Under the pieces are notes generated by a model that did not search any database, was not told the origin of the DNA, and saw only the letters and a program-made list of their open reading frames with translations. From the NCBI GenBank assembly GCA_037441705.1, contig JBBIRR010000009.1:20110-84109 (forward strand): a DNA stretch of 64,000 nucleotides. The letters are read 5' to 3'. The position numbers were made by a program, and so were the translations under genes. Below, piece by piece: positions 1-64,000 of this stretch; positions within the stretch are counted from its first letter, which is position 1; each line of letters starts with the position of its first letter. This stretch comes from Ignavibacteriales bacterium (GTDB taxonomy: Bacteria; Bacteroidota; Ignavibacteria; UBA10030; UBA6906).

Positions 1-318
1 GAGCATCGAATCATCAACCTGCTCAATCATCACCTCCACCTTTCCTCCGCAAATCAAACCCGTGTCCCCTACAGGATCATCAAGAGAGTATGTGAAGAAA
101 TGCGGCTTCGTCAGTCGTTCGTGCTCTACTCTCCAGACGATTTCTGCATCGAGACACCCACCGCCGACCGTTCCTATGCTGGCGAGCGGATCCGTGAAGC
201 GCACGATCATGCGCGATTGCATTGGGGCAGGAGTGGAGCCTGAGGTCTTGATGATGGTTGCCAGCGCCGCAGTCTTCTCCTCACGCAGCACTGTGCAAAG
301 CTCTCTGAAGATTCTCAT
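1..318 (-). CDS. xdhC: XdhC/CoxI family molybdo-enzyme maturation factor (5' part; runs off window edge)
   Basis: Not in ORF track. Manual translation from ATG 318: MRIFRELCTVLREEKTAALATIIKTSGSTP...GTVGGGCLDAE...GLICGGKVEVMIE, which carries the XdhC motifs. Follows mocA. Confidence 0.85.
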   Translation of the reverse strand, partial: MRIFRELCTVLREEKTAALATIIKTSGSTPAPMQSRMIVRFTDPLASIGTVGGGCLDAEIVWRVEHERLTKPHFFTYSLDDPVGDTGLICGGKVEVMIEQVDDSML

Positions 319-889
319 AATCTGCTACCGTATCAATATTCCGTATAACTCCGCTGTCCGGGCAGGGGACTTCCACCACGCTATCCCGATGTTGCCGGAC
401 AACAGCACGCGCGCCGATGGAAAGCGGCGCCTGTTTCAACTCTTGAAACAAAGTGGAAGGAAAGATTACAGGATGACCACGCTTCCCTTCAAACGTCGGC
501 AGCACGAGAGCGGGTTGGTGAACGAGGAAACTTTCTACCAACGCATGGACGGTTCCGGCTGTAACCAACGGGTGATCAACGGGGTGGACGATGACGGCGC
601 TCGATTCTCCTCGCTCAGCTTCGGCAATGCCAACGATAAGCGACGAAAGTTGACCCCGCAGATAATCATGATTGACGACCACCGTGACATTCAAGTCCTT
701 GATCTCCTCCCGCACATCATCAGCATGTGCGCCGAGTACGACGACAATGCGGGTGATGGCAGGATGGTTCAACGCCGCAATAATCCGTCGGATGAATGTC
801 TGCTTTCCAATCCTCAGCAGCGCCTTCGGGCGTCCCATTCGCTTCGACTCACCTGCGGCGAGGATGATGCCGGTAATCATGACGCTCAA
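281..889 (-). CDS. mocA: Molybdenum cofactor cytidylyltransferase (MocA/YgfJ-like NTP transferase)
   Basis: ILAAGESKRMGRPKALL, PVDHP and GHPVIF motifs; next to an XDH-family enzyme. Confidence 0.85.
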   Translation of the reverse strand: MSVMITGIILAAGESKRMGRPKALLRIGKQTFIRRIIAALNHPAITRIVVVLGAHADDVREEIKDLNVTVVVNHDYLRGQLSSLIVGIAEAERGESSAVIVHPVDHPLVTAGTVHALVESFLVHQPALVLPTFEGKRGHPVIFPSTLFQELKQAPLSIGARAVVRQHRDSVVEVPCPDSGVIRNIDTVADYENLQRALHSAA

Positions 890-1893
890 GAACTTATCAA
901 TTCAGCGAGGACTTTCCGCAAGAGTACCTTTGTCATCCTTCTTCGATAGCTCACAGTCTCCCCTATATTCGGAAGGGGCATGACATCTGCGGCCGCATGC
1001 TCAGCAGCATCTTCAATTCGATCGTCCGTCGGATGTTTTCCCTCCAGCACCAGCTCCGCCTCGTGCATTCTGAGCGGGGCGCTGGCCACAGCACCGATGA
1101 GAATGCGGAGATTCCGCAACGTGCCGTCTCCCTTCCTCTGGAAGGCAACGCCGACGTTCACAAGTGGATAGTCTATGGAACTGCGCTGCCGAAGCTTGCG
1201 ATGCGCGGCGCGGAGTCCCGCCGGTGGCTCCGGCAGAAGTACCTCGGCGAGAATCTCTCCCGGCTTGAGTGCGAGATGGTGCACACCATCTTGTGTGTAG
1301 AACTCGGCAAGCGGCATCGTACGCTCGCCTGCTGCACTGACCAGGCGCACAGAAGCGTTTAGCGCGATGAGTAATGGCGCGGTGTCCGAACTGAAAACTG
1401 CCGAGCAGACCGAGCGACCTGGTGCGGCATGACAGATGTCGTGACCGTCTCCTCCGTTGAGACGCAGCTTCAAACACCCGCCAAGGGCAATCCGCCACGA
1501 CTCGGATTCGTTATAGTAGTAGCAGCGCGTATCAAGACACAGATTGCCTCCGAGTGTCGCGCTGTTGCGAATGGCAGGTGACGCGACACTCTTTGCAGCG
1601 TTGGCGAGAGACGGATACGAGCCTCGTACTTCCGGCGAGCTTGCTATTTCCGCCAGCGTGCACATCGCTCCGATGGTGAGTCCGCCCTCTGCGCTCACCG
1701 AGATGCGACGTAGCTCCTTCATTCTTCCCAACCACACGAGCCGCTTTGGCGCATGCAATCCTTGTTTGAGGTTGGGAATGAGATCTGTCCCGCCTGCGAG
1801 GGTTTTGGTCTCGCCGTTCGAGTTAACCAGCGTCTCAATAAGCTCAGGAATAGACGCGGGCGCGAGCACATCAAGTTCCGGAAGTCGTATCAT
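886..1893 (-). CDS. hcrB: 4-hydroxybenzoyl-CoA reductase beta (FAD/[4Fe-4S]) subunit
   Basis: AGGTDL and ATLGGNL FAD motifs, plus the Cys insertion CLDTRC...C...C...C typical of HcrB. Confidence 0.85.
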   Translation of the reverse strand: MIRLPELDVLAPASIPELIETLVNSNGETKTLAGGTDLIPNLKQGLHAPKRLVWLGRMKELRRISVSAEGGLTIGAMCTLAEIASSPEVRGSYPSLANAAKSVASPAIRNSATLGGNLCLDTRCYYYNESESWRIALGGCLKLRLNGGDGHDICHAAPGRSVCSAVFSSDTAPLLIALNASVRLVSAAGERTMPLAEFYTQDGVHHLALKPGEILAEVLLPEPPAGLRAAHRKLRQRSSIDYPLVNVGVAFQRKGDGTLRNLRILIGAVASAPLRMHEAELVLEGKHPTDDRIEDAAEHAAADVMPLPNIGETVSYRRRMTKVLLRKVLAELISS

Positions 1894-4694
1894 TTCGCCC
1901 CCACCTCCAGTTCGGGTTTCTTCACTCGAAGAGCCTTCAGGATGTCGTCCGGAGTGAACGGAACAGAGCTCATCCGCACGCCGATGGCGTCATAGATTGC
2001 ATTGGCAATAGCCGGCGGAACGGCGAGCAGCGGACCTTCACCGGCTTCCTTCGCACCGAGCGGCCCTTCGGGATCGTTACTCTCGACGATAAAAACCTCG
2101 ATCGGCGGCGTATCTAACGCGGTGGGAGTCTTGTACTCAAGAAGCGACGCGGCTCGGAGCAGACCGCCGGGTGTGGTTTTCGTCGCGCGTGTGTACTCCA
2201 TGTTCTCAAACAGCGCCTCGCCAATCCCCATATACACGCATCCTTGAATCTGTCCTTCGACCAACGGTTTGTTGATAGCCTTACCGCAATCGTGCGCCGA
2301 CCAAACGTTGTGAATGGTGATGTGCCCGGTTTCCTCATCGACGCTCAGTTCCACCGCGTGTGCTGTAAAAGAGTATGATGGAGAAGGGCCTGCGCCTGCC
2401 CCCTTGTACGTGCCGCCTAACTTCGGGGGCGTGTAGTAACCAACCGCCGAGAGCGTGCCGAACTTCGCTTCGGCAAGTCGTGTTGCCTCGATGAAGCTGA
2501 GCTGCATCTCCGGATCGCGGGTGTAGATGACTCGACCGTTCAGGATTGCCAGGTCCTCGGTCCGCGTTTGGAGTTGTTCAGCGACCGCTTCAAGCAGCTT
2601 CTGCTTCAGTTCCCTCGCAGCCATGAGCACGGCGTTACCCGCCATGAACGTCACACGACTCGAATAGCTTCCGAGATCAACCGGCGTGAGGTGCGTATCA
2701 GCCTCGACAACTCTCACGCTCTGAAGCTCGATGCCCAGCGTTCGTGCAACGATTGTGGCAAGAACGGTGTTCGATCCCTGGCCGATATCCGACGACCCGC
2801 AGAAGACCATCACGCCGCCGCCGCGATCAATCTTGACGATGGCGCCCGAGTGAGGCAGTCCGAGCCAGTTGATTTCCTTCCCCGCGCCGCTGATGTAGGC
2901 GCTTGCCGCGAGTCCGATCCCCCGCCCACGCGGAAGCTTGCCGCGCTTTGCGCGCCAACCCGATGCTTCCATCACCTTCTCGATACACTCCTTCACACCG
3001 CAACTCGTAATGCGCAGGGAGTTGATGGTGAGCGAATTCTGCTCGACGAGATTCTTCAAACGAAGTTCTGCAGGATCCATGCCGATCGCCTCTGCAATGC
3101 GGTCGAGATGCACCTCGAACGCGAAGCGGGGCTGTGGCGCGCCGTGTCCTCGCTTCGGGCCAGCAGGCGGTTTGTTGGTATACAGGCGCCGGCTCTCGAA
3201 CTTGTAGTGTGGGACTTTGTACGGCATCGTGAGAAACTGCCCGCTGTAATACGATGTGACCACCCCGTAGCTGCCGTACGCTCCACCATCCAGCCAGCCT
3301 TTGTACTGAATGGCCGTGATCGTTCCGTCGTTCTTCACGCCGGTCTTCACCCACATCTTTGTTGCATGACGGCCGCGATGGGAGTAGAAGACTTCTTCAC
3401 GCGTGTAGGTGATTTTCACGGGGCGTCCCGTCTTGATCGAAAGCCACGCGGCGCAGAACTCCAGCGCAAACGGCTCCGACTTCCCGCCAAACCCTCCACC
3501 AAGCTGCGGCTTGATGACGCGGATGTGACTCGCCGGCATGTCCAGCACCTTTGCCAAGGTCCGATGGACGTAATGTGGAGTCTGAGTAGCAGACCAGAGC
3601 GTGAGGTGGCCGTTCCTGAAATCTCCGTTCTCTCTCGCCGGCTCGAACGACGCAAGCGCGGCGTGCGGTTCGAGCATTGCGTGCGTGCTTGCATCGTAGA
3701 AGAACTCGTCCTCTCGAACGTAGTCTGCTTCGGCAAAGCCTTCTTCCACATTTCCAAACTCAAGCTCCACGTGCTTGGCGGTATTGTCCGGATACCTGGT
3801 CTCTTCGTGAATCTTCGGAAGATCGGATCGGAGCGCATCTTTGATTGAAAGAATAACAGGAAGAAGTTCGTACTTCACCTCGATCAACCTGATCGCTTCC
3901 TGCGCGATGCGTTCACTTGTGGCCGCAACGGCAGCCACGCCATCCCCCACATAGCGCACTTTGTCAATACACAACGCCGTCTCATCCTGACTTGACGGAA
4001 GGATGCCGTATTTCGTCGGCAGGTCTTTTCCCGTCATGACGGCAACGACGCCCGGGAGCTTTTCTGCTCTTGACGTGTCGATGGAAAGGATACGTGCATG
4101 CGCGTGAGGACTGCGGAGAATTTTGGCGAAGAGCATGCGCGGGAGCGAGAGATCATCCGTGTACTTCGCTGCGCCGGTTACCTGTCCCACGGCATCCACC
4201 TTAATGCCCTGCTTCTCACACGCCCCTGCGCTTCGGTGGCCCTCGCATTGCACTGCTTCGATGATCTTTGTGTAGCCTGTGCAACGGCAGAGATTGCCGG
4301 AAAGTCTTTCGCGGATTTCTTCCTCCGTCAGCTTGCCGCCTTCGTCCATAAGCGACTTTGAAGTCAGGATCATCCCCGGGGTGCAGAAACCACATTGCAA
4401 GGCCGCATGATCAATGAATGATCGTTGGATGGGGGAGAGCGTGCCATCTTTTGCTAGACCTTCGATTGTCTCGATCGCGCAGCCCTCAACAGTCACTGCC
4501 AGCGTAATGCACGAGAGAATCGGTTTCCCGTCGGCAAGCACGGTGCACGCGCCGCAATCGCCAAGGTCGCAGCCGATCTTCACGCCCGTGAGGCCGAGCT
4601 GTTCGCGCAGGACTTCGGCAAGCGTCCACTGCGGCTCGACGGCTACCTCGTGCCGCTCGCCGTTGACGGTGAGTGTAATGAGATGCTTTCCCAT
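1890..4694 (-). CDS. hcrA: Fused 4-hydroxybenzoyl-CoA reductase gamma ([2Fe-2S], HcrC) and alpha (molybdopterin, HcrA) subunits
   Basis: N-terminal GCDLGDCGACTV and QCGFCTPG...NLCRCTGY; C-terminal GGGFGGK, RGHGAPQ, GSYSSRVT and AKEAGEG; one uninterrupted 934-aa frame. Confidence 0.85.
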   Translation of the reverse strand: MGKHLITLTVNGERHEVAVEPQWTLAEVLREQLGLTGVKIGCDLGDCGACTVLADGKPILSCITLAVTVEGCAIETIEGLAKDGTLSPIQRSFIDHAALQCGFCTPGMILTSKSLMDEGGKLTEEEIRERLSGNLCRCTGYTKIIEAVQCEGHRSAGACEKQGIKVDAVGQVTGAAKYTDDLSLPRMLFAKILRSPHAHARILSIDTSRAEKLPGVVAVMTGKDLPTKYGILPSSQDETALCIDKVRYVGDGVAAVAATSERIAQEAIRLIEVKYELLPVILSIKDALRSDLPKIHEETRYPDNTAKHVELEFGNVEEGFAEADYVREDEFFYDASTHAMLEPHAALASFEPARENGDFRNGHLTLWSATQTPHYVHRTLAKVLDMPASHIRVIKPQLGGGFGGKSEPFALEFCAAWLSIKTGRPVKITYTREEVFYSHRGRHATKMWVKTGVKNDGTITAIQYKGWLDGGAYGSYGVVTSYYSGQFLTMPYKVPHYKFESRRLYTNKPPAGPKRGHGAPQPRFAFEVHLDRIAEAIGMDPAELRLKNLVEQNSLTINSLRITSCGVKECIEKVMEASGWRAKRGKLPRGRGIGLAASAYISGAGKEINWLGLPHSGAIVKIDRGGGVMVFCGSSDIGQGSNTVLATIVARTLGIELQSVRVVEADTHLTPVDLGSYSSRVTFMAGNAVLMAARELKQKLLEAVAEQLQTRTEDLAILNGRVIYTRDPEMQLSFIEATRLAEAKFGTLSAVGYYTPPKLGGTYKGAGAGPSPSYSFTAHAVELSVDEETGHITIHNVWSAHDCGKAINKPLVEGQIQGCVYMGIGEALFENMEYTRATKTTPGGLLRAASLLEYKTPTALDTPPIEVFIVESNDPEGPLGAKEAGEGPLLAVPPAIANAIYDAIGVRMSSVPFTPDDILKALRVKKPELEVGAK

Positions 4695-4708
4695 GAGAGG
4701 CTTTTATG

Positions 4709-4872
4709 AAATCTCAAATCTCAATACCCAAATCGCAAACAAGTTCCAAAACACAGGACTCAAACGCCCTCGATTTCTCATGATGTTTCTCTCTACCATG
4801 ACGATACACGTTGAGATTTCAGATTTGACGATTGGAACTTGTTTGTAATTTGCCGTTTGTACATTGGGATTC
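4709..4872. repeat. Degenerate 7-nt-periodic palindromic intergenic element (copy 1, both arms)
   Basis: Left arm aaatctcaaatctc...CAAACAAGTTCCAA (4736-4749); its exact reverse complement TTGGAACTTGTTTG is at 4832-4845. Confidence 0.8.
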
Positions 4873-5460
4873 CAGACTCAGCTTTTTCCCTTTTTCAAAC
4901 GCTCGCAAATTCAAATCCAGAATTTTTGCATTCAGCGATTCCTTCATCACCGCCATCCAATGCTCATCGCCGATGCCGGTCTCATCAGCCATTGCGCCAA
5001 GCAAGACGGTGTTCGCTGCGCGGAAGTTGCCGAGTTGCGTTGCGACGGCGTTGGCATCAAAACACACAACACGGAAGCCCTTGCCGTTCAAGAACTCCTC
5101 GATGTTCTGAGGATACTCCACCGGCTTGTCGGTGAGCCGGGCCGGGACGCGGATCTCATCGTTGATGACTATCAGTCCGCCCTCGCGGACGTAGTGTGCC
5201 CAACGAAGTGCTTCGAGTTTCTCCAGCGCAAGCAGGATGTCCACTTCACCTGCGGGTGTGAGCGGTGAATAGACTTTTCGTGCGAACCGGACATGACTCA
5301 CCACGCTGCCGCCGCGCTGGGCCGCACCGTGCACCTCAGTCTTCTTCGCATCGAATCCCGCAGCGATTGCCGCACGCGCCGCAAGCTCGGAGACAAGCAG
5401 GATTCCCTGTCCGCCCACGCCGGCAAAGAGGAGGTTCTTTCCTGAACTCTTCTGGTTCAT
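4819..5460 (-). CDS. iorB: Indolepyruvate/aryl-2-oxoacid:ferredoxin oxidoreductase beta subunit
   Basis: AGVGGQGILL and EVHGAAQRGGSVVSHVRF; start moved to MNQKSS (5460) because the upstream extension lies in repeat DNA. Confidence 0.88.
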   Translation of the reverse strand: MNQKSSGKNLLFAGVGGQGILLVSELAARAAIAAGFDAKKTEVHGAAQRGGSVVSHVRFARKVYSPLTPAGEVDILLALEKLEALRWAHYVREGGLIVINDEIRVPARLTDKPVEYPQNIEEFLNGKGFRVVCFDANAVATQLGNFRAANTVLLGAMADETGIGDEHWMAVMKESLNAKILDLNLRAFEKGKKLSLESQCTNGKLQTSSNRQI

Positions 5461-5473
5461 TTTTCTATCTTGA

Positions 5474-5582
5474 AAAATCCCAAATTGCAAGAAACAAATG
5501 GCAAACAAACCCCAATTATCAAATCACAAGTGGCCAGTCAAATCCCAAATAAGCACCAAGAGTCAAGCTCGAAAAGCCAAAC
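5474..5582. repeat. Heptamer-periodic element (copy 2, two left arms in tandem)
   Basis: aaatcccaaattgcaagaaacaaatggcaaacaaaccccaa...aaatcccaaataagcaccaa. Confidence 0.7.
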
Positions 5583-5605
5583 ACGATGTAAGCAACAATC
5601 CCTTG

Positions 5606-5962
5606 TCACTGAACCACCCGATAGATCACCATCGCAACGCCGCAGACAAAGATGGTGGTGAATATTGCCTTGTTATTCTTCGCCAGCCATTTCGGCAAGA
5701 AGATATCAAAGTTGTCGTCCCTTGAAGTGGTGAAGCGGGCAGCCACCGGAGTCAGAGGACAGCTTCCGTTGAAGGCGAGAAGGACGATTCCTTCCAGCAC
5801 CACCAGTCCGATTGCATACCATACAAGGGCATCGATTCTGTTTCTGAGACCCGCATACACGACATAGCCGATCGCCATGACGAAGAACATCCATATCAAA
5901 GTGTGCAGTGACTTGACCAAGAGGAGTTTCTGGTCATTATTGAATGATCTATTACGCTTCAT
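5606..5962 (-). CDS. Small membrane protein (DUF2784-like, CPLT motif)
   Basis: Three hydrophobic segments, with H..IW, CPLTP and DNFDIFLP motifs. Confidence 0.6.
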   Translation of the reverse strand: MKRNRSFNNDQKLLLVKSLHTLIWMFFVMAIGYVVYAGLRNRIDALVWYAIGLVVLEGIVLLAFNGSCPLTPVAARFTTSRDDNFDIFLPKWLAKNNKAIFTTIFVCGVAMVIYRVVQ

Positions 5963-7733
5963 ACTCGATCCTTTGTACAGGTCGAATGGCCTCAAACGCG
6001 CACAGCTTCGCGCACAGATCGCAACCGACGCACCGTTCCTTCGAGATGTGTGGAATCGAGTCGAGACCTCCGATAGCCGGGCAGCCGATCTTCAGGCACA
6101 GGTCGCACTCTTCACACAGCTCGTCAATCACTTCGTACGGCACATGCGTCTTCGCTTTTTCTTCCGGAAGCAACACACACGGTCGCCGCGAGATGACAAC
6201 GGACGGCTCTCCGCAGTTCATTGCCTCCTTGATCGCTTTCTCGGTTGCCGTCAGGTCATACGGATCAATCACGCTGACGTGCTTCACACCGATGGCGCGA
6301 ATGAGTTCCTCGTAATTGATCGCGTACGTGTCCTCGTTCTTCACCGTCTTCCCCATGCCCGGATGCTGCTGGTGTCCCGTCATGCCGGTCGTGGAGTTGT
6401 CCATGAGGATGACAGTGGAGATGCCTTTATTAAAGACGATATCAATGAGCGGCGCGATGCCGCTGTGGAGGAATGTCGAATCGCCGATGACGGCAACGAG
6501 CTTCTTGCCGATCGTGGCTCGATGCACTTTCTCCATGCCGAACGCGTTGGCAACGCCGGCGCCCATGCAGAACGTCGTGTCGAGGGCGTTGAACGGATAG
6601 AGAGCGCCGAGAGTGTAGCAGCCGATGTCGCCCGTAACCACGGCCTTGAGTTTGTGCAGCACAAAGTAGACTCCGCTGTGCGGACAGCCGGGGCACATGA
6701 CCGGTGGGCGGGGCGGGATGGAGATTTCCGACTCAAACGACGCACGGCCATTGGTTCCAAGCAACGCGTGTCGGAGAATATCGGGCGAAAGCTCGAACGT
6801 GTTGGGGATGAGTTCCTTCCCGACGAGATTCATCACTCCGAAGGGGTTCTTCACCCCCATGATCCTGAGCTGCTCCTCGAGGAACGGCTCCAATTCTTCG
6901 ATGACATAAATCGTTTCGACGCCGTCGCAGAACGAATCAATGAGTTTCTTCGGGAGAGGATAGACCATGCCGAGCTTGAGAATCGAAGCCTGCGGGAAAA
7001 CTTCCTTCGCGTACTGATACGAGATGCCGCTTGTGATGATGCCGATCTTGCGTTGATTCCACTCGATCATATTGTGCGGGAAAGTCTCGGCGAACTCCTC
7101 TAACTTCTTCAGTCGTTCTTGGATGTTCTTCCTCCAACGCTTCCCGTGTATCGGCACGACGTGTTTTGCGGGATCGGATTTGTACTTCCGCGGCGGCTGG
7201 CGGTGTGGCTCATCGAACGTCACCACCGACTTCGAGTGCGACGTGCGAGTCGTGGTCCGCAGGAACACCGGCACATCGAACTGCTCGCTGATCTCAAACG
7301 CCAGCTTCACGAACTCCTTCGCTTCCTGGCTGTCGGAGGGTTCGAGCATCGGAATCTTGGCAAACTTCGCCAAGTAGCGGTTGTCCTGCTCGTTTTGGGA
7401 GGAGTGCATCCCCGGATCGTCTGCCGTGATGATGACAAAACCGCCATGCACGCCGGAGAACGGCGTGACCATGAGTGAGTCCAGCGCGACATTGACGCCC
7501 ACGTGCTTCATCGCAACCAGAGCGCGAGCACCGGCAAGACACGCACCATAGGCAACATCGAACGCCACCTTCTCGTTGGTGGACCATTCGACGTCAATGT
7601 CTTCGTAGCGGGCGAGGTTTTCGATGATCTCGGTGCTCGGCGTGCCCGGATAGCCCGCTGCGACGTGCACACCCGCTTCCCACGCACCTCGTGCGATGGC
7701 TTCGTTGCCGGAAACGAAATGGCTATTGCTCAT
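5952..7733 (-). CDS. iorA: Indolepyruvate/aryl-2-oxoacid:ferredoxin oxidoreductase alpha subunit
   Basis: SGNEAIARGA, YPGTPSTE, DDPGMHSSQNEQD, CPGCPH, GDIGCY, TPP motif GDSTF, and two C-terminal [4Fe-4S] motifs. Confidence 0.92.
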   Translation of the reverse strand: MSNSHFVSGNEAIARGAWEAGVHVAAGYPGTPSTEIIENLARYEDIDVEWSTNEKVAFDVAYGACLAGARALVAMKHVGVNVALDSLMVTPFSGVHGGFVIITADDPGMHSSQNEQDNRYLAKFAKIPMLEPSDSQEAKEFVKLAFEISEQFDVPVFLRTTTRTSHSKSVVTFDEPHRQPPRKYKSDPAKHVVPIHGKRWRKNIQERLKKLEEFAETFPHNMIEWNQRKIGIITSGISYQYAKEVFPQASILKLGMVYPLPKKLIDSFCDGVETIYVIEELEPFLEEQLRIMGVKNPFGVMNLVGKELIPNTFELSPDILRHALLGTNGRASFESEISIPPRPPVMCPGCPHSGVYFVLHKLKAVVTGDIGCYTLGALYPFNALDTTFCMGAGVANAFGMEKVHRATIGKKLVAVIGDSTFLHSGIAPLIDIVFNKGISTVILMDNSTTGMTGHQQHPGMGKTVKNEDTYAINYEELIRAIGVKHVSVIDPYDLTATEKAIKEAMNCGEPSVVISRRPCVLLPEEKAKTHVPYEVIDELCEECDLCLKIGCPAIGGLDSIPHISKERCVGCDLCAKLCAFEAIRPVQRIEYEA

Positions 7734-7746
7734 ATGGTTCATTGTG

Positions 7747-7885
7747 AAATTCCAAATATCAAATGCCAGGTTCCAAAGAAGCTCCAAGAATCAAGTTCCA
7801 AATTCAAAGAGGGTTCTTCGATGTCGACTTTTTCTTTTTGATATTTGGAACTTGTTTGTGATTTGGAGCTTGATGTTTGGAACTT
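7747..7885. repeat. Heptamer-periodic palindromic element (copy 3, both arms)
   Basis: aaattccaaatatcaaatgcc...caaagaagctccaa, followed by ttggaacttgtttgtgatttggagcttg. Confidence 0.8.
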
Positions 7886-7888
7886 AGT

Positions 7889-8917
7889 TCAGGGCACTAC
7901 AATTGACCTCAGCGCATTTTCATCATGGCGCCTGAGCAAATCAAACGCATCGTTGATCTTCTCCAGCGGGAATTTCTGCGTCACCAAGTCCTTCACCTTG
8001 ATCTTCCCGATACGGCAAAGCTCGATGAGCTTCGGGTAGTCAACGGGGCGGCAGCCGAGTGAGCCGCGCACTTCCATCTCGAAGTACATGATCTTTGCCG
8101 CGCTCAGCTTGATGTCTTCCGCCGAGTAGCCGACCACCACCAACCGACCGCCTTTGCGAAGCGTCCCGAACGCCGCCTCGATGGTCTGCGGCTTGCCGAT
8201 AGCTTCGATGGCGATATCGGCGCCGCCGCCCGTTATCTTCTTGATCTCCTTGCCGAGGTTCTCCACTTTCGTCGGGTTGACGGTATAGGAGGCGCCTAAT
8301 TTCTTCGCCCACTCCAGCTTCTTGTCGGAGATGTCAACAGCAATCACCACACCGCCGAATGCGGCAGCAACCTGCACAACATTCACTCCCACTCCCCCGC
8401 AGCCGAACACGACCACCGTATCACCTGCCCTCACTTCGGCGCGGTTCTTCACAGCATGGTACGGTGTGGAGATGGCGTCGGCGATAATCGAACCTTCTTC
8501 GAGCGGGATTTCATTTGGGAGATGGAAAATATCCTTGGCCGGAGCGACGACATATTCAGCATACGCGCCATCCACGTTGTTGCCGAACATAGTCATCGTC
8601 GAGCAGATATTCTCTCGACCTGTCCGGCAATACTCGCACGTCCCGCATGTGAGCACAGCGGGAAGCAGCACGCGATCGCCTTCCTTGAAATTCTTCACAT
8701 CCTTGCCGACCTGAGCGACGATGCCTGACGGCTCATGACCGAGAATGAGAGGCGGTTTCTTGAATGTCGGCACACCGTGGTCAATGTAGTGCAGGTCGGT
8801 GTGGCAGACGCCACACGCGGCAACTTTGACCAACACCTCGTGTGAGTTGATGGTCGGTGTTGGCCACTGGTCAATGACGAGCGGCTGATTGGGTCCGTGG
8901 AAGATGGCGGCGTTCAT
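7889..8917 (-). CDS. had: 6-hydroxycyclohex-1-ene-1-carbonyl-CoA dehydrogenase (Zn-ADH family)
   Basis: [13 protein letters not shown], structural Zn motif CGTCEYC and GCGGVG; located in the bcr cluster. Confidence 0.85.
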
Positions 8918-9765
8918 GTGACGGGTACGTTTGTGGTCTGATGCTTCTGCTGCTCAAGTTTTCGTAGCCGACGCTGGACAAGCAAGCACGCACCGAGTGC
9001 ACCTGCATACTCGGAATCGGGCGAGACGTTCACAGGCTTGCCGATCTTCTGTTCGAGCGCTTTCACCATGCCGACATTTTTCGTGATGCCTCCCGTCAAC
9101 GTGGTTTCGCCGTCCGATCCCACCTGCCGCAACATTGCCACGATACGGTCAGAGATGGAAAGCTGCGCGCCCATCAGAATGTCTTCCACCGGATATCCGG
9201 TCGTCACAAGGTTTATGACTTCAGATTCGGCAAGTACGGCACAGATGGAACTGATCGGCTGCGGATCTTTGGAGCGAAGGGACAGAGCTCCGATCTCCTC
9301 CAATTCCAGCTCCAGACCCTTCGCAACTCTCTCCAGGAAGCGTCCGGCGCCCGAAGCACATTTGTCATTCATCTTGAACTTCGTCACGCGTCCTTCGTGA
9401 TCAATCCTGATGGCTTTGGCATTCTGTGCGCCGACATCGAGGATGGTGGTTGTGTTCGGAAAGAGATACTTGGCGCCCATAGCGTGACAGGAGATGTCGG
9501 TGATCTGGATGTGACGCATCGGCACTTGATAGCGACCGTAGCCGGTGGAAGCAACATAGAAGACGTCGCGTATCGGAATCCCTGCCGTCGAGCACGCGGC
9601 GGCAAGCACTTTCTCGGAAGCTGCCGCAAGGTTGTGTCCTGTAAGCATAGTGGCACGGGCAATCACGGTTGATGACGCAGTGTCTAACACGACACACTTC
9701 GTCATCCGTGTGCCGATGTCGATCCCGGCGATGTAGCGTCCGTTGGAGGATTGCGCAAGCTTCAT
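8914..9765 (-). CDS. bcrD: Benzoyl-CoA reductase ATPase (activator) subunit, BcrD/BzdP-like
   Basis: [25 protein letters not shown] and [11 protein letters not shown] (ASKHA fold with cluster Cys). Confidence 0.8.
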
Positions 9766-10586
9766 GCTTTACTCTCCTCGTGTGTTGGTGCCGGCTGACC
9801 GTCGTGCTTGGCCCTGGCGCGATCGAGTGCGAACAGAGCAGCGCCCAGCGCACCGATAAACGGCGAGTCATCGCTCACGTTGATCGGACAGCCGAGTTTT
9901 TCTTGCAGCGCGGCGATCATGCCTTTGTTTCTGGAGACACCACCGGTGAATGTGATCTCCGGCTCCAATCCCACGCGTCGCATCAGACTCACGGAGCGGC
10001 CGGCAATGGACTGATGAACGCCGGCCAGAATGTCTTCTCCTTTCTTTCCTTTCGAGAGATGATTCATAATCTCCGTCTCGACAAACACCGTACAGACGTT
10101 GGTGATGCGCAACGGATTGTTCGAACGCAAGGCAACATCGCCAAGCTCATCCAGCGAAATGCCCATCACTTCGGCGGCCGCAGCAAGGAACCGTCCCGTG
10201 CCTGCGGCGCACTTGTCGTTCATGCAGAAATCCACCACCTCGCCTTTTTCGTTGATGCGAATACCTTTTGTATCCTGCCCGCCGATATCGAGAATCGTTC
10301 TGGTTTTCGGAAAGAGAAAGTTTGCGCCCCGTGCATGACACGAGATCTCGGTAATCTGCGTGTCGCCGAAGGGTACTTTGTAGCGTCCATAGCCGGTGCC
10401 TACCGTGTAGGCAATCTCCCATTCCTCCAACCTCGCGGATTGCCGCGCCGCGTTGAATGCTTTCTCCGCGGCTTTCACAACATTCGCTCCCGTGTTTGTG
10501 ATGCCGCGTGCAACAATCTCGGCATTCTCGTTCAGAATGATCGCCTTGGTTTGTGTTGATCCAACATCAACGCCGGCTACTAACAT
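9762..10586 (-). CDS. bcrA: Benzoyl-CoA reductase ATPase (activator) subunit, short BcrA/BzdQ-like
   Basis: [37 protein letters not shown] and CTVF. Confidence 0.8.
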
Positions 10587-10612
10587 GGCTTCCTCTGGTT
10601 ATGGCTGTGTTG

Positions 10613-10740
10613 AAATGCCAATCTTCAAAAACAAATACCAAACAAATCACAATGGCCAAGTTGCAAATTCCAGAGCAGTTGAGATTTCGTATTTGACACC
10701 TGGAGCTTGTTTGTAGTTGGGATTTTGTGATTTGGAATGT
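10613..10740. repeat. Heptamer-periodic palindromic element (copy 4, both arms)
   Basis: aaatgccaatcttcaaaaacaaataccaaacaaatcacaa, followed by tggagcttgtttgtagttgggattttgtgatttggaa. Confidence 0.8.
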
Positions 10741-10745
10741 GTTTT

Positions 10746-12005
10746 TCAAGCTTGTACAACTCTCTTGTGTTCCAGCGACTCGAAGAACGCATCAATCCTG
10801 TTTCTCAGCTGCGCCGTTTGAAAATACCGCGGGTCGGCAAGGTCGCTTTCGATTAGCAGCGTCGGGATGTTCCACTTGCGTATGAATTGCTCGCGCATAT
10901 CTGCCTGACCGACGGAGAACGAGCGGCATGACTTGACTGAATGGATGACGATCGCGTCTGCGTCGTACTCCTCAGCGTAAGAACGCAGTAAGTCGGTGCG
11001 CATCGGAAGATTGAGGTTCGTGTAGCACGTCAAACAATAGTCGGCAATGCTCTCCAGCGGTCGCGACGGATCGTGCCGGAAGCCGTGATCCCAGAACCCG
11101 CCCACTTTGGAGTAGCTTGACGCCACAGCGCACACGCCCCATTTCTTGAGCAGCTCCCAGAAAGAACGGAAGTGCGGCCACGGCGGCGGACCTTCGATGA
11201 CCACTCTGAACTTCTCCTCGGGAATCGGACCGATGCCATGCTCGATACGTTCTTCGATTTCGTTCAGGGCTTGCCGGTAGTAGTCCGTGCACTCCGGAAG
11301 GCCGCGCAGCACATAAATCGGCGCCATGAAGAAGACCGCCTCGAAGTAGGAATCGAACGGCGACGGCTTGTGCTTAGCAGAATGGAGAATCTTCACCCAC
11401 ATATCCTCGGCCTCAGCCGCATGCCTTGTAATCTCGACGAGCCTGTCGTGATCGTATTTCTTACCCGTGATCCTCTCGCAGATGACCGCAAGTTCTTTGA
11501 GTTGTTCGACAATGTACTGCCGATCTTCCTCTTCAATCTCGCCGGAGCGAAGGTATGGCACATCAAGCATCACGAGCGGCACATCGTAGTAGTGTGCGAG
11601 CGCCTCGAACCATTTGATGAACGTCGTGCATCCGCAATAGGTACAGAGCAGGAGGTCGGGCTTGGGAATCGTTGTGCCCGAGGGACCGACATTCCCGGCT
11701 AACATCATGCCTATATCGTTCTTGACATAGCCGCACACGTCGGGCGAATAGCCGACATCCTCCGCCTTGAGAATGAGATTGCCGGACATCTTGCGCACGC
11801 CACATTGCAGCGCGTTCACCTCCGGAAACACTAACTCGAAGTCGAACACGCGCAGAAACTCCGCGATGTTTCCCGGAACGAAGAGGTAAGCAACCTTCCG
11901 TCCGTCATCTTTCGCCGATTGCAGTCGGTTGTACCATGCCGTGAGAAGCTGCTTCTGGTATTCCCGGCCGATGCCCTGGTATTGGAACTTGTCTTCCGTT
12001 GCCAT
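10746..12005 (-). CDS. bcrB: Benzoyl-CoA reductase subunit B
   Basis: FVPGNIAE, PEVNALQ, DVCGYVKND, CTTFIKWF, HSVKSCRSFS and ESDLADPRYF (Thauera BcrB-like). Confidence 0.9.
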   Translation of the reverse strand: MATEDKFQYQGIGREYQKQLLTAWYNRLQSAKDDGRKVAYLFVPGNIAEFLRVFDFELVFPEVNALQCGVRKMSGNLILKAEDVGYSPDVCGYVKNDIGMMLAGNVGPSGTTIPKPDLLLCTYCGCTTFIKWFEALAHYYDVPLVMLDVPYLRSGEIEEEDRQYIVEQLKELAVICERITGKKYDHDRLVEITRHAAEAEDMWVKILHSAKHKPSPFDSYFEAVFFMAPIYVLRGLPECTDYYRQALNEIEERIEHGIGPIPEEKFRVVIEGPPPWPHFRSFWELLKKWGVCAVASSYSKVGGFWDHGFRHDPSRPLESIADYCLTCYTNLNLPMRTDLLRSYAEEYDADAIVIHSVKSCRSFSVGQADMREQFIRKWNIPTLLIESDLADPRYFQTAQLRNRIDAFFESLEHKRVVQA

Positions 12006-12019
12006 AGATGGATGCCTTA

Positions 12020-12598
12020 TTAGCTTCGGGCTTGAAATGTGATGACGTAGTCGATGTCCCGAACCGTGATCTTACCATCACCGTCCAAGTCAGCCGCGTC
12101 AAGGGTTCCGGCACACCTGTGACAGTGCCAGATAGTCTTGAGATACTTCTTCTCGAGCAACTTCGGAATCATATCATAGTACTTTTTTTCAGCCTTGAGC
12201 CGGCGACGGTAGAACTCATAGAGACCGAGATCGCCCTTGGCGCTATTACACGATCTGCACGCCCACACTTGATTATGAATCTGTTGAACGTGTTCACAAG
12301 CAGAACATTTCTCATTGATGGCAATCGATTTTGGAACAATGTGTTCCTGTGAAAGCTGTTCAGTTGAACCGCAATAGATGCAGGTTCTATCGTTTTGAAC
12401 GAATTGCCAGTCCTCACGAGTAATGTCGGACCATTTCGTCGCTCCTTCTTTCAACTCTCTGAATTTCTTCTTGATGAACCCGTAGTGAGCTTGCTTTGCC
12501 GCCTTGCCGTCAGGTACATTCATAGCGCTTTTCGCTATGATCTTTGCATACTGATAGAAGATGAGTTGCTCAATAGTCTGCACTTCACGATCGGGCAT
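12020..12598 (-). CDS. HNH endonuclease family protein with C-terminal EF-hand/dockerin-like loop
   Basis: CIYCG...EHIVPK...N...ACRSCNSAKG; C-terminal DLDGDGKITVRDID. Confidence 0.8.
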   Translation of the reverse strand: MPDREVQTIEQLIFYQYAKIIAKSAMNVPDGKAAKQAHYGFIKKKFRELKEGATKWSDITREDWQFVQNDRTCIYCGSTEQLSQEHIVPKSIAINEKCSACEHVQQIHNQVWACRSCNSAKGDLGLYEFYRRRLKAEKKYYDMIPKLLEKKYLKTIWHCHRCAGTLDAADLDGDGKITVRDIDYVITFQARS

Positions 12599-12611
12599 TT
12601 CGGCGCACCTG

Positions 12612-13769
12612 CTACGAAAAGAACATCACCGACTCCACGAACGTCTCGACCTGCGTCCTGATTGACTCGAACACGCCCATTTTCTCTTCGTACTCGAACG
12701 AGAGGTAGGCGATCCCCTGCTTTTCGCACTCGTCCTTGAGCACAACATAGTCCAGCAGCGCAGGCTCGCAGAACTTCGGCGCTGCAAAGATAACCCCGTC
12801 GATTTTTCCCGAGCGAACCTTTTGGACAAACTGTTCCTTGCGCGATGTGTTGCCGTAGTGCCGTACGGACGAGTACCGACTGTTGCGGATGTAGTGTTCC
12901 GATAACGCAAGCAGCGGATCGCCGTTGACGTGCACGTTTCCTTGAAACCAGCGTGTATGCAGCAACAGGTCGTCATCCACGATGTAGCAACCTGCCTCCT
13001 CAAGCACCTGCAACAACTCCAGCGGCGGTTGCTCGCAGAAGCTGCCTTCAATCATCACTCTCATATAGTCGCGGGGCTGGCGGTTGCGCTGCTTGATGAG
13101 CGGAATGACTTCCTCAAGTATCCTGTTGTGTTCTTCGACCGGAATCAACGTGCCGATGCGCGTGAGGATGTACGCTTCGTACGTCGCGAGCAGCCAGGGC
13201 GTCGCTCGCTTGATCGCGTACAACTCGGCGCAGAGCGCCCTGTTTCGGTTGTACACCGTGATGCTGTTGAGAAGGTCGGCGTCTGAAACGTTCCTGTTTG
13301 CCAGTTGTTCAAGGCCGGTCAGCAACTTCCGCAGCTCCGTTCGATAGTGCGTCACTGCCGAGGGCGAGTTCATGTTCTGCGGAAAATGGATGTACGAAAC
13401 GTGCTGCTGCGGGAAGTTCGTTCTCCACACACCCGAAAGGTTCCGGGCAACGTCGCAGATGGACGTGAACCAGAGCGCATCGAAGTCCTTCGCCATGTCC
13501 CGGAGTCCGAGTTCAAGCGTCGAGCGAGCGATGGAACAGACAAACGACTGGATGCGCGAGTCGGCGTGATCAATTTCGATCTTCCCGCCGGCGCCAAACA
13601 ACCCGACAGGCAACATTCCGGCCGCATGGGGAAGCTCGTACGGTGTGTACACCGGGAACATCCCCACAACCTTTCCGCCTGGATGGTTTGACTTCCACTC
13701 CTTTACTGTGGGAAAGGATACATCATCGATGATCTGGCGATATTGTTCGATTCGATCGTCAAATGTCAT
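12612..13769 (-). CDS. bcrC: Benzoyl-CoA reductase subunit C
   Basis: PVYTPYELPHAAGMLP, QSFVCSIARSTLE, SICDVARNLSG, GSFCEQPP and KFCEPAL; start MTFDDR at 13769. Confidence 0.9.
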   Translation of the reverse strand: MTFDDRIEQYRQIIDDVSFPTVKEWKSNHPGGKVVGMFPVYTPYELPHAAGMLPVGLFGAGGKIEIDHADSRIQSFVCSIARSTLELGLRDMAKDFDALWFTSICDVARNLSGVWRTNFPQQHVSYIHFPQNMNSPSAVTHYRTELRKLLTGLEQLANRNVSDADLLNSITVYNRNRALCAELYAIKRATPWLLATYEAYILTRIGTLIPVEEHNRILEEVIPLIKQRNRQPRDYMRVMIEGSFCEQPPLELLQVLEEAGCYIVDDDLLLHTRWFQGNVHVNGDPLLALSEHYIRNSRYSSVRHYGNTSRKEQFVQKVRSGKIDGVIFAAPKFCEPALLDYVVLKDECEKQGIAYLSFEYEEKMGVFESIRTQVETFVESVMFFS

Positions 13770-13784
13770 AGTTAAACCTTGTTT

Positions 13785-13863
13785 CAAATCCCAAATGGTT
13801 GGAGCTTGTGTTTTGAACTTTCAGATTTGTTTGTGATTTGGGATTTGAGCATTGGAGTTTGTT
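13785..13863. repeat. Heptamer-periodic element (copy 5, mostly right arm)
   Basis: caaatcccaaat, followed by tcagatttgtttgtgatttgggatttgagcattggagttt. Confidence 0.75.
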
Positions 13864-13864
13864 C

Positions 13865-14635
13865 CTATTTGTTTTTCCACACGGGCGTTCGCTTCTCCAG
13901 AAACGCGTTCAGTCCTTCGTGTGCATCTTCCGTCTTCATCATCTCACCCATGTACAACTCCTCCGCTTTGCTGATGGCTTCCATGCACGGAGAGTACAAC
14001 CCACGGTCAATCGCTCGTTTTGTCATTTGCAGGATAACTTTGCTCTGGGCCGTCAACTTCGCAACGAACTGATTCACGTGTTCTTCAAAGCCTTCGGCTG
14101 GGAACACTTTGTTGATCAGCCCGATACGCTCGGCTTCCGTTGCCGAGATGGTATCGCCCGTCATCAACAGTTCCATCGTTCTATTGCGGCGGATGAGCCG
14201 AGGAAAGATCGCCGCGGCAATCGGAGGAAACACGCCGACTTTAATTTCAGGCTGACCGAATTTCGCCCGCTCGGAGGCAACGACCATGTCGCAGTAGATT
14301 GCCAGCTCGCATCCACCGCCGAGGGCAGCGCCATCAACAGCGGCGATCACGGGAATCTTGAAGCCGTGCAGCAACTCAAACGTTCGATGAAACTCGCTCA
14401 TCATCTCATCCACCTTGTCTGGAGTGTGGTCGGCAACGTCAACACCTGCTGAGAACGCCTTCCCCTCGGCTTTGATGAGAAGGACTTTCGCTGCCCCGTT
14501 CTTCTGCAACTCTGCGAGACCTGTGTTGATCTCCTTTATCATGGCGATGTTCATGACATTGAGAGGCGGACGGCTGAGCACGAGAGCGGCGACCTCGTCC
14601 TGACAGCTCACCTTGATGAACTGGTAAGCTTTCAT
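13865..14635 (-). CDS. dch: Cyclohexa-1,5-diene-1-carbonyl-CoA hydratase (crotonase family)
   Basis: RPPLNV, FSAGVDVADH, ALGGGCE and FGQPEIKVGVFPP; start at 14635 overlaps the upstream stop. Confidence 0.82.
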   Translation of the reverse strand: MKAYQFIKVSCQDEVAALVLSRPPLNVMNIAMIKEINTGLAELQKNGAAKVLLIKAEGKAFSAGVDVADHTPDKVDEMMSEFHRTFELLHGFKIPVIAAVDGAALGGGCELAIYCDMVVASERAKFGQPEIKVGVFPPIAAAIFPRLIRRNRTMELLMTGDTISATEAERIGLINKVFPAEGFEEHVNQFVAKLTAQSKVILQMTKRAIDRGLYSPCMEAISKAEELYMGEMMKTEDAHEGLNAFLEKRTPVWKNK

Positions 14636-15093
14636 GTGCGGTCCTCTTTGAACGGCAGACATGAGTTCTTCAGTATCGGTTTCACGCGGGCAATCTGCTC
14701 CTCGTCCGTACCGACCGGATGAAACCACTCGTCTCCAACCTTCGTGAGCCCCACCATCACGTTTGCGCTCAGGCGCACAGCTTCCATCGAGAGATCGACC
14801 ATGTGCGTGCAGCCCTCGGCGTGTCCGAGTGCGTCGGCGATTTTCCTGTTGATTCCGCGTTCAATCTTCAAACCGACGAGCTTGTTGATGTTGGGAAGCG
14901 TGAGCTGGCAAAGTCCGTACGGGACCTTCACCATCCGCGCCTCTGCGCCGATAATCATTTCTGATCTGAGGTCGATCGTCAGCTCAACACGGATGTGGTG
15001 ATTGAGATCAAGCATGGAGGCACGCGTTACAATCTCGTGCTCGTTCTGCCGGGAGACGGCGATGTTGATATTTCGTTCGTAGATTTCAGACAT
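14632..15093 (-). CDS. DUF2889 domain protein
   Basis: PYGLC...LVGLKI..G...LG..EGCTHM.DL pattern. Confidence 0.7.
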   Translation of the reverse strand: MSEIYERNINIAVSRQNEHEIVTRASMLDLNHHIRVELTIDLRSEMIIGAEARMVKVPYGLCQLTLPNINKLVGLKIERGINRKIADALGHAEGCTHMVDLSMEAVRLSANVMVGLTKVGDEWFHPVGTDEEQIARVKPILKNSCLPFKEDRT

Positions 15094-15100
15094 CAGCGGT

Positions 15101-15226
15101 CAAACTTCCAAACTTCAATTCCCACATTCCGAACAACTCTCAATAACCAATATCCAACCGGCTCTTGGAGTTGGGATTTGAGAATTCGAGTTTGTTTGTA
15201 TTTTGTCATTTGTGATTTGGAATCTT
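15101..15226. repeat. Heptamer-periodic palindromic element (copy 6, both arms)
   Basis: aacttccaaacttcaattccc..., followed by ttggagttgggatttgagaattcgagtttgtttgtattttgtcatttgtgatttggaa. Confidence 0.75.
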
Positions 15227-15227
15227 G

Positions 15228-15980
15228 TCATATGTACTGTCCCCCATCCACCTTCAACACTTCGCCCGTGATGTGCTTCGCCCTGTCGGACACGAGGAAG
15301 ACGACCGCGTTTGCAACATCCTCGGGCTGGCCGAACCGGCCCAGAACGATCTCGGCGACGGATTGCTGCTTCACCTCGTCGGACAATACCGCAGTCATGT
15401 CTGTCTCGATCATGCCGGGCGCGATGGCATTCACATTGACATTCGACCTGCCAAGCTCTTTCGCCACCGTCTTCGTCAAAGCGATGACCCCGGCCTTCGA
15501 TGCTGCGTAGTTCGCCTGGCCGAACTTCCCGCGCATGCCGTTGATCGAAGCGATGTTGACAATCTTACCGGACTTCTGTTCTCGAAACACGGGACTTGCC
15601 GCACGAATATAGTTGAAGCATCCTTTCAGATTCACATCAATCACCGCATCCCACTGTTCCTCCGTCATCTTCCAGACAACTCCGTCACGGGTGATGCCGG
15701 CGTTGTTCACCAAGATGTCGAGTCGTCCGAACTCGGCGAGTACACGCCCTACAACAGCTTCGGCTTCAGCATAGACTGAGACATCGGACTCGATTGCGAT
15801 ACATTTCCTCCCGATTCTCTTGACCTCATTAACAACATCTTCTTCTTCGCCGGCTCGATTGCGATAGCCTTTGAACGTGAACGCTACATCAGCTCCTTCG
15901 CGAGCAAGAGCCAACACGATCGCCCTGCCAATCCCAAGCGAGCCACCCGTGACCAGTGCGACTTTCTCTCTCAGTTCCAT
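15228..15980 (-). CDS. fabG: FabG-like short-chain dehydrogenase (candidate 3-oxo/3-hydroxypimeloyl-CoA oxidoreductase)
   Basis: TGGSLGIG, NNAGITRD, catalytic YAASK and VDGG. Confidence 0.75.
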   Translation of the reverse strand: MELREKVALVTGGSLGIGRAIVLALAREGADVAFTFKGYRNRAGEEEDVVNEVKRIGRKCIAIESDVSVYAEAEAVVGRVLAEFGRLDILVNNAGITRDGVVWKMTEEQWDAVIDVNLKGCFNYIRAASPVFREQKSGKIVNIASINGMRGKFGQANYAASKAGVIALTKTVAKELGRSNVNVNAIAPGMIETDMTAVLSDEVKQQSVAEIVLGRFGQPEDVANAVVFLVSDRAKHITGEVLKVDGGQYI

Positions 15981-16009
15981 CCAACCATTTTACAGATAGT
16001 GAAAAACAG

Positions 16010-16075
16010 GTGTTTGTTTTTGGATTGTGGAGATTGGAACTTGTTTGTGATTTGAAACTTGACATTTCGCATTTC
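16010..16075. repeat. Heptamer-periodic element (copy 7, right arm only)
   Basis: ttggattgtggagattggaacttgtttgtgatttgaaacttgacatttcgcattt. Confidence 0.75.
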
Positions 16076-16082
16076 AGGACAT

Positions 16083-17210
16083 TCATTTTGGTTTCGGTAG
16101 CACTTCTTCCATCAGCGCATCATCCAGCGCATGGCCTTCTGCTAACAACTGTCTGTACTTTACGAAGTCAATCACATCCTTACCTGTTTGCTTGCGCGCG
16201 TTGAACGCGGAAAAGCCGAGGAACGCCTCGCCCATCATGTTCGCCGCGAGCCAGTGGCGGTTCGGCAGCTTCGTCTGATCCCAGAAGAATTTCTTCTTTG
16301 CTCGAATGCCGTCAATTGACTTGATGAGACATCCGGGGAACAGATTGGTAAATCGCCAGATGATGGCGTTGACTTCCTTATCCAGCAGCGTGAAGTCGAT
16401 CTGCGCCGCTTCGACTTCCTCGCGGGCGCGCGTCGCCTCATCGCCCTGAACGAATTCGCCGTACACGATTTCACCGTCTCTCACGTATGTATCGGTGATG
16501 ACCAGAGGATTTCGTTTGAAGCCTGTTGCCGTCTTGATCACCGGCACGACTTTGCTGATGAGTCCGAGACGCTTCATTTTGTACGCGCTCCAGACTTCGC
16601 ACGAGACGCAGTTCCACATTGCATCTTCGATGTTGAGGAAGAGAGGCAAGAAATCCGTCGAGCCGCCATCGGGGGCGGAACCATGACGAGGCCCCGCCTG
16701 GCCGAAGACCGCAAGGTCGGACGAGATCGTGATGTCGGTCGCCATGCCGATCTCCTGTCCGCCGGCAACCCGCATGCCGTTGACGCGGCAGATCGTCGGC
16801 TTCTTGCAATTCAGAATAGCGTCAACCATGGCGTTGAAGAGATCCATGTACGCACCGTATTCTGTTGGGCGGCGCGAATAGTATTCGGCGTACTCTTTGG
16901 TATTACCGCCGGTACAGAACGCTTTATCGCCCACAGCGGTAAAGACGACAGCGACAACGCGACGATCCATGGACGCTTTGTGGAAGCCCGCAATCACTCC
17001 CTTCACCATCTGTGTCGTGTACGAGTTGTACTGCTTCGGATTGTTGAGCGTGATCCAGGCGGAGAAGAGTCCATCAACCGGCTGTCCCGTGTCGTCCACG
17101 ATCGGCTTCAACTCATACATCGTGGAGGGCGCCTCGGTGCCGAAGTACTGGCAATCAAACAACTCGTGGTCTTTCAACTCGCTGTCGCGCGGAAGCCAAT
17201 CGAGACTCAT
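16083..17210 (-). CDS. oah: 6-oxocyclohex-1-ene-1-carbonyl-CoA hydrolase (ring opening; Oah/BamA)
   Basis: LNNPKQYNSYTT, AFCTGGNTKEYAEYY, GGQEIGMA and GQAGPRHGSAPDGGSTDFLP. Confidence 0.95.
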   Translation of the reverse strand: MSLDWLPRDSELKDHELFDCQYFGTEAPSTMYELKPIVDDTGQPVDGLFSAWITLNNPKQYNSYTTQMVKGVIAGFHKASMDRRVVAVVFTAVGDKAFCTGGNTKEYAEYYSRRPTEYGAYMDLFNAMVDAILNCKKPTICRVNGMRVAGGQEIGMATDITISSDLAVFGQAGPRHGSAPDGGSTDFLPLFLNIEDAMWNCVSCEVWSAYKMKRLGLISKVVPVIKTATGFKRNPLVITDTYVRDGEIVYGEFVQGDEATRAREEVEAAQIDFTLLDKEVNAIIWRFTNLFPGCLIKSIDGIRAKKKFFWDQTKLPNRHWLAANMMGEAFLGFSAFNARKQTGKDVIDFVKYRQLLAEGHALDDALMEEVLPKPK

Positions 17211-18460
17211 GTGGGTGTCCTTTGTAACTGGCCGTTGATCAATTCCGTTTCGATGAAGGTCTTCAGTTCTTCGTCGGTGAGAAGTCTGTTCGAGTGCTTG
17301 GCATAGTCGAAGATGTGCTGGGCAAGCCCGTTGTACTGCTCGTAGCCGTGCTGCTTCAGCCAGAAGAGGACGTTGGACACGCCCGACAGCGGGCCGATCT
17401 CGATCTTCTGCGTGCGTCCAACCATGCTCGCAGGAACGCCCGAGTAGACCATGTCTGCCAGACAGTTGTCACCGGTGTTGATGGCCTTGATGACGGCCGC
17501 AGCGTGGACGCCGGTGGCCGTACGGAACGCGTCGGGTCCGATTACGGGATAGTTGAACGGAATCGGCACATGCGTCGCTTCGGAAACGAGCTGGCAGTAC
17601 TCGTTCAGCTTGCTCAGATCATTATCAATGATCCCCCACATCTTCAGATTGACCAGGAGAAGATCCATCGAAGTATTGCCGCAACGCTCGCCGATGCCGA
17701 GCGCGCAGCCGTGCACACGATCCACGCCCGCGCGGATGGCAGCAAGCGCCGCCGCCAGCGCAAACCCCCGATCGTTGTGCCCGTGCCAGTCAATCTTTAC
17801 GTCCTCACCCGTGTTTTCGATGACATCCTTGACGAAGCGTACAAGGTTGATCGCTCCTGTTCTGGTGCAGTGTCCGACGGTGTCAGCGATGACAACACGC
17901 GATGCACCGCAGTTGACTGCCGCGGTGTAGAGCTTCTCGATGTCATCAGGATGCGCACGTGTCGTGTCTTCCGTTACGTACATGCTGGGCAGATTGTGCG
18001 CAACGACGTACTCGACTGCGGTCTCCGTGAGTTTAAGGACGGTGTCGATCGTCCATCCTTCCACATACTGTCGGATGGGACTCGAGCCGACGAAGGTAGC
18101 CACTTCGATCGGGATACCCGCCTTTTGCGAAATGTCAATCACCGGGTCAATGTCGGCAATGACCGTGCGCGCCGCGCAGTTCGGCATGATCTTCATCTTG
18201 CATCGGGCAATCTCCTTTGCAAGCTCCAGCGTATCGTTGTAGGCTCTCGGCCCGGCACCGGGCAAACCAATGTTCGCAGCATGAATACCAAGGTCCTCCA
18301 TCAGATGAAGAATTTTGATCTTCTGATCGATGGTGGGATCGGTCACGGACGGCGATTGGAGGCCATCGCGCAATGTCTCGTCGTCGAACTGAATGTGCAC
18401 GACGCCTTTGAGGTCCGCTATTCCGCCCCGGTTCCAGTCGTAAATCAGATCATGAGGCAT
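17207..18460 (-). CDS. leuA: LeuA/homocitrate synthase family (DRE-TIM) acyltransferase without C-terminal regulatory domain
   Basis: DETLRDGLQ, EDTTRA, DTVG, HGHNDRG, GIGERCGN and GVHAAA; 417 aa. Confidence 0.85.
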   Translation of the reverse strand: MPHDLIYDWNRGGIADLKGVVHIQFDDETLRDGLQSPSVTDPTIDQKIKILHLMEDLGIHAANIGLPGAGPRAYNDTLELAKEIARCKMKIMPNCAARTVIADIDPVIDISQKAGIPIEVATFVGSSPIRQYVEGWTIDTVLKLTETAVEYVVAHNLPSMYVTEDTTRAHPDDIEKLYTAAVNCGASRVVIADTVGHCTRTGAINLVRFVKDVIENTGEDVKIDWHGHNDRGFALAAALAAIRAGVDRVHGCALGIGERCGNTSMDLLLVNLKMWGIIDNDLSKLNEYCQLVSEATHVPIPFNYPVIGPDAFRTATGVHAAAVIKAINTGDNCLADMVYSGVPASMVGRTQKIEIGPLSGVSNVLFWLKQHGYEQYNGLAQHIFDYAKHSNRLLTDEELKTFIETELINGQLQRTPT

Positions 18461-18573
18461 AGCTGTATCCTTTCACATTCGTTGTAGGTCATTGCTTGCC
18501 GAGGTCATTGTTCAATGCGAGAGAAATCGAACTCCAAGCTGTGTTCTGACGTGTCGCGAACCTGCTTCATTTT

Positions 18574-19122
18574 CTACCATCGTACTTTGGGCGGCGGACT
18601 AACAAGATCCTCGTCGTGATGTCGTTCCCTTCTTTCCGCAATCCGCTTCCTGGCAAACTCCACCATCCCCCCGGCGTTGATGATTTGTTGAATGATTTCC
18701 GGGAAGGGCGGAGTCTTGTACGATTTTTTCTTTGTCACATTCGTAATGGTTCCAGTAGAGAGATCAACGCTGATTTCATCGCCGGTTGCGGCATCATCCA
18801 CTGCTTCAGGGGATTCGAGAATCGGAAGTCCGATGTTGATGGAGTTGCGGTAGAAGATGCGTGCGAACGATTTTGCGATGACACACGAAACACCGGCGCC
18901 TTTGATGGCTATCGGAGCGTTCTCGCGAGAACTCCCGCAGCCGAAGTTTCGTCCGGCAACGATGATGTCGCCTTTCTTCACCTTCTTCACAAACTCCGGA
19001 TCGAGATCTTCAAGCGCGTGCGGGGCAAGCAGTTCTTCCGTGAATGCCGTACAGTATCGTGCCGGAATAATGACGTCGGTGTCGATGTTGTCGCCGTATT
19101 TATGAACTCGCCCCTGCAGCAT
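18574..19122 (-). CDS. leuD: 3-isopropylmalate dehydratase/homoaconitase small subunit (LeuD/HacB type)
   Basis: [25 protein letters not shown] and [16 protein letters not shown]. Confidence 0.9.
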
Positions 19123-19149
19123 AGACTCGCCTTGTGTGTTTGGTCAACA

Positions 19150-19210
19150 GGATTTGCAATTTGTTTATTGGAACTTCTTTGAGATTTGCCATTTGGTTGT
19201 TGGGGATTTT
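19150..19210. repeat. Heptamer-periodic element (copy 8, right arm only)
   Basis: gatttgcaatttgtttattggaacttctttgagatttgccatttggttgttggggatttt. Confidence 0.75.
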
Positions 19211-21520
19211 CTAGAGGGGATATCGCCTCCTGAAGTTTGGAAACGTCCCCTTCACCGCCGCCTCGAGTCCGATCAGCGCATCAGGATGCTCAAAGACCGG
19301 CCGTAGATGGTGCTCAAGCTCAAAGGCGGCGAGCGTCTTGTTGTCAACGCCGCTGATGAACCCTTCAAAGCCGCGCGCAATCAGATAGTCTGCCACGCAC
19401 ACCGCGTGCGGAGAGGCAGCCACCACGCGCCGCAGCGCTCTCGACGCGATTGCTTCAAGCTCGCCGGTGAATCCCACCTTCACGTGACCGCGAGCCTGAG
19501 CATAGAGTGTCGGCAGAAGATCAGCCTGATTGAACAGGTCACGGGCGACATGCAGCTCTTGCCGATCAGCCAGGGACAATCCTGTTTCCAACCGCTCGAA
19601 GGTGAGCGCGTCGATCTGTTTCCCTTCAATCATTCTGCCGCCGTTTTCGATGATGGCGTGAGCAATCACATCGGCTGCATCGTCGCGCCGATGCTGAGGA
19701 ACGACGACGTCGGCAAAACCCAGGTGATACAGAAGCTGCGGAGAAGACGTCGGGATGCCTCCTGCAAGCATGTAGTAGCGTGCAAGCGCAACGGCTAGCT
19801 CCGCATCGTTCGTCTTTTTGTAGATGACTTGCGGAAACGTGAGCGTACCGCGCAAACCGGGATAGATGCCGAGACGCGTTTCAGGAAGCGAGAAGGTCGT
19901 GCGATTGGTGATGAGAACGATCGCGTTCGGGTCGAGAGCAAACGCACATGCCACTTCAACCCCGCCGCCGAATGCCTGTCCATCCACGATCGCGATCTTC
20001 GGCTTGGACGTTCCTGTCATGACCTCGAAGATGACCTGCTGCCATTCTTCCGTGTCACGCTTGATGGCATCAAAATCCTGTGCCTTGATTCTCTCGATAA
20101 ACGTTGGAATGTGTGCCCCGGCAATAAAGGTTTTGATCGGCGCAGTATCGAAGATGATGACCTTGCAGTCGTCATCCCCGTTTGCCTCCTTGAATTGCTG
20201 CTTCAACTCGGCGAAGACCTCGTTGCTCATAGCGTTGGCAGCACGAGGATTTGAGAGTGTGATCCGGCGGACGGCGCCGTTGCGCTCATGCTCCGTGTAC
20301 ACCGTTGAGAGGCGGAACCGCCACGGCGTTGCCACACCCATCTCTTCTTTGAGGAGATTGCAGATGGGGAAATCCTGCTTGAACGTTTTTGCAAGCTCGG
20401 CGCGTTGCAGGATAATCTCATGCACCTTCTTCTTGCCGATCTTATTCATCAGCGTGAACGGTCCCTCTCGCCAGAGAAACGCATTTTGCGTCAGCAACTC
20501 GAGGTCTTCAATCGTAATCAATCCGGCATCAACCGTCTCCGTTGCCGTGAGAAAGCCGATGGCGAGAAAGCGGTTAGAAAGAGCCTCAATGGTTTGGGGT
20601 TCGGGGGTCGACGTTTGGGAGCTGCTGTCGTGAACCCAGCGGACTGTTGACTTGTCGGCTGCTGCGTTGTAGCACTCGATCAGCTGAACGTAATTCTGCC
20701 GGGGCGTGAAGAAGTTTCCATAGACGCTGAAGAGGGGATCATTCGGATTGGACGAATCCGAGAACGAACGCATGGAGTGGAGACCAACGGGGAGTCCGGT
20801 GACATCCATCAGCTCCAGAAAACCGACGGGGATGCCGTAGGCCTGCTTGCCCGCAGCTTCTACGGTCGCCACATCGAACCCTTCCTCTAACATTCGTGTG
20901 GCTTCAAGCAGCAGCGCAACGAAGATAATGTCAGCAACACCTCCTTTGCGGCTCCCGCGAATGTGTGTGGGGATTTTCCCGCCGAGCTTGAGGTACCTTC
21001 GCGCAAGCGCCTTGCTCTCTTCGGAGGCAGTCTCCGTACCCGCATACTCTCCGGCTCTGTTCTTGTGCGGAAGATAGAAGTAGTGCATCCACACGACTTT
21101 GTGGGGACGTTTGGTGACAGCAGCGAGAGTGTTCGTATCGAGCGAGGAGGAGTTTGATGCAAGAACAACGTGCGGAGCGGCAAGCGAGTCGAGGCAGCGG
21201 AAGATTTCCTGTTTGATGTCGAGCCGCTCGGTGGCTGCTTCGATCACGAGCTTGAGGTTCGATCCCTTGCAGGCTTCGCTGTAGCTGGTCGTGCCGATGA
21301 TTCGCTCGCGGATTGCTCGCACCTCGGCCGGCGAGAAGATCTTTCCTTTGGCGCGTTCAAGCTCATGCGCGATCGTCTGGAACCCGCGCTGGAGGATTTC
21401 GCCCGAGACATCCAACAAGCCCACGTGGAAGCCGCTCTGCGCGTACGTCTGCGCGAGACTTGCACCCATCGTGCCCGCGCCGACGATGAGAAGCTCTATG
21501 TTATTCCAGGACGTCTTCAT
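19211..21520 (-). CDS. Bifunctional 3-hydroxyacyl-CoA dehydrogenase (N-terminal) / enoyl-CoA hydratase (C-terminal)
   Basis: GAGTMG, IEAATE..K and SNSSS; C-terminal AFGGGVE and LPETRLGIYPG; start MKTSW at 21520. Confidence 0.8.
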   Translation of the reverse strand: MKTSWNNIELLIVGAGTMGASLAQTYAQSGFHVGLLDVSGEILQRGFQTIAHELERAKGKIFSPAEVRAIRERIIGTTSYSEACKGSNLKLVIEAATERLDIKQEIFRCLDSLAAPHVVLASNSSSLDTNTLAAVTKRPHKVVWMHYFYLPHKNRAGEYAGTETASEESKALARRYLKLGGKIPTHIRGSRKGGVADIIFVALLLEATRMLEEGFDVATVEAAGKQAYGIPVGFLELMDVTGLPVGLHSMRSFSDSSNPNDPLFSVYGNFFTPRQNYVQLIECYNAAADKSTVRWVHDSSSQTSTPEPQTIEALSNRFLAIGFLTATETVDAGLITIEDLELLTQNAFLWREGPFTLMNKIGKKKVHEIILQRAELAKTFKQDFPICNLLKEEMGVATPWRFRLSTVYTEHERNGAVRRITLSNPRAANAMSNEVFAELKQQFKEANGDDDCKVIIFDTAPIKTFIAGAHIPTFIERIKAQDFDAIKRDTEEWQQVIFEVMTGTSKPKIAIVDGQAFGGGVEVACAFALDPNAIVLITNRTTFSLPETRLGIYPGLRGTLTFPQVIYKKTNDAELAVALARYYMLAGGIPTSSPQLLYHLGFADVVVPQHRRDDAADVIAHAIIENGGRMIEGKQIDALTFERLETGLSLADRQELHVARDLFNQADLLPTLYAQARGHVKVGFTGELEAIASRALRRVVAASPHAVCVADYLIARGFEGFISGVDNKTLAAFELEHHLRPVFEHPDALIGLEAAVKGTFPNFRRRYPL

Positions 21521-21540
21521 GATGCTCAAGCTTCTGTGCC

Positions 21541-21688
21541 CAAGCTCCAATAATCAAGTTCCAAGTCCCAAAGAAATTCCAAATCCCAACTCTCCAGTCT
21601 CAACACCGAACCTGCTGGCGAGCACGGCTATTGGAAATTTGAACACTGGAGCTTCTTTGTGATTTGTCATTTGTGTTGCTGGAATTTC
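21541..21688. repeat. Heptamer-periodic palindromic element (copy 9, both arms)
   Basis: caagctccaataatcaagttccaagtcccaaagaaattccaaatcccaa, followed by ttggaaatttgaacactggagcttctttgtgatttgtcatttg. Confidence 0.8.
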
Positions 21689-21690
21689 TA

Positions 21691-22944
21691 TTACACGTAT
21701 CCTTCGACAATCAGCGCGCCGCCCTGACCGCCGCCAATGCATGCGCTGGCAAGGCCGAAACCGCCGAGCTTGAGCAGCGCAATCGTCATCCGTGCGCCGG
21801 TTGCACCGAGCGGATGCCCTAACGCAATCGCTCCGCCGTTCAGGTTCACTTTTGTTCGATCAAGGTCAAGCTCGCGCTCAACGGCGAGGTACTGTCCGCC
21901 GAACGCCTCGTTGATCTCAATGTGCTTCAGGTGTTTCCACGTAAGCCCGGCGCGCTTCAATGCAATTATTGATGCAGGGACGGGACCGATTCCCATGTAA
22001 TGCGGGTCGACGCCGGCAACGCCCCAGGAAATAAGCTCACCGATCGGCTCGACGCCCAACTCTTTTGCCTTGCGCGCAGTCGTCATGACAAGCGCCGCGG
22101 CACCATCCACAATGCCGGATGAGTTGCCGCCCGTGTGCACGCCGTCGGGTTTCACAGACGGAAGTTTCGCAAGAGCAGCGAGCGTTGTATCGGGACGGGG
22201 GTTTTCGTCGGTAGAAAGAATGCGCTCCTGTCTTCCTTCACGAATCACCACCGGCGTGATCTCTTTGCTGAGCCGGCAGCGTTCCTGTGCTTCCTTCGCC
22301 TTCATCTGTGACGACAGTGCGAACGCATCCACCTCCTCGCGCGTGATGCCGTACAGGCGAACGAGATTCTCGGCCGTCCCCATCATGTCGTTGTTGATAA
22401 AAGTATCGGTGAGTCCATCCTTGAAGAGGAACATCATTCGCGGCCCAAGCATGTACGGAAAGCCAAATGCCGCCCCGTACACAAGCATCGGGGATTGCGA
22501 GGTGCTTTCGTAGCCGCCAACGATCACAACCTCGGCCTCGCCGCCCAGCAGCTCCTTCGCTCCCTGCACAATCGCCTCGCCTCCCGACCAGCAGATGCGG
22601 TTCACGGTGAGAGCGGTAGAGAAGTGTGAGAGACCCGCCTTCAGCGCGACATGCCGTGCCCCATAGTGCGAGTCAATGCTCGTGTGCATGCCGTTGCCGA
22701 AGATGGCAGCGTCAATCACCTCGGTACGATCCGCGAGGCTTGCTTGTTCGATGGCCGCCCGCGCTGCCAGCACGCCGAGATCAATCGACGAAAAGTCTTT
22801 CAGGCTTCCGCCGACGCGACCGAATGGTGTGCGCGTCGCTGAAAGAAAAACGATGCGTTCGCCAGAGTTCCGCTTGAACCACGGTAGGCCGGCGGGTTTC
22901 TCCTCTTTCACATGATAGAGGATCGTGTCAATCTTCTTTCCCAT
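21691..22944 (-). CDS. Acetyl-CoA C-acyltransferase (thiolase)
   Basis: RTPFG, NRICWSG (catalytic Cys), NEAF, GHPLGATG and CIGGGQG. Confidence 0.9.
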   Translation of the reverse strand: MGKKIDTILYHVKEEKPAGLPWFKRNSGERIVFLSATRTPFGRVGGSLKDFSSIDLGVLAARAAIEQASLADRTEVIDAAIFGNGMHTSIDSHYGARHVALKAGLSHFSTALTVNRICWSGGEAIVQGAKELLGGEAEVVIVGGYESTSQSPMLVYGAAFGFPYMLGPRMMFLFKDGLTDTFINNDMMGTAENLVRLYGITREEVDAFALSSQMKAKEAQERCRLSKEITPVVIREGRQERILSTDENPRPDTTLAALAKLPSVKPDGVHTGGNSSGIVDGAAALVMTTARKAKELGVEPIGELISWGVAGVDPHYMGIGPVPASIIALKRAGLTWKHLKHIEINEAFGGQYLAVERELDLDRTKVNLNGGAIALGHPLGATGARMTIALLKLGGFGLASACIGGGQGGALIVEGYV

Positions 22945-23362
22945 TCATCGTCCGCCAGATGGTGTTGAGCGTATTGATGAATTCTGATTCTTGTTGTGGG
23001 GAAAATGATCTCATCGCGTCGCGGTTGATCACCTCAGCAATGGCACTTGCACTCTGCGCGAGAGCTTTCCCTTTGGGGGTAAGAAAAACATTGATGACGC
23101 GTCGGTCGCCGGCGACGCGGCGCCGTTCGACAAGCCCGTCGCGCTCCATCCGATCCACAATGCCGGTGATCGTCGGATTATCGAAGTAGAGTTTTTGTCC
23201 GAGCAGCGAGAGCGACGCTCCATCATGTTCACGCAGAGCTTCGAGCACGATGTACTGAGTCGCGGTGATGTTATGTTCGGAGAGTCGGGCTTCGAGCGCG
23301 CGCTTCATGCTGCGGGCCGCCCGCGCAAGAAGGAAGCCCACGCTCCCGTCGAGAGCGTTCAT
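22928..23362 (-). CDS. MarR family transcriptional regulator (BadR-like position)
   Basis: ITATQY, ITGIVDRMERDGLVER and DRR...LTPKG. Confidence 0.9.
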   Translation of the reverse strand: MNALDGSVGFLLARAARSMKRALEARLSEHNITATQYIVLEALREHDGASLSLLGQKLYFDNPTITGIVDRMERDGLVERRRVAGDRRVINVFLTPKGKALAQSASAIAEVINRDAMRSFSPQQESEFINTLNTIWRTMNGKED

Positions 23363-23441
23363 GGTGCCTTTACGAACTTGGGATTATGCGCCCTGAGGAG
23401 GGTAGATTGCGGAGGATATCAGTTCAGGGCGAAGAACAGTT

Positions 23442-23495
23442 TGTACGCTGAATATTCGTACACTAATAATATAAGGCAAAAAACTCGGAAATCAA
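23442..23495 (-). promoter_or_regulatory. sigma70-like promoter of the marR-led operon with a downstream palindromic operator
   Basis: TTGATT (23495-23490), 16 nt, TATATT (23473-23468); TGTACG-N9-CGTACA at 23442-23462. Confidence 0.55.
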
Positions 23496-23518
23496 GGGGG
23501 TCCCGAAGATTTAATCTT

Positions 23519-24781
23519 TCAGACCATCCTTCTCGGGTCGGTAATCACCCCGGCCACCGCCGACGCTGCCGCCACGGCCGGACTTGCGAGGAAGACTTTG
23601 CTTGTCGGGTGACCGTTGCGGCCCTTGAAGTTCCGGTTGGTGGTGTAGAGGCCCACTTCGTTCTCGGCGAGGATGCCCATGTGGCCGCCGATGCACGGGC
23701 CGCAGGTCGGCGGACTGATAGTTGCGCCCGCTTCAACGAATACCTTCAGCAACCCCTCGTCAATCATCTGCAAATACACTTGCTGCGTTGCAGGAATCAC
23801 AATCATGCGCACGTCGGGCGCGACTTCACGTCCGCGCAGGAGTTCAGCGGCGATGCGAAAATCCTCAATGCGTCCGTTGGTGCAGGAGCCGAGAACCACC
23901 TGATCGATCTTTATAGAATCAATTTGTGAGATCGGTTTAACGTTGCTCGGAAGATACGGAAGCGCTACTTGTGGCTCCAGATCGGTGACATCAATCTCCA
24001 TCACCTGTGCATACTCAGCGTCTGGGTCGGAGTGGTGGATGACATACGCGCGGTCACTACGGCCGCGGATGAACTCCAGCACCTTCTCATCCGCCTCGGT
24101 GATGCCGCCTTTCGCTCCGGCTTCAATCGCCATGTTGCAGAGCGTGAACCGATCCGCAAGCGGAAGCTGCTCCACAACCTCTCCGGTAAACTCGATCGAG
24201 GCATAGATTGCGCCCTCGACTCCGAGGATGCCGATCGTGTGGAGAATCAAATCCTTCCCTCCAACAAATTCTCCCAGTTTGCCTTTGTAAACGATCTTGA
24301 TTGACGGCGGCACTTTGAACCAATTCTCCCCTAACGCCCACGATGCGGCCATGTCGGTACTGCCAACGCCTGTGGCAAATGCACCGAGCGCCCCGTAGGT
24401 GCACGTGTGGGAGTCCGCACCGATGACGAGGTCGCCCGGCATCACAAGCCCGCTCTCCGGCACGATGCAGTGACAGAGACCCGAGCGACCGACTTCGAAA
24501 TAACTCTCGATACCGTACGTCTGGGCGAACTCGCGCATCGTTTTGGAGAGACCGGCCGCCTGAATGTCCTTCGCCGGCACAAAGTGGTCGTTGACGAGGG
24601 CAATCTTCGTCCGATCGAACACATCATCGGCGCCGATCCTGTTGAACACTTCGACCGCAAGTGGGACGGTAACATCCGTCCCCATGACAAGATCAATGCG
24701 GGCGTAGACAAGTTCGCCGGGCCGCACAACATCACGATCCGCGTGCGCGGCGAAGATTTTTTCGGTGATGGTCATTGGCAT
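23519..24781 (-). CDS. leuC: 3-isopropylmalate dehydratase/homoaconitase large subunit (LeuC/HacA type)
   Basis: DHFVP, GADSHTCTYGA, GSCTNGR, CGPCIGGHMG and TTNRNFKGRNG. Confidence 0.92.
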   Translation of the reverse strand: MPMTITEKIFAAHADRDVVRPGELVYARIDLVMGTDVTVPLAVEVFNRIGADDVFDRTKIALVNDHFVPAKDIQAAGLSKTMREFAQTYGIESYFEVGRSGLCHCIVPESGLVMPGDLVIGADSHTCTYGALGAFATGVGSTDMAASWALGENWFKVPPSIKIVYKGKLGEFVGGKDLILHTIGILGVEGAIYASIEFTGEVVEQLPLADRFTLCNMAIEAGAKGGITEADEKVLEFIRGRSDRAYVIHHSDPDAEYAQVMEIDVTDLEPQVALPYLPSNVKPISQIDSIKIDQVVLGSCTNGRIEDFRIAAELLRGREVAPDVRMIVIPATQQVYLQMIDEGLLKVFVEAGATISPPTCGPCIGGHMGILAENEVGLYTTNRNFKGRNGHPTSKVFLASPAVAAASAVAGVITDPRRMV

Positions 24782-24826
24782 GGTTGAGCCTCCATATTAT
24801 AGACTGTTACGCTCGGCGAGGTTGAG

Positions 24827-25912
24827 TTAATCGCTGGCGGCACCTGACTTCAACACCTCCAGTACAGCCTCGCCGGCTTCACGCGTTCCCAGTGTTCCGC
24901 CGAGATCGCTTGTTGTCTTGTTCTCGCGAACGGCCTGCCGCACCGCCTGTTCCACAAGTTCGCCTTCCGCTGTGAAGCCAAGGTGCTCCAGCATCAGCGC
25001 GGCAGTGAGGATAGCACCGAAAGGATTTGCAACATTCTTGCCGGCGTATTTGGGTGCCGAGCCATGCACCGGCTCGAACATGCACACGCCGTTCGGGTTG
25101 ATGTTGCCCGATGCTGCCATGCCCAGCCCGCCTTGCAGTTGCGCGCCGATATCCGTGATGATGTCGCCGAACATGTTGTTGGTGACAATCACCTGAAATT
25201 GCTCCGGTCGTTTGATCATCTGCATCGCCAGTGCATCTATGAACCAGTGCTCTTTCTCGATATCGGGGTACTGCTCGCCGACCTCCTGAAAGACGCGATA
25301 CCACAGGTCGCCCTCGAAGCGCAGCGCATTGTTCTTATCGCTCATCGTCACCTTCGAGTGACCGTGTGTTCTGGCATACTCGAATGCGTAGCGGATGATC
25401 CGCTCGACGCCTTTGTACGTGTTCACGCTTTCCTGCACCGCAACTTCGTCTTTGGTTCCCTTCTTGAAGATGCCTCCCATGCCGACGTACAGCCCTTCGG
25501 TGTTTTCACGGAAGACAACGAAGTTCACATCTTCCACACTCTTTCCTTTCAACGGACAGAGTTTTTCATCGAACAGCTTCACCGGACGGAAGTTGACATA
25601 CAGGTCGAGGCCGAACCGCATACCGAAGAGAATATCCCGCGCATGAGCCATGTCGGGAATACGCGGGTCGCCGAGCGCGCCGAGAAAGATCGCGGCGTAG
25701 TTCTCGCGGAAATCCTCAAGCTGTTCTTTGGGCAGCGAGATGCCGCTGCGCAAATACTTCTCTGCGCCGAAATCAAATTGCACAAGCTCAAGATCGAGCG
25801 CGCGGCTTGACGCGATGAACTCAAGGACCTTCACCGCTTCGCGAGTGACTTCAAGACCGATGCCGTCGCCGGGAATCACGGCAATCTTATGCCGAGAAGA
25901 AGGTATCATCAT
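24827..25912 (-). CDS. leuB: Isocitrate/isopropylmalate family decarboxylating dehydrogenase
   Basis: PGDGIG.EV, RENTEGLY, NMFGDIITD, FEPVHGSAP and ANPFGAIL. Confidence 0.88.
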   Translation of the reverse strand: MMIPSSRHKIAVIPGDGIGLEVTREAVKVLEFIASSRALDLELVQFDFGAEKYLRSGISLPKEQLEDFRENYAAIFLGALGDPRIPDMAHARDILFGMRFGLDLYVNFRPVKLFDEKLCPLKGKSVEDVNFVVFRENTEGLYVGMGGIFKKGTKDEVAVQESVNTYKGVERIIRYAFEYARTHGHSKVTMSDKNNALRFEGDLWYRVFQEVGEQYPDIEKEHWFIDALAMQMIKRPEQFQVIVTNNMFGDIITDIGAQLQGGLGMAASGNINPNGVCMFEPVHGSAPKYAGKNVANPFGAILTAALMLEHLGFTAEGELVEQAVRQAVRENKTTSDLGGTLGTREAGEAVLEVLKSGAASD

Positions 25913-26075
25913 TCGATCCTGTTCTTCAAGCGATGCTATTCACATCAATCCCCAACTGCGTTGGGAGAGCATCCGATGAGAAGAAACGGCGTTCGAAAGG
26001 GGGAAGGCCCAGCGCGGTGGATGTACGAGGAGTGATGTGAAGGAACGGGCAGTAATTTCAGAGATTGCTGTCCGA

Positions 26076-26104
26076 AGTATACAACATGGGCGCGTCAATG
26101 TCAA
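26076..26104 (-). promoter_or_regulatory. Near-consensus sigma70 promoter for leuB-leuC
   Basis: TTGACA (26104-26099), 17 nt, TATACT (26081-26076). Confidence 0.7.
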
Positions 26105-26143
26105 GCGTTGCCGCAACATCAGCGCTGCGTCCGATGATGGAAA

Positions 26144-26512
26144 TTATTTTTTGAAGAACATGTAGATGGAGATAAGGAAGAGAAAACCGGCAAACAGCCT
26201 GCGCAGCGTATCGCCTGAAAGCTCTTGTGCAAGCTGCGCTCCGAAAAATGTTCCGGCAAACAGCCCGGCAGCAACAATCAACCCATCTCTGAGGTGAACC
26301 GAAGTAATGCTGCCGCTGTGATAGTAACTCCACACGCCAAGGATACCCACCGGCAGCAACAATGCGACAAGGGAGGTTCCCGTGGCCGCATGCTGCGGCA
26401 TGCCCAGCAGCAATACCAGCGCGGGGACGATCAGCACTCCTCCACCGATGCCGAACATCCCTGCGAGGATTCCGGCAGTCATTCCTATCAAGCCAAGATA
26501 GACATAGAACAT
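26144..26512 (-). CDS. TauE/SafE (TSUP) family half-size membrane protein
   Basis: GMFGIGGGVLIVPAL and QHAATGTSL; four hydrophobic segments. Confidence 0.85.
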   Translation of the reverse strand: MFYVYLGLIGMTAGILAGMFGIGGGVLIVPALVLLLGMPQHAATGTSLVALLLPVGILGVWSYYHSGSITSVHLRDGLIVAAGLFAGTFFGAQLAQELSGDTLRRLFAGFLFLISIYMFFKK

Positions 26513-26555
26513 TCTACCCTCTTTGTTTTGTGGGTTGATGATTTTGGAAGAATCC

Positions 26556-27497
26556 TCATCCGTCTGCTACAAACAACCGATGGATGGCAGCGGCTACCTG
26601 TGCCGCGTTTTCGTACTCCTCCATCTTTATCCATCGGATTCTCTTGTCGCGCCTGAACCAGGTGAGCTGCCGTTTTGCATACCGGCGTGAATTCTGTTTA
26701 AAGAGGCGCACCATCTCGTCATAGGAAATCTCTCCGCGCCGGTAGGCAAACACTTCGGCGTAGCCCACCGTATTGAGTGCATTCAGCCTCGGTGTGTAGC
26801 CTCGCTGTTCGAGCGCTTCAACTTCTTCTATAAGCCCCGCGCGCAGCATCTCCTCGCACCGCTTATCAATGCGGTCATAGAGCGTTTGCCGTTCCCACGC
26901 CAAGCCGAAGAGCACGGGGGTAAAGGTGATCGCCTTTTGGGCTTCGCGATGCAGTTGCGAGATCGGCTTGCCGGTGAGGTGATAGACCTCCAGCGCTCGA
27001 ATGATGCGTCGCGGTTTTGTCGGGTCGATTCGCGCAGCCGAGACGGGGTCGACGGCGCGCAGTTCTTCGATCAGGTGCGGAAGCTCACCCGCCGCAATCC
27101 GACGCTCGAGCGCCGCGCGAAATTCTCTGTCGGCCGACGGCCCTTCGAAGATGCCGTCAATCAGCGCCTGAACGTACAGGCCGGAGCCTCCGACAACAAT
27201 CGGCGTGCGGGCGCGGGCGAAGATCTCTTCAACAACCTGCGCTGCGCGCTCGCCGAACTCGCCCGCGCTGAAGTCTCTCTCGGGTGGAAACTCGTCTACA
27301 AAGTGATGGGGGACTTCCTGGCGCTGCGTGCGCGCAGGTTTCGCCGTGCCGATATCGAGCAACTGGTAAATCTGTCGCGAGTCGGCCGAGATGATTTCCG
27401 ACGGCAACAGTTTTGCAAGCTCCATCGCCACTGTTGTTTTCCCGGAGGCGGTCGGTCCGACCAGCACGAGAACCTTCCTTCCCTGTTGCATCGGCAC
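26556..27497 (-). CDS. miaA: tRNA dimethylallyltransferase
   Basis: GPTASGKT, ADSRQIY, GGSGLY and RRYAKRQLTWF. Confidence 0.95.
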   Translation of the reverse strand: MPMQQGRKVLVLVGPTASGKTTVAMELAKLLPSEIISADSRQIYQLLDIGTAKPARTQRQEVPHHFVDEFPPERDFSAGEFGERAAQVVEEIFARARTPIVVGGSGLYVQALIDGIFEGPSADREFRAALERRIAAGELPHLIEELRAVDPVSAARIDPTKPRRIIRALEVYHLTGKPISQLHREAQKAITFTPVLFGLAWERQTLYDRIDKRCEEMLRAGLIEEVEALEQRGYTPRLNALNTVGYAEVFAYRRGEISYDEMVRLFKQNSRRYAKRQLTWFRRDKRIRWIKMEEYENAAQVAAAIHRLFVADG

Positions 27498-27531
27498 AGC
27501 TACCGGTGGTGGAGAGGGAATCCGCCGTCAC

Positions 27532-28170
27532 TCACTTCGCCCATCCCAACTTTCCGACCAGCGGGACGAACTTGAACCCGAAGGCCTCCTTGCGCTCGTA
27601 CTCCTCGCCGCGGCGTGTCACGACAAGAAGATTCTGGACATCGAGATCGCCCACCGGAATGACCAGCCTGCCGCCATCGGCAAGTTGCTTGAGAAGCGGT
27701 TCGGGCACGTCGGGTGCCGCGGCAGTAACAATGATGCCGTCATACGGCGCGAATTCGCTCCATCCAACTGTTCCATCGCCTACTTTTGATGCTACGCGAT
27801 AGCCGAGCCGATCCAGCACCTTTTGTGCACGGCTGAGCAATTCCATATGCCGCTCGATGGTGAAGACGCGCGCGCCCATTTCCGCCAGAATCGCCGCCTG
27901 ATACCCCGACCCCGTTCCCACCTCCAGCACTTTGTCGCCGGGCTTGACCTCGAGTGCTTGCGTCATGAATGCGACCGTGTAGGGCTGCGAGATGGTTTGC
28001 ATCATCCCGATGGGGAGTGCGGAATCCTCGTACGCTCGATTGGTGAACGGAGGCGGAACGAACAGATGCCGCGGCACTTTTGCCATGCTGGCCAGAAGTC
28101 GCTCGTCGCTGATGCCGCGCTCTTTCAGCAGCGCGATCATTTCCTGTATTTCTTCGTCGAATCTTCCCAC
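27532..28170 (-). CDS. pcm: Protein-L-isoaspartate O-methyltransferase
   Basis: VPRHLFV, QTISQPY, VLEVGTGSGYQAA and FVPLVG. Confidence 0.95.
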   Translation of the reverse strand: MGRFDEEIQEMIALLKERGISDERLLASMAKVPRHLFVPPPFTNRAYEDSALPIGMMQTISQPYTVAFMTQALEVKPGDKVLEVGTGSGYQAAILAEMGARVFTIERHMELLSRAQKVLDRLGYRVASKVGDGTVGWSEFAPYDGIIVTAAAPDVPEPLLKQLADGGRLVIPVGDLDVQNLLVVTRRGEEYERKEAFGFKFVPLVGKLGWAK

Positions 28171-28196
28171 GATGAATTCTCGTTGTTACATAACGT

Positions 28197-29015
28197 TTAC
28201 TCCGAGTTACGGATGAGCCGCATAATCGACCGGATGGATTTGTCGGAGTCTGTGGTGAGGCGTTCCTTCAGTTCGCGGCGCAGAACGGCGGGCGTGAAGC
28301 CGCGCTTGAGCACACCGTTCTCGGCCACCGAGATCGTTCCCGTTTCCTCCGAGACAACAACAACGACGACGTCCGCTTGTTCCGAGATGCCGAGCGCGGC
28401 GCGGTGGCGTGTCCCCAACTGCTGCCCCTCCCACTCCGCCGTGCTGGAAAGCGGCAGAATCACACGCGCGGCTTCGATGAGACGATCCTTGATAACGATC
28501 GCCCCGTCGTGCAGCGGCGATCTTGGATTGAAGATCGAGAGAATGAGGGAACGGCTCACGAGGGCTTCCATCTTGGTTCCCGTCTCTACATACGTCTTGA
28601 TGCCCGTCGCGCGAACGAAGATAATGAGCGCCCCCTGTTTCTTTCGCGAAAGCTCGGTCACCGCGCCAACCACTTCGTTGATCGATTCGTCAACGTCCAT
28701 CTTGATGAAATAGCGCACGGCAGGATTTCTGCCGACGAGGACCAGCAGGCGCCGCAATTCGGGCTGGAACAGGACGATGAATGCGATCACCCAGATGTCT
28801 GTCAGCGTGCGCAGAATCCAGCTCATGGCGCGCAGATTCACCGCCTGCGCAACGAAGGAGAACGCCAGAATCACCACCAGGCCGGCAAAGATCTGCGCTG
28901 CGATCGTTCCCTTCATCACCAGATACAAACGGTAGAAGATAAACGACACCAGCGCCACATCCAGCAGATCGACGAGCGTGAACGAGAGGAACCCTATTTT
29001 GAACAACTCTATCAC
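28197..29015 (-). CDS. cdaA: Diadenylate cyclase CdaA/DacA
   Basis: Three N-terminal TM segments, FQPELRR, PLHDGA, GTRHRAA and VSEETG. Confidence 0.93.
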   Translation of the reverse strand: MIELFKIGFLSFTLVDLLDVALVSFIFYRLYLVMKGTIAAQIFAGLVVILAFSFVAQAVNLRAMSWILRTLTDIWVIAFIVLFQPELRRLLVLVGRNPAVRYFIKMDVDESINEVVGAVTELSRKKQGALIIFVRATGIKTYVETGTKMEALVSRSLILSIFNPRSPLHDGAIVIKDRLIEAARVILPLSSTAEWEGQQLGTRHRAALGISEQADVVVVVVSEETGTISVAENGVLKRGFTPAVLRRELKERLTTDSDKSIRSIMRLIRNSE

Positions 29016-29905
29016 GCCACACCCGATTGTACGTGATGGTCGGCTGCTGCGCGCACGATGGCATCGGCAATCGTGATCGCGCGTTTTGTCGGAAGAACAT
29101 CATGCACGCGCAGGATACTGGCACCGTGCTGCACAGCGGCAACGGCTGCCGCCAGCGAACCCTCAAGCCGCTCATCCGGCGGCAGGTCCAGCAGGGCCCC
29201 GATGAAACTCTTGCGCGATGCGCCAACAAGAATCGGATAGCCGAGTGAACAAAATTCGTCCAGCCTGCCGATGAGCTGGAGGTTGTGTTCGAGCCGCTTG
29301 CCGAATCCGATGCCGGGATCGATCATGATTTGGTTGATGCCCGCCCGCCGCGCAATCGCAATTCCTTCGGCAAGATATGCTTTAACCTCGCCAATCAGAT
29401 CTTCATACGCGGGATTGAGCTGCATCGTCTTGGGTGTTCCTTTGATGTGCATAATAACGGCGGAGGCGCCGGCCCGGCCGATCACGTCAGCCATCCCGGG
29501 ATCGAAGCGCAACCCGCTGATATCGTTGACAATAGTCGCTCCGGCTTCGAGTGCTCGACGGGCAACATCGGCCTTGTAGGTATCAATGCTGATGGGGATG
29601 TCTGTCTCTTTTGCGAGACGTTCAATTACAGGAAGAACGCGACGCAACTCCTCCTCTACACTCACCGGCTCGGCCCCTTCCCCGTAGGCCGCACTCTTCG
29701 GACGCGTAGACTCCCCTCCCACATCAATGAAGTCGGCCCCCTCCTCAATCATCTCCAGCGCCCGTGCCACCGCTGCCTCCGGGTCCAGATATTTCCCCCC
29801 ATCCGAAAAAGAATCCGGAGTGACATTCAGAACGCCCATCAGGTGCGTACGCGAGGAGAGATCGTACTCGCGGCTGCCAAATCGGTATCGAAGAACCTCA
29901 GGCAT
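29012..29905 (-). CDS. folP: Dihydropteroate synthase
   Basis: MGVLNVTPDSFSDGG, GGESTRP, DPGIGFGK, SRKSFI and RVHDV. Confidence 0.95.
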   Translation of the reverse strand: MPEVLRYRFGSREYDLSSRTHLMGVLNVTPDSFSDGGKYLDPEAAVARALEMIEEGADFIDVGGESTRPKSAAYGEGAEPVSVEEELRRVLPVIERLAKETDIPISIDTYKADVARRALEAGATIVNDISGLRFDPGMADVIGRAGASAVIMHIKGTPKTMQLNPAYEDLIGEVKAYLAEGIAIARRAGINQIMIDPGIGFGKRLEHNLQLIGRLDEFCSLGYPILVGASRKSFIGALLDLPPDERLEGSLAAAVAAVQHGASILRVHDVLPTKRAITIADAIVRAAADHHVQSGVA

Positions 29906-29919
29906 GCTTCCGTCAAAGC

Positions 29920-29944
29920 AAAAAAGGTGACTTCCTCAGTCACC
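29920..29944 (-). terminator. Intrinsic terminator after the small basic ORF
   Basis: GGTGACT-5 nt-AGTCACC stem followed by a T6 run on the minus strand. Confidence 0.6.
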
Positions 29945-29954
29945 CTCTTGCGCC

Positions 29955-30056
29955 TCACGATGATGTTTTCTTTTCTCGTTCCGCCTTGCGCTTTGCCTTC
30001 ATGCGCTCGACGGCTTTCTTGTGCTTCTTCCGGACGGCTTTCAGTTTCTTGTTCAT
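29955..30056 (-). CDS. 33-aa highly basic small protein (not in ORF track)
   Basis: MNKKLKAVRKKHKKAVERMKAKRKAEREKKTSS*; AAGGA upstream and a terminator downstream. Confidence 0.6.
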   Translation of the reverse strand: MNKKLKAVRKKHKKAVERMKAKRKAEREKKTSS

Positions 30057-30071
30057 GCATTCGTTCCTTTT

Positions 30072-30698
30072 TTAGTTGATGACAAAACCATCGCTCTTGA
30101 TGATCCGCTCGACTTCACCGAGTCGTTCCAGCTTCGGGATGACATCTACAAAGTAGTCGTGAAGAAGTTTGAGCCGCTCGTTTTCCGAATCCAGCTCGAG
30201 TAGCACCTGACGCCGGGCAAGCTCCATCCCCGCTTTCTGCGCAACCCTGAAGGAAAACAGCGGATTGGTATCGTCATATTCCAGGCGATACGCTTCATCA
30301 CGATAGACAAGGTCCACAAGCTGATTGTGTAAACGCACGGTTTCGAGTGCGAGCGCGCTGTCCACCACCTCGTTCTTCAGAGACAGCATGGACACTTTGC
30401 CGAGGCTGTAGAGCGTGGAAGATGGCACCATGTCCATCAGCATGTATCGTCTTCTCCCCTCCACAAGGATGTCCATGCGTCCATCGGCATAGCGGGTGGT
30501 AAGTTTCACGACAACCGCTGTGCATCCCACCTTCGCCAGCCCGGCCTCCGTCACCAGGTTGATTCCAAACTCCTGGTCGCTGTCAAGACATCCGTTGATG
30601 AGCAATTTGTAGCGCTCCTCGAAGATGTGCAACGGCAGGACCGCCTGAGGGAATAACACCGCCTGCAACGGAAACAACGGCAGGAGTTGTTCGGACAT
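30072..30698 (-). CDS. LON peptidase substrate-binding domain protein
   Basis: LPLFPL..VLFP...LPLHIFEERYK, VGCTA and DGRMDI. Confidence 0.88.
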   Translation of the reverse strand: MSEQLLPLFPLQAVLFPQAVLPLHIFEERYKLLINGCLDSDQEFGINLVTEAGLAKVGCTAVVVKLTTRYADGRMDILVEGRRRYMLMDMVPSSTLYSLGKVSMLSLKNEVVDSALALETVRLHNQLVDLVYRDEAYRLEYDDTNPLFSFRVAQKAGMELARRQVLLELDSENERLKLLHDYFVDVIPKLERLGEVERIIKSDGFVIN

Positions 30699-30822
30699 GA
30701 CACTCACGCTCGATGTTCTGTTTCATGATAGAAAATTCTCCGCTGAACATCAAGGTAAGCACCTCAGGCAGATGGACTCCACCTTACCAGTAGGCAGAGT
30801 CCATCTTGCGGGACGGGGAGAT

Positions 30823-31569
30823 CTACCGCGCGTACTTCTTATACCGCTCGTTGATTCTTCCCCAATGGAGATTCGCGAGGAAGTTATCAATATAGGCGGC
30901 GCGCTTGGGACCATCCTTGTGGTAGTACGCATGCTCGAACACATCGCAGGGAATGAGCGGAATGCCTCCCCAGATGGCGCCGTAATGATGTTCGTCCACG
31001 AGGACGTTGAGCAGGCGTTTCGAGTAGAGCATGTCGTACGCAAGCACGCCCCAGCCACTGAGTTTCGCCGAGAGTGCCGTGGCCTTGAAGTCCGCCTTCC
31101 ACGCATCAATCGAACCGAATTCCTTCTCGATAGCCGCCTTGATATCAGGGCCTTTGTTCACATCGCCGTCGCCGCCCATCACCTCCCAATAGACGTCGTG
31201 CAGCAGCGTGCCCGCGTGATTCCACGTTGTGCGGCGTTTCAGCTCGCCAATCTGGCTATAGTTGCCGTTCGCTTTCGCGCGGTCGGCGGTTTCCAACTCC
31301 TTCTCGATCGTGTTGAGTGCGGTGACGTACCCCTTGTGGTGCGTGTTGTAGTGCCAGTCGGACGTCTCCGCGTCGATCACGGGTGCGAGGAGTTTTTTGG
31401 CCTCTTCGTCAGAGTACGGGCGGGGATTGAACTTCCATTCGTATGCCATGCGTTTATCCTCCTTTGAATGAGAAAATAAATGAAACGATGAATGTGGAAC
31501 AATCAACGGACTTCCGGCGGCAAGCGTTCCTGCCGCGGCAGCTTTCTTGAGAAACTCGCGTCGCTTCAC
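30823..31569 (-). CDS. Fe/Mn superoxide dismutase family protein with Tat signal (alternative internal start at 31449)
   Basis: RREFLK Tat motif; metal-ligand motifs HYNTHHKGY, NH...LHDVYW and DVFEHAYY. Confidence 0.9.
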   Translation of the reverse strand: MKRREFLKKAAAAGTLAAGSPLIVPHSSFHLFSHSKEDKRMAYEWKFNPRPYSDEEAKKLLAPVIDAETSDWHYNTHHKGYVTALNTIEKELETADRAKANGNYSQIGELKRRTTWNHAGTLLHDVYWEVMGGDGDVNKGPDIKAAIEKEFGSIDAWKADFKATALSAKLSGWGVLAYDMLYSKRLLNVLVDEHHYGAIWGGIPLIPCDVFEHAYYHKDGPKRAAYIDNFLANLHWGRINERYKKYAR

Positions 31570-31584
31570 AACCCCTCCTTCCGA

Positions 31585-32349
31585 TCAGAACCCTTTGATT
31601 TTTGCTGACTTCTTGTACGTCAATTGGACGGCGATCCAGCCGAGTGCCACAGCGCCGAGCAGATAGAGCGGACTATTCCCGCCGGGCGGACTTGTGTGCA
31701 TGTTGATCATCGTGTAGAACAGCGGGACGGAAAGAAACGTGTTGTGCTTCGATCGGGCAGCGACAAGAGCAACGATTGCCGGGTCGGGGGTTCCACCGTC
31801 CTTGACTGCGGCGATGACTTTCTTCTGCGAAGGCCAGATGCGCATCCACACATTCGCCGCCATGATCGTCCCAAACATCGCGCCCATGTGAATGTTGTAC
31901 GCCCGGTAGCTGTAGCCCGCCCCATCAATCATCAAATACATAACGGCCGCTATCAACACAAAGCCGATGGCGCCGAGCGAACGCAGTTCTTTACCGAGAG
32001 GAGACTTCGCCAGCGCGTCGTACACCGCAAATCCCCCAAAGGTTACCACCAGCATGATGATGGCGGCCGCATCCCAGCCGCGATCTCCCTCAAACATCAA
32101 TCCCCCATGATAAAACACCAACGCCAACAGCAGAATGCCGGTGACCCATGTGTACGCGGCTCCCCAACGGAACCAGTACAGCGCACGCGGCATCAATTCT
32201 GGCACCACCTTCTTCTTCGTCTCGGCGTCCATTGTTGGGGCAAATGGCGTATTGACAAAATTGAACCAGTAGAGCAAGCCAATCCACAGAATGCCGGCAG
32301 CAATGTGCAGCCAGCGAAAGAGAACTTCAAGCACTGGGGTGATTTCCAT
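31585..32349 (-). CDS. puuD: Urate hydroxylase PuuD-like membrane protein (no cytochrome c domain)
   Basis: RWLHI.AGI.WIG, WFRW.A, GTIMAANVW..IWP.QKK and RSKHN. Confidence 0.75.
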   Translation of the reverse strand: MEITPVLEVLFRWLHIAAGILWIGLLYWFNFVNTPFAPTMDAETKKKVVPELMPRALYWFRWGAAYTWVTGILLLALVFYHGGLMFEGDRGWDAAAIIMLVVTFGGFAVYDALAKSPLGKELRSLGAIGFVLIAAVMYLMIDGAGYSYRAYNIHMGAMFGTIMAANVWMRIWPSQKKVIAAVKDGGTPDPAIVALVAARSKHNTFLSVPLFYTMINMHTSPPGGNSPLYLLGAVALGWIAVQLTYKKSAKIKGF

Positions 32350-32638
32350 GGTGTTCTCCGAGAGTTGTGAGTAGTTGCTTTGGTACGATGGATAATCCGC
32401 TCAGGGAAGCGGCACTGAAAGTGGATCCGAAAGTCTGCACAAGAACTTTTCTCTTACCGCAGGAAGTTCAACAGAGACAAAGCGCGCCTTCTGTGTTGAA
32501 GGCCCTTCTATTTCAGCAAACCATCAACCGGAACGAGTTGCTTGCCGATGGGGTCAACGGCGTGCGTAGCGCTTGTGTCCAGGTGAGCGCTCGATATTTG
32601 CGATTTCAATGTCGACCGAAAAGGTTCCCATTGATTAT

Positions 32639-33013
32639 TCACACTCCAAACGATTGTCCGCAGCCGCAAGTGCGCGTGGCCTGCGGGTTGTTGAAGACGA
32701 AGCCCTTCCCGTTCAGTCCATCGCTGAAATCCAGCACCGTGCCGGAGAGAAAGAACAGGCTCTTCGGGTCAACGAACATTCTGATGCCGTACTGTTCCAT
32801 GATCTTGTCGTTCTCTCGCGGTTTCTCATCGAAGGCGAGAACGTACGTCATGCCCGAGCAGCCGCCGCCCTTGACACCGAGGCGAAGCCCATGATGTTCG
32901 GGAATGTTGTTCTCCGCTTTCAACTTCTTGACCTGATTCGCTGCCTTTTCCGTCAAGATAATCTCTTCGTTCAGCTCAGGCTTCGCCGGAATGTTTGCTA
33001 CCGTTGTTTCCAT
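32639..33013 (-). CDS. iscA: A-type Fe-S carrier (HesB/IscA/SufA)
   Basis: GGGCSG and NPQATRTCGCGQSF. Confidence 0.92.
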   Translation of the reverse strand: METTVANIPAKPELNEEIILTEKAANQVKKLKAENNIPEHHGLRLGVKGGGCSGMTYVLAFDEKPRENDKIMEQYGIRMFVDPKSLFFLSGTVLDFSDGLNGKGFVFNNPQATRTCGCGQSFGV

Positions 33014-33031
33014 CGAACCTCCAAAAATGAG

Positions 33032-33072
33032 AACTCTATAATCTCTATGAACTCTACCAACTCTCAGCTCTC
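33032..33072. repeat. Short 9-nt-period tandem repeat
   Basis: aactctata atctctatg aactctacc aactctcag. Confidence 0.55.
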
Positions 33073-33074
33073 GT

Positions 33075-33455
33075 TCAAAACCCCAACTCCAACTTGGCCG
33101 CTTCCGTCATCATGCTCGGATTCCACGGCGGGTCCCACACGACCTTGACAACAGCCTGCGTGACGTTGGGAATCGCCTTCACTTTCTCCTCTACCTGACG
33201 CGGAAGGAACTGCGCCGCCGGGCAGTGGGGCGTCGTCAGCGTCATCACCACCAACACACCGCCATCCGCGGCAACCTTCACGTCGTAAATCAATCCTAAC
33301 TCATAGATGTTGACGGGGATTTCCGGGTCGTAGCACGTCTTGATCGCCTCGACAACATTGTTGTAGATGATGCTTTGCTCGATGGCACTTAGCTGCCGCT
33401 GTTCCGCCTGCCCTTCGTTCTTCTGTTCCGGTGTTGGCTGATTGGTTTCTTCCAT
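33075..33455 (-). CDS. sufT: SUF system DUF59 Fe-S assembly protein
   Basis: DPEIPVNIYELGLIY, TLTTPHCP and WDPPW. Confidence 0.88.
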   Translation of the reverse strand: MEETNQPTPEQKNEGQAEQRQLSAIEQSIIYNNVVEAIKTCYDPEIPVNIYELGLIYDVKVAADGGVLVVMTLTTPHCPAAQFLPRQVEEKVKAIPNVTQAVVKVVWDPPWNPSMMTEAAKLELGF

Positions 33456-33476
33456 TATTTCTCTTCCTCACCAAGG

Positions 33477-33929
33477 CTATTCCGTGCTAACAACTTTTGT
33501 CTGCTCTTGCATGGCGGCATGCAGCGTGTGCCACGGCAGGCTTGCACACTTCACCCGCGCCGGAAACTCGCTCACGCCGGCAAACGCAGCAAGCTTACCG
33601 AGCGCATCCAGATTCGCCTCGCCGTTCATCTCGCCCGTCACCAACTTGTGAAACGTTTCGAACATGCGCTCGGCTTCGGCTTTCGTCTTTCCTTTCACGA
33701 TCGAGCTCATCACCGATGCCGATGCCTTGGAGATGGCACACCCGGCTCCCTGAAAACTAACGTCCGTGATGACGTCGCCATCCATTTTTACAAAGACGGT
33801 ATAGTGATCGCCGCACAGCGGGTTGTATCCCTCCACCGTTCGCGTGGGATCATCCATCGCTCGGTAGTTGCGGGGATTCTTGTTATGATCAAGAATGACT
33901 TCTTGATACAGTTCTCGTAATGCAGCCAT
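33477..33929 (-). CDS. sufU: SufU/NifU-like scaffold
   Basis: LYQEVILDH, NPLCGD, GCAISKAS and RVKCA. Confidence 0.92.
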   Translation of the reverse strand: MAALRELYQEVILDHNKNPRNYRAMDDPTRTVEGYNPLCGDHYTVFVKMDGDVITDVSFQGAGCAISKASASVMSSIVKGKTKAEAERMFETFHKLVTGEMNGEANLDALGKLAAFAGVSEFPARVKCASLPWHTLHAAMQEQTKVVSTE

Positions 33930-35188
33930 CAGCCGAGCACCTCTTTCACTTTCCGGACGGCTCTCACGAGCACATCGACTTCATCTTTTGTGTTGTAGAA
34001 AGCAAACGATGCACGCGCCGTTGCAGGGACGCCGAAGCGCTGCATCACCGGCTGCGCACAATGATGGCCCGTACGAATCGCGACGCCCTCGTAATCGAGA
34101 ATTGTCCCGATGTCGTGCGGGTGAACGCCTTCCATCACAAACGAGATGACGGCGGCTTTCTGTTTCGCCGTACCGATGATGCGGAGACCGGGGATCTCCA
34201 GCAGTCTTGCCGTTGCATACTGCAGTAATTCATGCTCGTAGGCCATCACCGCATTCATATCCATGGCGTTCATGTAATCAATCGCAGCGCCCAACCCGAT
34301 GCCGCCGGCGATGTTCGGCGTTCCCGCTTCGAACTTGAACGGCAGGTCATTGAACAGCGTTTTCTCAAACGTCACGGACTTGATCATGTCACCCCCGCCT
34401 TGATAGGGCGGCATCGCCTCGAGAAGTTCCTCTTTGCCGTACAGAATACCGACCCCCGTCGGCCCGAACATCTTGTGTGACGAGAACGCGTAGAAATCGC
34501 AGTCGAGCTGCTGCACATCCACCTTCATATGCGGAACAGCCTGTGCGCCATCGACCAGCACCGGGATACTCCGCGCGTGCGCCGTCGCAATGATCTCTTT
34601 GATGGGATTGATGGTTCCGAGGGCGTTGGAGATATGCGTGATGGCGACGATGCGTGTTCGTTCCGTGAGAAGTTTTTCGTACTCATCCAGAAGCAACTCG
34701 CCCGCGTCGTTGATGGGAGTGACACGGAGGCGGGCACCTTTCTCTTCACACATCAACTGCCAGGGAACGATGTTGGAATGGTGTTCCATTGCTGAGATCA
34801 CCACCTCATCGCCCTGCTTGATCTTGAGGCGGCCAAAACTGCTTGCAACGAGATTGATTCCTTCCGTCGTGCTGCGGACGAAAATGATCTCCTTCGTGGA
34901 GCGGGCATTGATGAAGCGCTGAACTTTCGCGCGGGCTGCTTCGTACGATTCGGTTGCCCGCTCACTCAAATAGTGCACACCCCGATGGATGTTGGAGTTC
35001 TCCTCGTAGTAGTAGCGCATGATGGCATCAATGACCACCTGCGGCTTTTGGCTTGTTGCCGCGTTGTCCAAATACACCAACGGCTTGCCGTTCACCTGAC
35101 GACGCAGTAGCGGGAAGTGAAAGCGACAGCTTTCCACCGGCATCGGAGCTTTCACCTTCTCCTCGGTATATGTCGCTGTGATTTCCAT
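33929..35188 (-). CDS. sufS: Cysteine desulfurase SufS
   Basis: YLDNAATSQKP, SSHKMFGP and RTGHHCAQP. Confidence 0.95.
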   Translation of the reverse strand: MEITATYTEEKVKAPMPVESCRFHFPLLRRQVNGKPLVYLDNAATSQKPQVVIDAIMRYYYEENSNIHRGVHYLSERATESYEAARAKVQRFINARSTKEIIFVRSTTEGINLVASSFGRLKIKQGDEVVISAMEHHSNIVPWQLMCEEKGARLRVTPINDAGELLLDEYEKLLTERTRIVAITHISNALGTINPIKEIIATAHARSIPVLVDGAQAVPHMKVDVQQLDCDFYAFSSHKMFGPTGVGILYGKEELLEAMPPYQGGGDMIKSVTFEKTLFNDLPFKFEAGTPNIAGGIGLGAAIDYMNAMDMNAVMAYEHELLQYATARLLEIPGLRIIGTAKQKAAVISFVMEGVHPHDIGTILDYEGVAIRTGHHCAQPVMQRFGVPATARASFAFYNTKDEVDVLVRAVRKVKEVLG

Positions 35189-35190
35189 TG

Positions 35191-36534
35191 CTACACCTCG
35201 ATTGTGCGTCCGTGTCGGAGCCGTTCCTGAATCATCACGTCGAGCTGTTCGCGCAGCGGCTCGACATGGATGCGGTTGATAATATCGCTTGCGAATGCAA
35301 ACGTGAGAATGTCCTTTGCCGTCTCTTCGCCGATGCCGCGGGAACGAAGGTAGAAGAGCTGTTCCTCATCCAGATGCCCGACGGTTGCCCCGTGCGTGCA
35401 CTTCACGTCGTCGGCAAAGATCTCCAATTGCGGTTTCGTGTCCATCGTGGCGTTGTCCGAAAGAAGCAAGGTCTTGTTCGTCTGCTTGGCGTCGGTTTTC
35501 TGTGCATCTTTGCGGACGAAGATTTTGCCGTTGAACACGCCGCGCGAAATGCCGTCGAGAATGGATTTGTACATCTCGTGACTCGCGCAGTTCGGCTTCG
35601 CGTGGTCGATCGTCGTGTGGTTGTCAACATGCTGCGTGCCCGTTGCAAGCGAGAGGCCGTTCAGTGTTGTTTCAATGCCTTCGCCGGCAAGAACGGCCGT
35701 GATGTTGTTGCGCACCAACGCCCCTCCAAGATTGACGGCATTGGAGACAACATTGCTCCGCGCCTGCTGTTGAAAGTGAATCGTGCCAACATGATACGCG
35801 TTCAGGCTTTCATCCTGCAGCTTGTCATGCTCTATGACCGCTTCCTCGCTGACGATGAACTCGGTAACAGCGTTCGTAAGGTACGGACGGGCCGACTGCC
35901 CCGTGTAGCTTTCCGCAATGGCCACTTTTCCTCGCGTCCCAACTACAATAAGATTTCTCGGATGGACGGAGAGCGGCTCCTCTCCTGCCGTCGTGTAGAA
36001 GACCAAATGGATCGGCACGTCCAGCGTTGTATCGTCGGGAATATGGATGAAGGCGCCGTCGAGCATGAAGGCAGTGCTTAACGCCGTGAAAGCATTGTCG
36101 TCGTACTGGACGTAGCGAGCAAGATAACGATGAGCGAGGGCGTCGCCGGACTTCAGCGCGAACGCAAGGTTCGTCACCACGACACCATCAGGGAGATTGG
36201 CAACGCTGGAGAGATGCGGTGCGTAATGGCCGTTGACAAAAACCATCCGCACACACGCCGTTCCGCCGAACGAGCGCTTTGCAATGTCCTCTGCCGTGAC
36301 CCGCGACGCATCCATCCGAGCCGCGGGGATGAATCGCGTTGCTGCAATCGGTGCAACGTTCGTGAAGCGCCACTCCTCCTCCCGCGTGGTGGGGAAACCG
36401 ATCGCTTCAAATGTCTCGATCGCCCGACGGCGGAGCGTATGCAGGTCTGACTTTGTTTCACCGTTCAGGCTTTTCTCAAACAGCTCGAAGCGCGATCGGT
36501 ACCATGCTGTGATGTTGACGACTTCTTGTCTCAT
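35191..36534 (-). CDS. sufD: Fe-S cluster assembly protein SufD
   Basis: EEWRFT, KPQLEIFADDVKCTHGAT and FYLRSRGI. Confidence 0.93.
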   Translation of the reverse strand: MRQEVVNITAWYRSRFELFEKSLNGETKSDLHTLRRRAIETFEAIGFPTTREEEWRFTNVAPIAATRFIPAARMDASRVTAEDIAKRSFGGTACVRMVFVNGHYAPHLSSVANLPDGVVVTNLAFALKSGDALAHRYLARYVQYDDNAFTALSTAFMLDGAFIHIPDDTTLDVPIHLVFYTTAGEEPLSVHPRNLIVVGTRGKVAIAESYTGQSARPYLTNAVTEFIVSEEAVIEHDKLQDESLNAYHVGTIHFQQQARSNVVSNAVNLGGALVRNNITAVLAGEGIETTLNGLSLATGTQHVDNHTTIDHAKPNCASHEMYKSILDGISRGVFNGKIFVRKDAQKTDAKQTNKTLLLSDNATMDTKPQLEIFADDVKCTHGATVGHLDEEQLFYLRSRGIGEETAKDILTFAFASDIINRIHVEPLREQLDVMIQERLRHGRTIEV

Positions 36535-36543
36535 GCCTTCACC

Positions 36544-37302
36544 TCACGCTGCCGCTTCTGCTTCTTCACGAAGCCAATCATAGCCGCGTTCCTCCAACTG
36601 AAGCGCCAACTCCTTGCCGCCGCTCTTCACAATGCGCCCATCCACCAACACATGGACAAAGTCGGGCACGATGTAGTTCAACAACCGTTGATAGTGGGTG
36701 ACGACGATGGTGGCATTCTCCGGACGACGAAGCTTGTTGACGCCGTCGGCGACAATGCGCAGCGCGTCAATGTCCAGTCCCGAGTCAGTTTCATCCAGCA
36801 CGGCAAGCGTCGGCTCCAGGACTGCCATCTGGAAAATTTCATTGCGCTTCTTCTCTCCACCCGAAAACCCCTCGTTCACGGGCCGATTGAGAAAACTCGG
36901 ATCCATATCCACCAATTTCAGTCGCTCTTTCACAAGCGTGAGAAACTCGACTGCGTCCAACGGCTCAAGTCCACGATGTTTGCGGATGGCATTAAGTGCC
37001 GATTTCAAGAAATAGCTGTTGGTGACGCCGGGAATTTCCACCGGGTATTGGAAGGCAAGGAACAATCCTTCACGCGCCCGCTCTTCGGGATCCATCTCGA
37101 GAAGATTCCTGCCTTTGTACAACACTTCGCCTTCGGTCACGGTATAGGCGTCGCGCCCGGCGAGCACCCCGGCAAGCGTGCTCTTGCCCGAACCGTTCGG
37201 GCCCATGATGGCGTGGACTTCGCCCGCGTTCACGTTCAGATTTACGCCGTGAAGAATTTCGTTGCCGTTAACAGAAGCGTGGAGATTTCGGATTTCAAGC
37301 AT
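36544..37302 (-). CDS. sufC: Fe-S assembly ATPase SufC
   Basis: [27 protein letters not shown] and LDETDSGLD. Confidence 0.95.
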
Positions 37303-37331
37303 TGAGTTGTTCCAAGTTGATTGATTACTGA

Positions 37332-37715
37332 TTACCAAATTCGTTTGACGCCGTATTTATCGAACACCGCTTCGCCACTCACAATTACGTACGCTTCCAC
37401 TAACCCTTGCGCGATTATAAGTCTATCGAACGGGTCCCTGTGATAGAAGGGTAGCCTTCTAACCTGGATCAAATGAGAGAACCGCGCTTCGAGAAGAGTG
37501 AATTCATTCTCCTCAATCCAAGCAAGCAATTCGGAATATGGACGTCCCAGCTCGAGCTTCCGGAGACTCACCTTGATTGCGATTTCCCAGAGACTCGCTA
37601 TGCTCACGTACGTGAGGTTCGATCGGCGTTCGAGCGCCCTTCTCGCACTTGACGGTAGACTTCTATCTCCCTTCAAGTACCAAAGAAGGGCATGAGTATC
37701 AACCAGCAGGTTCAT
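37332..37715 (-). CDS. vapC: PIN-domain toxin VapC
   Basis: [18 protein letters not shown] and [12 protein letters not shown]. Confidence 0.9.
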
Positions 37716-37945
37716 TCCATGTACTCTTTGAAGTCGTCCAACGGCTCATCAAAATCCGGTGAAATCCACTTGATGAGATGCTTGCCGCTCCCGAACTTCG
37801 GTACCTTCTTACGAGTCGTCTTCTTCCCCTTCTTCTTCAGAAGAAATTCGGCAAAATCCTTGACTTCGTTCCGTGATTCTTCTGGAAGGGACGCGATCGT
37901 TTCACTCAGTGATGACTTTTGCATGATGTTTCGCTTTGTGTTCAT
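37712..37945 (-). CDS. Antitoxin (DUF2281-like)
   Basis: LPEE..EVKDFAEFL...FGSGK...ISPDFDEPLDDFKEY; overlaps the vapC start. Confidence 0.8.
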   Translation of the reverse strand: MNTKRNIMQKSSLSETIASLPEESRNEVKDFAEFLLKKKGKKTTRKKVPKFGSGKHLIKWISPDFDEPLDDFKEYME

Positions 37946-37946
37946 T

Positions 37947-39389
<1,443 letters not shown>

Positions 39390-39420
39390 AGTACTCTGTT
39401 AGTAGTTGTTCATACAATAT

Positions 39421-40176
39421 CTACTTCTTTCCTGCCGGTTTATAGTTACCTTTCAACGGCGGAAGGGTTCGCTTCTCGCCCGTTGGCGCAGGATCGGGCG
39501 GCTGAACCTGCGTCGCCGCGGTTTGCTGAACAGACGACTCTTCCACCTTCGGTTCGGCGCTTGCAGGCGGTTGATCACCCGTGCGCGTCGGCGCGGCAGC
39601 AGATGCCTGCGGCGCCGTTGGCGCAGGCCGTCCGTCAGTCGGCTTCGCACTCGTGATGGGCGGAAGTCCCGGTTTTGCGGCTCCTGCCGGTCTCGCACTC
39701 GTCAATGGCGGAAGTCCGCCGGCCGGTTTAGCACCTGTCGGCGGCGGCAGTGTGGATGGCGCGCCGGCTGCCGACGCTGTCCCTGCCGGCTTTGCGCTGC
39801 CCAAGGGCGGCAGAGGCGGCCTCGCACCGGACGGTTTCGCCGCAGCAGGGGATTTCGCAGGCGCTGCGCCCGGCGCCGGTTTGGCCGGCGTCGCCTGAAC
39901 CACGGCCGGCTTCTTGAAGGCCGGGTAGTTCAACACCCAACTCTGTCGGTCAATCGGCGTGAGAATCTTTTCCTTCTCCAACTTCTCTACAAACGTGCGC
40001 GCTATGTTTTCCGCTTCCATATAGCCTACCCTGTGACCTCTCCGCTCGAGCATCGTGCGAATGCCGTACTGAATGTCGCGGAAGAAGACGTTCGACAAAT
40101 GGTACATGGGATAGTGACTCTTCAAGAATTCCAACACGTCTTTCTCGTTATTCAGAATGTAGTCGATCGGTTTCAT
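39421..40176 (-). CDS. Hypothetical protein: small globular N-domain plus Pro/Ala-rich repetitive tail
   Basis: Overlaps the iscS stop (ATGA); repeated LPPL/I-T/G-SAKP units. Confidence 0.7.
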   Translation of the reverse strand: MKPIDYILNNEKDVLEFLKSHYPMYHLSNVFFRDIQYGIRTMLERRGHRVGYMEAENIARTFVEKLEKEKILTPIDRQSWVLNYPAFKKPAVVQATPAKPAPGAAPAKSPAAAKPSGARPPLPPLGSAKPAGTASAAGAPSTLPPPTGAKPAGGLPPLTSARPAGAAKPGLPPITSAKPTDGRPAPTAPQASAAAPTRTGDQPPASAEPKVEESSVQQTAATQVQPPDPAPTGEKRTLPPLKGNYKPAGKK

Positions 40177-41456
40177 GTCTGTGTCTCTGATGGTTTCTGG
40201 ATTTTGGGTGATGATGAAAAACTCTCCCGTCCATCCTCTTCGTGATGCAGAATGACTTCGTCGCGGATCTCGTCCGTTCTTTTCGCACTACCCCGCCCTC
40301 GGCGCCTCTCACGAACTTTCGTTACCGTCTCAACAACTCGTGCGAGAGCAAACTCGATTTCTTCTTCCGTCGTGAATCTTCCCAGGCCGAATCGCAGCGA
40401 ACATTTCGCCTCTTCGGTACTCAAGCCGATGGCTTTCAGAACGTGCGAGGGTTCAGGCTGAGCAGACGAGCACGCCGATCCTGATGAGACGGCAACATCT
40501 TTCATTTCCATCATGATTGTGTCCGCATCCGCATCTTTGAATGTGATGTTCGCGTTGTTCGGCAGTCGGTTCGTCGGGTGGCCGTTCAGCCACGTTGCTT
40601 CCAGCGTCGAGAGAATCTGCTGCACCAACCGATCGCGCAAGCGGGCCGTCCTCCGGCGATCTTCCTCCAGTTCCTGCGCCGCAATGCGTGCCGCTTCGCC
40701 GAAGCCCACGATGGCGGGAACGTTGAGGGTTCCCGAGCGCAAGCCCCGCTCATGTCCGCCGCCATCAATCTGAGGCAGCAATTTCACCCTTGGGCTTGCT
40801 GCGCGAACGAACAGCGCACCAACGCCCTTCGGCCCGTACATCTTATGCGAGCTGAACGACATCAAATCAACATTCATCGCACGAACATCTACAGGAACCT
40901 TCCCCACGGCCTGCGTCGCGTCGGTGTGAAAAAGAACGCCGCGTTCCCGACACACTGTGCCAATCGCTTCGATGGGAGCAAGCGTTCCGATTTCGTTATT
41001 CGCCGCCATGATGCTTACAAGGACCGTCTCATGGGTGATGGCATCCCGCAATGCGTCCAGCGCTATCAGGCCCGTTCGATCAACCGGCAGAATCGTGGCG
41101 CGGAACCCGTACTTCTCCAGCCGCTTGCAGCAATCGAGCACGGCCTTGTGCTCGGTTGCCGCCGTGATGATGTGCTTGCCCCGTGATGCGTATGCTTCAG
41201 CTACGCCCTTGAGGGCAAGATTGATAGACTCCGTCGCTCCGCTGGTGAAGACAATCTCTTCGGCGCTGGCTCCGATGAGGGTTGCAAGATGCTTGCGCGC
41301 CTGTTCGACGGCGGCCTCGGCTCGCCAGCCGAACTCGTGCTGCTTGCTTGCAGCATTGCCGTAGTGTTCGGTAAAGTACGGCAGCATTGCTTCCACAACG
41401 CGGGGATCGACTCGCGTCGTTGAATGATTGTCAAGATATATCGGCAGCCGGCTCAT
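40173..41456 (-). CDS. iscS: Cysteine desulfurase IscS
   Basis: YLDNHSTT, SSHKMYGPKG, RSGTLNVP and SSGSACSS; start MSRLP at 41456. Confidence 0.92.
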   Translation of the reverse strand: MSRLPIYLDNHSTTRVDPRVVEAMLPYFTEHYGNAASKQHEFGWRAEAAVEQARKHLATLIGASAEEIVFTSGATESINLALKGVAEAYASRGKHIITAATEHKAVLDCCKRLEKYGFRATILPVDRTGLIALDALRDAITHETVLVSIMAANNEIGTLAPIEAIGTVCRERGVLFHTDATQAVGKVPVDVRAMNVDLMSFSSHKMYGPKGVGALFVRAASPRVKLLPQIDGGGHERGLRSGTLNVPAIVGFGEAARIAAQELEEDRRRTARLRDRLVQQILSTLEATWLNGHPTNRLPNNANITFKDADADTIMMEMKDVAVSSGSACSSAQPEPSHVLKAIGLSTEEAKCSLRFGLGRFTTEEEIEFALARVVETVTKVRERRRGRGSAKRTDEIRDEVILHHEEDGRESFSSSPKIQKPSETQT

Positions 41457-41857
41457 ACGATCTGCGCCAGTGTCATGGATTTGAATGCCTGGTCGATGTT
41501 TGCCTGCACTTTGGTCAGCGGCGACTTGATGGTGCAATTGCTGAACACTTCGCAGCTCTCCGGCCCCTGGGTCATGCACTGAGCGATGGCCGGGGGGGTG
41601 CCTTCAATGGCGTTGATGATCGAAGAGATGGTTACGTCGTTGGGATTCCTGGCGAGAGTATAGCCGCCGTGAACTCCCTGCTGCGAAGCGATCAAGCCCG
41701 CGCGCGCAAGCCGCTGCAGTACTTTGGCAAGCAGCTCATACGGAATCTGATGCTTGTCGGCAATTTCCTTCGCCGTCACGACATCGCCGTTCGTGCGCAA
41801 GGCAATGTAACGGATCGCAATCAATCCGTATTCGACTCGTTTGGAAAGCCTGACCAC
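41453..41857 (-). CDS. iscR: Rrf2 family regulator (IscR/SufR-like, three Cys)
   Basis: YGL, GVHGGYTLA, IINAIEG and C-X7-C-X5-C. Confidence 0.85.
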   Translation of the reverse strand: MVRLSKRVEYGLIAIRYIALRTNGDVVTAKEIADKHQIPYELLAKVLQRLARAGLIASQQGVHGGYTLARNPNDVTISSIINAIEGTPPAIAQCMTQGPESCEVFSNCTIKSPLTKVQANIDQAFKSMTLAQIV

Positions 41858-41861
41858 GCTA

Positions 41862-41886
41862 AACTCCGACCAGTGAAGTCCTAATT
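41862..41886. promoter_or_regulatory. Candidate Rrf2/IscR-type operator overlapping the RBS
   Basis: AACTCC-GAC-CAGTGAA-GTC-CTAATT matches the GAC-N7-GTC core of IscR type-1 sites. Confidence 0.4.
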
Positions 41887-42320
41887 ATCCCCAAAAAAAT
41901 GCGCTCATTCGCGTCTTCCAACCATACGTCTTAACAAACTCTTCTCTCTTGTCGTTCCTTCAGGTCTCTTTACGCGCGAGCTGTTTAGGAGACCATCAAC
42001 AAAATAGGAAAAAGAAGACTTACTTACAACGAACAACACAAAGCGAACAGTGAATTCTATTTAATAAAACCTGAGAGTAACGATTCTGTCAGACGCAAAG
42101 TGCAGCCAGGTTTCGGTGCCAGCACCGGTGATCGCCACAGGTGTATCACGAATCCGTCGACGTGTTGAGAAAATCGCCGCTCACCAATCCATCGCTCAAC
42201 ACAATCGAGCGCGAGTGCAAGAGGAACGTGAAGCCGAGGTCTCGTTGCATTCCCCTCTGATTTTGGATATTTTTCCCGAGGGGTTCACCGCGCGTAGCTA
42301 TTGATCCTCGAGATACGTTT

Positions 42321-43268
42321 ATGACGAGAGAGAACACCTTGCTTGCAGCCGTCATCGTGCTTTCGTTCTGGCTGCACGCTGGCTGCCGTGAGAAAACGGC
42401 TCCAACCTCGACTACCACTCCCCCGCCGACGCAAGTGTGGGATTCGCTTGGCCTCGCCGGTGCGACAGTTCATGCGATCGCTTCAGACCGGCGCCGCATT
42501 TTCGTCGGGACCGCAAACGGATTCTATCGTTCGCTCGACAGCGGAAGAACCTGGCTGTTCACCGCATCAATCAACGGCAGAAGTTTGTTTACCAGCGTTG
42601 CAATCAGCGGAACAAATGTCTTGGTGGGATCGGACACCAACCTTTCCGTCTCTTCCAACGACGGGACAACCTGGACATCCGTAATAGCCCCCGTGAGCGT
42701 GTTCGCTATGGCGCACGGTAGTGAGTATCTGTTCGCCGCGACCTCAATGGGTATTATTCGATCGCGGGATCGGGGATTCACCTGGACGCCTGCAAATACG
42801 GGACTTCCTTCACCTCTGCCCGAGGTGCGAGGGCTCTCGGCCGAAGGAATAACGCTGTGCCTCGGATCGCCCAATGCTGTCTTCGTTTCTTTGAACAGCG
42901 GCGATTCATGGACACAGGCCCCGACTCCGTGGTCCCCCCACACCATCGACCGAGTGTTGGTCAACAAAGAAATCTTGTACGTTGCGACGACCGGGGGGTT
43001 GTACACTTCACGCACCCAGGGAAGTTCCTGGATTCTCGCCGCTGTGGGAATTCCGGAGACATCTCGCGTTGTCGGCTTTGCGGCCATCAAATCCGGCGTT
43101 TACGCTGCCACCGACAACGCCGGCGTACTCACCAGTGCCAACGGAGGCGTGACATGGATCTTCAACAACTTCAATCTTCCCGATCTGCAACTCACCACCG
43201 TTGCTGCCGACAGCAGTTTCGTGTACGCCGCCACGCGTCGGCGAGGCATCTGGCGATACTTGCGATAG
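42321..43268 (+). CDS. Lipoprotein with BNR/Asp-box beta-propeller repeats
   Basis: Lipobox LHAGC; repeated S.D.G.TW motifs. Confidence 0.8.
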   Translation: MTRENTLLAAVIVLSFWLHAGCREKTAPTSTTTPPPTQVWDSLGLAGATVHAIASDRRRIFVGTANGFYRSLDSGRTWLFTASINGRSLFTSVAISGTNVLVGSDTNLSVSSNDGTTWTSVIAPVSVFAMAHGSEYLFAATSMGIIRSRDRGFTWTPANTGLPSPLPEVRGLSAEGITLCLGSPNAVFVSLNSGDSWTQAPTPWSPHTIDRVLVNKEILYVATTGGLYTSRTQGSSWILAAVGIPETSRVVGFAAIKSGVYAATDNAGVLTSANGGVTWIFNNFNLPDLQLTTVAADSSFVYAATRRRGIWRYLR

Positions 43269-43304
43269 CCGCCCGAGGACATCGTCGAATTCCCTGACAT
43301 CACC

Positions 43305-44240
43305 GTGCACGCCATTACAGCCGAATCCCTAACAAAAGTTTACCGAGACTTCGTCAACCGAAAGCTATCGGTCGTTGCGCTCAGGGACATCTCGCTGGAG
43401 GTGGAGCAAGGTCAGATTTTCGGATTGCTCGGCCCCAACGGTGCAGGAAAGACCACGTTTATCAAAATCCTCCTCGGCCTGGTTCGACCGACAGCCGGCC
43501 GTGCAATGATGTTGGGCGTTCCGTTGCCGAGTGTGGGCATACGCGAACGTATCGGCTATTTACCGGAGAACCATCGCTATCCGGGCTATCTCACCGCCGT
43601 TCAGGTGATGCGGTTCTTCGGCGGCTTGAGCAAGATGAAGCGCGCCGAGATTCTCTCACGATCTGCCTCCCTCCTTTCGCTCGTCGGACTTGATCAGTGG
43701 AAAGAGATGAAGGTGAAGCGCTACTCGAAGGGCATGATGCAGCGCCTCGGTCTCGCGCAGGCTCTCATCAACGATCCCGATCTGTTGTTCCTTGATGAAC
43801 CCACCGACGGCGTTGATCCGCTGGGCAGAAAAGAAATCCGCGACATCCTCATGCGGCTCCGCAACGAAGGCAAGACCATCTTTCTCAACTCCCACCTTCT
43901 CTCCGAGGTAGAATTGATCTGCGACCGCGTGGCCATTCTCGATAAAGGCAAACTCTTGACGGTCGGAACGGTTGCCGAGATGACCGTGAGCGACACGAAC
44001 TACGAGATCGGTGTCGTCGAGCCTCCGCCCGAAAGCTTTCATCACGAAGCTGCCGCGACCGTGCTGAAGTTCAGAGTAGATAAGAACATCCTCTCGGCCG
44101 ATGTGCGGGATGTTACAGAGTTGAATCACCTTATCGACCTCCTGCGTAAACACGGCGTGAGCATCACGCATGTTGCGAAGAAACGAAGCACGCTCGAAGA
44201 CTCGTTCCTTCGACTCCTGAAGCAGGAGGTCGGCGCATGA
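43305..44240 (+). CDS. ABC transporter ATP-binding protein
   Basis: GPNGAGKTT, YSKGMMQR, LDEPTDG and SHLLSE. Confidence 0.92.
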   Translation: MHAITAESLTKVYRDFVNRKLSVVALRDISLEVEQGQIFGLLGPNGAGKTTFIKILLGLVRPTAGRAMMLGVPLPSVGIRERIGYLPENHRYPGYLTAVQVMRFFGGLSKMKRAEILSRSASLLSLVGLDQWKEMKVKRYSKGMMQRLGLAQALINDPDLLFLDEPTDGVDPLGRKEIRDILMRLRNEGKTIFLNSHLLSEVELICDRVAILDKGKLLTVGTVAEMTVSDTNYEIGVVEPPPESFHHEAAATVLKFRVDKNILSADVRDVTELNHLIDLLRKHGVSITHVAKKRSTLEDSFLRLLKQEVGA

Positions 44241-45067
44241 GTATTCTTACGCTGATGCTGGCGACGTTTCGAGAACTGTTCTCCAAAGCCACGTTGTACA
44301 TCCTGCTCGGCATATCCACCTTTGTCCTTCTCGGGACACTTCTGGCGTTCTCTTCCGATCTCACCGATGATGGAATTATCCTGAAGGTGTTCGGCGTGCC
44401 TGTCAGTCCACCAACGCAAGCGGCAGAGCTCGAGCCGATGGTCTACGGCATGCAGGCCGGACTGGCCAAAGGGTTGTTTCTCGGCATCATGCTCTTTGGC
44501 GTGTTCGCCAGCGCATCGGTCATTCCCGACGCGCTCGAAAAGGGAACGGTGGATCTCTATCTCTCCAAGCCCCTTGCACGATGGGAGCTTCTGTTAGGCA
44601 AGTACGTCGGAAGTGTCGCGGTGATCGGCCTTGCCACTGCCTACTTCATCGGCGGGGTATGGCTGACGTTCGGTGTGCGTGTGGGTGTGTGGAATGTACA
44701 ATTCCTTCTCTCTGCGGCGACCATGACGTTCATGTTCGGCGCAATCTTCTCGATCGTGCTTCTGTTAGGCGTCGTCTTTCGCAATGCTGCAGTCCCCATC
44801 ATTGGATGCTTCCTCTATTTGATGGTGATAGACAATCTCCTGGAAAACCGACAGACTCTTCTCTATCTCATTTCTGAAAGTTCGTTCTACCGTACAATTT
44901 GCGACGCGTTGTACTACCTCCTTCCTCAGATCGCCGGCATGCAGAGACAATTAGAGAATCAAATCATGCAGCGAACGGTGGAGTGGCGTTCGTTCATACA
45001 ACCGCTGCTATCGTCCGCTCTGATGTTTGGCGCGGCGTCGTTGATTCTGGAAAGGAAAGACTTGTAG
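44237..45067 (+). CDS. ABC-2 type permease
   Basis: Six TM segments, EKGTVDLYLSKPL.R..LLLGKY and C-terminal ERKDL. Confidence 0.85.
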   Translation: MSILTLMLATFRELFSKATLYILLGISTFVLLGTLLAFSSDLTDDGIILKVFGVPVSPPTQAAELEPMVYGMQAGLAKGLFLGIMLFGVFASASVIPDALEKGTVDLYLSKPLARWELLLGKYVGSVAVIGLATAYFIGGVWLTFGVRVGVWNVQFLLSAATMTFMFGAIFSIVLLLGVVFRNAAVPIIGCFLYLMVIDNLLENRQTLLYLISESSFYRTICDALYYLLPQIAGMQRQLENQIMQRTVEWRSFIQPLLSSALMFGAASLILERKDL

Positions 45068-45068
45068 C

Positions 45069-45500
45069 ATGATTCTGCCGCCAGTCCTGTTGATTCTCAC
45101 GGTCCTGCAATCCGCAGGCCCGCTGCCGCACCCGCCGACAGGTCTTGACTCACTGGCGCAAGCATTTGCCCATGAGCTGGAACGCCTTCCGTCTCCGGCC
45201 TTCGATGCACTTCACCGGTCGGTCCATCAAAACGGATACGTGAACGTTCTTTATGATGAACTGAAACAGGACAGCATGAGCGCGCTCGCGGCGTTCATCC
45301 GCATGAAACTGCACAGGACATTCTCTCTACCTCACATCACGTTGGTGGCCGTCATTCCCAATCCACGACAGGAGATTCGCACGCCGATCGTGATCAACTT
45401 CCCGACGGGATTCATTGTGCTGGATTGGCACCAAACAAAAATCTACAAGCGCGCACCTGAAACACTATCGAGCGACCCCTGGAACAAAAAGGGAGGGTAA
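45069..45500 (+). CDS. Putative secreted protein (paralog A)
   Basis: Hydrophobic N-terminus; shares LDSL, SPA, RMKLH and DPW with the next gene. Confidence 0.6.
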   Translation: MILPPVLLILTVLQSAGPLPHPPTGLDSLAQAFAHELERLPSPAFDALHRSVHQNGYVNVLYDELKQDSMSALAAFIRMKLHRTFSLPHITLVAVIPNPRQEIRTPIVINFPTGFIVLDWHQTKIYKRAPETLSSDPWNKKGG

Positions 45501-45502
45501 GG

Positions 45503-45892
45503 ATGAAATCTGTCGGGTTCCTCATAGGGCTGATCGTGACGGGCATGATGGAGATTCACGCGCAACTGCCTGCAACCGAGAATCTCGACAGTCTCAGCGG
45601 CGAATTCCGAGCGGCGCTTACAACACTCACCTCCCCTGCTCTTGAAGAGCGCAGACGTATCCGAAGGAACATGCAGAGGAAAGGCTACGCGGCTGCTCTC
45701 CTGAACATTCTCGGCCAGGATGGTTTGACCGCGGCACTGGTGTTTGTACGAATGAAACTCCACATCGAGTACGCCATTTCGCACAGACAACTCTATGTCC
45801 ATGTTCCGGTTGTGCGGGGAGAGGGCCGCACGGTTGCCCTTCCGCTTTCGGATGATTGGTCGTTCCCCCTCGATCCATGGAAACGAGAATGA
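45503..45892 (+). CDS. Putative secreted protein (paralog B)
   Basis: Signal peptide ending IHA-Q; RBS GGAGG; paralog of the previous gene. Confidence 0.65.
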   Translation: MKSVGFLIGLIVTGMMEIHAQLPATENLDSLSGEFRAALTTLTSPALEERRRIRRNMQRKGYAAALLNILGQDGLTAALVFVRMKLHIEYAISHRQLYVHVPVVRGEGRTVALPLSDDWSFPLDPWKRE

Positions 45893-46605
45893 CGACGTCA
45901 TCATCCATCGGACGCGTGCTGTTAGACGTTGATCGGCAACGCATTCAGGCACTTTCCCCACGCATGAAGCTATACGCTGTGGCGATAGCAATCGTGAATC
46001 TCTTTGTCTGCGGGCTTGCCGAGGCTTCGCTTTCGGCTGATCGGACTGGCTACTCCATCTCGCTCTTCGTGTTCATCCATGCCAGTATGTACATGCTGCT
46101 CGCCCTTTCGTACTTTGCAGGGAACACTCAAGACATCCTGCGCAAGGCGCGCATCTTTCCGACGGATGCATCGGCCCGGTTCGTGTTCGCGGCTGCGGGA
46201 TTCTTCCGCCACCCATTTTCGCTGGCCATGATAACGAGTAATCTTCTTTTTCTGGCCGTTCTATATCGCGAGCGTATCGCCACAACGGCAAGCGGCCTCC
46301 TCCTGTTCACTCTTCTGATGGCCACGATCGCACTCGCCGCAGCGGTTGTGTTTCTCGTTTTGGAACGGAGGAATTATCCGGCCAGCGCAGCCCTCGTAGT
46401 CGTGGCGTTCTGCGCGCTGCTCATGCTTACCGCTTCGATGGTTTTTCATAACGAGCTATTCGTCACGCGCCTTCCGCTGTTGCGCTGGTATGTTGACGGC
46501 ATACGGGCGGCAGAAGCCGGACAGCTCGGTAACGTGGCCCTGTACGCGACCCGATTCGGTATCGTCATCCTTCTCGCCATTGCAACCGGAAAACGTTTTG
46601 GGTGA
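45889..46605 (+). CDS. Multi-pass membrane protein (possible ABC permease)
   Basis: About six hydrophobic segments; ATGA overlap with the upstream gene. Confidence 0.65.
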   Translation: MTTSSSIGRVLLDVDRQRIQALSPRMKLYAVAIAIVNLFVCGLAEASLSADRTGYSISLFVFIHASMYMLLALSYFAGNTQDILRKARIFPTDASARFVFAAAGFFRHPFSLAMITSNLLFLAVLYRERIATTASGLLLFTLLMATIALAAAVVFLVLERRNYPASAALVVVAFCALLMLTASMVFHNELFVTRLPLLRWYVDGIRAAEAGQLGNVALYATRFGIVILLAIATGKRFG

Positions 46606-46612
46606 TGCGCCG

Positions 46613-47284
46613 ATGAAATTCTCTGAAACCGATCGGGCTTTGCTCAAGATGGAACTGCGGCAGGCGTTCTCTGCTCGCCGGATTCCGCTGTTAGTGTGTC
46701 TTGCCGTTCTGGCCGTTTTCGTGATTGTCCAGCAAAGCGAACTACCTCCGGCAATTGTCATCGTTCTCGTCGTCCTTGCAGGCCTCGAATCCCAGTACAC
46801 GAACATACTCTTCCGCACGCCGAATGAGCTGGAAGCGCTGAGCATGTTTCCGCTCGAGTGGAGATGTGTGGTTCTCATCAAGAACGTCTCCACCATCATA
46901 GTCACGGCAATGGTTTGGATGATAATCGCAATGGCTACGCTCTATTTCTCTCCCAAACATCTCCGCCTTGCCGACCTGGGCAACGCCATGCTGTACGGCA
47001 GCACGATTATCTTTCCTCTGCTTCATATCGGCAATATCGAATCGCTGCATTCTCCACGACGCACCAGTTCCTGGGGGACTGATGACCTTGTACAGGCCGG
47101 AGGAATGCTGCTGTTCGTTCTGGTCCTTTCGCTCCCGTACCTGCTGTTGGTGTCCTTGCTCGACCTTCCTCTTGCATGCATTGCGTACGTCGCGCTTACA
47201 GCCATGCATTGGTACACGCGCTCCGTCCCGATGACGGCTGCTCGCATCCGGCAACAACTTCCTCACCTTTGTGCAACGCCATGA
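46613..47284 (+). CDS. Multi-pass membrane protein (possible ABC permease)
   Basis: About six TM segments and a ...MFPLEW....IKN motif; coupled to the ATPase gene. Confidence 0.65.
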   Translation: MKFSETDRALLKMELRQAFSARRIPLLVCLAVLAVFVIVQQSELPPAIVIVLVVLAGLESQYTNILFRTPNELEALSMFPLEWRCVVLIKNVSTIIVTAMVWMIIAMATLYFSPKHLRLADLGNAMLYGSTIIFPLLHIGNIESLHSPRRTSSWGTDDLVQAGGMLLFVLVLSLPYLLLVSLLDLPLACIAYVALTAMHWYTRSVPMTAARIRQQLPHLCATP

Positions 47285-48057
47285 CCATTCTGAGCATAAG
47301 CAACCTTTATAAGACGTACGAGAACGGCCATCGCGCTCTCGACGGCCTGACACTTTCCATCAAAAAAGGAACCATCACCGGTTTTCTCGGCCTGAACGGT
47401 GCCGGCAAGACCACAACCATACGGATTCTTGCGGGATTGACAGGCAAGGATTCCGGCACGATTACACTTTTCGGCAATGAGATCTCGCCAGGCGACGTTG
47501 CCTCGAAGAAATTGCTGGGCTTCGTCCTCGATGAACCATTGTATTTTGATTGGATGACTCCCGAAGAATACCTGCTGTTCGTGGGGGTAATGTACGGCCT
47601 GGAGCGGTCGGAAGCCCGCATGCGCTGCGAGGAGCTGATCGAGTTCTTTGATCTGGGCGAAAAGGTAGATGATCCGATTGCAACCCTCTCGACGGGCATG
47701 AAGAAAAAAATATCGCTTGCTGCGGCAGTGATCCACAAGCCGGAGCTTGTTGTGTTAGATGAACCGCTCGAAGGCATTGACCCGCTCGCCGCACGTTCGA
47801 TCAAGGAGACCTTGAAGATGACGGCACGAAATGGGACGACCGTCTTCATCACGTCGCACGTCCTCGACACGGTGGAAAAGCTGTGCGACGAGATTGCCAT
47901 CATTCATCGCGGGAAGGTACTTCTCCAATGTCCGACCTCCGAAGTTCACACGAAAGTGCAGAGCACGCTCGACAGCGCCGTCCGACCGACGCTGGAAGAA
48001 CTGTTCGTCGATCTCGTCTCCGAACACACCGCAAAGAGACCCCTCTCGTGGCTGTGA
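47281..48057 (+). CDS. ABC transporter ATP-binding protein
   Basis: GLNGAGKTT, LSTGMKKK, LDEPLEG and TSHVL. Confidence 0.9.
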   Translation: MTILSISNLYKTYENGHRALDGLTLSIKKGTITGFLGLNGAGKTTTIRILAGLTGKDSGTITLFGNEISPGDVASKKLLGFVLDEPLYFDWMTPEEYLLFVGVMYGLERSEARMRCEELIEFFDLGEKVDDPIATLSTGMKKKISLAAAVIHKPELVVLDEPLEGIDPLAARSIKETLKMTARNGTTVFITSHVLDTVEKLCDEIAIIHRGKVLLQCPTSEVHTKVQSTLDSAVRPTLEELFVDLVSEHTAKRPLSWL

Positions 48058-48058
48058 G

Positions 48059-48736
48059 ATGACCTCCACCCGGCAAATCTTTACACACACGCGGTTGCAG
48101 CGCATTACGTCATCGCCAAACTGGATTGGTGCGTTTCTTACCCTCGCGACGCTCAGCGTTCTTCTTCATTTTTTCCTGCATCCTCATTTTGTGCGCGCAA
48201 CCCTCGCTCATCTTCCCCTTTCTGCAACAGCGGATGACAAAGCCGCGGTTGCGCAGGCCCTCACAGATGAACTACCGCTTCGGCTTCTGTTCCTTCCTGT
48301 GCGCTTGCTTGTCGGGTGGTCCGTGTTTGCGTTGCTGCTGTTCGGGATCGGCGTCGCGTTTCGCCTCCCCGAGCGACTGCACTTCGTAAAGGTCCTCGCT
48401 CTCGAAGTACGGGCAGAAGCATTCAACATCCTGGCACAGTACGCGGCACTCCTCTATCTCTTGTTGAGAACAACTACCGAAACAAACCCGCTGGAGATCC
48501 CCTTCAGCGTTGCAATGCTCGTTCCCTCGAATGACATCGTACTGTTTTCGTTGTTAAACTCTCTCAATTTGTTTACGTTGTGTTACCTGATTCTCCTGAC
48601 ATGGGGCATTTCGGTTCAGTCAGGATGCTCGCGCACCAAAGCTGTTCTGATTGTGTGCTTGACGTGGAGCCTCTGGCTGCTCTTCCACGTCGGTGCAACC
48701 AGCTTTCTGCGGGAGGCGCTGCACTTGCTTGTGTAG
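48059..48736 (+). CDS. Yip1-like membrane protein
   Basis: P.W...F start, about five TM segments and LNSLNLFTL. Confidence 0.55.
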   Translation: MTSTRQIFTHTRLQRITSSPNWIGAFLTLATLSVLLHFFLHPHFVRATLAHLPLSATADDKAAVAQALTDELPLRLLFLPVRLLVGWSVFALLLFGIGVAFRLPERLHFVKVLALEVRAEAFNILAQYAALLYLLLRTTTETNPLEIPFSVAMLVPSNDIVLFSLLNSLNLFTLCYLILLTWGISVQSGCSRTKAVLIVCLTWSLWLLFHVGATSFLREALHLLV

Positions 48737-48771
48737 TTGTTCGGCTATCCTTTATCACCGGTAACAAACTC

Positions 48772-49710
48772 ATGGCACAGAAACTTAAGATCGAGGACCT
48801 GCAATTCCCACTCTCCACCAAACGCAAGTCCAAAGAGGATTTCAGTCTTGTGGGGGTGATAGGCTTAGGCGTGATGGGACAAGGGATTGCTCAAACGGTT
48901 GCAGGCGCCGGTATCGAAGTGATTGTTGTGGAGAAGAATGAAAAGACGATGAAGGCGGGTCTTGAGGCGCTGAACAAGTCCATGGACACGGACATCAAAC
49001 GATGGGGAATGACGCAAGCCGAAAAGCGCGCCATCCTCTCGCGCATCAAGACCACGACCAACCTGGTTGACCTGAAGGGATGCGATATCATTATCGAAGC
49101 AATTGATGAAAACTTCGAAGCCAAGCGGCAACTCATCGAAGCATTCTATTCGGTGGGAAAGGAAGATGCCGTGTTCATCTCCAACACTGCAACACTCAGC
49201 CTTACGAAACTCGCGCAATCCAGCAAGCGGCCCGATCGCATCATCGGCATGCACTTTTTGAATCCTGTGCCCCGCGTGTCGCTTGTCGAGATTGTCCGCG
49301 GCATGAAAACTTCGGACGAAACCTATAAGCTCGTCAAGCGCTTTGCCGAACGGATCGGAAAGACGCCCGTCGAAGTGTTCGAGTATCCGGGGTTTATCAC
49401 CACGCGCATCATCCTGCCGCTGCTGAACGAAGCCATGCATGTGTTGATGGAAGGAATTGCCAAAGCGGAGGACATTGATACCGCCATGCGGCTCGGCTAC
49501 GGCATGCAAGCCGGACCGTTGGAGATGGCCGACGCGATGGGACTCGATGAAGTCTTGATGTGGATGGAAACGCTCTTTCACGAACTGGGCGAGCCGCGTT
49601 ACCGTCCATGCCCGCTGTTGCGCCGCATGGTGCGAGAGCGAAAGTTGGGAAAGAAAGTGGGCGAGGGGTTCTTCAAGTATGATCAAGACGGTAAGAGAAT
49701 CGCATCGTAG
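48772..49710 (+). CDS. hbd: 3-hydroxybutyryl-CoA dehydrogenase
   Basis: GLGVMGQGIA, IEAIDE, GMHFLNP, GPLEMAD.MGLD and GEGFFKY. Confidence 0.85.
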   Translation: MAQKLKIEDLQFPLSTKRKSKEDFSLVGVIGLGVMGQGIAQTVAGAGIEVIVVEKNEKTMKAGLEALNKSMDTDIKRWGMTQAEKRAILSRIKTTTNLVDLKGCDIIIEAIDENFEAKRQLIEAFYSVGKEDAVFISNTATLSLTKLAQSSKRPDRIIGMHFLNPVPRVSLVEIVRGMKTSDETYKLVKRFAERIGKTPVEVFEYPGFITTRIILPLLNEAMHVLMEGIAKAEDIDTAMRLGYGMQAGPLEMADAMGLDEVLMWMETLFHELGEPRYRPCPLLRRMVRERKLGKKVGEGFFKYDQDGKRIAS

Positions 49711-49781
49711 GTTCAGGGGTCTTTCACCGCAAATGACATGAAAGGGACACGAATCCACACAGATTTCTTTCTGAGTCTTCC

Positions 49782-50984
49782 ATGAATACTCTTGTCCTTA
49801 ACTGTGGCAGCTCATCCGTCAAGTATCAGCTAATCGAAGCCGTCTCACGCAAGTGGCTTGCGCGCGGCAGCGTCGAACGCATCGGCATGAGCGGGGCAAC
49901 GCTCAAGAATCTCCGTCACGACGGTGATGAGATTACCATTGCCGGAGAAATCGTTGACCACATTGTTGCCATCGAATACATTCTTGCCGTTCTCCTCAGC
50001 CGCAATCACGGTGTCATCGAGGACAAGTCGGAGATACACGCTATCGGTCATCGTGTGGTGCACGGCGGCGAAACGTTTACCGGCTCGGTGCTGATTACCG
50101 ATGAGGTCATCAAAGGCATTCGCGCCAACTTCGAAATCGCTCCGCTGCACAATCCCCACAACCTGCGCGGCATCAATGCCTGCCAGATCAACTTACCGGG
50201 CGTTCCCCAGGTAGCGGTATTCGACACGGCCTTTCACCAGAAAATGCCGCGCCGCGCATTCCTCTATGGCATCCCGTACTCCCTCTATACCCAATACAGA
50301 ATCCGACGCTACGGATTTCACGGCACGTCGCACCGCTATGTTGCCGAGCGCGCAGCAGAGCTCTTAGGCCGTCCGCTCAAAGAGCTGAAGCTCATCACAT
50401 GCCACCTCGGCAACGGCTGCAGCATGGCCGCATTGGATGGCGGCGTGTCCATCGACACGACGATGGGCTTCACACCGCTGGAGGGCCTGCTGATGGGAAC
50501 GCGTTCGGGCGATATTGACCCGTCAGTGATTCTCTACATCATGGGCAAAGAAGGACTGACACTTGCCGAGGCGAACACCCTGCTCAACAAGCACAGCGGA
50601 CTTCAAGGCATCTCGGGTATCAGCAGCGATATGAGAGAGATTATTCAGGAAATGATGAACGGCGACAAGAAGGCGAAGTACGCCTTCGACGTGTTCTGCT
50701 ATCGTGTGAAGAAATACATCGGCGCGTATGTGGCAGCCCTGGGAGGCGTGGATGCTGTCGTCTTCACCGGCGGCATCGGTGAAAACAGCGCAGAGGTCCG
50801 CAAAGCATGCTGCGAAAACATGAACTACTTCGGCATCGCCATTGACGACGCCGCAAATGAATCGGCGGACAAGGAGAAACTCATTACCCGGCCGGACTCT
50901 CGCACCAAAGTGCTCGTCATTCCCACGAACGAGGAGTTACTGATTGCGTTGGATACGATGGAAATTGTGAAGGGAAAGGGGTGA
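49782..50984 (+). CDS. ackA: Acetate kinase
   Basis: LNCGSSSVKY, GHRVVHGG, APLHNP, YGFHGTSH and FTGGIGENS. Confidence 0.95.
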   Translation: MNTLVLNCGSSSVKYQLIEAVSRKWLARGSVERIGMSGATLKNLRHDGDEITIAGEIVDHIVAIEYILAVLLSRNHGVIEDKSEIHAIGHRVVHGGETFTGSVLITDEVIKGIRANFEIAPLHNPHNLRGINACQINLPGVPQVAVFDTAFHQKMPRRAFLYGIPYSLYTQYRIRRYGFHGTSHRYVAERAAELLGRPLKELKLITCHLGNGCSMAALDGGVSIDTTMGFTPLEGLLMGTRSGDIDPSVILYIMGKEGLTLAEANTLLNKHSGLQGISGISSDMREIIQEMMNGDKKAKYAFDVFCYRVKKYIGAYVAALGGVDAVVFTGGIGENSAEVRKACCENMNYFGIAIDDAANESADKEKLITRPDSRTKVLVIPTNEELLIALDTMEIVKGKG

Positions 50985-51051
50985 CCAAGCTTTGCACGCG
51001 GCGGGATGGCCTGGACGACAACCAGACCTTCTTTGGGATCGAATCGGTATC

Positions 51052-51279
51052 TCATAGAGCTACTGCTGTCCCTTCAGGTAACTTGCCTGTATAAATCACT
51101 GCAAATCGTCTTGGCCTCCGAGTGGCTGCGACACGATAGACCTCATCGCGATCCTTGCTGTGATAAATTACCTTCCCCATCTGAACTTCGAGCGAATCGT
51201 TCGTGGTTGGCTCTTCAATGAGCACCCATTCTGAATCATACGTGGCTTCGATCTCCTGAATCGTTAGCAATTTGTCCAT
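51052..51279 (-). CDS. Small hypothetical protein (DUF5678-like)
   Basis: Y..EWVLI...GKVIYHSKDRDEVY pattern; RBS GGAGG; own promoter-like TTGATA-17-TACTTT (51346-51318). Confidence 0.6.
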   Translation of the reverse strand: MDKLLTIQEIEATYDSEWVLIEEPTTNDSLEVQMGKVIYHSKDRDEVYRVAATRRPRRFAVIYTGKLPEGTAVAL

Positions 51280-51367
51280 TGCCGCCTCCTGTTCCTTACT
51301 TTGACGTAACCGCAAGAAAAGTAATCAGGCACAGCCGCAATATCAAGTAGCCAAAGCCTCTTTGATC

Positions 51368-51985
51368 TCACGTCCGCTCCCGCCACTGTTTCAGTCCAAT
51401 ATTCCCCCGCGTCTGGTTCACCAAGGCCGTCTTCAACTCCTCTTCCTTTGACAGCCTGATTTCAAGCACGGCATGAACGTCCTCCTCGTACGTCGTATCC
51501 ACGATCTTTGCGCCCAATTTGGAAACCACATGCATGACATCGCCGATGCGAGAGTGCGGGAATGTCGCTTCGAGCATCGTCGTCTTGTACTTGGTGACGA
51601 TCTCTGCCCGCTGCAGAGCAAGCATCGCAGCTTCGTTGTAAGCCCGCGCAAGTCCGCCCACGCCGAGCTTCGTTCCGCCGAAGTAGCGCGTCACAACGAC
51701 GATCACGTCGGTCAGTCCGTGTGCATCAATCGCAGCGAGGATGGGTTTTCCCGCGCTGCCGGTCGGCTCGCCCGCATCTCCGTAACGAAAGAGAGTTCCT
51801 TCGGTACCGAGACGATAGGCGAAGCAGTGATGGCTGGCGTCCCAGAAATTCTTTTTTTCGCGAGCAAGAAACTGTTCGGCTTCCTCCTTCGTTGCTACGG
51901 GCAGCACGGCGGCAAGAAATCGAGATCCTTGGACGTTCGTTTCCGCCCGTGCCAGCCCTTTGATCGTCTTGAATTCGTCAGTCAT
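51368..51985 (-). CDS. yigZ: IMPACT/YigZ family protein
   Basis: GSRF, ASHHCFAYR, DAGEPTGSAG and VTRYFGGTKLGVGGL. Confidence 0.92.
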   Translation of the reverse strand: MTDEFKTIKGLARAETNVQGSRFLAAVLPVATKEEAEQFLAREKKNFWDASHHCFAYRLGTEGTLFRYGDAGEPTGSAGKPILAAIDAHGLTDVIVVVTRYFGGTKLGVGGLARAYNEAAMLALQRAEIVTKYKTTMLEATFPHSRIGDVMHVVSKLGAKIVDTTYEEDVHAVLEIRLSKEEELKTALVNQTRGNIGLKQWRERT

Positions 51986-52104
51986 CGCTGTTCAGGGTAA
52001 GCGTATCGCGGGAAATATTTTCTACACCTGATCCATCGTGCACGAGATAGTTCTTGCACATTATCGCTTCGCTCACTATCTTCATCGGGACAAGGAAAGC
52101 ACCT

Positions 52105-53241
52105 ATGAAAATCGGTATCGTATGTTACCCCACGTATGGCGGCAGCGGCGTAATCGCCACGGAGCTGGGCAAAGCGCTCGCCGAGCGTGGGCACCAAATC
52201 CACTTCATCAGCTACGCTATGCCGATGCGCCTGGAGGCGTATTTGGGGAATATCTTCTATCATGAAGTTGAAATGGCAAGTTATCCGCTGTTTGAGTTTC
52301 CGCTCTACACGCCTGCGCTTGCGAGCAAGCTGGTGGAAGTGGCCCGCTTCGAGAAGCTGGATCTCATTCATGCCCACTACGCCATTCCTCACGCCATCAG
52401 CGCGTTCCTCGCTCGCGAGATCGTGAATAACGGTCTGAAGATCATCACAACGCTGCACGGAACGGACATCACGCTGGTGGGGCTGGAACCGAGTTTTCTG
52501 CCCGTGGTCAAATTCAGCATTGAACGAAGCGATGGCGTGACGGCCGTGTCGCGCTTCCTGCGCGAGAAAACGTTGACGAACTTCGGCATCAATAAGGACA
52601 TCGCCGTCATTCCCAACTTCGTTGATACGGCAAAGTATCGGCGGATTCCGTGTGAAGAAATCTGCGAGCGCTTTGCTCCGCATGGCGAGAAAATCCTCGT
52701 GCACGTTTCCAACTTCCGCGTCGTCAAACGCGTTCCGGACGTGATCAAGATTTTTCATGAGGTTCGTAAGAAAATTCCCGCGACGCTTATTCTTGTGGGC
52801 GATGGACCGGATCGCTCCGCGTGCGAGTTGTTGGTGCGCGAGTTGGGACTTCAGCAACACGTCCGGTTTCTCGGCAAGCAGCAGGAGCTTGTGCCGATCC
52901 TCTCTGCCGCCGATCTGTTTCTGATGCCGAGTCAATCGGAAAGCTTCGGGCTTTCGGCGCTGGAGGCCATGGCGTGCGAAGTGCCTGTGGTCTCCTCCAG
53001 TGTCGGCGGCTTGCCCGAGCTTCAGGTCCACGGCGAAACGGGCTACATCGCCGAGATCGGCGATATTGACCGCATGGCCCGGTACGCCATCGAGCTGTTG
53101 ACGAACGAACCGAAACACCGGATGTTTGCCGAGGCCGCGCGGCGGCGCGCCGTCGAGCAGTTCGATGTCCACAAGATCGTCGGTCAGTACGAGGCATACT
53201 ACGAGCAGAGCCTCGCCGGCGCACTCGCATTCCAGAATTAA
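52105..53241 (+). CDS. bshA: N-acetyl-alpha-D-glucosaminyl L-malate synthase (bacillithiol)
   Basis: CYPTYGGSGVIATELG, HAHYAIPHA, TTLHGTDIT and ESFGLSALEAM. Confidence 0.95.
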   Translation: MKIGIVCYPTYGGSGVIATELGKALAERGHQIHFISYAMPMRLEAYLGNIFYHEVEMASYPLFEFPLYTPALASKLVEVARFEKLDLIHAHYAIPHAISAFLAREIVNNGLKIITTLHGTDITLVGLEPSFLPVVKFSIERSDGVTAVSRFLREKTLTNFGINKDIAVIPNFVDTAKYRRIPCEEICERFAPHGEKILVHVSNFRVVKRVPDVIKIFHEVRKKIPATLILVGDGPDRSACELLVRELGLQQHVRFLGKQQELVPILSAADLFLMPSQSESFGLSALEAMACEVPVVSSSVGGLPELQVHGETGYIAEIGDIDRMARYAIELLTNEPKHRMFAEAARRRAVEQFDVHKIVGQYEAYYEQSLAGALAFQN

Positions 53242-53279
53242 CAAACACAATCGGAGAAGGTAACGACAACACGATTGCG

Positions 53280-53585
53280 ATGGTCATAGACGTTGTTCAC
53301 ATTGCAAAATCCAAGAAACCCACACTCGAGGAACTCACTGCCATCCTCGAAGCGGAGGGGCTTGCATGGGAGCTGTACTCCGACAAGCCCGGCACAAAAT
53401 ACGGACGCCATAAGCATGACTTCGATGATTTCATCGTCATCGTGCAGGGACAGATGAAGCTTGGCACCGAGCACGGCGAATGGATCATGAAGCCCGGCGA
53501 TAGAATCGACCTCCCCAAGAATACTGTTCACTGGGCGGAGATGCTGGGTAAGGTTGAGGTCAAGTACCTCAGCGCAGCGAAGTAA
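53280..53585 (+). CDS. Cupin domain protein
   Basis: H.H.FD...G...PGD...LP.NTVH. Confidence 0.8.
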   Translation: MVIDVVHIAKSKKPTLEELTAILEAEGLAWELYSDKPGTKYGRHKHDFDDFIVIVQGQMKLGTEHGEWIMKPGDRIDLPKNTVHWAEMLGKVEVKYLSAAK

Positions 53586-53750
53586 ACTCGCCCCTCGTCA
53601 CGTCGTCTTCGATTGCTCGCCTTGCGAATCCCGCGAGGTTTCCTCAACCGCCTTGCATAAAGACATGTCCGTCCCCGTTGACGCGATGTTCTTTTCCGTC
53701 GCAGGATCGTTCGCGCTCGTTCTTCGAAATGGTAACCGGCCGCGACGTTC

Positions 53751-54974
53751 TCATGCAGCCACTGTTGTGTCCCGACGTAGGGTAAGAATGGGCACAGCGA
53801 TGAGAATCAGCAGCGGAATGATAGGCATCGAATAGCGCGCCCAGCCAACAATCGAAGCGTGCAGGACGATGTAGTACAACGTGAGCGCAACGATCGGCGT
53901 GAGGCGTGCCATCGCTTGTCGCTGCCGGACGACCGAAACGCACGCGGCAAGCAGCAACAGCCATTGCAGTGTGCCGTAGAAGGCAGACTTCAAAGGAGAT
54001 TCACTCAGCGACCAGAAAAGAAAGAAGTTGGCGACTGCTCGTCGAGCCAAAAACCATGGCTCATCAACGTAGCGGCGAAATGCTGTCTGCGTAAGCAACC
54101 GCTCCCCCTCAACGCCGCGAAAAGAAGGGATGCCGCGCGGTTCCAGAAGTGAATCCACGCGAGCCTGACCCATGTGCCAGAAATCGAGGTTGCAGCACCA
54201 CCGACCGGGCCAATGCTCGCCGATCACATCTCCTTGAATCAGATTAAAGCCCAACGAGGTGTGAACGGGAACGAACGCCTCTGCAACGCGATAGTTGCGC
54301 ACCGTCCACGGAAGGATGACCAAACAACACACGGCAAGCGCAATCAGCCCGTAATGCAAACCTCGCAAGCCGTGCCGTCGGAAGAGCAAGAGCGTAAGCA
54401 CCAACGGAAAGAGCATGACAACGGATTTCGTAAGCGATGCAACGCCGAACGCACTTCCGGCACCGAGCGCGGCGCGGAGTGTGCCGCGTTCGTACAACAC
54501 AAGAGCGGCAAATGCGGCGAGAACAAGCACGAAGGCATGCGTTGTTTCGATCCAGATGCGCCCTGTGTACCAGAGGAGGATCGGATGCAGAGCACACAGA
54601 AGTTGCGCGCGAAGGGCGGTCGCCCTATCGTACACCCGCGATGCAATGGCAAACACCAGGATCGTTGTTGCCGCATGAAGCATGGCCTGGAAGATCTGCA
54701 CAAGACTCAGCGCGTAGCCGCCCGCCAGCGCGAATAACGCAGCCACGAGATACGGGTACACCGGCGCACGATCGAGGGCAGGCGGATCCGTCGCACTGTA
54801 CCTCATCCCTGTACCGGTGTAAATGTTGTAGGCCAGTGCCCCGTTGCCGTCGGCATCGAGATTCACGTTGTGCGTCTCTACAATGTGAGGCAGAACGAGG
54901 AAGGAAAATGCAAGGCTCAGCACAAAGGCAGCGCAGGCAATGCTTAGAGCCATACGATCAAGCTGAGGTTTCAT
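53751..54974 (-). CDS. ArnT/PMT-like (GT39/GT83) membrane glycosyltransferase
   Basis: RAPVYP, multiple TM segments, PWTVRNY and RYSMP. Confidence 0.75.
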   Translation of the reverse strand: MKPQLDRMALSIACAAFVLSLAFSFLVLPHIVETHNVNLDADGNGALAYNIYTGTGMRYSATDPPALDRAPVYPYLVAALFALAGGYALSLVQIFQAMLHAATTILVFAIASRVYDRATALRAQLLCALHPILLWYTGRIWIETTHAFVLVLAAFAALVLYERGTLRAALGAGSAFGVASLTKSVVMLFPLVLTLLLFRRHGLRGLHYGLIALAVCCLVILPWTVRNYRVAEAFVPVHTSLGFNLIQGDVIGEHWPGRWCCNLDFWHMGQARVDSLLEPRGIPSFRGVEGERLLTQTAFRRYVDEPWFLARRAVANFFLFWSLSESPLKSAFYGTLQWLLLLAACVSVVRQRQAMARLTPIVALTLYYIVLHASIVGWARYSMPIIPLLILIAVPILTLRRDTTVAA

Positions 54975-55055
54975 TCGTGGCGGATGGATACGAGGTGAAT
55001 TGGCGCGGCGCCGAAAAACTCCCATCAGATTCGCAACGCGGCCCGTACGCGCGCC

Positions 55056-55292
55056 TCAAGAGCGAACGGCCTCGTTTTTTTGTGCGCGGAGCGCGGCTCG
55101 TTCCTTTCGAATCAACTTGATCCTGAGAACAATCCGTGCAACAACGAGGGCAAGGGCGATCACAAGAAACGGCACGGCCCAGGAGTCCGGCACAATCTTG
55201 AACCAGAGTAACAGCAGCAATCCCATCATGATGGTGATGCTGATGTAGCCGGCGTTGTTCAGCGTCCGTTGATTGAGCTGGAACGTCTTCAT
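55056..55292 (-). CDS. Small two-TM membrane protein
   Basis: RBS GGAGG, two hydrophobic helices and a basic tail. Confidence 0.55.
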   Translation of the reverse strand: MKTFQLNQRTLNNAGYISITIMMGLLLLLWFKIVPDSWAVPFLVIALALVVARIVLRIKLIRKERAALRAQKNEAVRS

Positions 55293-55358
55293 TGGTTTCC
55301 TCCATGAACGCTCGACATGAAGCAGATCATGTCGGCTCGGCGATGCGAAACGTACACG

Positions 55359-56459
55359 TTAGTCGAAGATCGAGTCAATCACGCCTCCGCCGACGATGTC
55401 CTCTCCCTCGTAGAACACAACCGACTGCCCGGGAGTGATTGCCCGGCGCTTCTCGTCGAATACGACAGACACGACGCCGTCGGCTGTCTCTTCAATTGTC
55501 GCCATTCCGCCGGAATCCTTGTACCGAATCTTCGCCTCGACGCGCAGCGGGGACTTGCAGTCGGCATACTTCTGCATGTTCACATTGGTCGCAAGCAGGC
55601 CGCGATGATATAGCTTCTCCTCCTTCCCCACAACGATTCGATTGTTTCGATGGTCGATCTCGGTGACATACAGCGGCTCCGGTCGCGCCAGGCCGATGCC
55701 TTTTCGCTGACCGATCGTGTAGAAGGGAAAGCCGCGATGCCGCCCGACCACCTGGCCGTCGTACACAATCTCGCCGCCCTCGACTGCTGCGGCCAGATCC
55801 GGCACGCGCTCCTTCAGGAAGCGCTCGTAGTTGTTATCCGCAATGAAACAGATCTCGAAGCTCTCGGGCTTCTGCATGTTCGGCAGGCCGTACTTCTCAC
55901 CCAAGGCTCGCGCCTCGGCCTTGGCAAGCCCGGCAAGAGGAAAGAGCGTCTTCCGCAAGGAGTCCTGCGACAGCCCCCACAGGGCGTAGGATTGATCCTT
56001 CGAGGCGTCTCGCCCGCGTGCGACATAGTAGCGGCCGTTGTGCTCATTGAAACCAATCCGCGCGTAGTGGCCCGTGGCGATGTAGTCGGCACCGAGCGCA
56101 TCGGCTTTCGCAATCAACTCCTCCCACTTGATCTTCCGGTTGCAGATCACGCAGGGATTGGGCGTGCGGCCGTGGAGGTACTCATCAATAAAATTGTCGA
56201 TAACCTCGATGCCAAACTTCTCGCTGAAATCGAGCACGTAGTGCGGAAAGCCGAGCTGCGCGGCAACGGCGCGGGCGTCGTTGATCCCATCGAGCGAGCA
56301 GCAGGTACTTTCGCTGCCGACATTCCCGCCAACATCCTCATATTTGTATGTCTTGATCGTAATGCCGATGAGATCGTACCCCTGGTCGGCAAGAATTGCT
56401 GCCGCCACGGAAGAATCCACACCGCCGCTCATCGCCACGACCACACGCTGTTTCTTCAC
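55359..56459 (-). CDS. mnmA: tRNA 2-thiouridylase
   Basis: AMSGGVDSS, TPNPCVICN, ATGHYAR, KDQSY and TPGQSVVFY. Confidence 0.96.
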   Translation of the reverse strand: MKKQRVVVAMSGGVDSSVAAAILADQGYDLIGITIKTYKYEDVGGNVGSESTCCSLDGINDARAVAAQLGFPHYVLDFSEKFGIEVIDNFIDEYLHGRTPNPCVICNRKIKWEELIAKADALGADYIATGHYARIGFNEHNGRYYVARGRDASKDQSYALWGLSQDSLRKTLFPLAGLAKAEARALGEKYGLPNMQKPESFEICFIADNNYERFLKERVPDLAAAVEGGEIVYDGQVVGRHRGFPFYTIGQRKGIGLARPEPLYVTEIDHRNNRIVVGKEEKLYHRGLLATNVNMQKYADCKSPLRVEAKIRYKDSGGMATIEETADGVVSVVFDEKRRAITPGQSVVFYEGEDIVGGGVIDSIFD

Positions 56460-56668
56460 TCCTCACTCCCGCAAAAAATTGCCTGTTGTTCGCTCAGAAG
56501 ATAGCAATTTCGACTATCTCTTACAACGAAGTTGCACCGCTATGGGGTCATTGAATATGACGATCTCGCTCATTGTCAGGTGCATGCGCAGAGTCCCGCG
56601 CGGCGTCACGAAGATTCCTTCCCGATCATCCGATAACCTTTGTGAGTCTATCAAGCTGGAGAATGCAC

Positions 56669-57127
56669 ATGAAGCTCCTTGTTGTCGACGACGATTCGGT
56701 GATGCGCATGGTGCTGAGGACGCTGCTTCGCTCGGAAGGTTACTCGGTGGTGACGGCGGCCGACGGTGAAGAAGCGCTGGCAAAACTCTCCGAATCTCCA
56801 TTCGATCTGCTCATCACCGACATCCGCATGCCGCGGCTTGACGGCGTTCGTCTGCGTGACCGCGTGCGCGCTGAAGGAGGGAAAGCTCTGCCGATCATTT
56901 TCATCTCGGGCTACGATGACCGTCAAGCTCGGGAGTCAGTCCAAGACCGCACTCTTGAGGGATTTTTTCGGAAGGGACGTCCCCTCGCGGAACTTCTGAA
57001 CTGGATAAGATACTTGAGTACGCCGGTGCATAAACGCCCGGCGTATCCGCCGGATCATGCCGCCGGGCCGAGCGTTCGACCGCGCGTATTCACACGAGAG
57101 CAGCGCAGCAGTCCCCCGCCACCGTAG
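56669..57127 (+). CDS. Response regulator receiver protein
   Basis: LLVVDDD, LLITDIRMPRLDG and IIFISG; Pro-rich tail. Confidence 0.85.
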   Translation: MKLLVVDDDSVMRMVLRTLLRSEGYSVVTAADGEEALAKLSESPFDLLITDIRMPRLDGVRLRDRVRAEGGKALPIIFISGYDDRQARESVQDRTLEGFFRKGRPLAELLNWIRYLSTPVHKRPAYPPDHAAGPSVRPRVFTREQRSSPPPP

Positions 57128-57191
57128 CGGCATGCACATCGCACGCACGGCCGATCCTTGCTGATCATCCCCTGCGCCAGCAAGGAGGAAG

Positions 57192-57225
57192 AAAAAAGGG
57201 ATGTCCGTTTCGACATCCCTCTTTC
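57192..57225. terminator. Bidirectional intrinsic terminator
   Basis: AAAAA-AGGGATGTC-cgtttc-GACATCCCT-CTTTC between convergent genes. Confidence 0.7.
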
Positions 57226-57237
57226 GTGACGCGAGGC

Positions 57238-57960
57238 TTATCGCTTTGCGCGACGCTGCAACGCCCTCAGATCGATTTCTCGAATCTTGCGCAGCTGCTC
57301 TGTTTGCTCTTGCGCACGCCGGGCCTGCTGCACTTCGGTTGCTTCGGCAAACTTCTGGAGCGCCGGATTGGCTGCAAGAATCGAATCCCGCCGAGCAACA
57401 TCGGAACTCTTCTGCAATTCAAGCAGGATTTGCAAATCGTTGTCGGTCTGTTCCAGGTCGGCAGTCAGTTCGGCGATCTTCTTGGACTGTGCGTTCAACT
57501 CTGCCGCCTGAATGCGCGCGAGTGAGGAAAGGCTGTCGATGGCGCGCACACGCCGCGAGTCCACAGTATTGAATTGCATCCGCTCCCGGATCAGCGATGC
57601 GATGATGACCGAGCGGGCGCGCTCGCCGCGCGAGAGCCAGGGAATCTCCAGATGTTTGGTAAAGTAATACAACGCCACGCTGTCGTTGCGCGCAGCATTG
57701 AACGGATTGATATAGAGCAAGCCGAGATTGCGAATGGCGTTGGCATAATGTTCCGTGCCCTCGTAGAGTTCCGCCACCATTTTGTACACCAGCGCAGCGC
57801 CCTGAAATGCCCCTGCCGTCTCAAGGCTGTCGGCAAAAGCAAAGTGATACTCCGCTTTTGCCTCCCGTTCGCTCATCGCCGGACTCTCGGGTGCCGAGCT
57901 GCGCGCGGCACACCCCCCAAACGCAACGAGCATGAGTCCCACACCAACCATCTTCACCAT
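57238..57960 (-). CDS. Lipoprotein with TPR-like and coiled-coil regions
   Basis: Lipobox FGGC; helical/coiled-coil C-terminus. Confidence 0.65.
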   Translation of the reverse strand: MVKMVGVGLMLVAFGGCAARSSAPESPAMSEREAKAEYHFAFADSLETAGAFQGAALVYKMVAELYEGTEHYANAIRNLGLLYINPFNAARNDSVALYYFTKHLEIPWLSRGERARSVIIASLIRERMQFNTVDSRRVRAIDSLSSLARIQAAELNAQSKKIAELTADLEQTDNDLQILLELQKSSDVARRDSILAANPALQKFAEATEVQQARRAQEQTEQLRKIREIDLRALQRRAKR

Positions 57961-57971
57961 AAAGCCTCCAC

Positions 57972-59459
57972 TCAGTTGACGGATTGTTGGATCGACGCGG
58001 CAAAGTCGGGAAGGAGGTGTTCTTTCACGGCAGGCAGTTCGACGGTAAAGGTTGTGCCCTGCCCAACGGTGCTTTCCGCAAAGACACGCCCGCCGTGCGC
58101 CTCGACTAATGCCTTCACCAATGCAAGCCCGACGCCTGTTCCTCGGGTGCTTGCTTTGTCGGCATTCTTTGCCTGATAGAATTTTGTAAAGATGTTCGGC
58201 AAGTCTTCGGGCGCAATACCCACACCCGAGTCGGTGACCGACACGCTGACGCCGAATTTGGAGCGTCCGATTTCGACGTGCACACGCCCCCGTTCGGGCG
58301 TGTACTTGATGGCGTTGCTGAGAAGGTTGCTGAACACCTGCGGCAGCTTGGACGCGTCTCCCTTCACTTTCGGGATCGGAGCAGCGTTCACCGTCAGCGA
58401 GATGTTCTTGCGCAATGCGATCAACTTCGCCTCTTCGATCACGGGCACCAACACACTCACCAGATCCGTCGGCGCAAAGTCGTACTGCATCGCCCCCGAC
58501 TCGATCTTGGAGATGTCGAGGAACTGGTGGCTGAACGCCGTGATCTTGTTGATACCCTCGCGCAGAAATTCCGTGAGCCGCGTTTGCTCTTTGTTGAGTG
58601 TCCCGTACCGTTGATCGGCCATGAGATTGAGGGCGGATGTCATCGCCTGCAGCGGCGTGCGGAGTTCATGCGAGATGTGATGCATCATCTCCGTCCGCAT
58701 CTTTTCGTTGGATTGGAGTTTCGCGCTCATGTCGTTGATGGCGCGTGCCAGAAGAGACATCTCGTCCTGCGTGCGGACTTCAATCGGGGTGAACTTGCCG
58801 CCGGCAATCTGATCGGTTCCCTGAATCAACACGCCGATAGGTTTGGTGATGGCGCGCGTGATGAAGACGGCAGCGCCCAGGGCGATGAGTAACGTAACGG
58901 CCGTGAGGACATATGCAACATTAGCGGACTTCGACATTCGGTGTCCGGCCTCCGCCATCGAACGTTTGATGGATTGTTCCGTTCCCGAAATGAAGTCCCG
59001 CAGATTCGCGTGCAGCACATCAAGGCTGTCGTTGCGCGCGGCTTCGTCGAACGCGCCGTCGTTTGTTCGGCCAATGCCGTACGTTGCTCGGCGGACGGCT
59101 TCAGCAAACCACTTGTGACCCTCGCGTATGCGATTGACCAGTATGCGATCCTGCTCCGAAAGGCTTGTGCGGGCAAGAGAATCGGCAAACTGCTCGAACA
59201 CATTCACCTGTTCGGCAAAAACTTTGTAATATTCCGGATCATTCAAGGCTGCTGCTTTTTGCGCATACGGCTCTTCTTCAAACAGCAGCGCCTGCATCTG
59301 CTTGGCCAAATCAAGTCCGCGGAAATCGTAGGCATACGTTTGTGTGGTGGTCGCAGTCACCTTTTGCATTTGCCGCAACACGTAGAGGTTCGTCGCAATC
59401 ATCAACACGATGATGACGCCGAACCCGATGAGCATCTTTCGTTTGATCGTGAACTTCAT
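57972..59459 (-). CDS. HAMP-domain sensor histidine kinase
   Basis: Two TM segments, HAMP, SHELRTPL, NLLSNAIKY, DSGVGI and GTGVGL. Confidence 0.93.
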   Translation of the reverse strand: MKFTIKRKMLIGFGVIIVLMIATNLYVLRQMQKVTATTTQTYAYDFRGLDLAKQMQALLFEEEPYAQKAAALNDPEYYKVFAEQVNVFEQFADSLARTSLSEQDRILVNRIREGHKWFAEAVRRATYGIGRTNDGAFDEAARNDSLDVLHANLRDFISGTEQSIKRSMAEAGHRMSKSANVAYVLTAVTLLIALGAAVFITRAITKPIGVLIQGTDQIAGGKFTPIEVRTQDEMSLLARAINDMSAKLQSNEKMRTEMMHHISHELRTPLQAMTSALNLMADQRYGTLNKEQTRLTEFLREGINKITAFSHQFLDISKIESGAMQYDFAPTDLVSVLVPVIEEAKLIALRKNISLTVNAAPIPKVKGDASKLPQVFSNLLSNAIKYTPERGRVHVEIGRSKFGVSVSVTDSGVGIAPEDLPNIFTKFYQAKNADKASTRGTGVGLALVKALVEAHGGRVFAESTVGQGTTFTVELPAVKEHLLPDFAASIQQSVN

Positions 59460-59673
59460 TGTGGCATGTCCCCTTTCCGCAAAAGGACCATGGGTGGTAC
59501 AGCACGTTCTCGCCGAAGCTGACTACGCAAATTTAGGTAGAGTGTTCGTGATAAGCAAGAAGATGGGTGATGGTGCTGCCCATTCTTTCGCCGCGCGGCT
59601 GCGCTGCTACGCTAAACGGCGTAGTTTGTGCGAAAAAAGGGATTTCGGCTGCCCTAAACCGATCGCTTTCTGC

Positions 59674-60711
59674 TCAGTGGAGGGCGCGCTCGCTTGCATA
59701 CCACTCGGCCGGGTAGAAGAACACGGAGTTGCGGCCGGCGCGCTGCGCCTCAAGCAAGGCATGCCGGGCAGTCAACAGCAGATCATCGAGGGTGCTGCCG
59801 TTTTGAGGAAACGTAGCCACGCCGATGCTGACCGTTGTACGAATAGCATTGTTGACGAACGGCGTTCCCTCAACCGCACGGCAGAACCGCTGCGCAAACT
59901 GCACGGCCGAAGCCAGGTCGGTTTTTACCAGCATCGCGATAAACTCATCAAATCCGTATCGCCCGGCGGCGTCAATGCATCGGAGTTCCCCGCGCAGAAG
60001 TCTTGCCATCTCCTTCAGACAGCGCAAAGCGCTTTCATACCCGAAGGTCCCGAGGATGTCCTTGTAGTTATCTACATCCATGATCATCAGCGAGAGATGC
60101 TCGTTGAACGATCGTGCGCCTGTGAGTGCAGCTTCCGCTTTGCGGATGAATGCCGTGTACTTCTCCAGGCCCGTGTCATGATCTATGACATCGAGCCTCA
60201 AGTTCTCATCGTGCAGCCGGGCTTTGTCCACGGCAATGCCGGCCATGTCGGCGAACGCCTGCAGGATGGGAAGGTCATCACACGAAAACGTATGCGGATA
60301 TCTGCCATCAACGTGGAGATAGCCGAGCGTACGATGGTCAACGGCAATCTGCAGACATGCACACACATCAAATTCGTGCTCGAGCCGGATTTCGGCGGCC
60401 ACGAGAGGCTCACGCCGCGCATCGTCGATGAAGATCGGCTTGCCGGTCCACAACATTTCGCCGATCCGCCCGACGGCAAGCGTACGTCGAAATGCCTTGC
60501 AATAGGTGTGCGAGAGACCAACACTGTTCTCGATCCGAAGATACTCCGTCGCCGGATCAATCAAGATCACGGCGCAGGTTTGTGTCCGATACAGACGAAC
60601 GAGGCGGTCTGTAATGAGATGGAGCGCCTGCTCGTATTGATTGGTCGACTTGATGGTATGAACAATCTCTGCGACATAGCGCATCAGCTTCTGTTGGGTC
60701 GTTGCCTCCAT
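59674..60711 (-). CDS. GAF-GGDEF protein with degenerate GFDEF site
   Basis: GAF domain, DVDNYK...FG, GRYGFDEF and TVSIGVA. Confidence 0.85.
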   Translation of the reverse strand: MEATTQQKLMRYVAEIVHTIKSTNQYEQALHLITDRLVRLYRTQTCAVILIDPATEYLRIENSVGLSHTYCKAFRRTLAVGRIGEMLWTGKPIFIDDARREPLVAAEIRLEHEFDVCACLQIAVDHRTLGYLHVDGRYPHTFSCDDLPILQAFADMAGIAVDKARLHDENLRLDVIDHDTGLEKYTAFIRKAEAALTGARSFNEHLSLMIMDVDNYKDILGTFGYESALRCLKEMARLLRGELRCIDAAGRYGFDEFIAMLVKTDLASAVQFAQRFCRAVEGTPFVNNAIRTTVSIGVATFPQNGSTLDDLLLTARHALLEAQRAGRNSVFFYPAEWYASERALH

Positions 60712-60729
60712 GAGAGTCACCCTTTCCAA

Positions 60730-60767
60730 GAAAACGAAACGGCGTTACAATGCATGTGTAACGCCGT
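60730..60767 (-). terminator. Terminator-like hairpin in the 5' leader of the GGDEF gene
   Basis: Perfect 11-bp stem ACGGCGTTACA/TGTAACGCCGT followed by TTCGTTTTC on the minus strand. Confidence 0.55.
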
Positions 60768-60817
60768 GTGTAAGGAACGGCTAACGCTTCTGCTCACGCG
60801 GGAGCGAGCTCAGTGGT

Positions 60818-60846
60818 AATATACGATCGGCTCTACCGCATGTCAA
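60818..60846 (-). promoter_or_regulatory. sigma70 promoter upstream of the GGDEF gene
   Basis: TTGACA, 17 nt, TATATT. Confidence 0.7.
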
Positions 60847-60877
60847 TATTGAAAAATTGAACGGTTGCGATTGGCGG

Positions 60878-61360
60878 CTACGGAAGGAATCGTGCCCGAG
60901 AGTGCGGCGGCGGAAGAGGGCATTCCTCCAACGGAGACGATCCAAACCACCGAAAGCGATTGCGCGCGACCCAGTCGTACACCCGGTCGCGAACAGCTCG
61001 AGGAATCACCGCAAGGAGTGTAAGCGCTTTCCACGCGCCGTTGAGAAGGCGAAAGATCTCCAGCACCGCATCGGACTTCTCGTATACTCGCTCGCGGTCC
61101 GTTCCCATATGCGACACGAGAATAATCGTCTCATCCGTATGCTTCCACAAAGGGGCAAGAGACCGCGCCGTCTCGCCCTGCAGCGCGGCGAACATCAGTC
61201 TCCCCTGACGATCACAGCGCAGAAGGAAGCGCACGATCCCGTTGCACAATGGACAACGTCCATCGTACAGAACAAGATGCATCAGACAACGGTCATCCAG
61301 CAGGCGATCATCCGCCTGCCGAATGCGTTCCTTCCAGTGTAGGTCCTCGTGCGATGTCAT
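60878..61360 (-). CDS. DCC1-like thiol-disulfide oxidoreductase (DUF393)
   Basis: LYDGRCPLCN, FAALQG and RD..Y..VARNRFRWFG. Confidence 0.85.
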   Translation of the reverse strand: MTSHEDLHWKERIRQADDRLLDDRCLMHLVLYDGRCPLCNGIVRFLLRCDRQGRLMFAALQGETARSLAPLWKHTDETIILVSHMGTDRERVYEKSDAVLEIFRLLNGAWKALTLLAVIPRAVRDRVYDWVARNRFRWFGSSPLEECPLPPPHSRARFLP

Positions 61361-63297
61361 TTCAGCAAGTATTCTTTCATGAACAGGACGGTTGCGTAAA
61401 ACTGATAGTCTTGATTCTTCTTCTTGGCAAATCCATGCCCTTCATCTTTCGCCATCAGGAACCAGACGGGCACCGAGTTGTTCTTGAGCGTCGCCACCAT
61501 TTGCTCCGCTTCGCTGGCCGGGACACGAGGATCGTTCATGCCCTGCACGATCATCATCGGGCGTGTGATGCGTGACGCGTTGTTGAGCGGCGCAATCTTC
61601 AAGAGATAGGCTCGCATCGTGGAATCGCGCTCGTCGCCGTATTCCACTCTTCTCAAGTCGCGGCGATAGGCTTCCGTCCGTTCGAGAAACGTGACAAGAT
61701 TGGACATGCCCACAACCGGCAGCGCACACCGAATCTGGTCCGAATAGAACGTCGCAATGGCAAACGACATGTGCCCGCCGTAACTGCCACCCGTCACCAT
61801 AATCCGATCACCATCGAGATCGGGCTGGTGCTTGATCCACTCGAGAAGGGCGCCGATATCCTTATAGGAATCCTCACGCTTCATTCCGTTGTCGAGTTTC
61901 AGAAAGGTCTTGCCATATCCCGACGAGCCTCTGACATTGGGAAAGATGAACGCGACGCCCAGCTCCGTAATGTAGTAATTGGTTCTGCCGAGGAATGCCG
62001 GACGGAACTGCGACTCCGGCCCGCCGTGAATGCTCACAACAACCGGGCGCTTGCCCGTGAACGATGCGGGCGGGCGATACATGAAGCCTGAGATCATCCT
62101 GCCGTCGAACGATTTCCACCGGATGAGCTCCGGCTCGGGGAAGTTCTCCACATTCAATCCTCCCGACTCGCTGAATGTCCAGCGCTCGAGTTTTCCCGTC
62201 TTGGTATCAATCGAAAAAACATCGGTCGAAGAGCGCGCGGAACTCATCGTGAAGCCGATGTGCCTGCCGTTCTTGTGCCAGCCGACTCCGCCGATCACAC
62301 CTACAGGCAGCCGCGGCAGCTTCTCTTCTTTCCCCGTTGCGACGTTCAGCAGATGAAGAACGCTCATTCCATCCTCATTCGTAACAAACACAATGCGCTT
62401 TCCATCTGGCGAGAGATCGAAACTGCTCACATCCCATGCAATGTGCGACGTGAAGAATTTCCACTTCCTTGTTGCAATGTCGAGATAGGCAAGACGCATG
62501 AACTCGTTATCCCGATCCGTCAACGTGAAGATGCCTTTCCCATCTCTGCTGAACACTCCGCCGTCATACGCGATCGGCTCGGCCTCTTTCGGCGTCAGCA
62601 GAGTTTTCTCGCCTGTCTGAACATCGAACACCCAGAGATAGGATTCGTTCACCGACACGAATTCCTCGGCGAGAATTTTCCTGTCGTCGGGCGACCAATC
62701 GAGAACGTTCCACGCCTCGCCCTTATCGAGCTGGGCAAGAAGAGTGTTGGACGTCGGCTCTTCCGGATTGATGAGATAGAAATCCATGTCCTTCCCGTTG
62801 CGCCGGGTGGACCCGTAGGCCATGCGGTCGCCTTTGTGGGACCAAACGCCCAGTGTATTGCGCGACTTCCCGTCGGTCAGGAGCGTCGTCTGACCGGTCG
62901 CCATATCGTAGCGATAATTCTGGAACCATTCGCCCCCGCCGACATCTTTGCGGAAGACGAAGTAGCGCCCGTGCGTTGGTTGGAACGACGCGCCGGCAAC
63001 ACGTTCGGTGAAGAAGGTCAGTTGCGTGCGCGCACCGCCGGGGAATTTCACGAGATGAATCTGCGGCACATCGCCGAAGCGTGTCGAGATCAGCATCTCC
63101 ACTCTGGTTGGATGCCAGCTCGAAAGCGCAGCCGAACGAAACTCCGTGTAGCGACCAACGCCTTCGACAATGGCAGCGGGAATGGGGGGAATGCCGTCAA
63201 CGATGAGGTTGTCCGCGGGAGTCACATCCCCCGCGTGCATTGAAAAGGTTAGAAGAAAAACAAACGCACCGAACAGAATCGTCAGGATGAATTTCAT
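61357..63297 (-). CDS. S9 family serine peptidase with signal peptide
   Basis: Beta-propeller, HGGPE, NVRGSSGYG, GGSYGG, NDPRVP and DEGHGF. Confidence 0.92.
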   Translation of the reverse strand: MKFILTILFGAFVFLLTFSMHAGDVTPADNLIVDGIPPIPAAIVEGVGRYTEFRSAALSSWHPTRVEMLISTRFGDVPQIHLVKFPGGARTQLTFFTERVAGASFQPTHGRYFVFRKDVGGGEWFQNYRYDMATGQTTLLTDGKSRNTLGVWSHKGDRMAYGSTRRNGKDMDFYLINPEEPTSNTLLAQLDKGEAWNVLDWSPDDRKILAEEFVSVNESYLWVFDVQTGEKTLLTPKEAEPIAYDGGVFSRDGKGIFTLTDRDNEFMRLAYLDIATRKWKFFTSHIAWDVSSFDLSPDGKRIVFVTNEDGMSVLHLLNVATGKEEKLPRLPVGVIGGVGWHKNGRHIGFTMSSARSSTDVFSIDTKTGKLERWTFSESGGLNVENFPEPELIRWKSFDGRMISGFMYRPPASFTGKRPVVVSIHGGPESQFRPAFLGRTNYYITELGVAFIFPNVRGSSGYGKTFLKLDNGMKREDSYKDIGALLEWIKHQPDLDGDRIMVTGGSYGGHMSFAIATFYSDQIRCALPVVGMSNLVTFLERTEAYRRDLRRVEYGDERDSTMRAYLLKIAPLNNASRITRPMMIVQGMNDPRVPASEAEQMVATLKNNSVPVWFLMAKDEGHGFAKKKNQDYQFYATVLFMKEYLLK

Positions 63298-63409
63298 GTT
63301 ATCCTCGAGAAAATGGTGGATGGTGTCAGAGAACCGCTCGTTCTAATATACACCCTGGGTGGGAGAGGTGAAAGTGTTGGGCGACTTCTCTTCTGCTCGC
63401 GCGGTCGCG

Positions 63410-63496
63410 AGGTTTGGGGTTTGAGGTTTGAGATTTGAGGTTCAAGGTTCGGGGTTCAGGGTTCAGGATGAGGGATGCAGGATGCAGGATTCACGG
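63410..63496. repeat. Tandem degenerate heptamer repeat
   Basis: aggtttg gggtttg aggtttg agatttg aggttca aggttcg gggttca gggttca ggatg... ggatgca ggatgca. Confidence 0.75.
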
Positions 63497-63502
63497 ACCG
63501 GA

Positions 63503-63730
63503 ACATAACCAGGTCGCCCCAATGGGGCTTGCGCGATGTCTTTGCCGTTGAGTTCTACAGCCAGTACCGCTCCTACGGAGCGGATGCTTAAATCAACACT
63601 CGTGCTACTCGTCGTGAGGGCGAGCTGTTGCCAGGCGTGTGCAACCAACGTGAGTCCCGTAGGGACGACCTGTTTGTAGCAGTGACAATGCCTAAAAGAA
63701 CGTAAGCCCCGTAGGGGCGACCTGTATCGC
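63503..63730. repeat. REP-like palindromes in inverted arrangement
   Basis: aggtcgccccaatggggct and cgctcctacggagcg face gtcccgtagggacgacctg and agccccgtaggggcgacctg. Confidence 0.7.
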
Positions 63731-63784
63731 CTCGCCACGTTGACACTCCGTTTCGCGTTTCTCTTCTGATCACCAGGTTTTCAT

Positions 63785-64000
63785 TCCGTCGCTACGCGAC
63801 GGGTGTGATGATGCGTATGATTGGTATCCCGACCTTGAAAGGTCGGGCTATCGTCGTGAGGTCACTACGTGACCCACGAGTGCGCACCGTGGAGATTGCA
63901 CTGGCCAACACTGTCATGCTGAGCGCTGCTTTCCAAGCGCGAAGCATCCACCCTTCGACTCCGTCCCGCCTGAAAGGCGGCGGGACTGCGCTCAGGGTGA
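63785..64000. repeat. Further REP-like hairpins of two other types
   Basis: ccgtcgctacgcgacgg, cccgaccttgaaaggtcggg and gtcactacgtgac; tgtcatgctgagcg...cccttcgactccg[tcccgcc..ggcggga]cgctcagggtga. Confidence 0.65.

Follow-up and report, generated by a model that had tools for sequence, protein, structure and literature searches.

A conserved benzoyl-CoA degradation island in Ignavibacteriales with interleaved Leu-type genes that may serve a route from phenylalanine and tyrosine

Organization of the locus

The window, a 64,000-nucleotide stretch of an Ignavibacteriales genome (G000), carries within its first 25,912 positions a co-oriented block running from leuB to xdhC. The order given in the original prediction was reproduced by the open reading frame listing and by Pfam and NCBIfam scans, with all 23 genes on the minus strand:

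24827-25912, minus: leuB-type 3-alkylmalate dehydrogenase, at the outer edge of the island as its first gene (NF002898, 423 bits, cut-off 393)
23519-24781, minus: leuC-type dehydratase large subunit (TIGR02083, 649 bits, cut-off 611)
22928-23362, minus: marR, MarR-family regulator heading the second transcription unit (PF01047)
21691-22944, minus: thiolase (TIGR01930, 369 bits, cut-off 241)
19211-21550, minus: fadB-like 3-hydroxyacyl-CoA dehydrogenase/enoyl-CoA hydratase fusion, dehydrogenase domain first (PF02737, PF00725, PF00378)
18574-19122, minus: leuD-type dehydratase small subunit (TIGR02084, 245.5 bits, cut-off 245.85; TIGR02087, 218 bits, cut-off 109)
17207-18460, minus: leuA-like (leuA'), putative enzyme for condensing a 2-oxoacid with acetyl-CoA, from a distinct family (PF00682; 417 aa, without regulatory domain)
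16083-17210, minus: oah, 6-oxocyclohex-1-ene-1-carbonyl-CoA hydrolase (TIGR03200, 574 bits, cut-off 464)
15228-15980, minus: SDR (FabG-like), candidate 3-hydroxyacyl-CoA dehydrogenase (PF13561, PF00106)
14632-15093, minus: DUF2889 protein (PF11136)
13865-14728, minus: dch-like crotonase, candidate dienoyl-CoA hydratase (Dch) (PF00378; TIGR03189, 173 bits, below cut-off 292)
12612-13787, minus: bcrC, HGD-D-type, ATP-dependent class I (Thauera-like) benzoyl-CoA reductase (BCR)
12020-12598, minus: HNH-like insert (Pfam match below cut-off, 25.4 versus 27.5)
10746-12005, minus: bcrB, HGD-D-type
9762-10586, minus: bcrA, BcrAD_BadFG ATPase, short (274 aa)
8914-9765, minus: bcrD, BcrAD_BadFG ATPase
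7889-8917, minus: had-like Zn-dependent dehydrogenase (TIGR03201, 277 bits, cut-off 339)
5952-7787, minus: iorA, indolepyruvate-type (arylpyruvate) ferredoxin oxidoreductase (TIGR03336, 707 bits, cut-off 651)
4819-5508, minus: iorB (NF005322, 221 bits, cut-off 237)
1890-4694, minus: hcrC-hcrA fusion, 4-hydroxybenzoyl-CoA-reductase-like (HCR) molybdenum enzyme
886-1893, minus: hcrB, part of the HCR-like enzyme
281-889, minus: mocA, molybdenum-cofactor maturation for HCR (TIGR03310, 149 bits, below cut-off; PF12804)
1-318, minus: xdhC, molybdenum-cofactor maturation for HCR, last island gene (PF02625)

xdhC extends past the window start, to G000:C9:19336. It is flanked on that side by glycosidase-like genes, a SulP/DauA transporter and a mer operon, so the island ends at xdhC; upstream of leuB are housekeeping genes, among them miaA, pcm, cdaA, folP and suf. 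The predicted overlap of the leuA-like stop with the oah start is an ATGA at 17207-17210, and the distance from the end of leuD, inside the MarR-led operon, to leuC, put at about 4.4 kb, is 4397 bases. A promoter-like site, by consensus match, precedes marR (23495-23466). BcrB/C, HcrA/B/C, Had and IorB fall slightly short of their NCBIfam equivalog cut-offs: the BCR block (8914-13787) reaches 371 bits with TIGR02263 (cut-off 421) and 465 with TIGR02260 (cut-off 487), and the HCR genes (886-4694) reach 923 bits with TIGR03194 (cut-off 995) and 290 with TIGR03195 (cut-off 405). The FAD domain of HcrB carries a Cys-rich insert of ~45 residues.

The block is best explained as a single accessory island of Ignavibacteriales with a catabolic role. 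At its heart would be the known anaerobic benzoyl-CoA pathway, comprising ATP-dependent BCR, a Dch-like hydratase, a Had-like dehydrogenase, Oah, β-oxidation genes and an HCR-like dehydroxylase. IorAB is the sole 2-oxoacid:ferredoxin oxidoreductase of the island, and no other ferredoxin-reducing system is encoded there according to Pfam and NCBIfam. Neither a CoA ligase (open reading frames, Pfam and NCBIfam) nor an aromatic aminotransferase was found in the island, and the best benzoate-CoA ligase match in G000 stays below cut-off (221 bits versus 375). The G000 island also lacks an acyl-CoA dehydrogenase, four of which are encoded elsewhere in the genome.

Conservation of the Leu-type genes and their association with the aromatic cluster

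We compared G000 with 60 relatives from its order, 61 genomes in all. The LeuA-like protein, Oah and the window-type LeuC each have close orthologs in an identical set of seven genomes from three families (G000, G003, G030, G041, G046, G049 and G057), to which LeuC orthologs at ≥75% identity are confined. All seven islands keep the order leuB-leuC-marR-thiolase-fadB-leuD-leuA'-oah...hcr within differing genomic flanks, with marR at the same place and the DUF2889 gene retained. LeuB orthologs (82-91% identity) terminate the island in G041, G057, G049, G046 and G003; the HNH insert is restricted to G000 and G003, and in the f6 islands an acyl-CoA dehydrogenase sits between iorA and had. None of the 61 genomes has the Leu set without BCR genes, or the reverse. 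BCR clusters of another type occur in the phylum, with a ligase-like gene in three of four cases, and LeuA-like, LeuBCD and Ior genes were not found in the DNA of these four clusters. Thiolase and fadB-like genes are present in BCR clusters without Leu genes too, so the lower pathway alone explains their presence.

ilvC was found in none of the seven island genomes, including G000 (completeness rated 100%), whereas the same search recovered it in 14 of 14 control genomes. It is present in 20 of the 61 genomes, namely 19 with a canonical long LeuA plus one with a fragment. Its absence from all seven island genomes indicates that the Leu module does not belong to a canonical ilv-leu pathway. Furthermore, 35 of the 61 genomes have no LeuA-type gene of any kind, so leucine auxotrophy is tolerated in the order. 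Together with the independent linkages at loci L087 and L029 described below, these comparisons support the view that the Leu-type genes work with the aromatic cluster and not in leucine synthesis. That part of the original prediction is supported, since conserved linkage and missing ilvC are not the outcome on which it was to be dropped; the specific pathways proposed with it are not supported.

The gene predicted as leuA lies where it was placed, but it is not a LeuA by the NCBIfam models: the protein is below every cut-off for LeuA, homocitrate synthase and citramalate synthase (CimA), and its best match (NF002085, 208 bits, cut-off 517) makes it an equivalog of no LeuA model. At the five substrate-selecting positions given in PMC12961565, isopropylmalate synthase (IPMS) reads L/E/S/N/E and the LeuA-like protein reads A96/M160/V162/V190/H250, differing at all five. 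By the same positions, each of the 18 family members analysed has A/M/V/(V or C)/H whatever its context, five of eight canonical long LeuA-type genes of relatives read like IPMS, and the distal-carboxylate residues of homocitrate synthase (His/Arg/Thr/Ser) are absent from the LeuA-like protein. The first-position Ala, by published signature, is common to HphA, a benzylmalate synthase for whose substrate specificity it is described as important (PMC12961565). The LeuA-like protein also reads RDGLQ where canonical LeuA of relatives reads RDGEQ. The LeuD specificity loop, which bears an Arg in homoaconitase small subunits, is ARYCTAF, without Arg. LeuC and LeuB exceed isopropylmalate-type equivalog cut-offs, LeuD is 0.35 bits short, and IorA exceeds the indolepyruvate/arylpyruvate oxidoreductase cut-off.

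Outside the phylum, we surveyed neighbours within 6 kb of 80 LeuA-like loci. These include M20 peptidase (32), aldehyde dehydrogenase (17), crotonase (16), LeuB (12), HADH (10), thiolase (9), LeuD (7), LeuC (6), acyl-CoA dehydrogenase (6) and 2-oxoacid oxidoreductase (4). Arrangements such as ACAD-OFOR-leuA'-leuC (L035) and leuD-leuA'-ACAD-iorA (L037) are found, and L046 has a Had homolog (74% identity) together with genes for an acyl-CoA dehydrogenase and a 2-oxoacid oxidoreductase as well as the LeuA-like gene. On the family tree, linkage to HCR, BCR or Oah arose three times independently (the island, L087 and L029); at L087 the gene lies beside HCR, and LeuBCD and Ior were not found on the 31-kb contig. 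Among ten genomes of other phyla that carry LeuA', seven yielded neither Oah nor BoxB despite the same pocket, so the family as such is not tied to benzoyl-CoA.

A possible feeder route and its alternatives

Our preferred reading, held tentatively and short of an even chance, is that the Leu-type genes and IorAB form a feeder module that lengthens an arylpyruvate and delivers (4-hydroxy)benzoyl-CoA through 3-arylpropionyl-CoA and β-oxidation. We infer every substrate and every reaction from the genes. Transamination of phenylalanine or tyrosine would give the arylpyruvate, which the LeuA-like enzyme would condense with acetyl-CoA to 2-benzylmalate; LeuCD would isomerize this, and LeuB would decarboxylate it oxidatively to 2-oxo-4-arylbutanoate. 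IorAB would then yield 3-arylpropionyl-CoA, CO2 and reduced ferredoxin. Side-chain β-oxidation by an acyl-CoA dehydrogenase, the FadB-like protein (or the SDR or Had-like enzyme) and thiolase would produce benzoyl-CoA or 4-hydroxybenzoyl-CoA and give back the acetyl-CoA spent in condensation, after which HCR would take off the 4-hydroxyl and BCR reduce the ring. If so, both a CoA ligase and oxygen-independent α-hydroxylation of phenylacetyl-CoA would be unnecessary, and the two ferredoxin electrons gained per ring would equal BCR consumption. The island may thus hold an undescribed phenylalanine/tyrosine route to benzoyl-CoA in uncultured Ignavibacteria.

In weighing the feeder route, we counted for it the co-occurrence in 7 of 61 genomes, the ilvC absence, the pocket, the IorA cut-off, the neighbours in other phyla, the three HCR/BCR/Oah linkages, the f6 acyl-CoA dehydrogenase and the missing CoA ligase, set beside the Leu- and Ior-free BCR clusters of which three in four carry a ligase-like gene. 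Counted against it were the pocket's invariance in a family not tied to benzoyl-CoA, a possible IPMS role in two genomes (G452 and G453), the isopropylmalate-type cut-offs passed by LeuC and LeuB, the thiolase and fadB-like genes of Leu-free BCR clusters, the lack of acyl-CoA dehydrogenase and aromatic aminotransferase in the G000 island, the L087 gene beside HCR without LeuBCD or Ior, and the possibility that IorAB competes directly for arylpyruvate.

The same chemistry could act on another substrate, as a general route that lengthens, decarboxylates and β-oxidizes bulky aliphatic amino-acid 2-oxoacids, for example leucine-derived 2-oxoisocaproate to isobutyryl-CoA and acetyl-CoA; placement in the island would then reflect co-regulated amino-acid catabolism and not aroyl-CoA delivery. 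The invariant pocket, the genomes without Oah and BoxB and the frequent M20 peptidase and aldehyde dehydrogenase neighbours agree with this. Indeed, no HMGL-family gene other than the LeuA-like one was found in G061, G062, G063, G450 and G452, so the HMG-CoA lyase of the classical leucine route is not seen there. However, G000 has an HMG-CoA-lyase-like gene elsewhere in its genome, and three independent HCR/BCR linkages, the missing CoA ligase and the IOR-type (arylpyruvate-type) oxidoreductase would be left unexplained; we consider this reading unlikely.

We give a similarly low probability to leucine synthesis after all. In this reading the LeuA-like protein would be a short, atypical isopropylmalate synthase that, together with LeuCD and LeuB, turns 2-oxoisovalerate to 2-oxoisocaproate after loss of ilvBCD, and the genes would simply be carried along with the aromatic island. 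Valine uptake, or a VOR acting on isobutyryl-CoA, would supply the 2-oxoisovalerate, and G000 does have a VorB-type oxidoreductase. The LeuC, LeuB and near-miss LeuD scores fit, as does the occurrence of the LeuA-like gene beside leuBCD in Gemmatimonadota, Chloroflexota and Zixibacteria. G452 and G453 carry ilvC, and since no LeuA-type gene other than the LeuA-like one was found in either, it may be their IPMS. Orphan LeuBCD in valine/isoleucine-auxotrophic relatives has also been interpreted as leucine synthesis (PMC6338057). Set against this are the replacement of all five IPMS pocket residues listed in PMC12961565, kept in five of eight canonical genes of relatives, the position of leuD and leuA' in a MarR-led catabolic operon with leuA' translationally coupled to oah, the strict co-occurrence of the Leu set with BCR genes and the tolerance of leucine auxotrophy.

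The original prediction also offered ferredoxin regeneration, in which the Leu module makes a 2-oxoacid from acetyl-CoA that IorAB oxidizes solely to supply BCR and HCR with low-potential ferredoxin. KorAB supplies reduced ferredoxin in Thauera, Leu and Ior genes co-occur, and IorAB, as the island's only such system, could serve in this way. By stoichiometric reasoning from the genes present, however, a closed cycle regenerating the starting 2-oxoacid would cost the ferredoxin gained. The usual route is represented in G000 by two citrate synthases, an aconitase and isocitrate-dehydrogenase-like genes, four further BCR clusters from the phylum lack an oxidoreductase in their vicinity, and the missing ligase stays unexplained, making this role improbable. 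Least probable are the two biosynthetic proposals, namely phenylalanine and tyrosine made independently of shikimate from (4-hydroxy)benzoyl-CoA via an arylglyoxylate, for which the failure to find prephenate dehydratase in four of seven island genomes (G041, G046, G049, G057) leaves a small opening but which the catabolic operon, chorismate synthase in all seven and prephenate dehydratase in G000, G003 and G030 argue against, and a ring built de novo from 2-oxoglutarate via 2-oxoadipate and glutaryl-CoA, which conflicts with the absent distal-carboxylate residues (as far as the published positions go), the Arg-free LeuD loop and the isopropylmalate-type LeuC and LeuB. To our knowledge, there is no precedent for Oah, Had, Dch and ATP-hydrolysing BCR operating backwards, as the latter would demand.

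Comparison with known systems

Thauera-type clusters comprise bcrCBAD, dch, had, oah, hcrCAB, korAB and fdx. The island resembles them in its HGD-D-type BcrB/C with two BcrAD_BadFG ATPases, an Oah above the equivalog cut-off, a crotonase, a Zn-dehydrogenase, a three-component HCR-like molybdenum enzyme and an in-cluster 2-oxoacid:ferredoxin oxidoreductase, although most equivalog cut-offs are narrowly missed. It differs in lacking a CoA ligase and a ferredoxin gene, in having IorAB instead of KorAB, in its fused hcrC-hcrA and short BcrA, and in the interleaved LeuA-like, LeuCD and LeuB genes.

The LeuA-like protein shares with canonical LeuA the HMGL-like TIM-barrel family (PF00682) and partners that pass LeuC and LeuB models, whereas its score, missing C-terminal regulatory domain, five changed pocket residues (by the published signature), RDGLQ motif and ilvC-free genomes set it apart from the ilv-leu pathway. 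The anaerobic phenylalanine/phenylacetate route uses the phenylacetyl-CoA:acceptor oxidoreductase PadBCD and the phenylglyoxylate oxidoreductase PadEFGHI. Like it, the proposed route would bring arylpyruvate or arylacetate carbon to (4-hydroxy)benzoyl-CoA without oxygen, using a 2-oxoacid oxidoreductase; the Pad route shortens the side chain by α-oxidation, whereas the island route would lengthen it first and then use ordinary β-oxidation. In cyanobacteria, HphA, HphCD and HphB homologate phenylalanine and tyrosine, biosynthetically, to homo-amino acids for peptides (PMC12961565). Compared by the signature published there and not by HphA sequence, the LeuA-like protein shares the first-position Ala and a hydrophobic fourth position and differs at the other three (M/V/H versus D/A/S). 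Both systems have LeuCD- and LeuB-type partners, and the proposed steps adding one CH2 to arylpyruvate (LeuA-like, LeuCD, LeuB) would be identical in chemistry to those of the Hph system, in a context that is catabolic.

Layout and conservation of the island

The 25.9-kb block is arranged as the original prediction described it. In the ORF listing and in Pfam and NCBIfam matches, all genes lie on the minus strand in the order leuB and leuC, then marR, thiolase, fadB-like, leuD, leuA-like, oah, SDR, DUF2889, a Dch-like crotonase, bcrC, an HNH-like ORF, bcrB, bcrA, bcrD, a Had-like Zn-dehydrogenase, iorA, iorB, a fused hcrC-hcrA, hcrB, mocA and xdhC. The predicted overlap of the leuA-like stop with the oah start, a common ATGA, and the 4.4-kb distance between leuC and leuD were also recovered. 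Past xdhC lie glycosidase-like genes, a SulP/DauA transporter and a mer operon, and upstream of leuB lie housekeeping genes; the unit therefore runs from leuB to xdhC. Its features are as follows.

Window 1-25912, minus strand: island, with genes for benzoyl-CoA reductase (BCR), 4-hydroxybenzoyl-CoA reductase (HCR), Leu-type enzymes and IorAB
Window 5508-5952: gap of 444 bp between iorA and iorB, whose sole ORF (5606-5995, 129 aa) is without a Pfam match
Window 12020-12598, minus strand: HNH-like ORF
Window 13865-15093, minus strand: longest ORFs of DUF2889 and the Dch-like crotonase, overlapping by 97 bases
Window 17207-18460, minus strand: leuA-like gene (leuA'), 417 aa

We searched for this linkage in the source genome, G000 (3.83 Mb, rated 100% complete; window at G000:C9:20110-84109), and 60 relatives from the same order. 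The LeuA-like protein (83-94% identity), Oah (79-90%) and the window-type LeuC (75-91%) have close orthologs in the same seven of the 61 genomes, which belong to three families (G000, G003, G030, G041, G046, G049 and G057). In tblastn comparisons of fetched regions with the window's proteins, the order from leuB to hcrB or mocA is kept in all island genomes and in L013, a locus of an Ignavibacteriaceae MAG, and leuB is the last island gene in every island compared. Of the window's flanking genes that served as queries, none turned up next to the other islands. Lineage-specific inserts comprise a gene for an acyl-CoA dehydrogenase (ACAD), found in G041 and G057 between iorA and had (the four ACAD genes of G000 all lie outside the island), an M1-peptidase-like ORF, HNH ORFs and T9SS-tailed proteins. 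The predicted linkage of the Leu module to oah and bcr thus holds beyond the window, and these observations support the view that the module belongs, as a conserved and integral component, to an aromatic-catabolic island. Of the remaining 54 genomes, 19 carry the canonical pair of long LeuA-type genes and 35 have no LeuA-type gene. Insertion of the island into a housekeeping leu operon is rejected, since no LeuA-type gene was found in nine of the ten other same-genus genomes without the island, and the leuB-ended island sits in different flanks elsewhere.

The HNH-like ORF also lies between bcrC and bcrB in G003; that of G041 (L152:12645-13796) lies between had and bcrD, and the differing positions suggest that a mobile HNH gene has colonised the island more than once. 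In G000 the ORF gives a weak IscB-like match (22 bits), and its Pfam HNH_5 score is below cut-off. At the iorA-iorB position, G041 has an M1-peptidase-like ORF of 473 aa. The crotonase domain begins at about residue 35-43, so the Dch-like crotonase probably starts further downstream than its longest ORF. About 10 kb past the island, G000:C9:614-8723 (locus L147) holds katG and, divergent from it, an oxyR-like regulator, as well as a multicopper oxidase and the mercury-resistance genes arsR-merTP-merA.

The LeuA-like protein and the other island enzymes

By curated tests, the island's 'leuA' is not a LeuA. The protein misses the LeuA equivalog cut-offs (NF002085, 208 bits against 517; TIGR00973, 157 against 599), its match spans profile positions 12-379 of 504, and a Pfam scan gave no PF08502-type match, the C-terminal leucine-binding regulatory domain being absent. 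The closest solved structures are Sulfolobus homocitrate synthase 6ktq (E 4.5e-33) and 2-isopropylmalate synthase (IPMS) 3rmj, at about 30% identity. We compared the five substrate-selecting positions reported in passages of PMC12961565 with an alignment of 18 LeuA-like family members and eight canonical long LeuA-type genes from related genomes.

Residues at the five substrate-selecting positions
IPMS (PMC12961565, Table 1): Leu/Glu/Ser/Asn/Glu
Homocitrate synthase (PMC12961565): His/Arg/Thr/Ser/His
Benzylmalate synthase HphA (PMC12961565): Ala/Asp/Ala/Met/Ser
Island LeuA-like protein: A96/M160/V162/V190/H250
LeuA-like family members, 18 of 18: Ala/Met/Val/(Val or Cys)/His
Canonical long LeuA-type genes, 5 of 8: exactly Leu/Glu/Ser/Asn/Glu
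Canonical long LeuA-type genes, 3 of 8: Ser/(Ile or Val)/Asp/Val/Gln

The mapping is valid because five of the eight canonical genes match the IPMS residues; the other three are taken to be citramalate-synthase-like. The LeuA-like protein agrees with homocitrate synthase only at the fifth position (His250), and scores 174 bits against a cut-off of 414 with the homocitrate synthase model TIGR02146. By published positions rather than direct alignment, A73 and M186 of HphA are matched by A96 and V190, and positions 2, 3 and 5 differ; the first-position Ala of HphA is the residue singled out by PMC12961565. The pocket thus appears hydrophobic, without the carboxylate-binding residues of homocitrate synthase and with the Ala of HphA. 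A Re-citrate synthase identity was dropped, as G000 encodes two ordinary citrate synthases and the island's LeuC and LeuB belong to the isopropylmalate type.

Among the other enzymes, LeuC (649 bits against 611) and LeuB (423 against 393) pass isopropylmalate-type equivalog cut-offs, which speak for family membership only. LeuD falls narrowly below its own (245.5 against 245.85) and passes the LeuD/DmdB subfamily model. IorA lies above the indolepyruvate:ferredoxin oxidoreductase cut-off (707 against 651), and IorB narrowly below (221 against 237). Oah passes TIGR03200 (574 against 464), a family with no match in any of 14 control genomes. BcrB (465 against 487), BcrC (371 against 421), BcrA (235 against 578) and BcrD (174 against 313) score below cut-off, with both ATPases passing the CoA_E_activ domain model. 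All HCR equivalog cut-offs are missed (alpha 923 against 995, beta 290 against 405, gamma 178 against 258); the HCR models are nonetheless the best matches for the three subunits, of which gamma and alpha are fused. The misses are narrow for LeuD, IorB, BcrB and HcrA and wider for BcrC, Had and HcrB/C, though these too are best matches. The FAD subunit of HCR carries an extra Cys-rich [4Fe-4S] loop in the Thauera structure. In HcrB, the FAD_binding_5 match takes up 216 residues for a 170-position profile, and the extra stretch contains Cys119, 124, 140, 154 and 163.

A candidate feeder route and the question of leucine synthesis

Among the mechanisms considered, homologation followed by beta-oxidation fits the evidence best, and we tentatively propose, at somewhat less than an even chance, that the island's Leu-type enzymes and IorAB act as a feeder for HCR and BCR. 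The LeuA-like enzyme would condense an arylpyruvate with acetyl-CoA to 2-benzylmalate (step 1), LeuCD would isomerise this to 3-benzylmalate (step 2), and LeuB would convert it to 2-oxo-4-arylbutanoate, CO2 and NADH (step 3). IorAB would then yield 3-arylpropionyl-CoA, CO2 and reduced ferredoxin (step 4), an ACAD would form the cinnamoyl-type enoyl-CoA (step 5), the FadB-like, SDR or Had-like enzyme would carry out hydration and oxidation (step 6), and thiolysis would release (4-hydroxy)benzoyl-CoA and regain acetyl-CoA (step 7). The steps after the first three are ordinary beta-oxidation chemistry. For steps 1-3 there is biochemical precedent in the Hph pathway, as described in passages of PMC12961565. 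Such a feeder would explain why leuD and leuA' are interleaved with thiolase and fadB under a MarR regulator, why an IOR-type oxidoreductase and HCR are present (HCR for the tyrosine branch), why a ligase and ilvC are missing, and where low-potential electrons come from.

No benzoate-CoA ligase above cut-off was found in the whole G000 genome, the best match reaching 221 bits against 375. Of 401 genomes sampled evenly across the phylum, 7 have Oah above cut-off; four of them are new (G109, G211, G237 and G293) and carry a different BCR cluster type (loci L171-L177), with Oah 52-55% identical, bcrCBAD-like genes, fadB-like, dch, had and thiolase (the last not seen on the short G109 contig). In G211, G237 and G293 the cluster also includes HCR-like genes, an AMP-ligase-like gene and another pair resembling BcrB/D. 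LeuA-like, LeuBCD and Ior genes were not found within about 20 kb on either side of these clusters (the G109 contig is only 5.7 kb long), whereas the Ignavibacteriales island has Leu and Ior genes and no ligase. This contrast is suggestive only, because the cases are few and related.

The Leu module could instead be an atypical set for leucine salvage that is only carried along with the island, a reading that we consider unlikely. It may be fed by 2-oxoisovalerate salvaged from valine. Passages of PMC6338057 report leucine genes 'from 2-isopropylmalate', read there as leucine synthesis, in a related lineage presumed to lack valine and isoleucine synthesis. Among the 61 genomes, ilvC was found in every one of the 19 that carry canonical LeuA and, as a fragment, in G005, 20 in all; the search, positive in 14 of 14 control genomes, found it in none of the seven island genomes, including G000 with its rating of 100% complete. 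The Leu module thus does not complete a canonical ilv-leu pathway. G000 has only one other HMGL-family gene, HMG-CoA-lyase-like and on contig C2.

That gene (281 bits against a cut-off of 246) lies in a second Leu-like cluster, C2:10470-21736 (L148:471-11737), together with a three-subunit VorB-type 2-oxoacid oxidoreductase, two ORFs, a homoisocitrate/isopropylmalate-dehydrogenase-like gene, a 314-aa ORF, a CaiB-type CoA-transferase, a LeuC-like gene (hacA_fam) and a LeuD/DmdB-like small subunit. LeuC-like proteins of this type are 45-48% identical to the window's LeuC, and the gene adjoins a weak HMG-CoA-lyase-like match in at least five relatives without LeuA and ilvC (G001, G006, G009, G026 and G033).

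LeuA-like relatives in other phyla and known routes

The LeuA-like family, whose members of about 415 aa are currently named only 'LeuA family protein', extends well beyond the order. A family search confirmed 596 of 600 candidate stretches, and the best 80 of the 596 (55-64% identity) come from Acidobacteriota, Gemmatimonadota, Zixibacteria, Chloroflexota, Methylomirabilota and others. Within 6 kb of these 80 loci, tblastn with our proteins, which counts only families with a query, found M20 peptidase at 32, aldehyde dehydrogenase at 17, crotonase at 16, LeuB at 12, HADH at 10, thiolase at 9, LeuD at 7, LeuC and ACAD at 6 each and 2-oxoacid oxidoreductase at 4; BCR, Oah and HCR were found at 2 each. 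Gene orders at individual loci include the following.

L035: ACAD, OFOR subunits, leuA', leuC
L046: Had-like, ACAD, OFOR, leuA'
L037: leuD, leuA', ACAD, iorA
L079: HADH, crotonase, leuA', leuC, leuD
L024 and L034: leuB, leuC, leuD, crotonase, leuA'
L039, L041 and L081: thiolase, HADH, crotonase, leuA'

The oxidoreductase at L046 (622-9974) is POR/VOR-like; a GltD-like NAD(P)-binding subunit is inserted in it, and an Fe-S/flavin protein of 843 aa lies upstream. The oxidoreductase directly precedes the LeuA-like gene and follows the ACAD and a Had-like gene (74% identical to the window's). It resembles NADH-dependent phenylglyoxylate dehydrogenase PadE/G/I (121, 274 and 247 bits, all below cut-off).

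The island copies group in a single clade (SH-aLRT 100) of a maximum-likelihood tree of 87 rows made by quick search, on which linkage to BCR, HCR or Oah requires three origins: the island, locus L029 and the acidobacterial locus L087. At L087, hcrCA-hcrB-leuA' faces SDR-bcrDABC-dch-oah-had, and no LeuBCD or Ior genes were found on its 31-kb contig. Ten LeuA'-bearing genomes from other phyla include four with ilvC; canonical LeuA is also present in G064 and G451, and no other LeuA-type gene was found in G452 and G453, which have ilvC. Oah occurs in two of the ten (G065 and, cut by the contig end, G454), BoxB in two (G064 and G065), and neither was found in seven, so the family in general is not tied to benzoyl-CoA metabolism. 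The LeuA-like protein may act as an IPMS in some genomes, and may have this housekeeping role in G452 and G453. The idea that Acidobacteriota and Gemmatimonadota just use the family as their housekeeping IPMS is weakened by G061, G062, G063 and G450, where it is the sole HMGL-family gene and no ilvC was found. These are large genomes of those two phyla (3.7-9.3 Mb) of free-living types, a hint that auxotrophy for branched-chain amino acids is widespread or that a pathway has gone unrecognised.

The module of Leu-type enzymes, oxidoreductase and beta-oxidation might instead act on aliphatic 2-oxoacids, for example 2-oxoisocaproate; we give this reading a small chance of being correct. Ferredoxin regeneration as the module's only role, one of three mechanisms in the original prediction, is not supported and seems improbable. 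Its two biosynthetic mechanisms, Phe/Tyr synthesis and ring building from 2-oxoglutarate, are together very improbable, given that G000 has chorismate synthase and prephenate dehydratase and that residues for a dicarboxylic substrate are absent. A reversed Leu module, from arylpyruvate to arylglyoxylate, was rejected by thermodynamic reasoning, the obstacle being the thioester-hydrolysing synthase step.

Returning to the feeder, we regard it as possible, with slightly more doubt than for the feeder route in the island, that the LeuA' signature marks an unrecognised catabolic strategy across Ignavibacteriota, Acidobacteriota, Gemmatimonadota, Zixibacteria, Chloroflexota and Methylomirabilota, which with BCR and HCR would give a ligase-free, oxygen-independent route from Phe/Tyr to benzoyl-CoA. 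An amino-acid-derived 2-oxoacid whose acyl-CoA is not beta-oxidisable would be lengthened by one carbon by Leu-type enzymes, and a ferredoxin-linked oxidoreductase would decarboxylate the product ahead of beta-oxidation; in anaerobes with BCR and HCR, the Phe/Tyr route would pay for its own ferredoxin.

In full-text literature searches, judged by titles and the starts of abstracts, we found no description of leu-type genes in benzoyl-CoA clusters or of a catabolic benzylmalate route, and passages of PMC8099898, on Ignavibacteria and benzoyl-CoA, do not mention the island. If the proposal is true, leucine-type chain elongation turned to catabolism would be a new metabolic logic, 'orphan' leu genes would be accounted for in bacteria unable to make branched-chain amino acids, the automatic IPMS annotation of a widespread family would be corrected, and aromatic-degrading potential would be read differently from subsurface and sediment metagenomes. 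Should the substrates be wrong, it would still need explaining why genomes without ilvC keep a Leu-type module coupled to BCR and HCR. To our knowledge, the only known anaerobic routes from Phe/Tyr to benzoyl-CoA are alpha-oxidation of arylacetyl-CoA by a membrane molybdenum enzyme and phenylpropanoid beta-oxidation, which acts on acids from plants.
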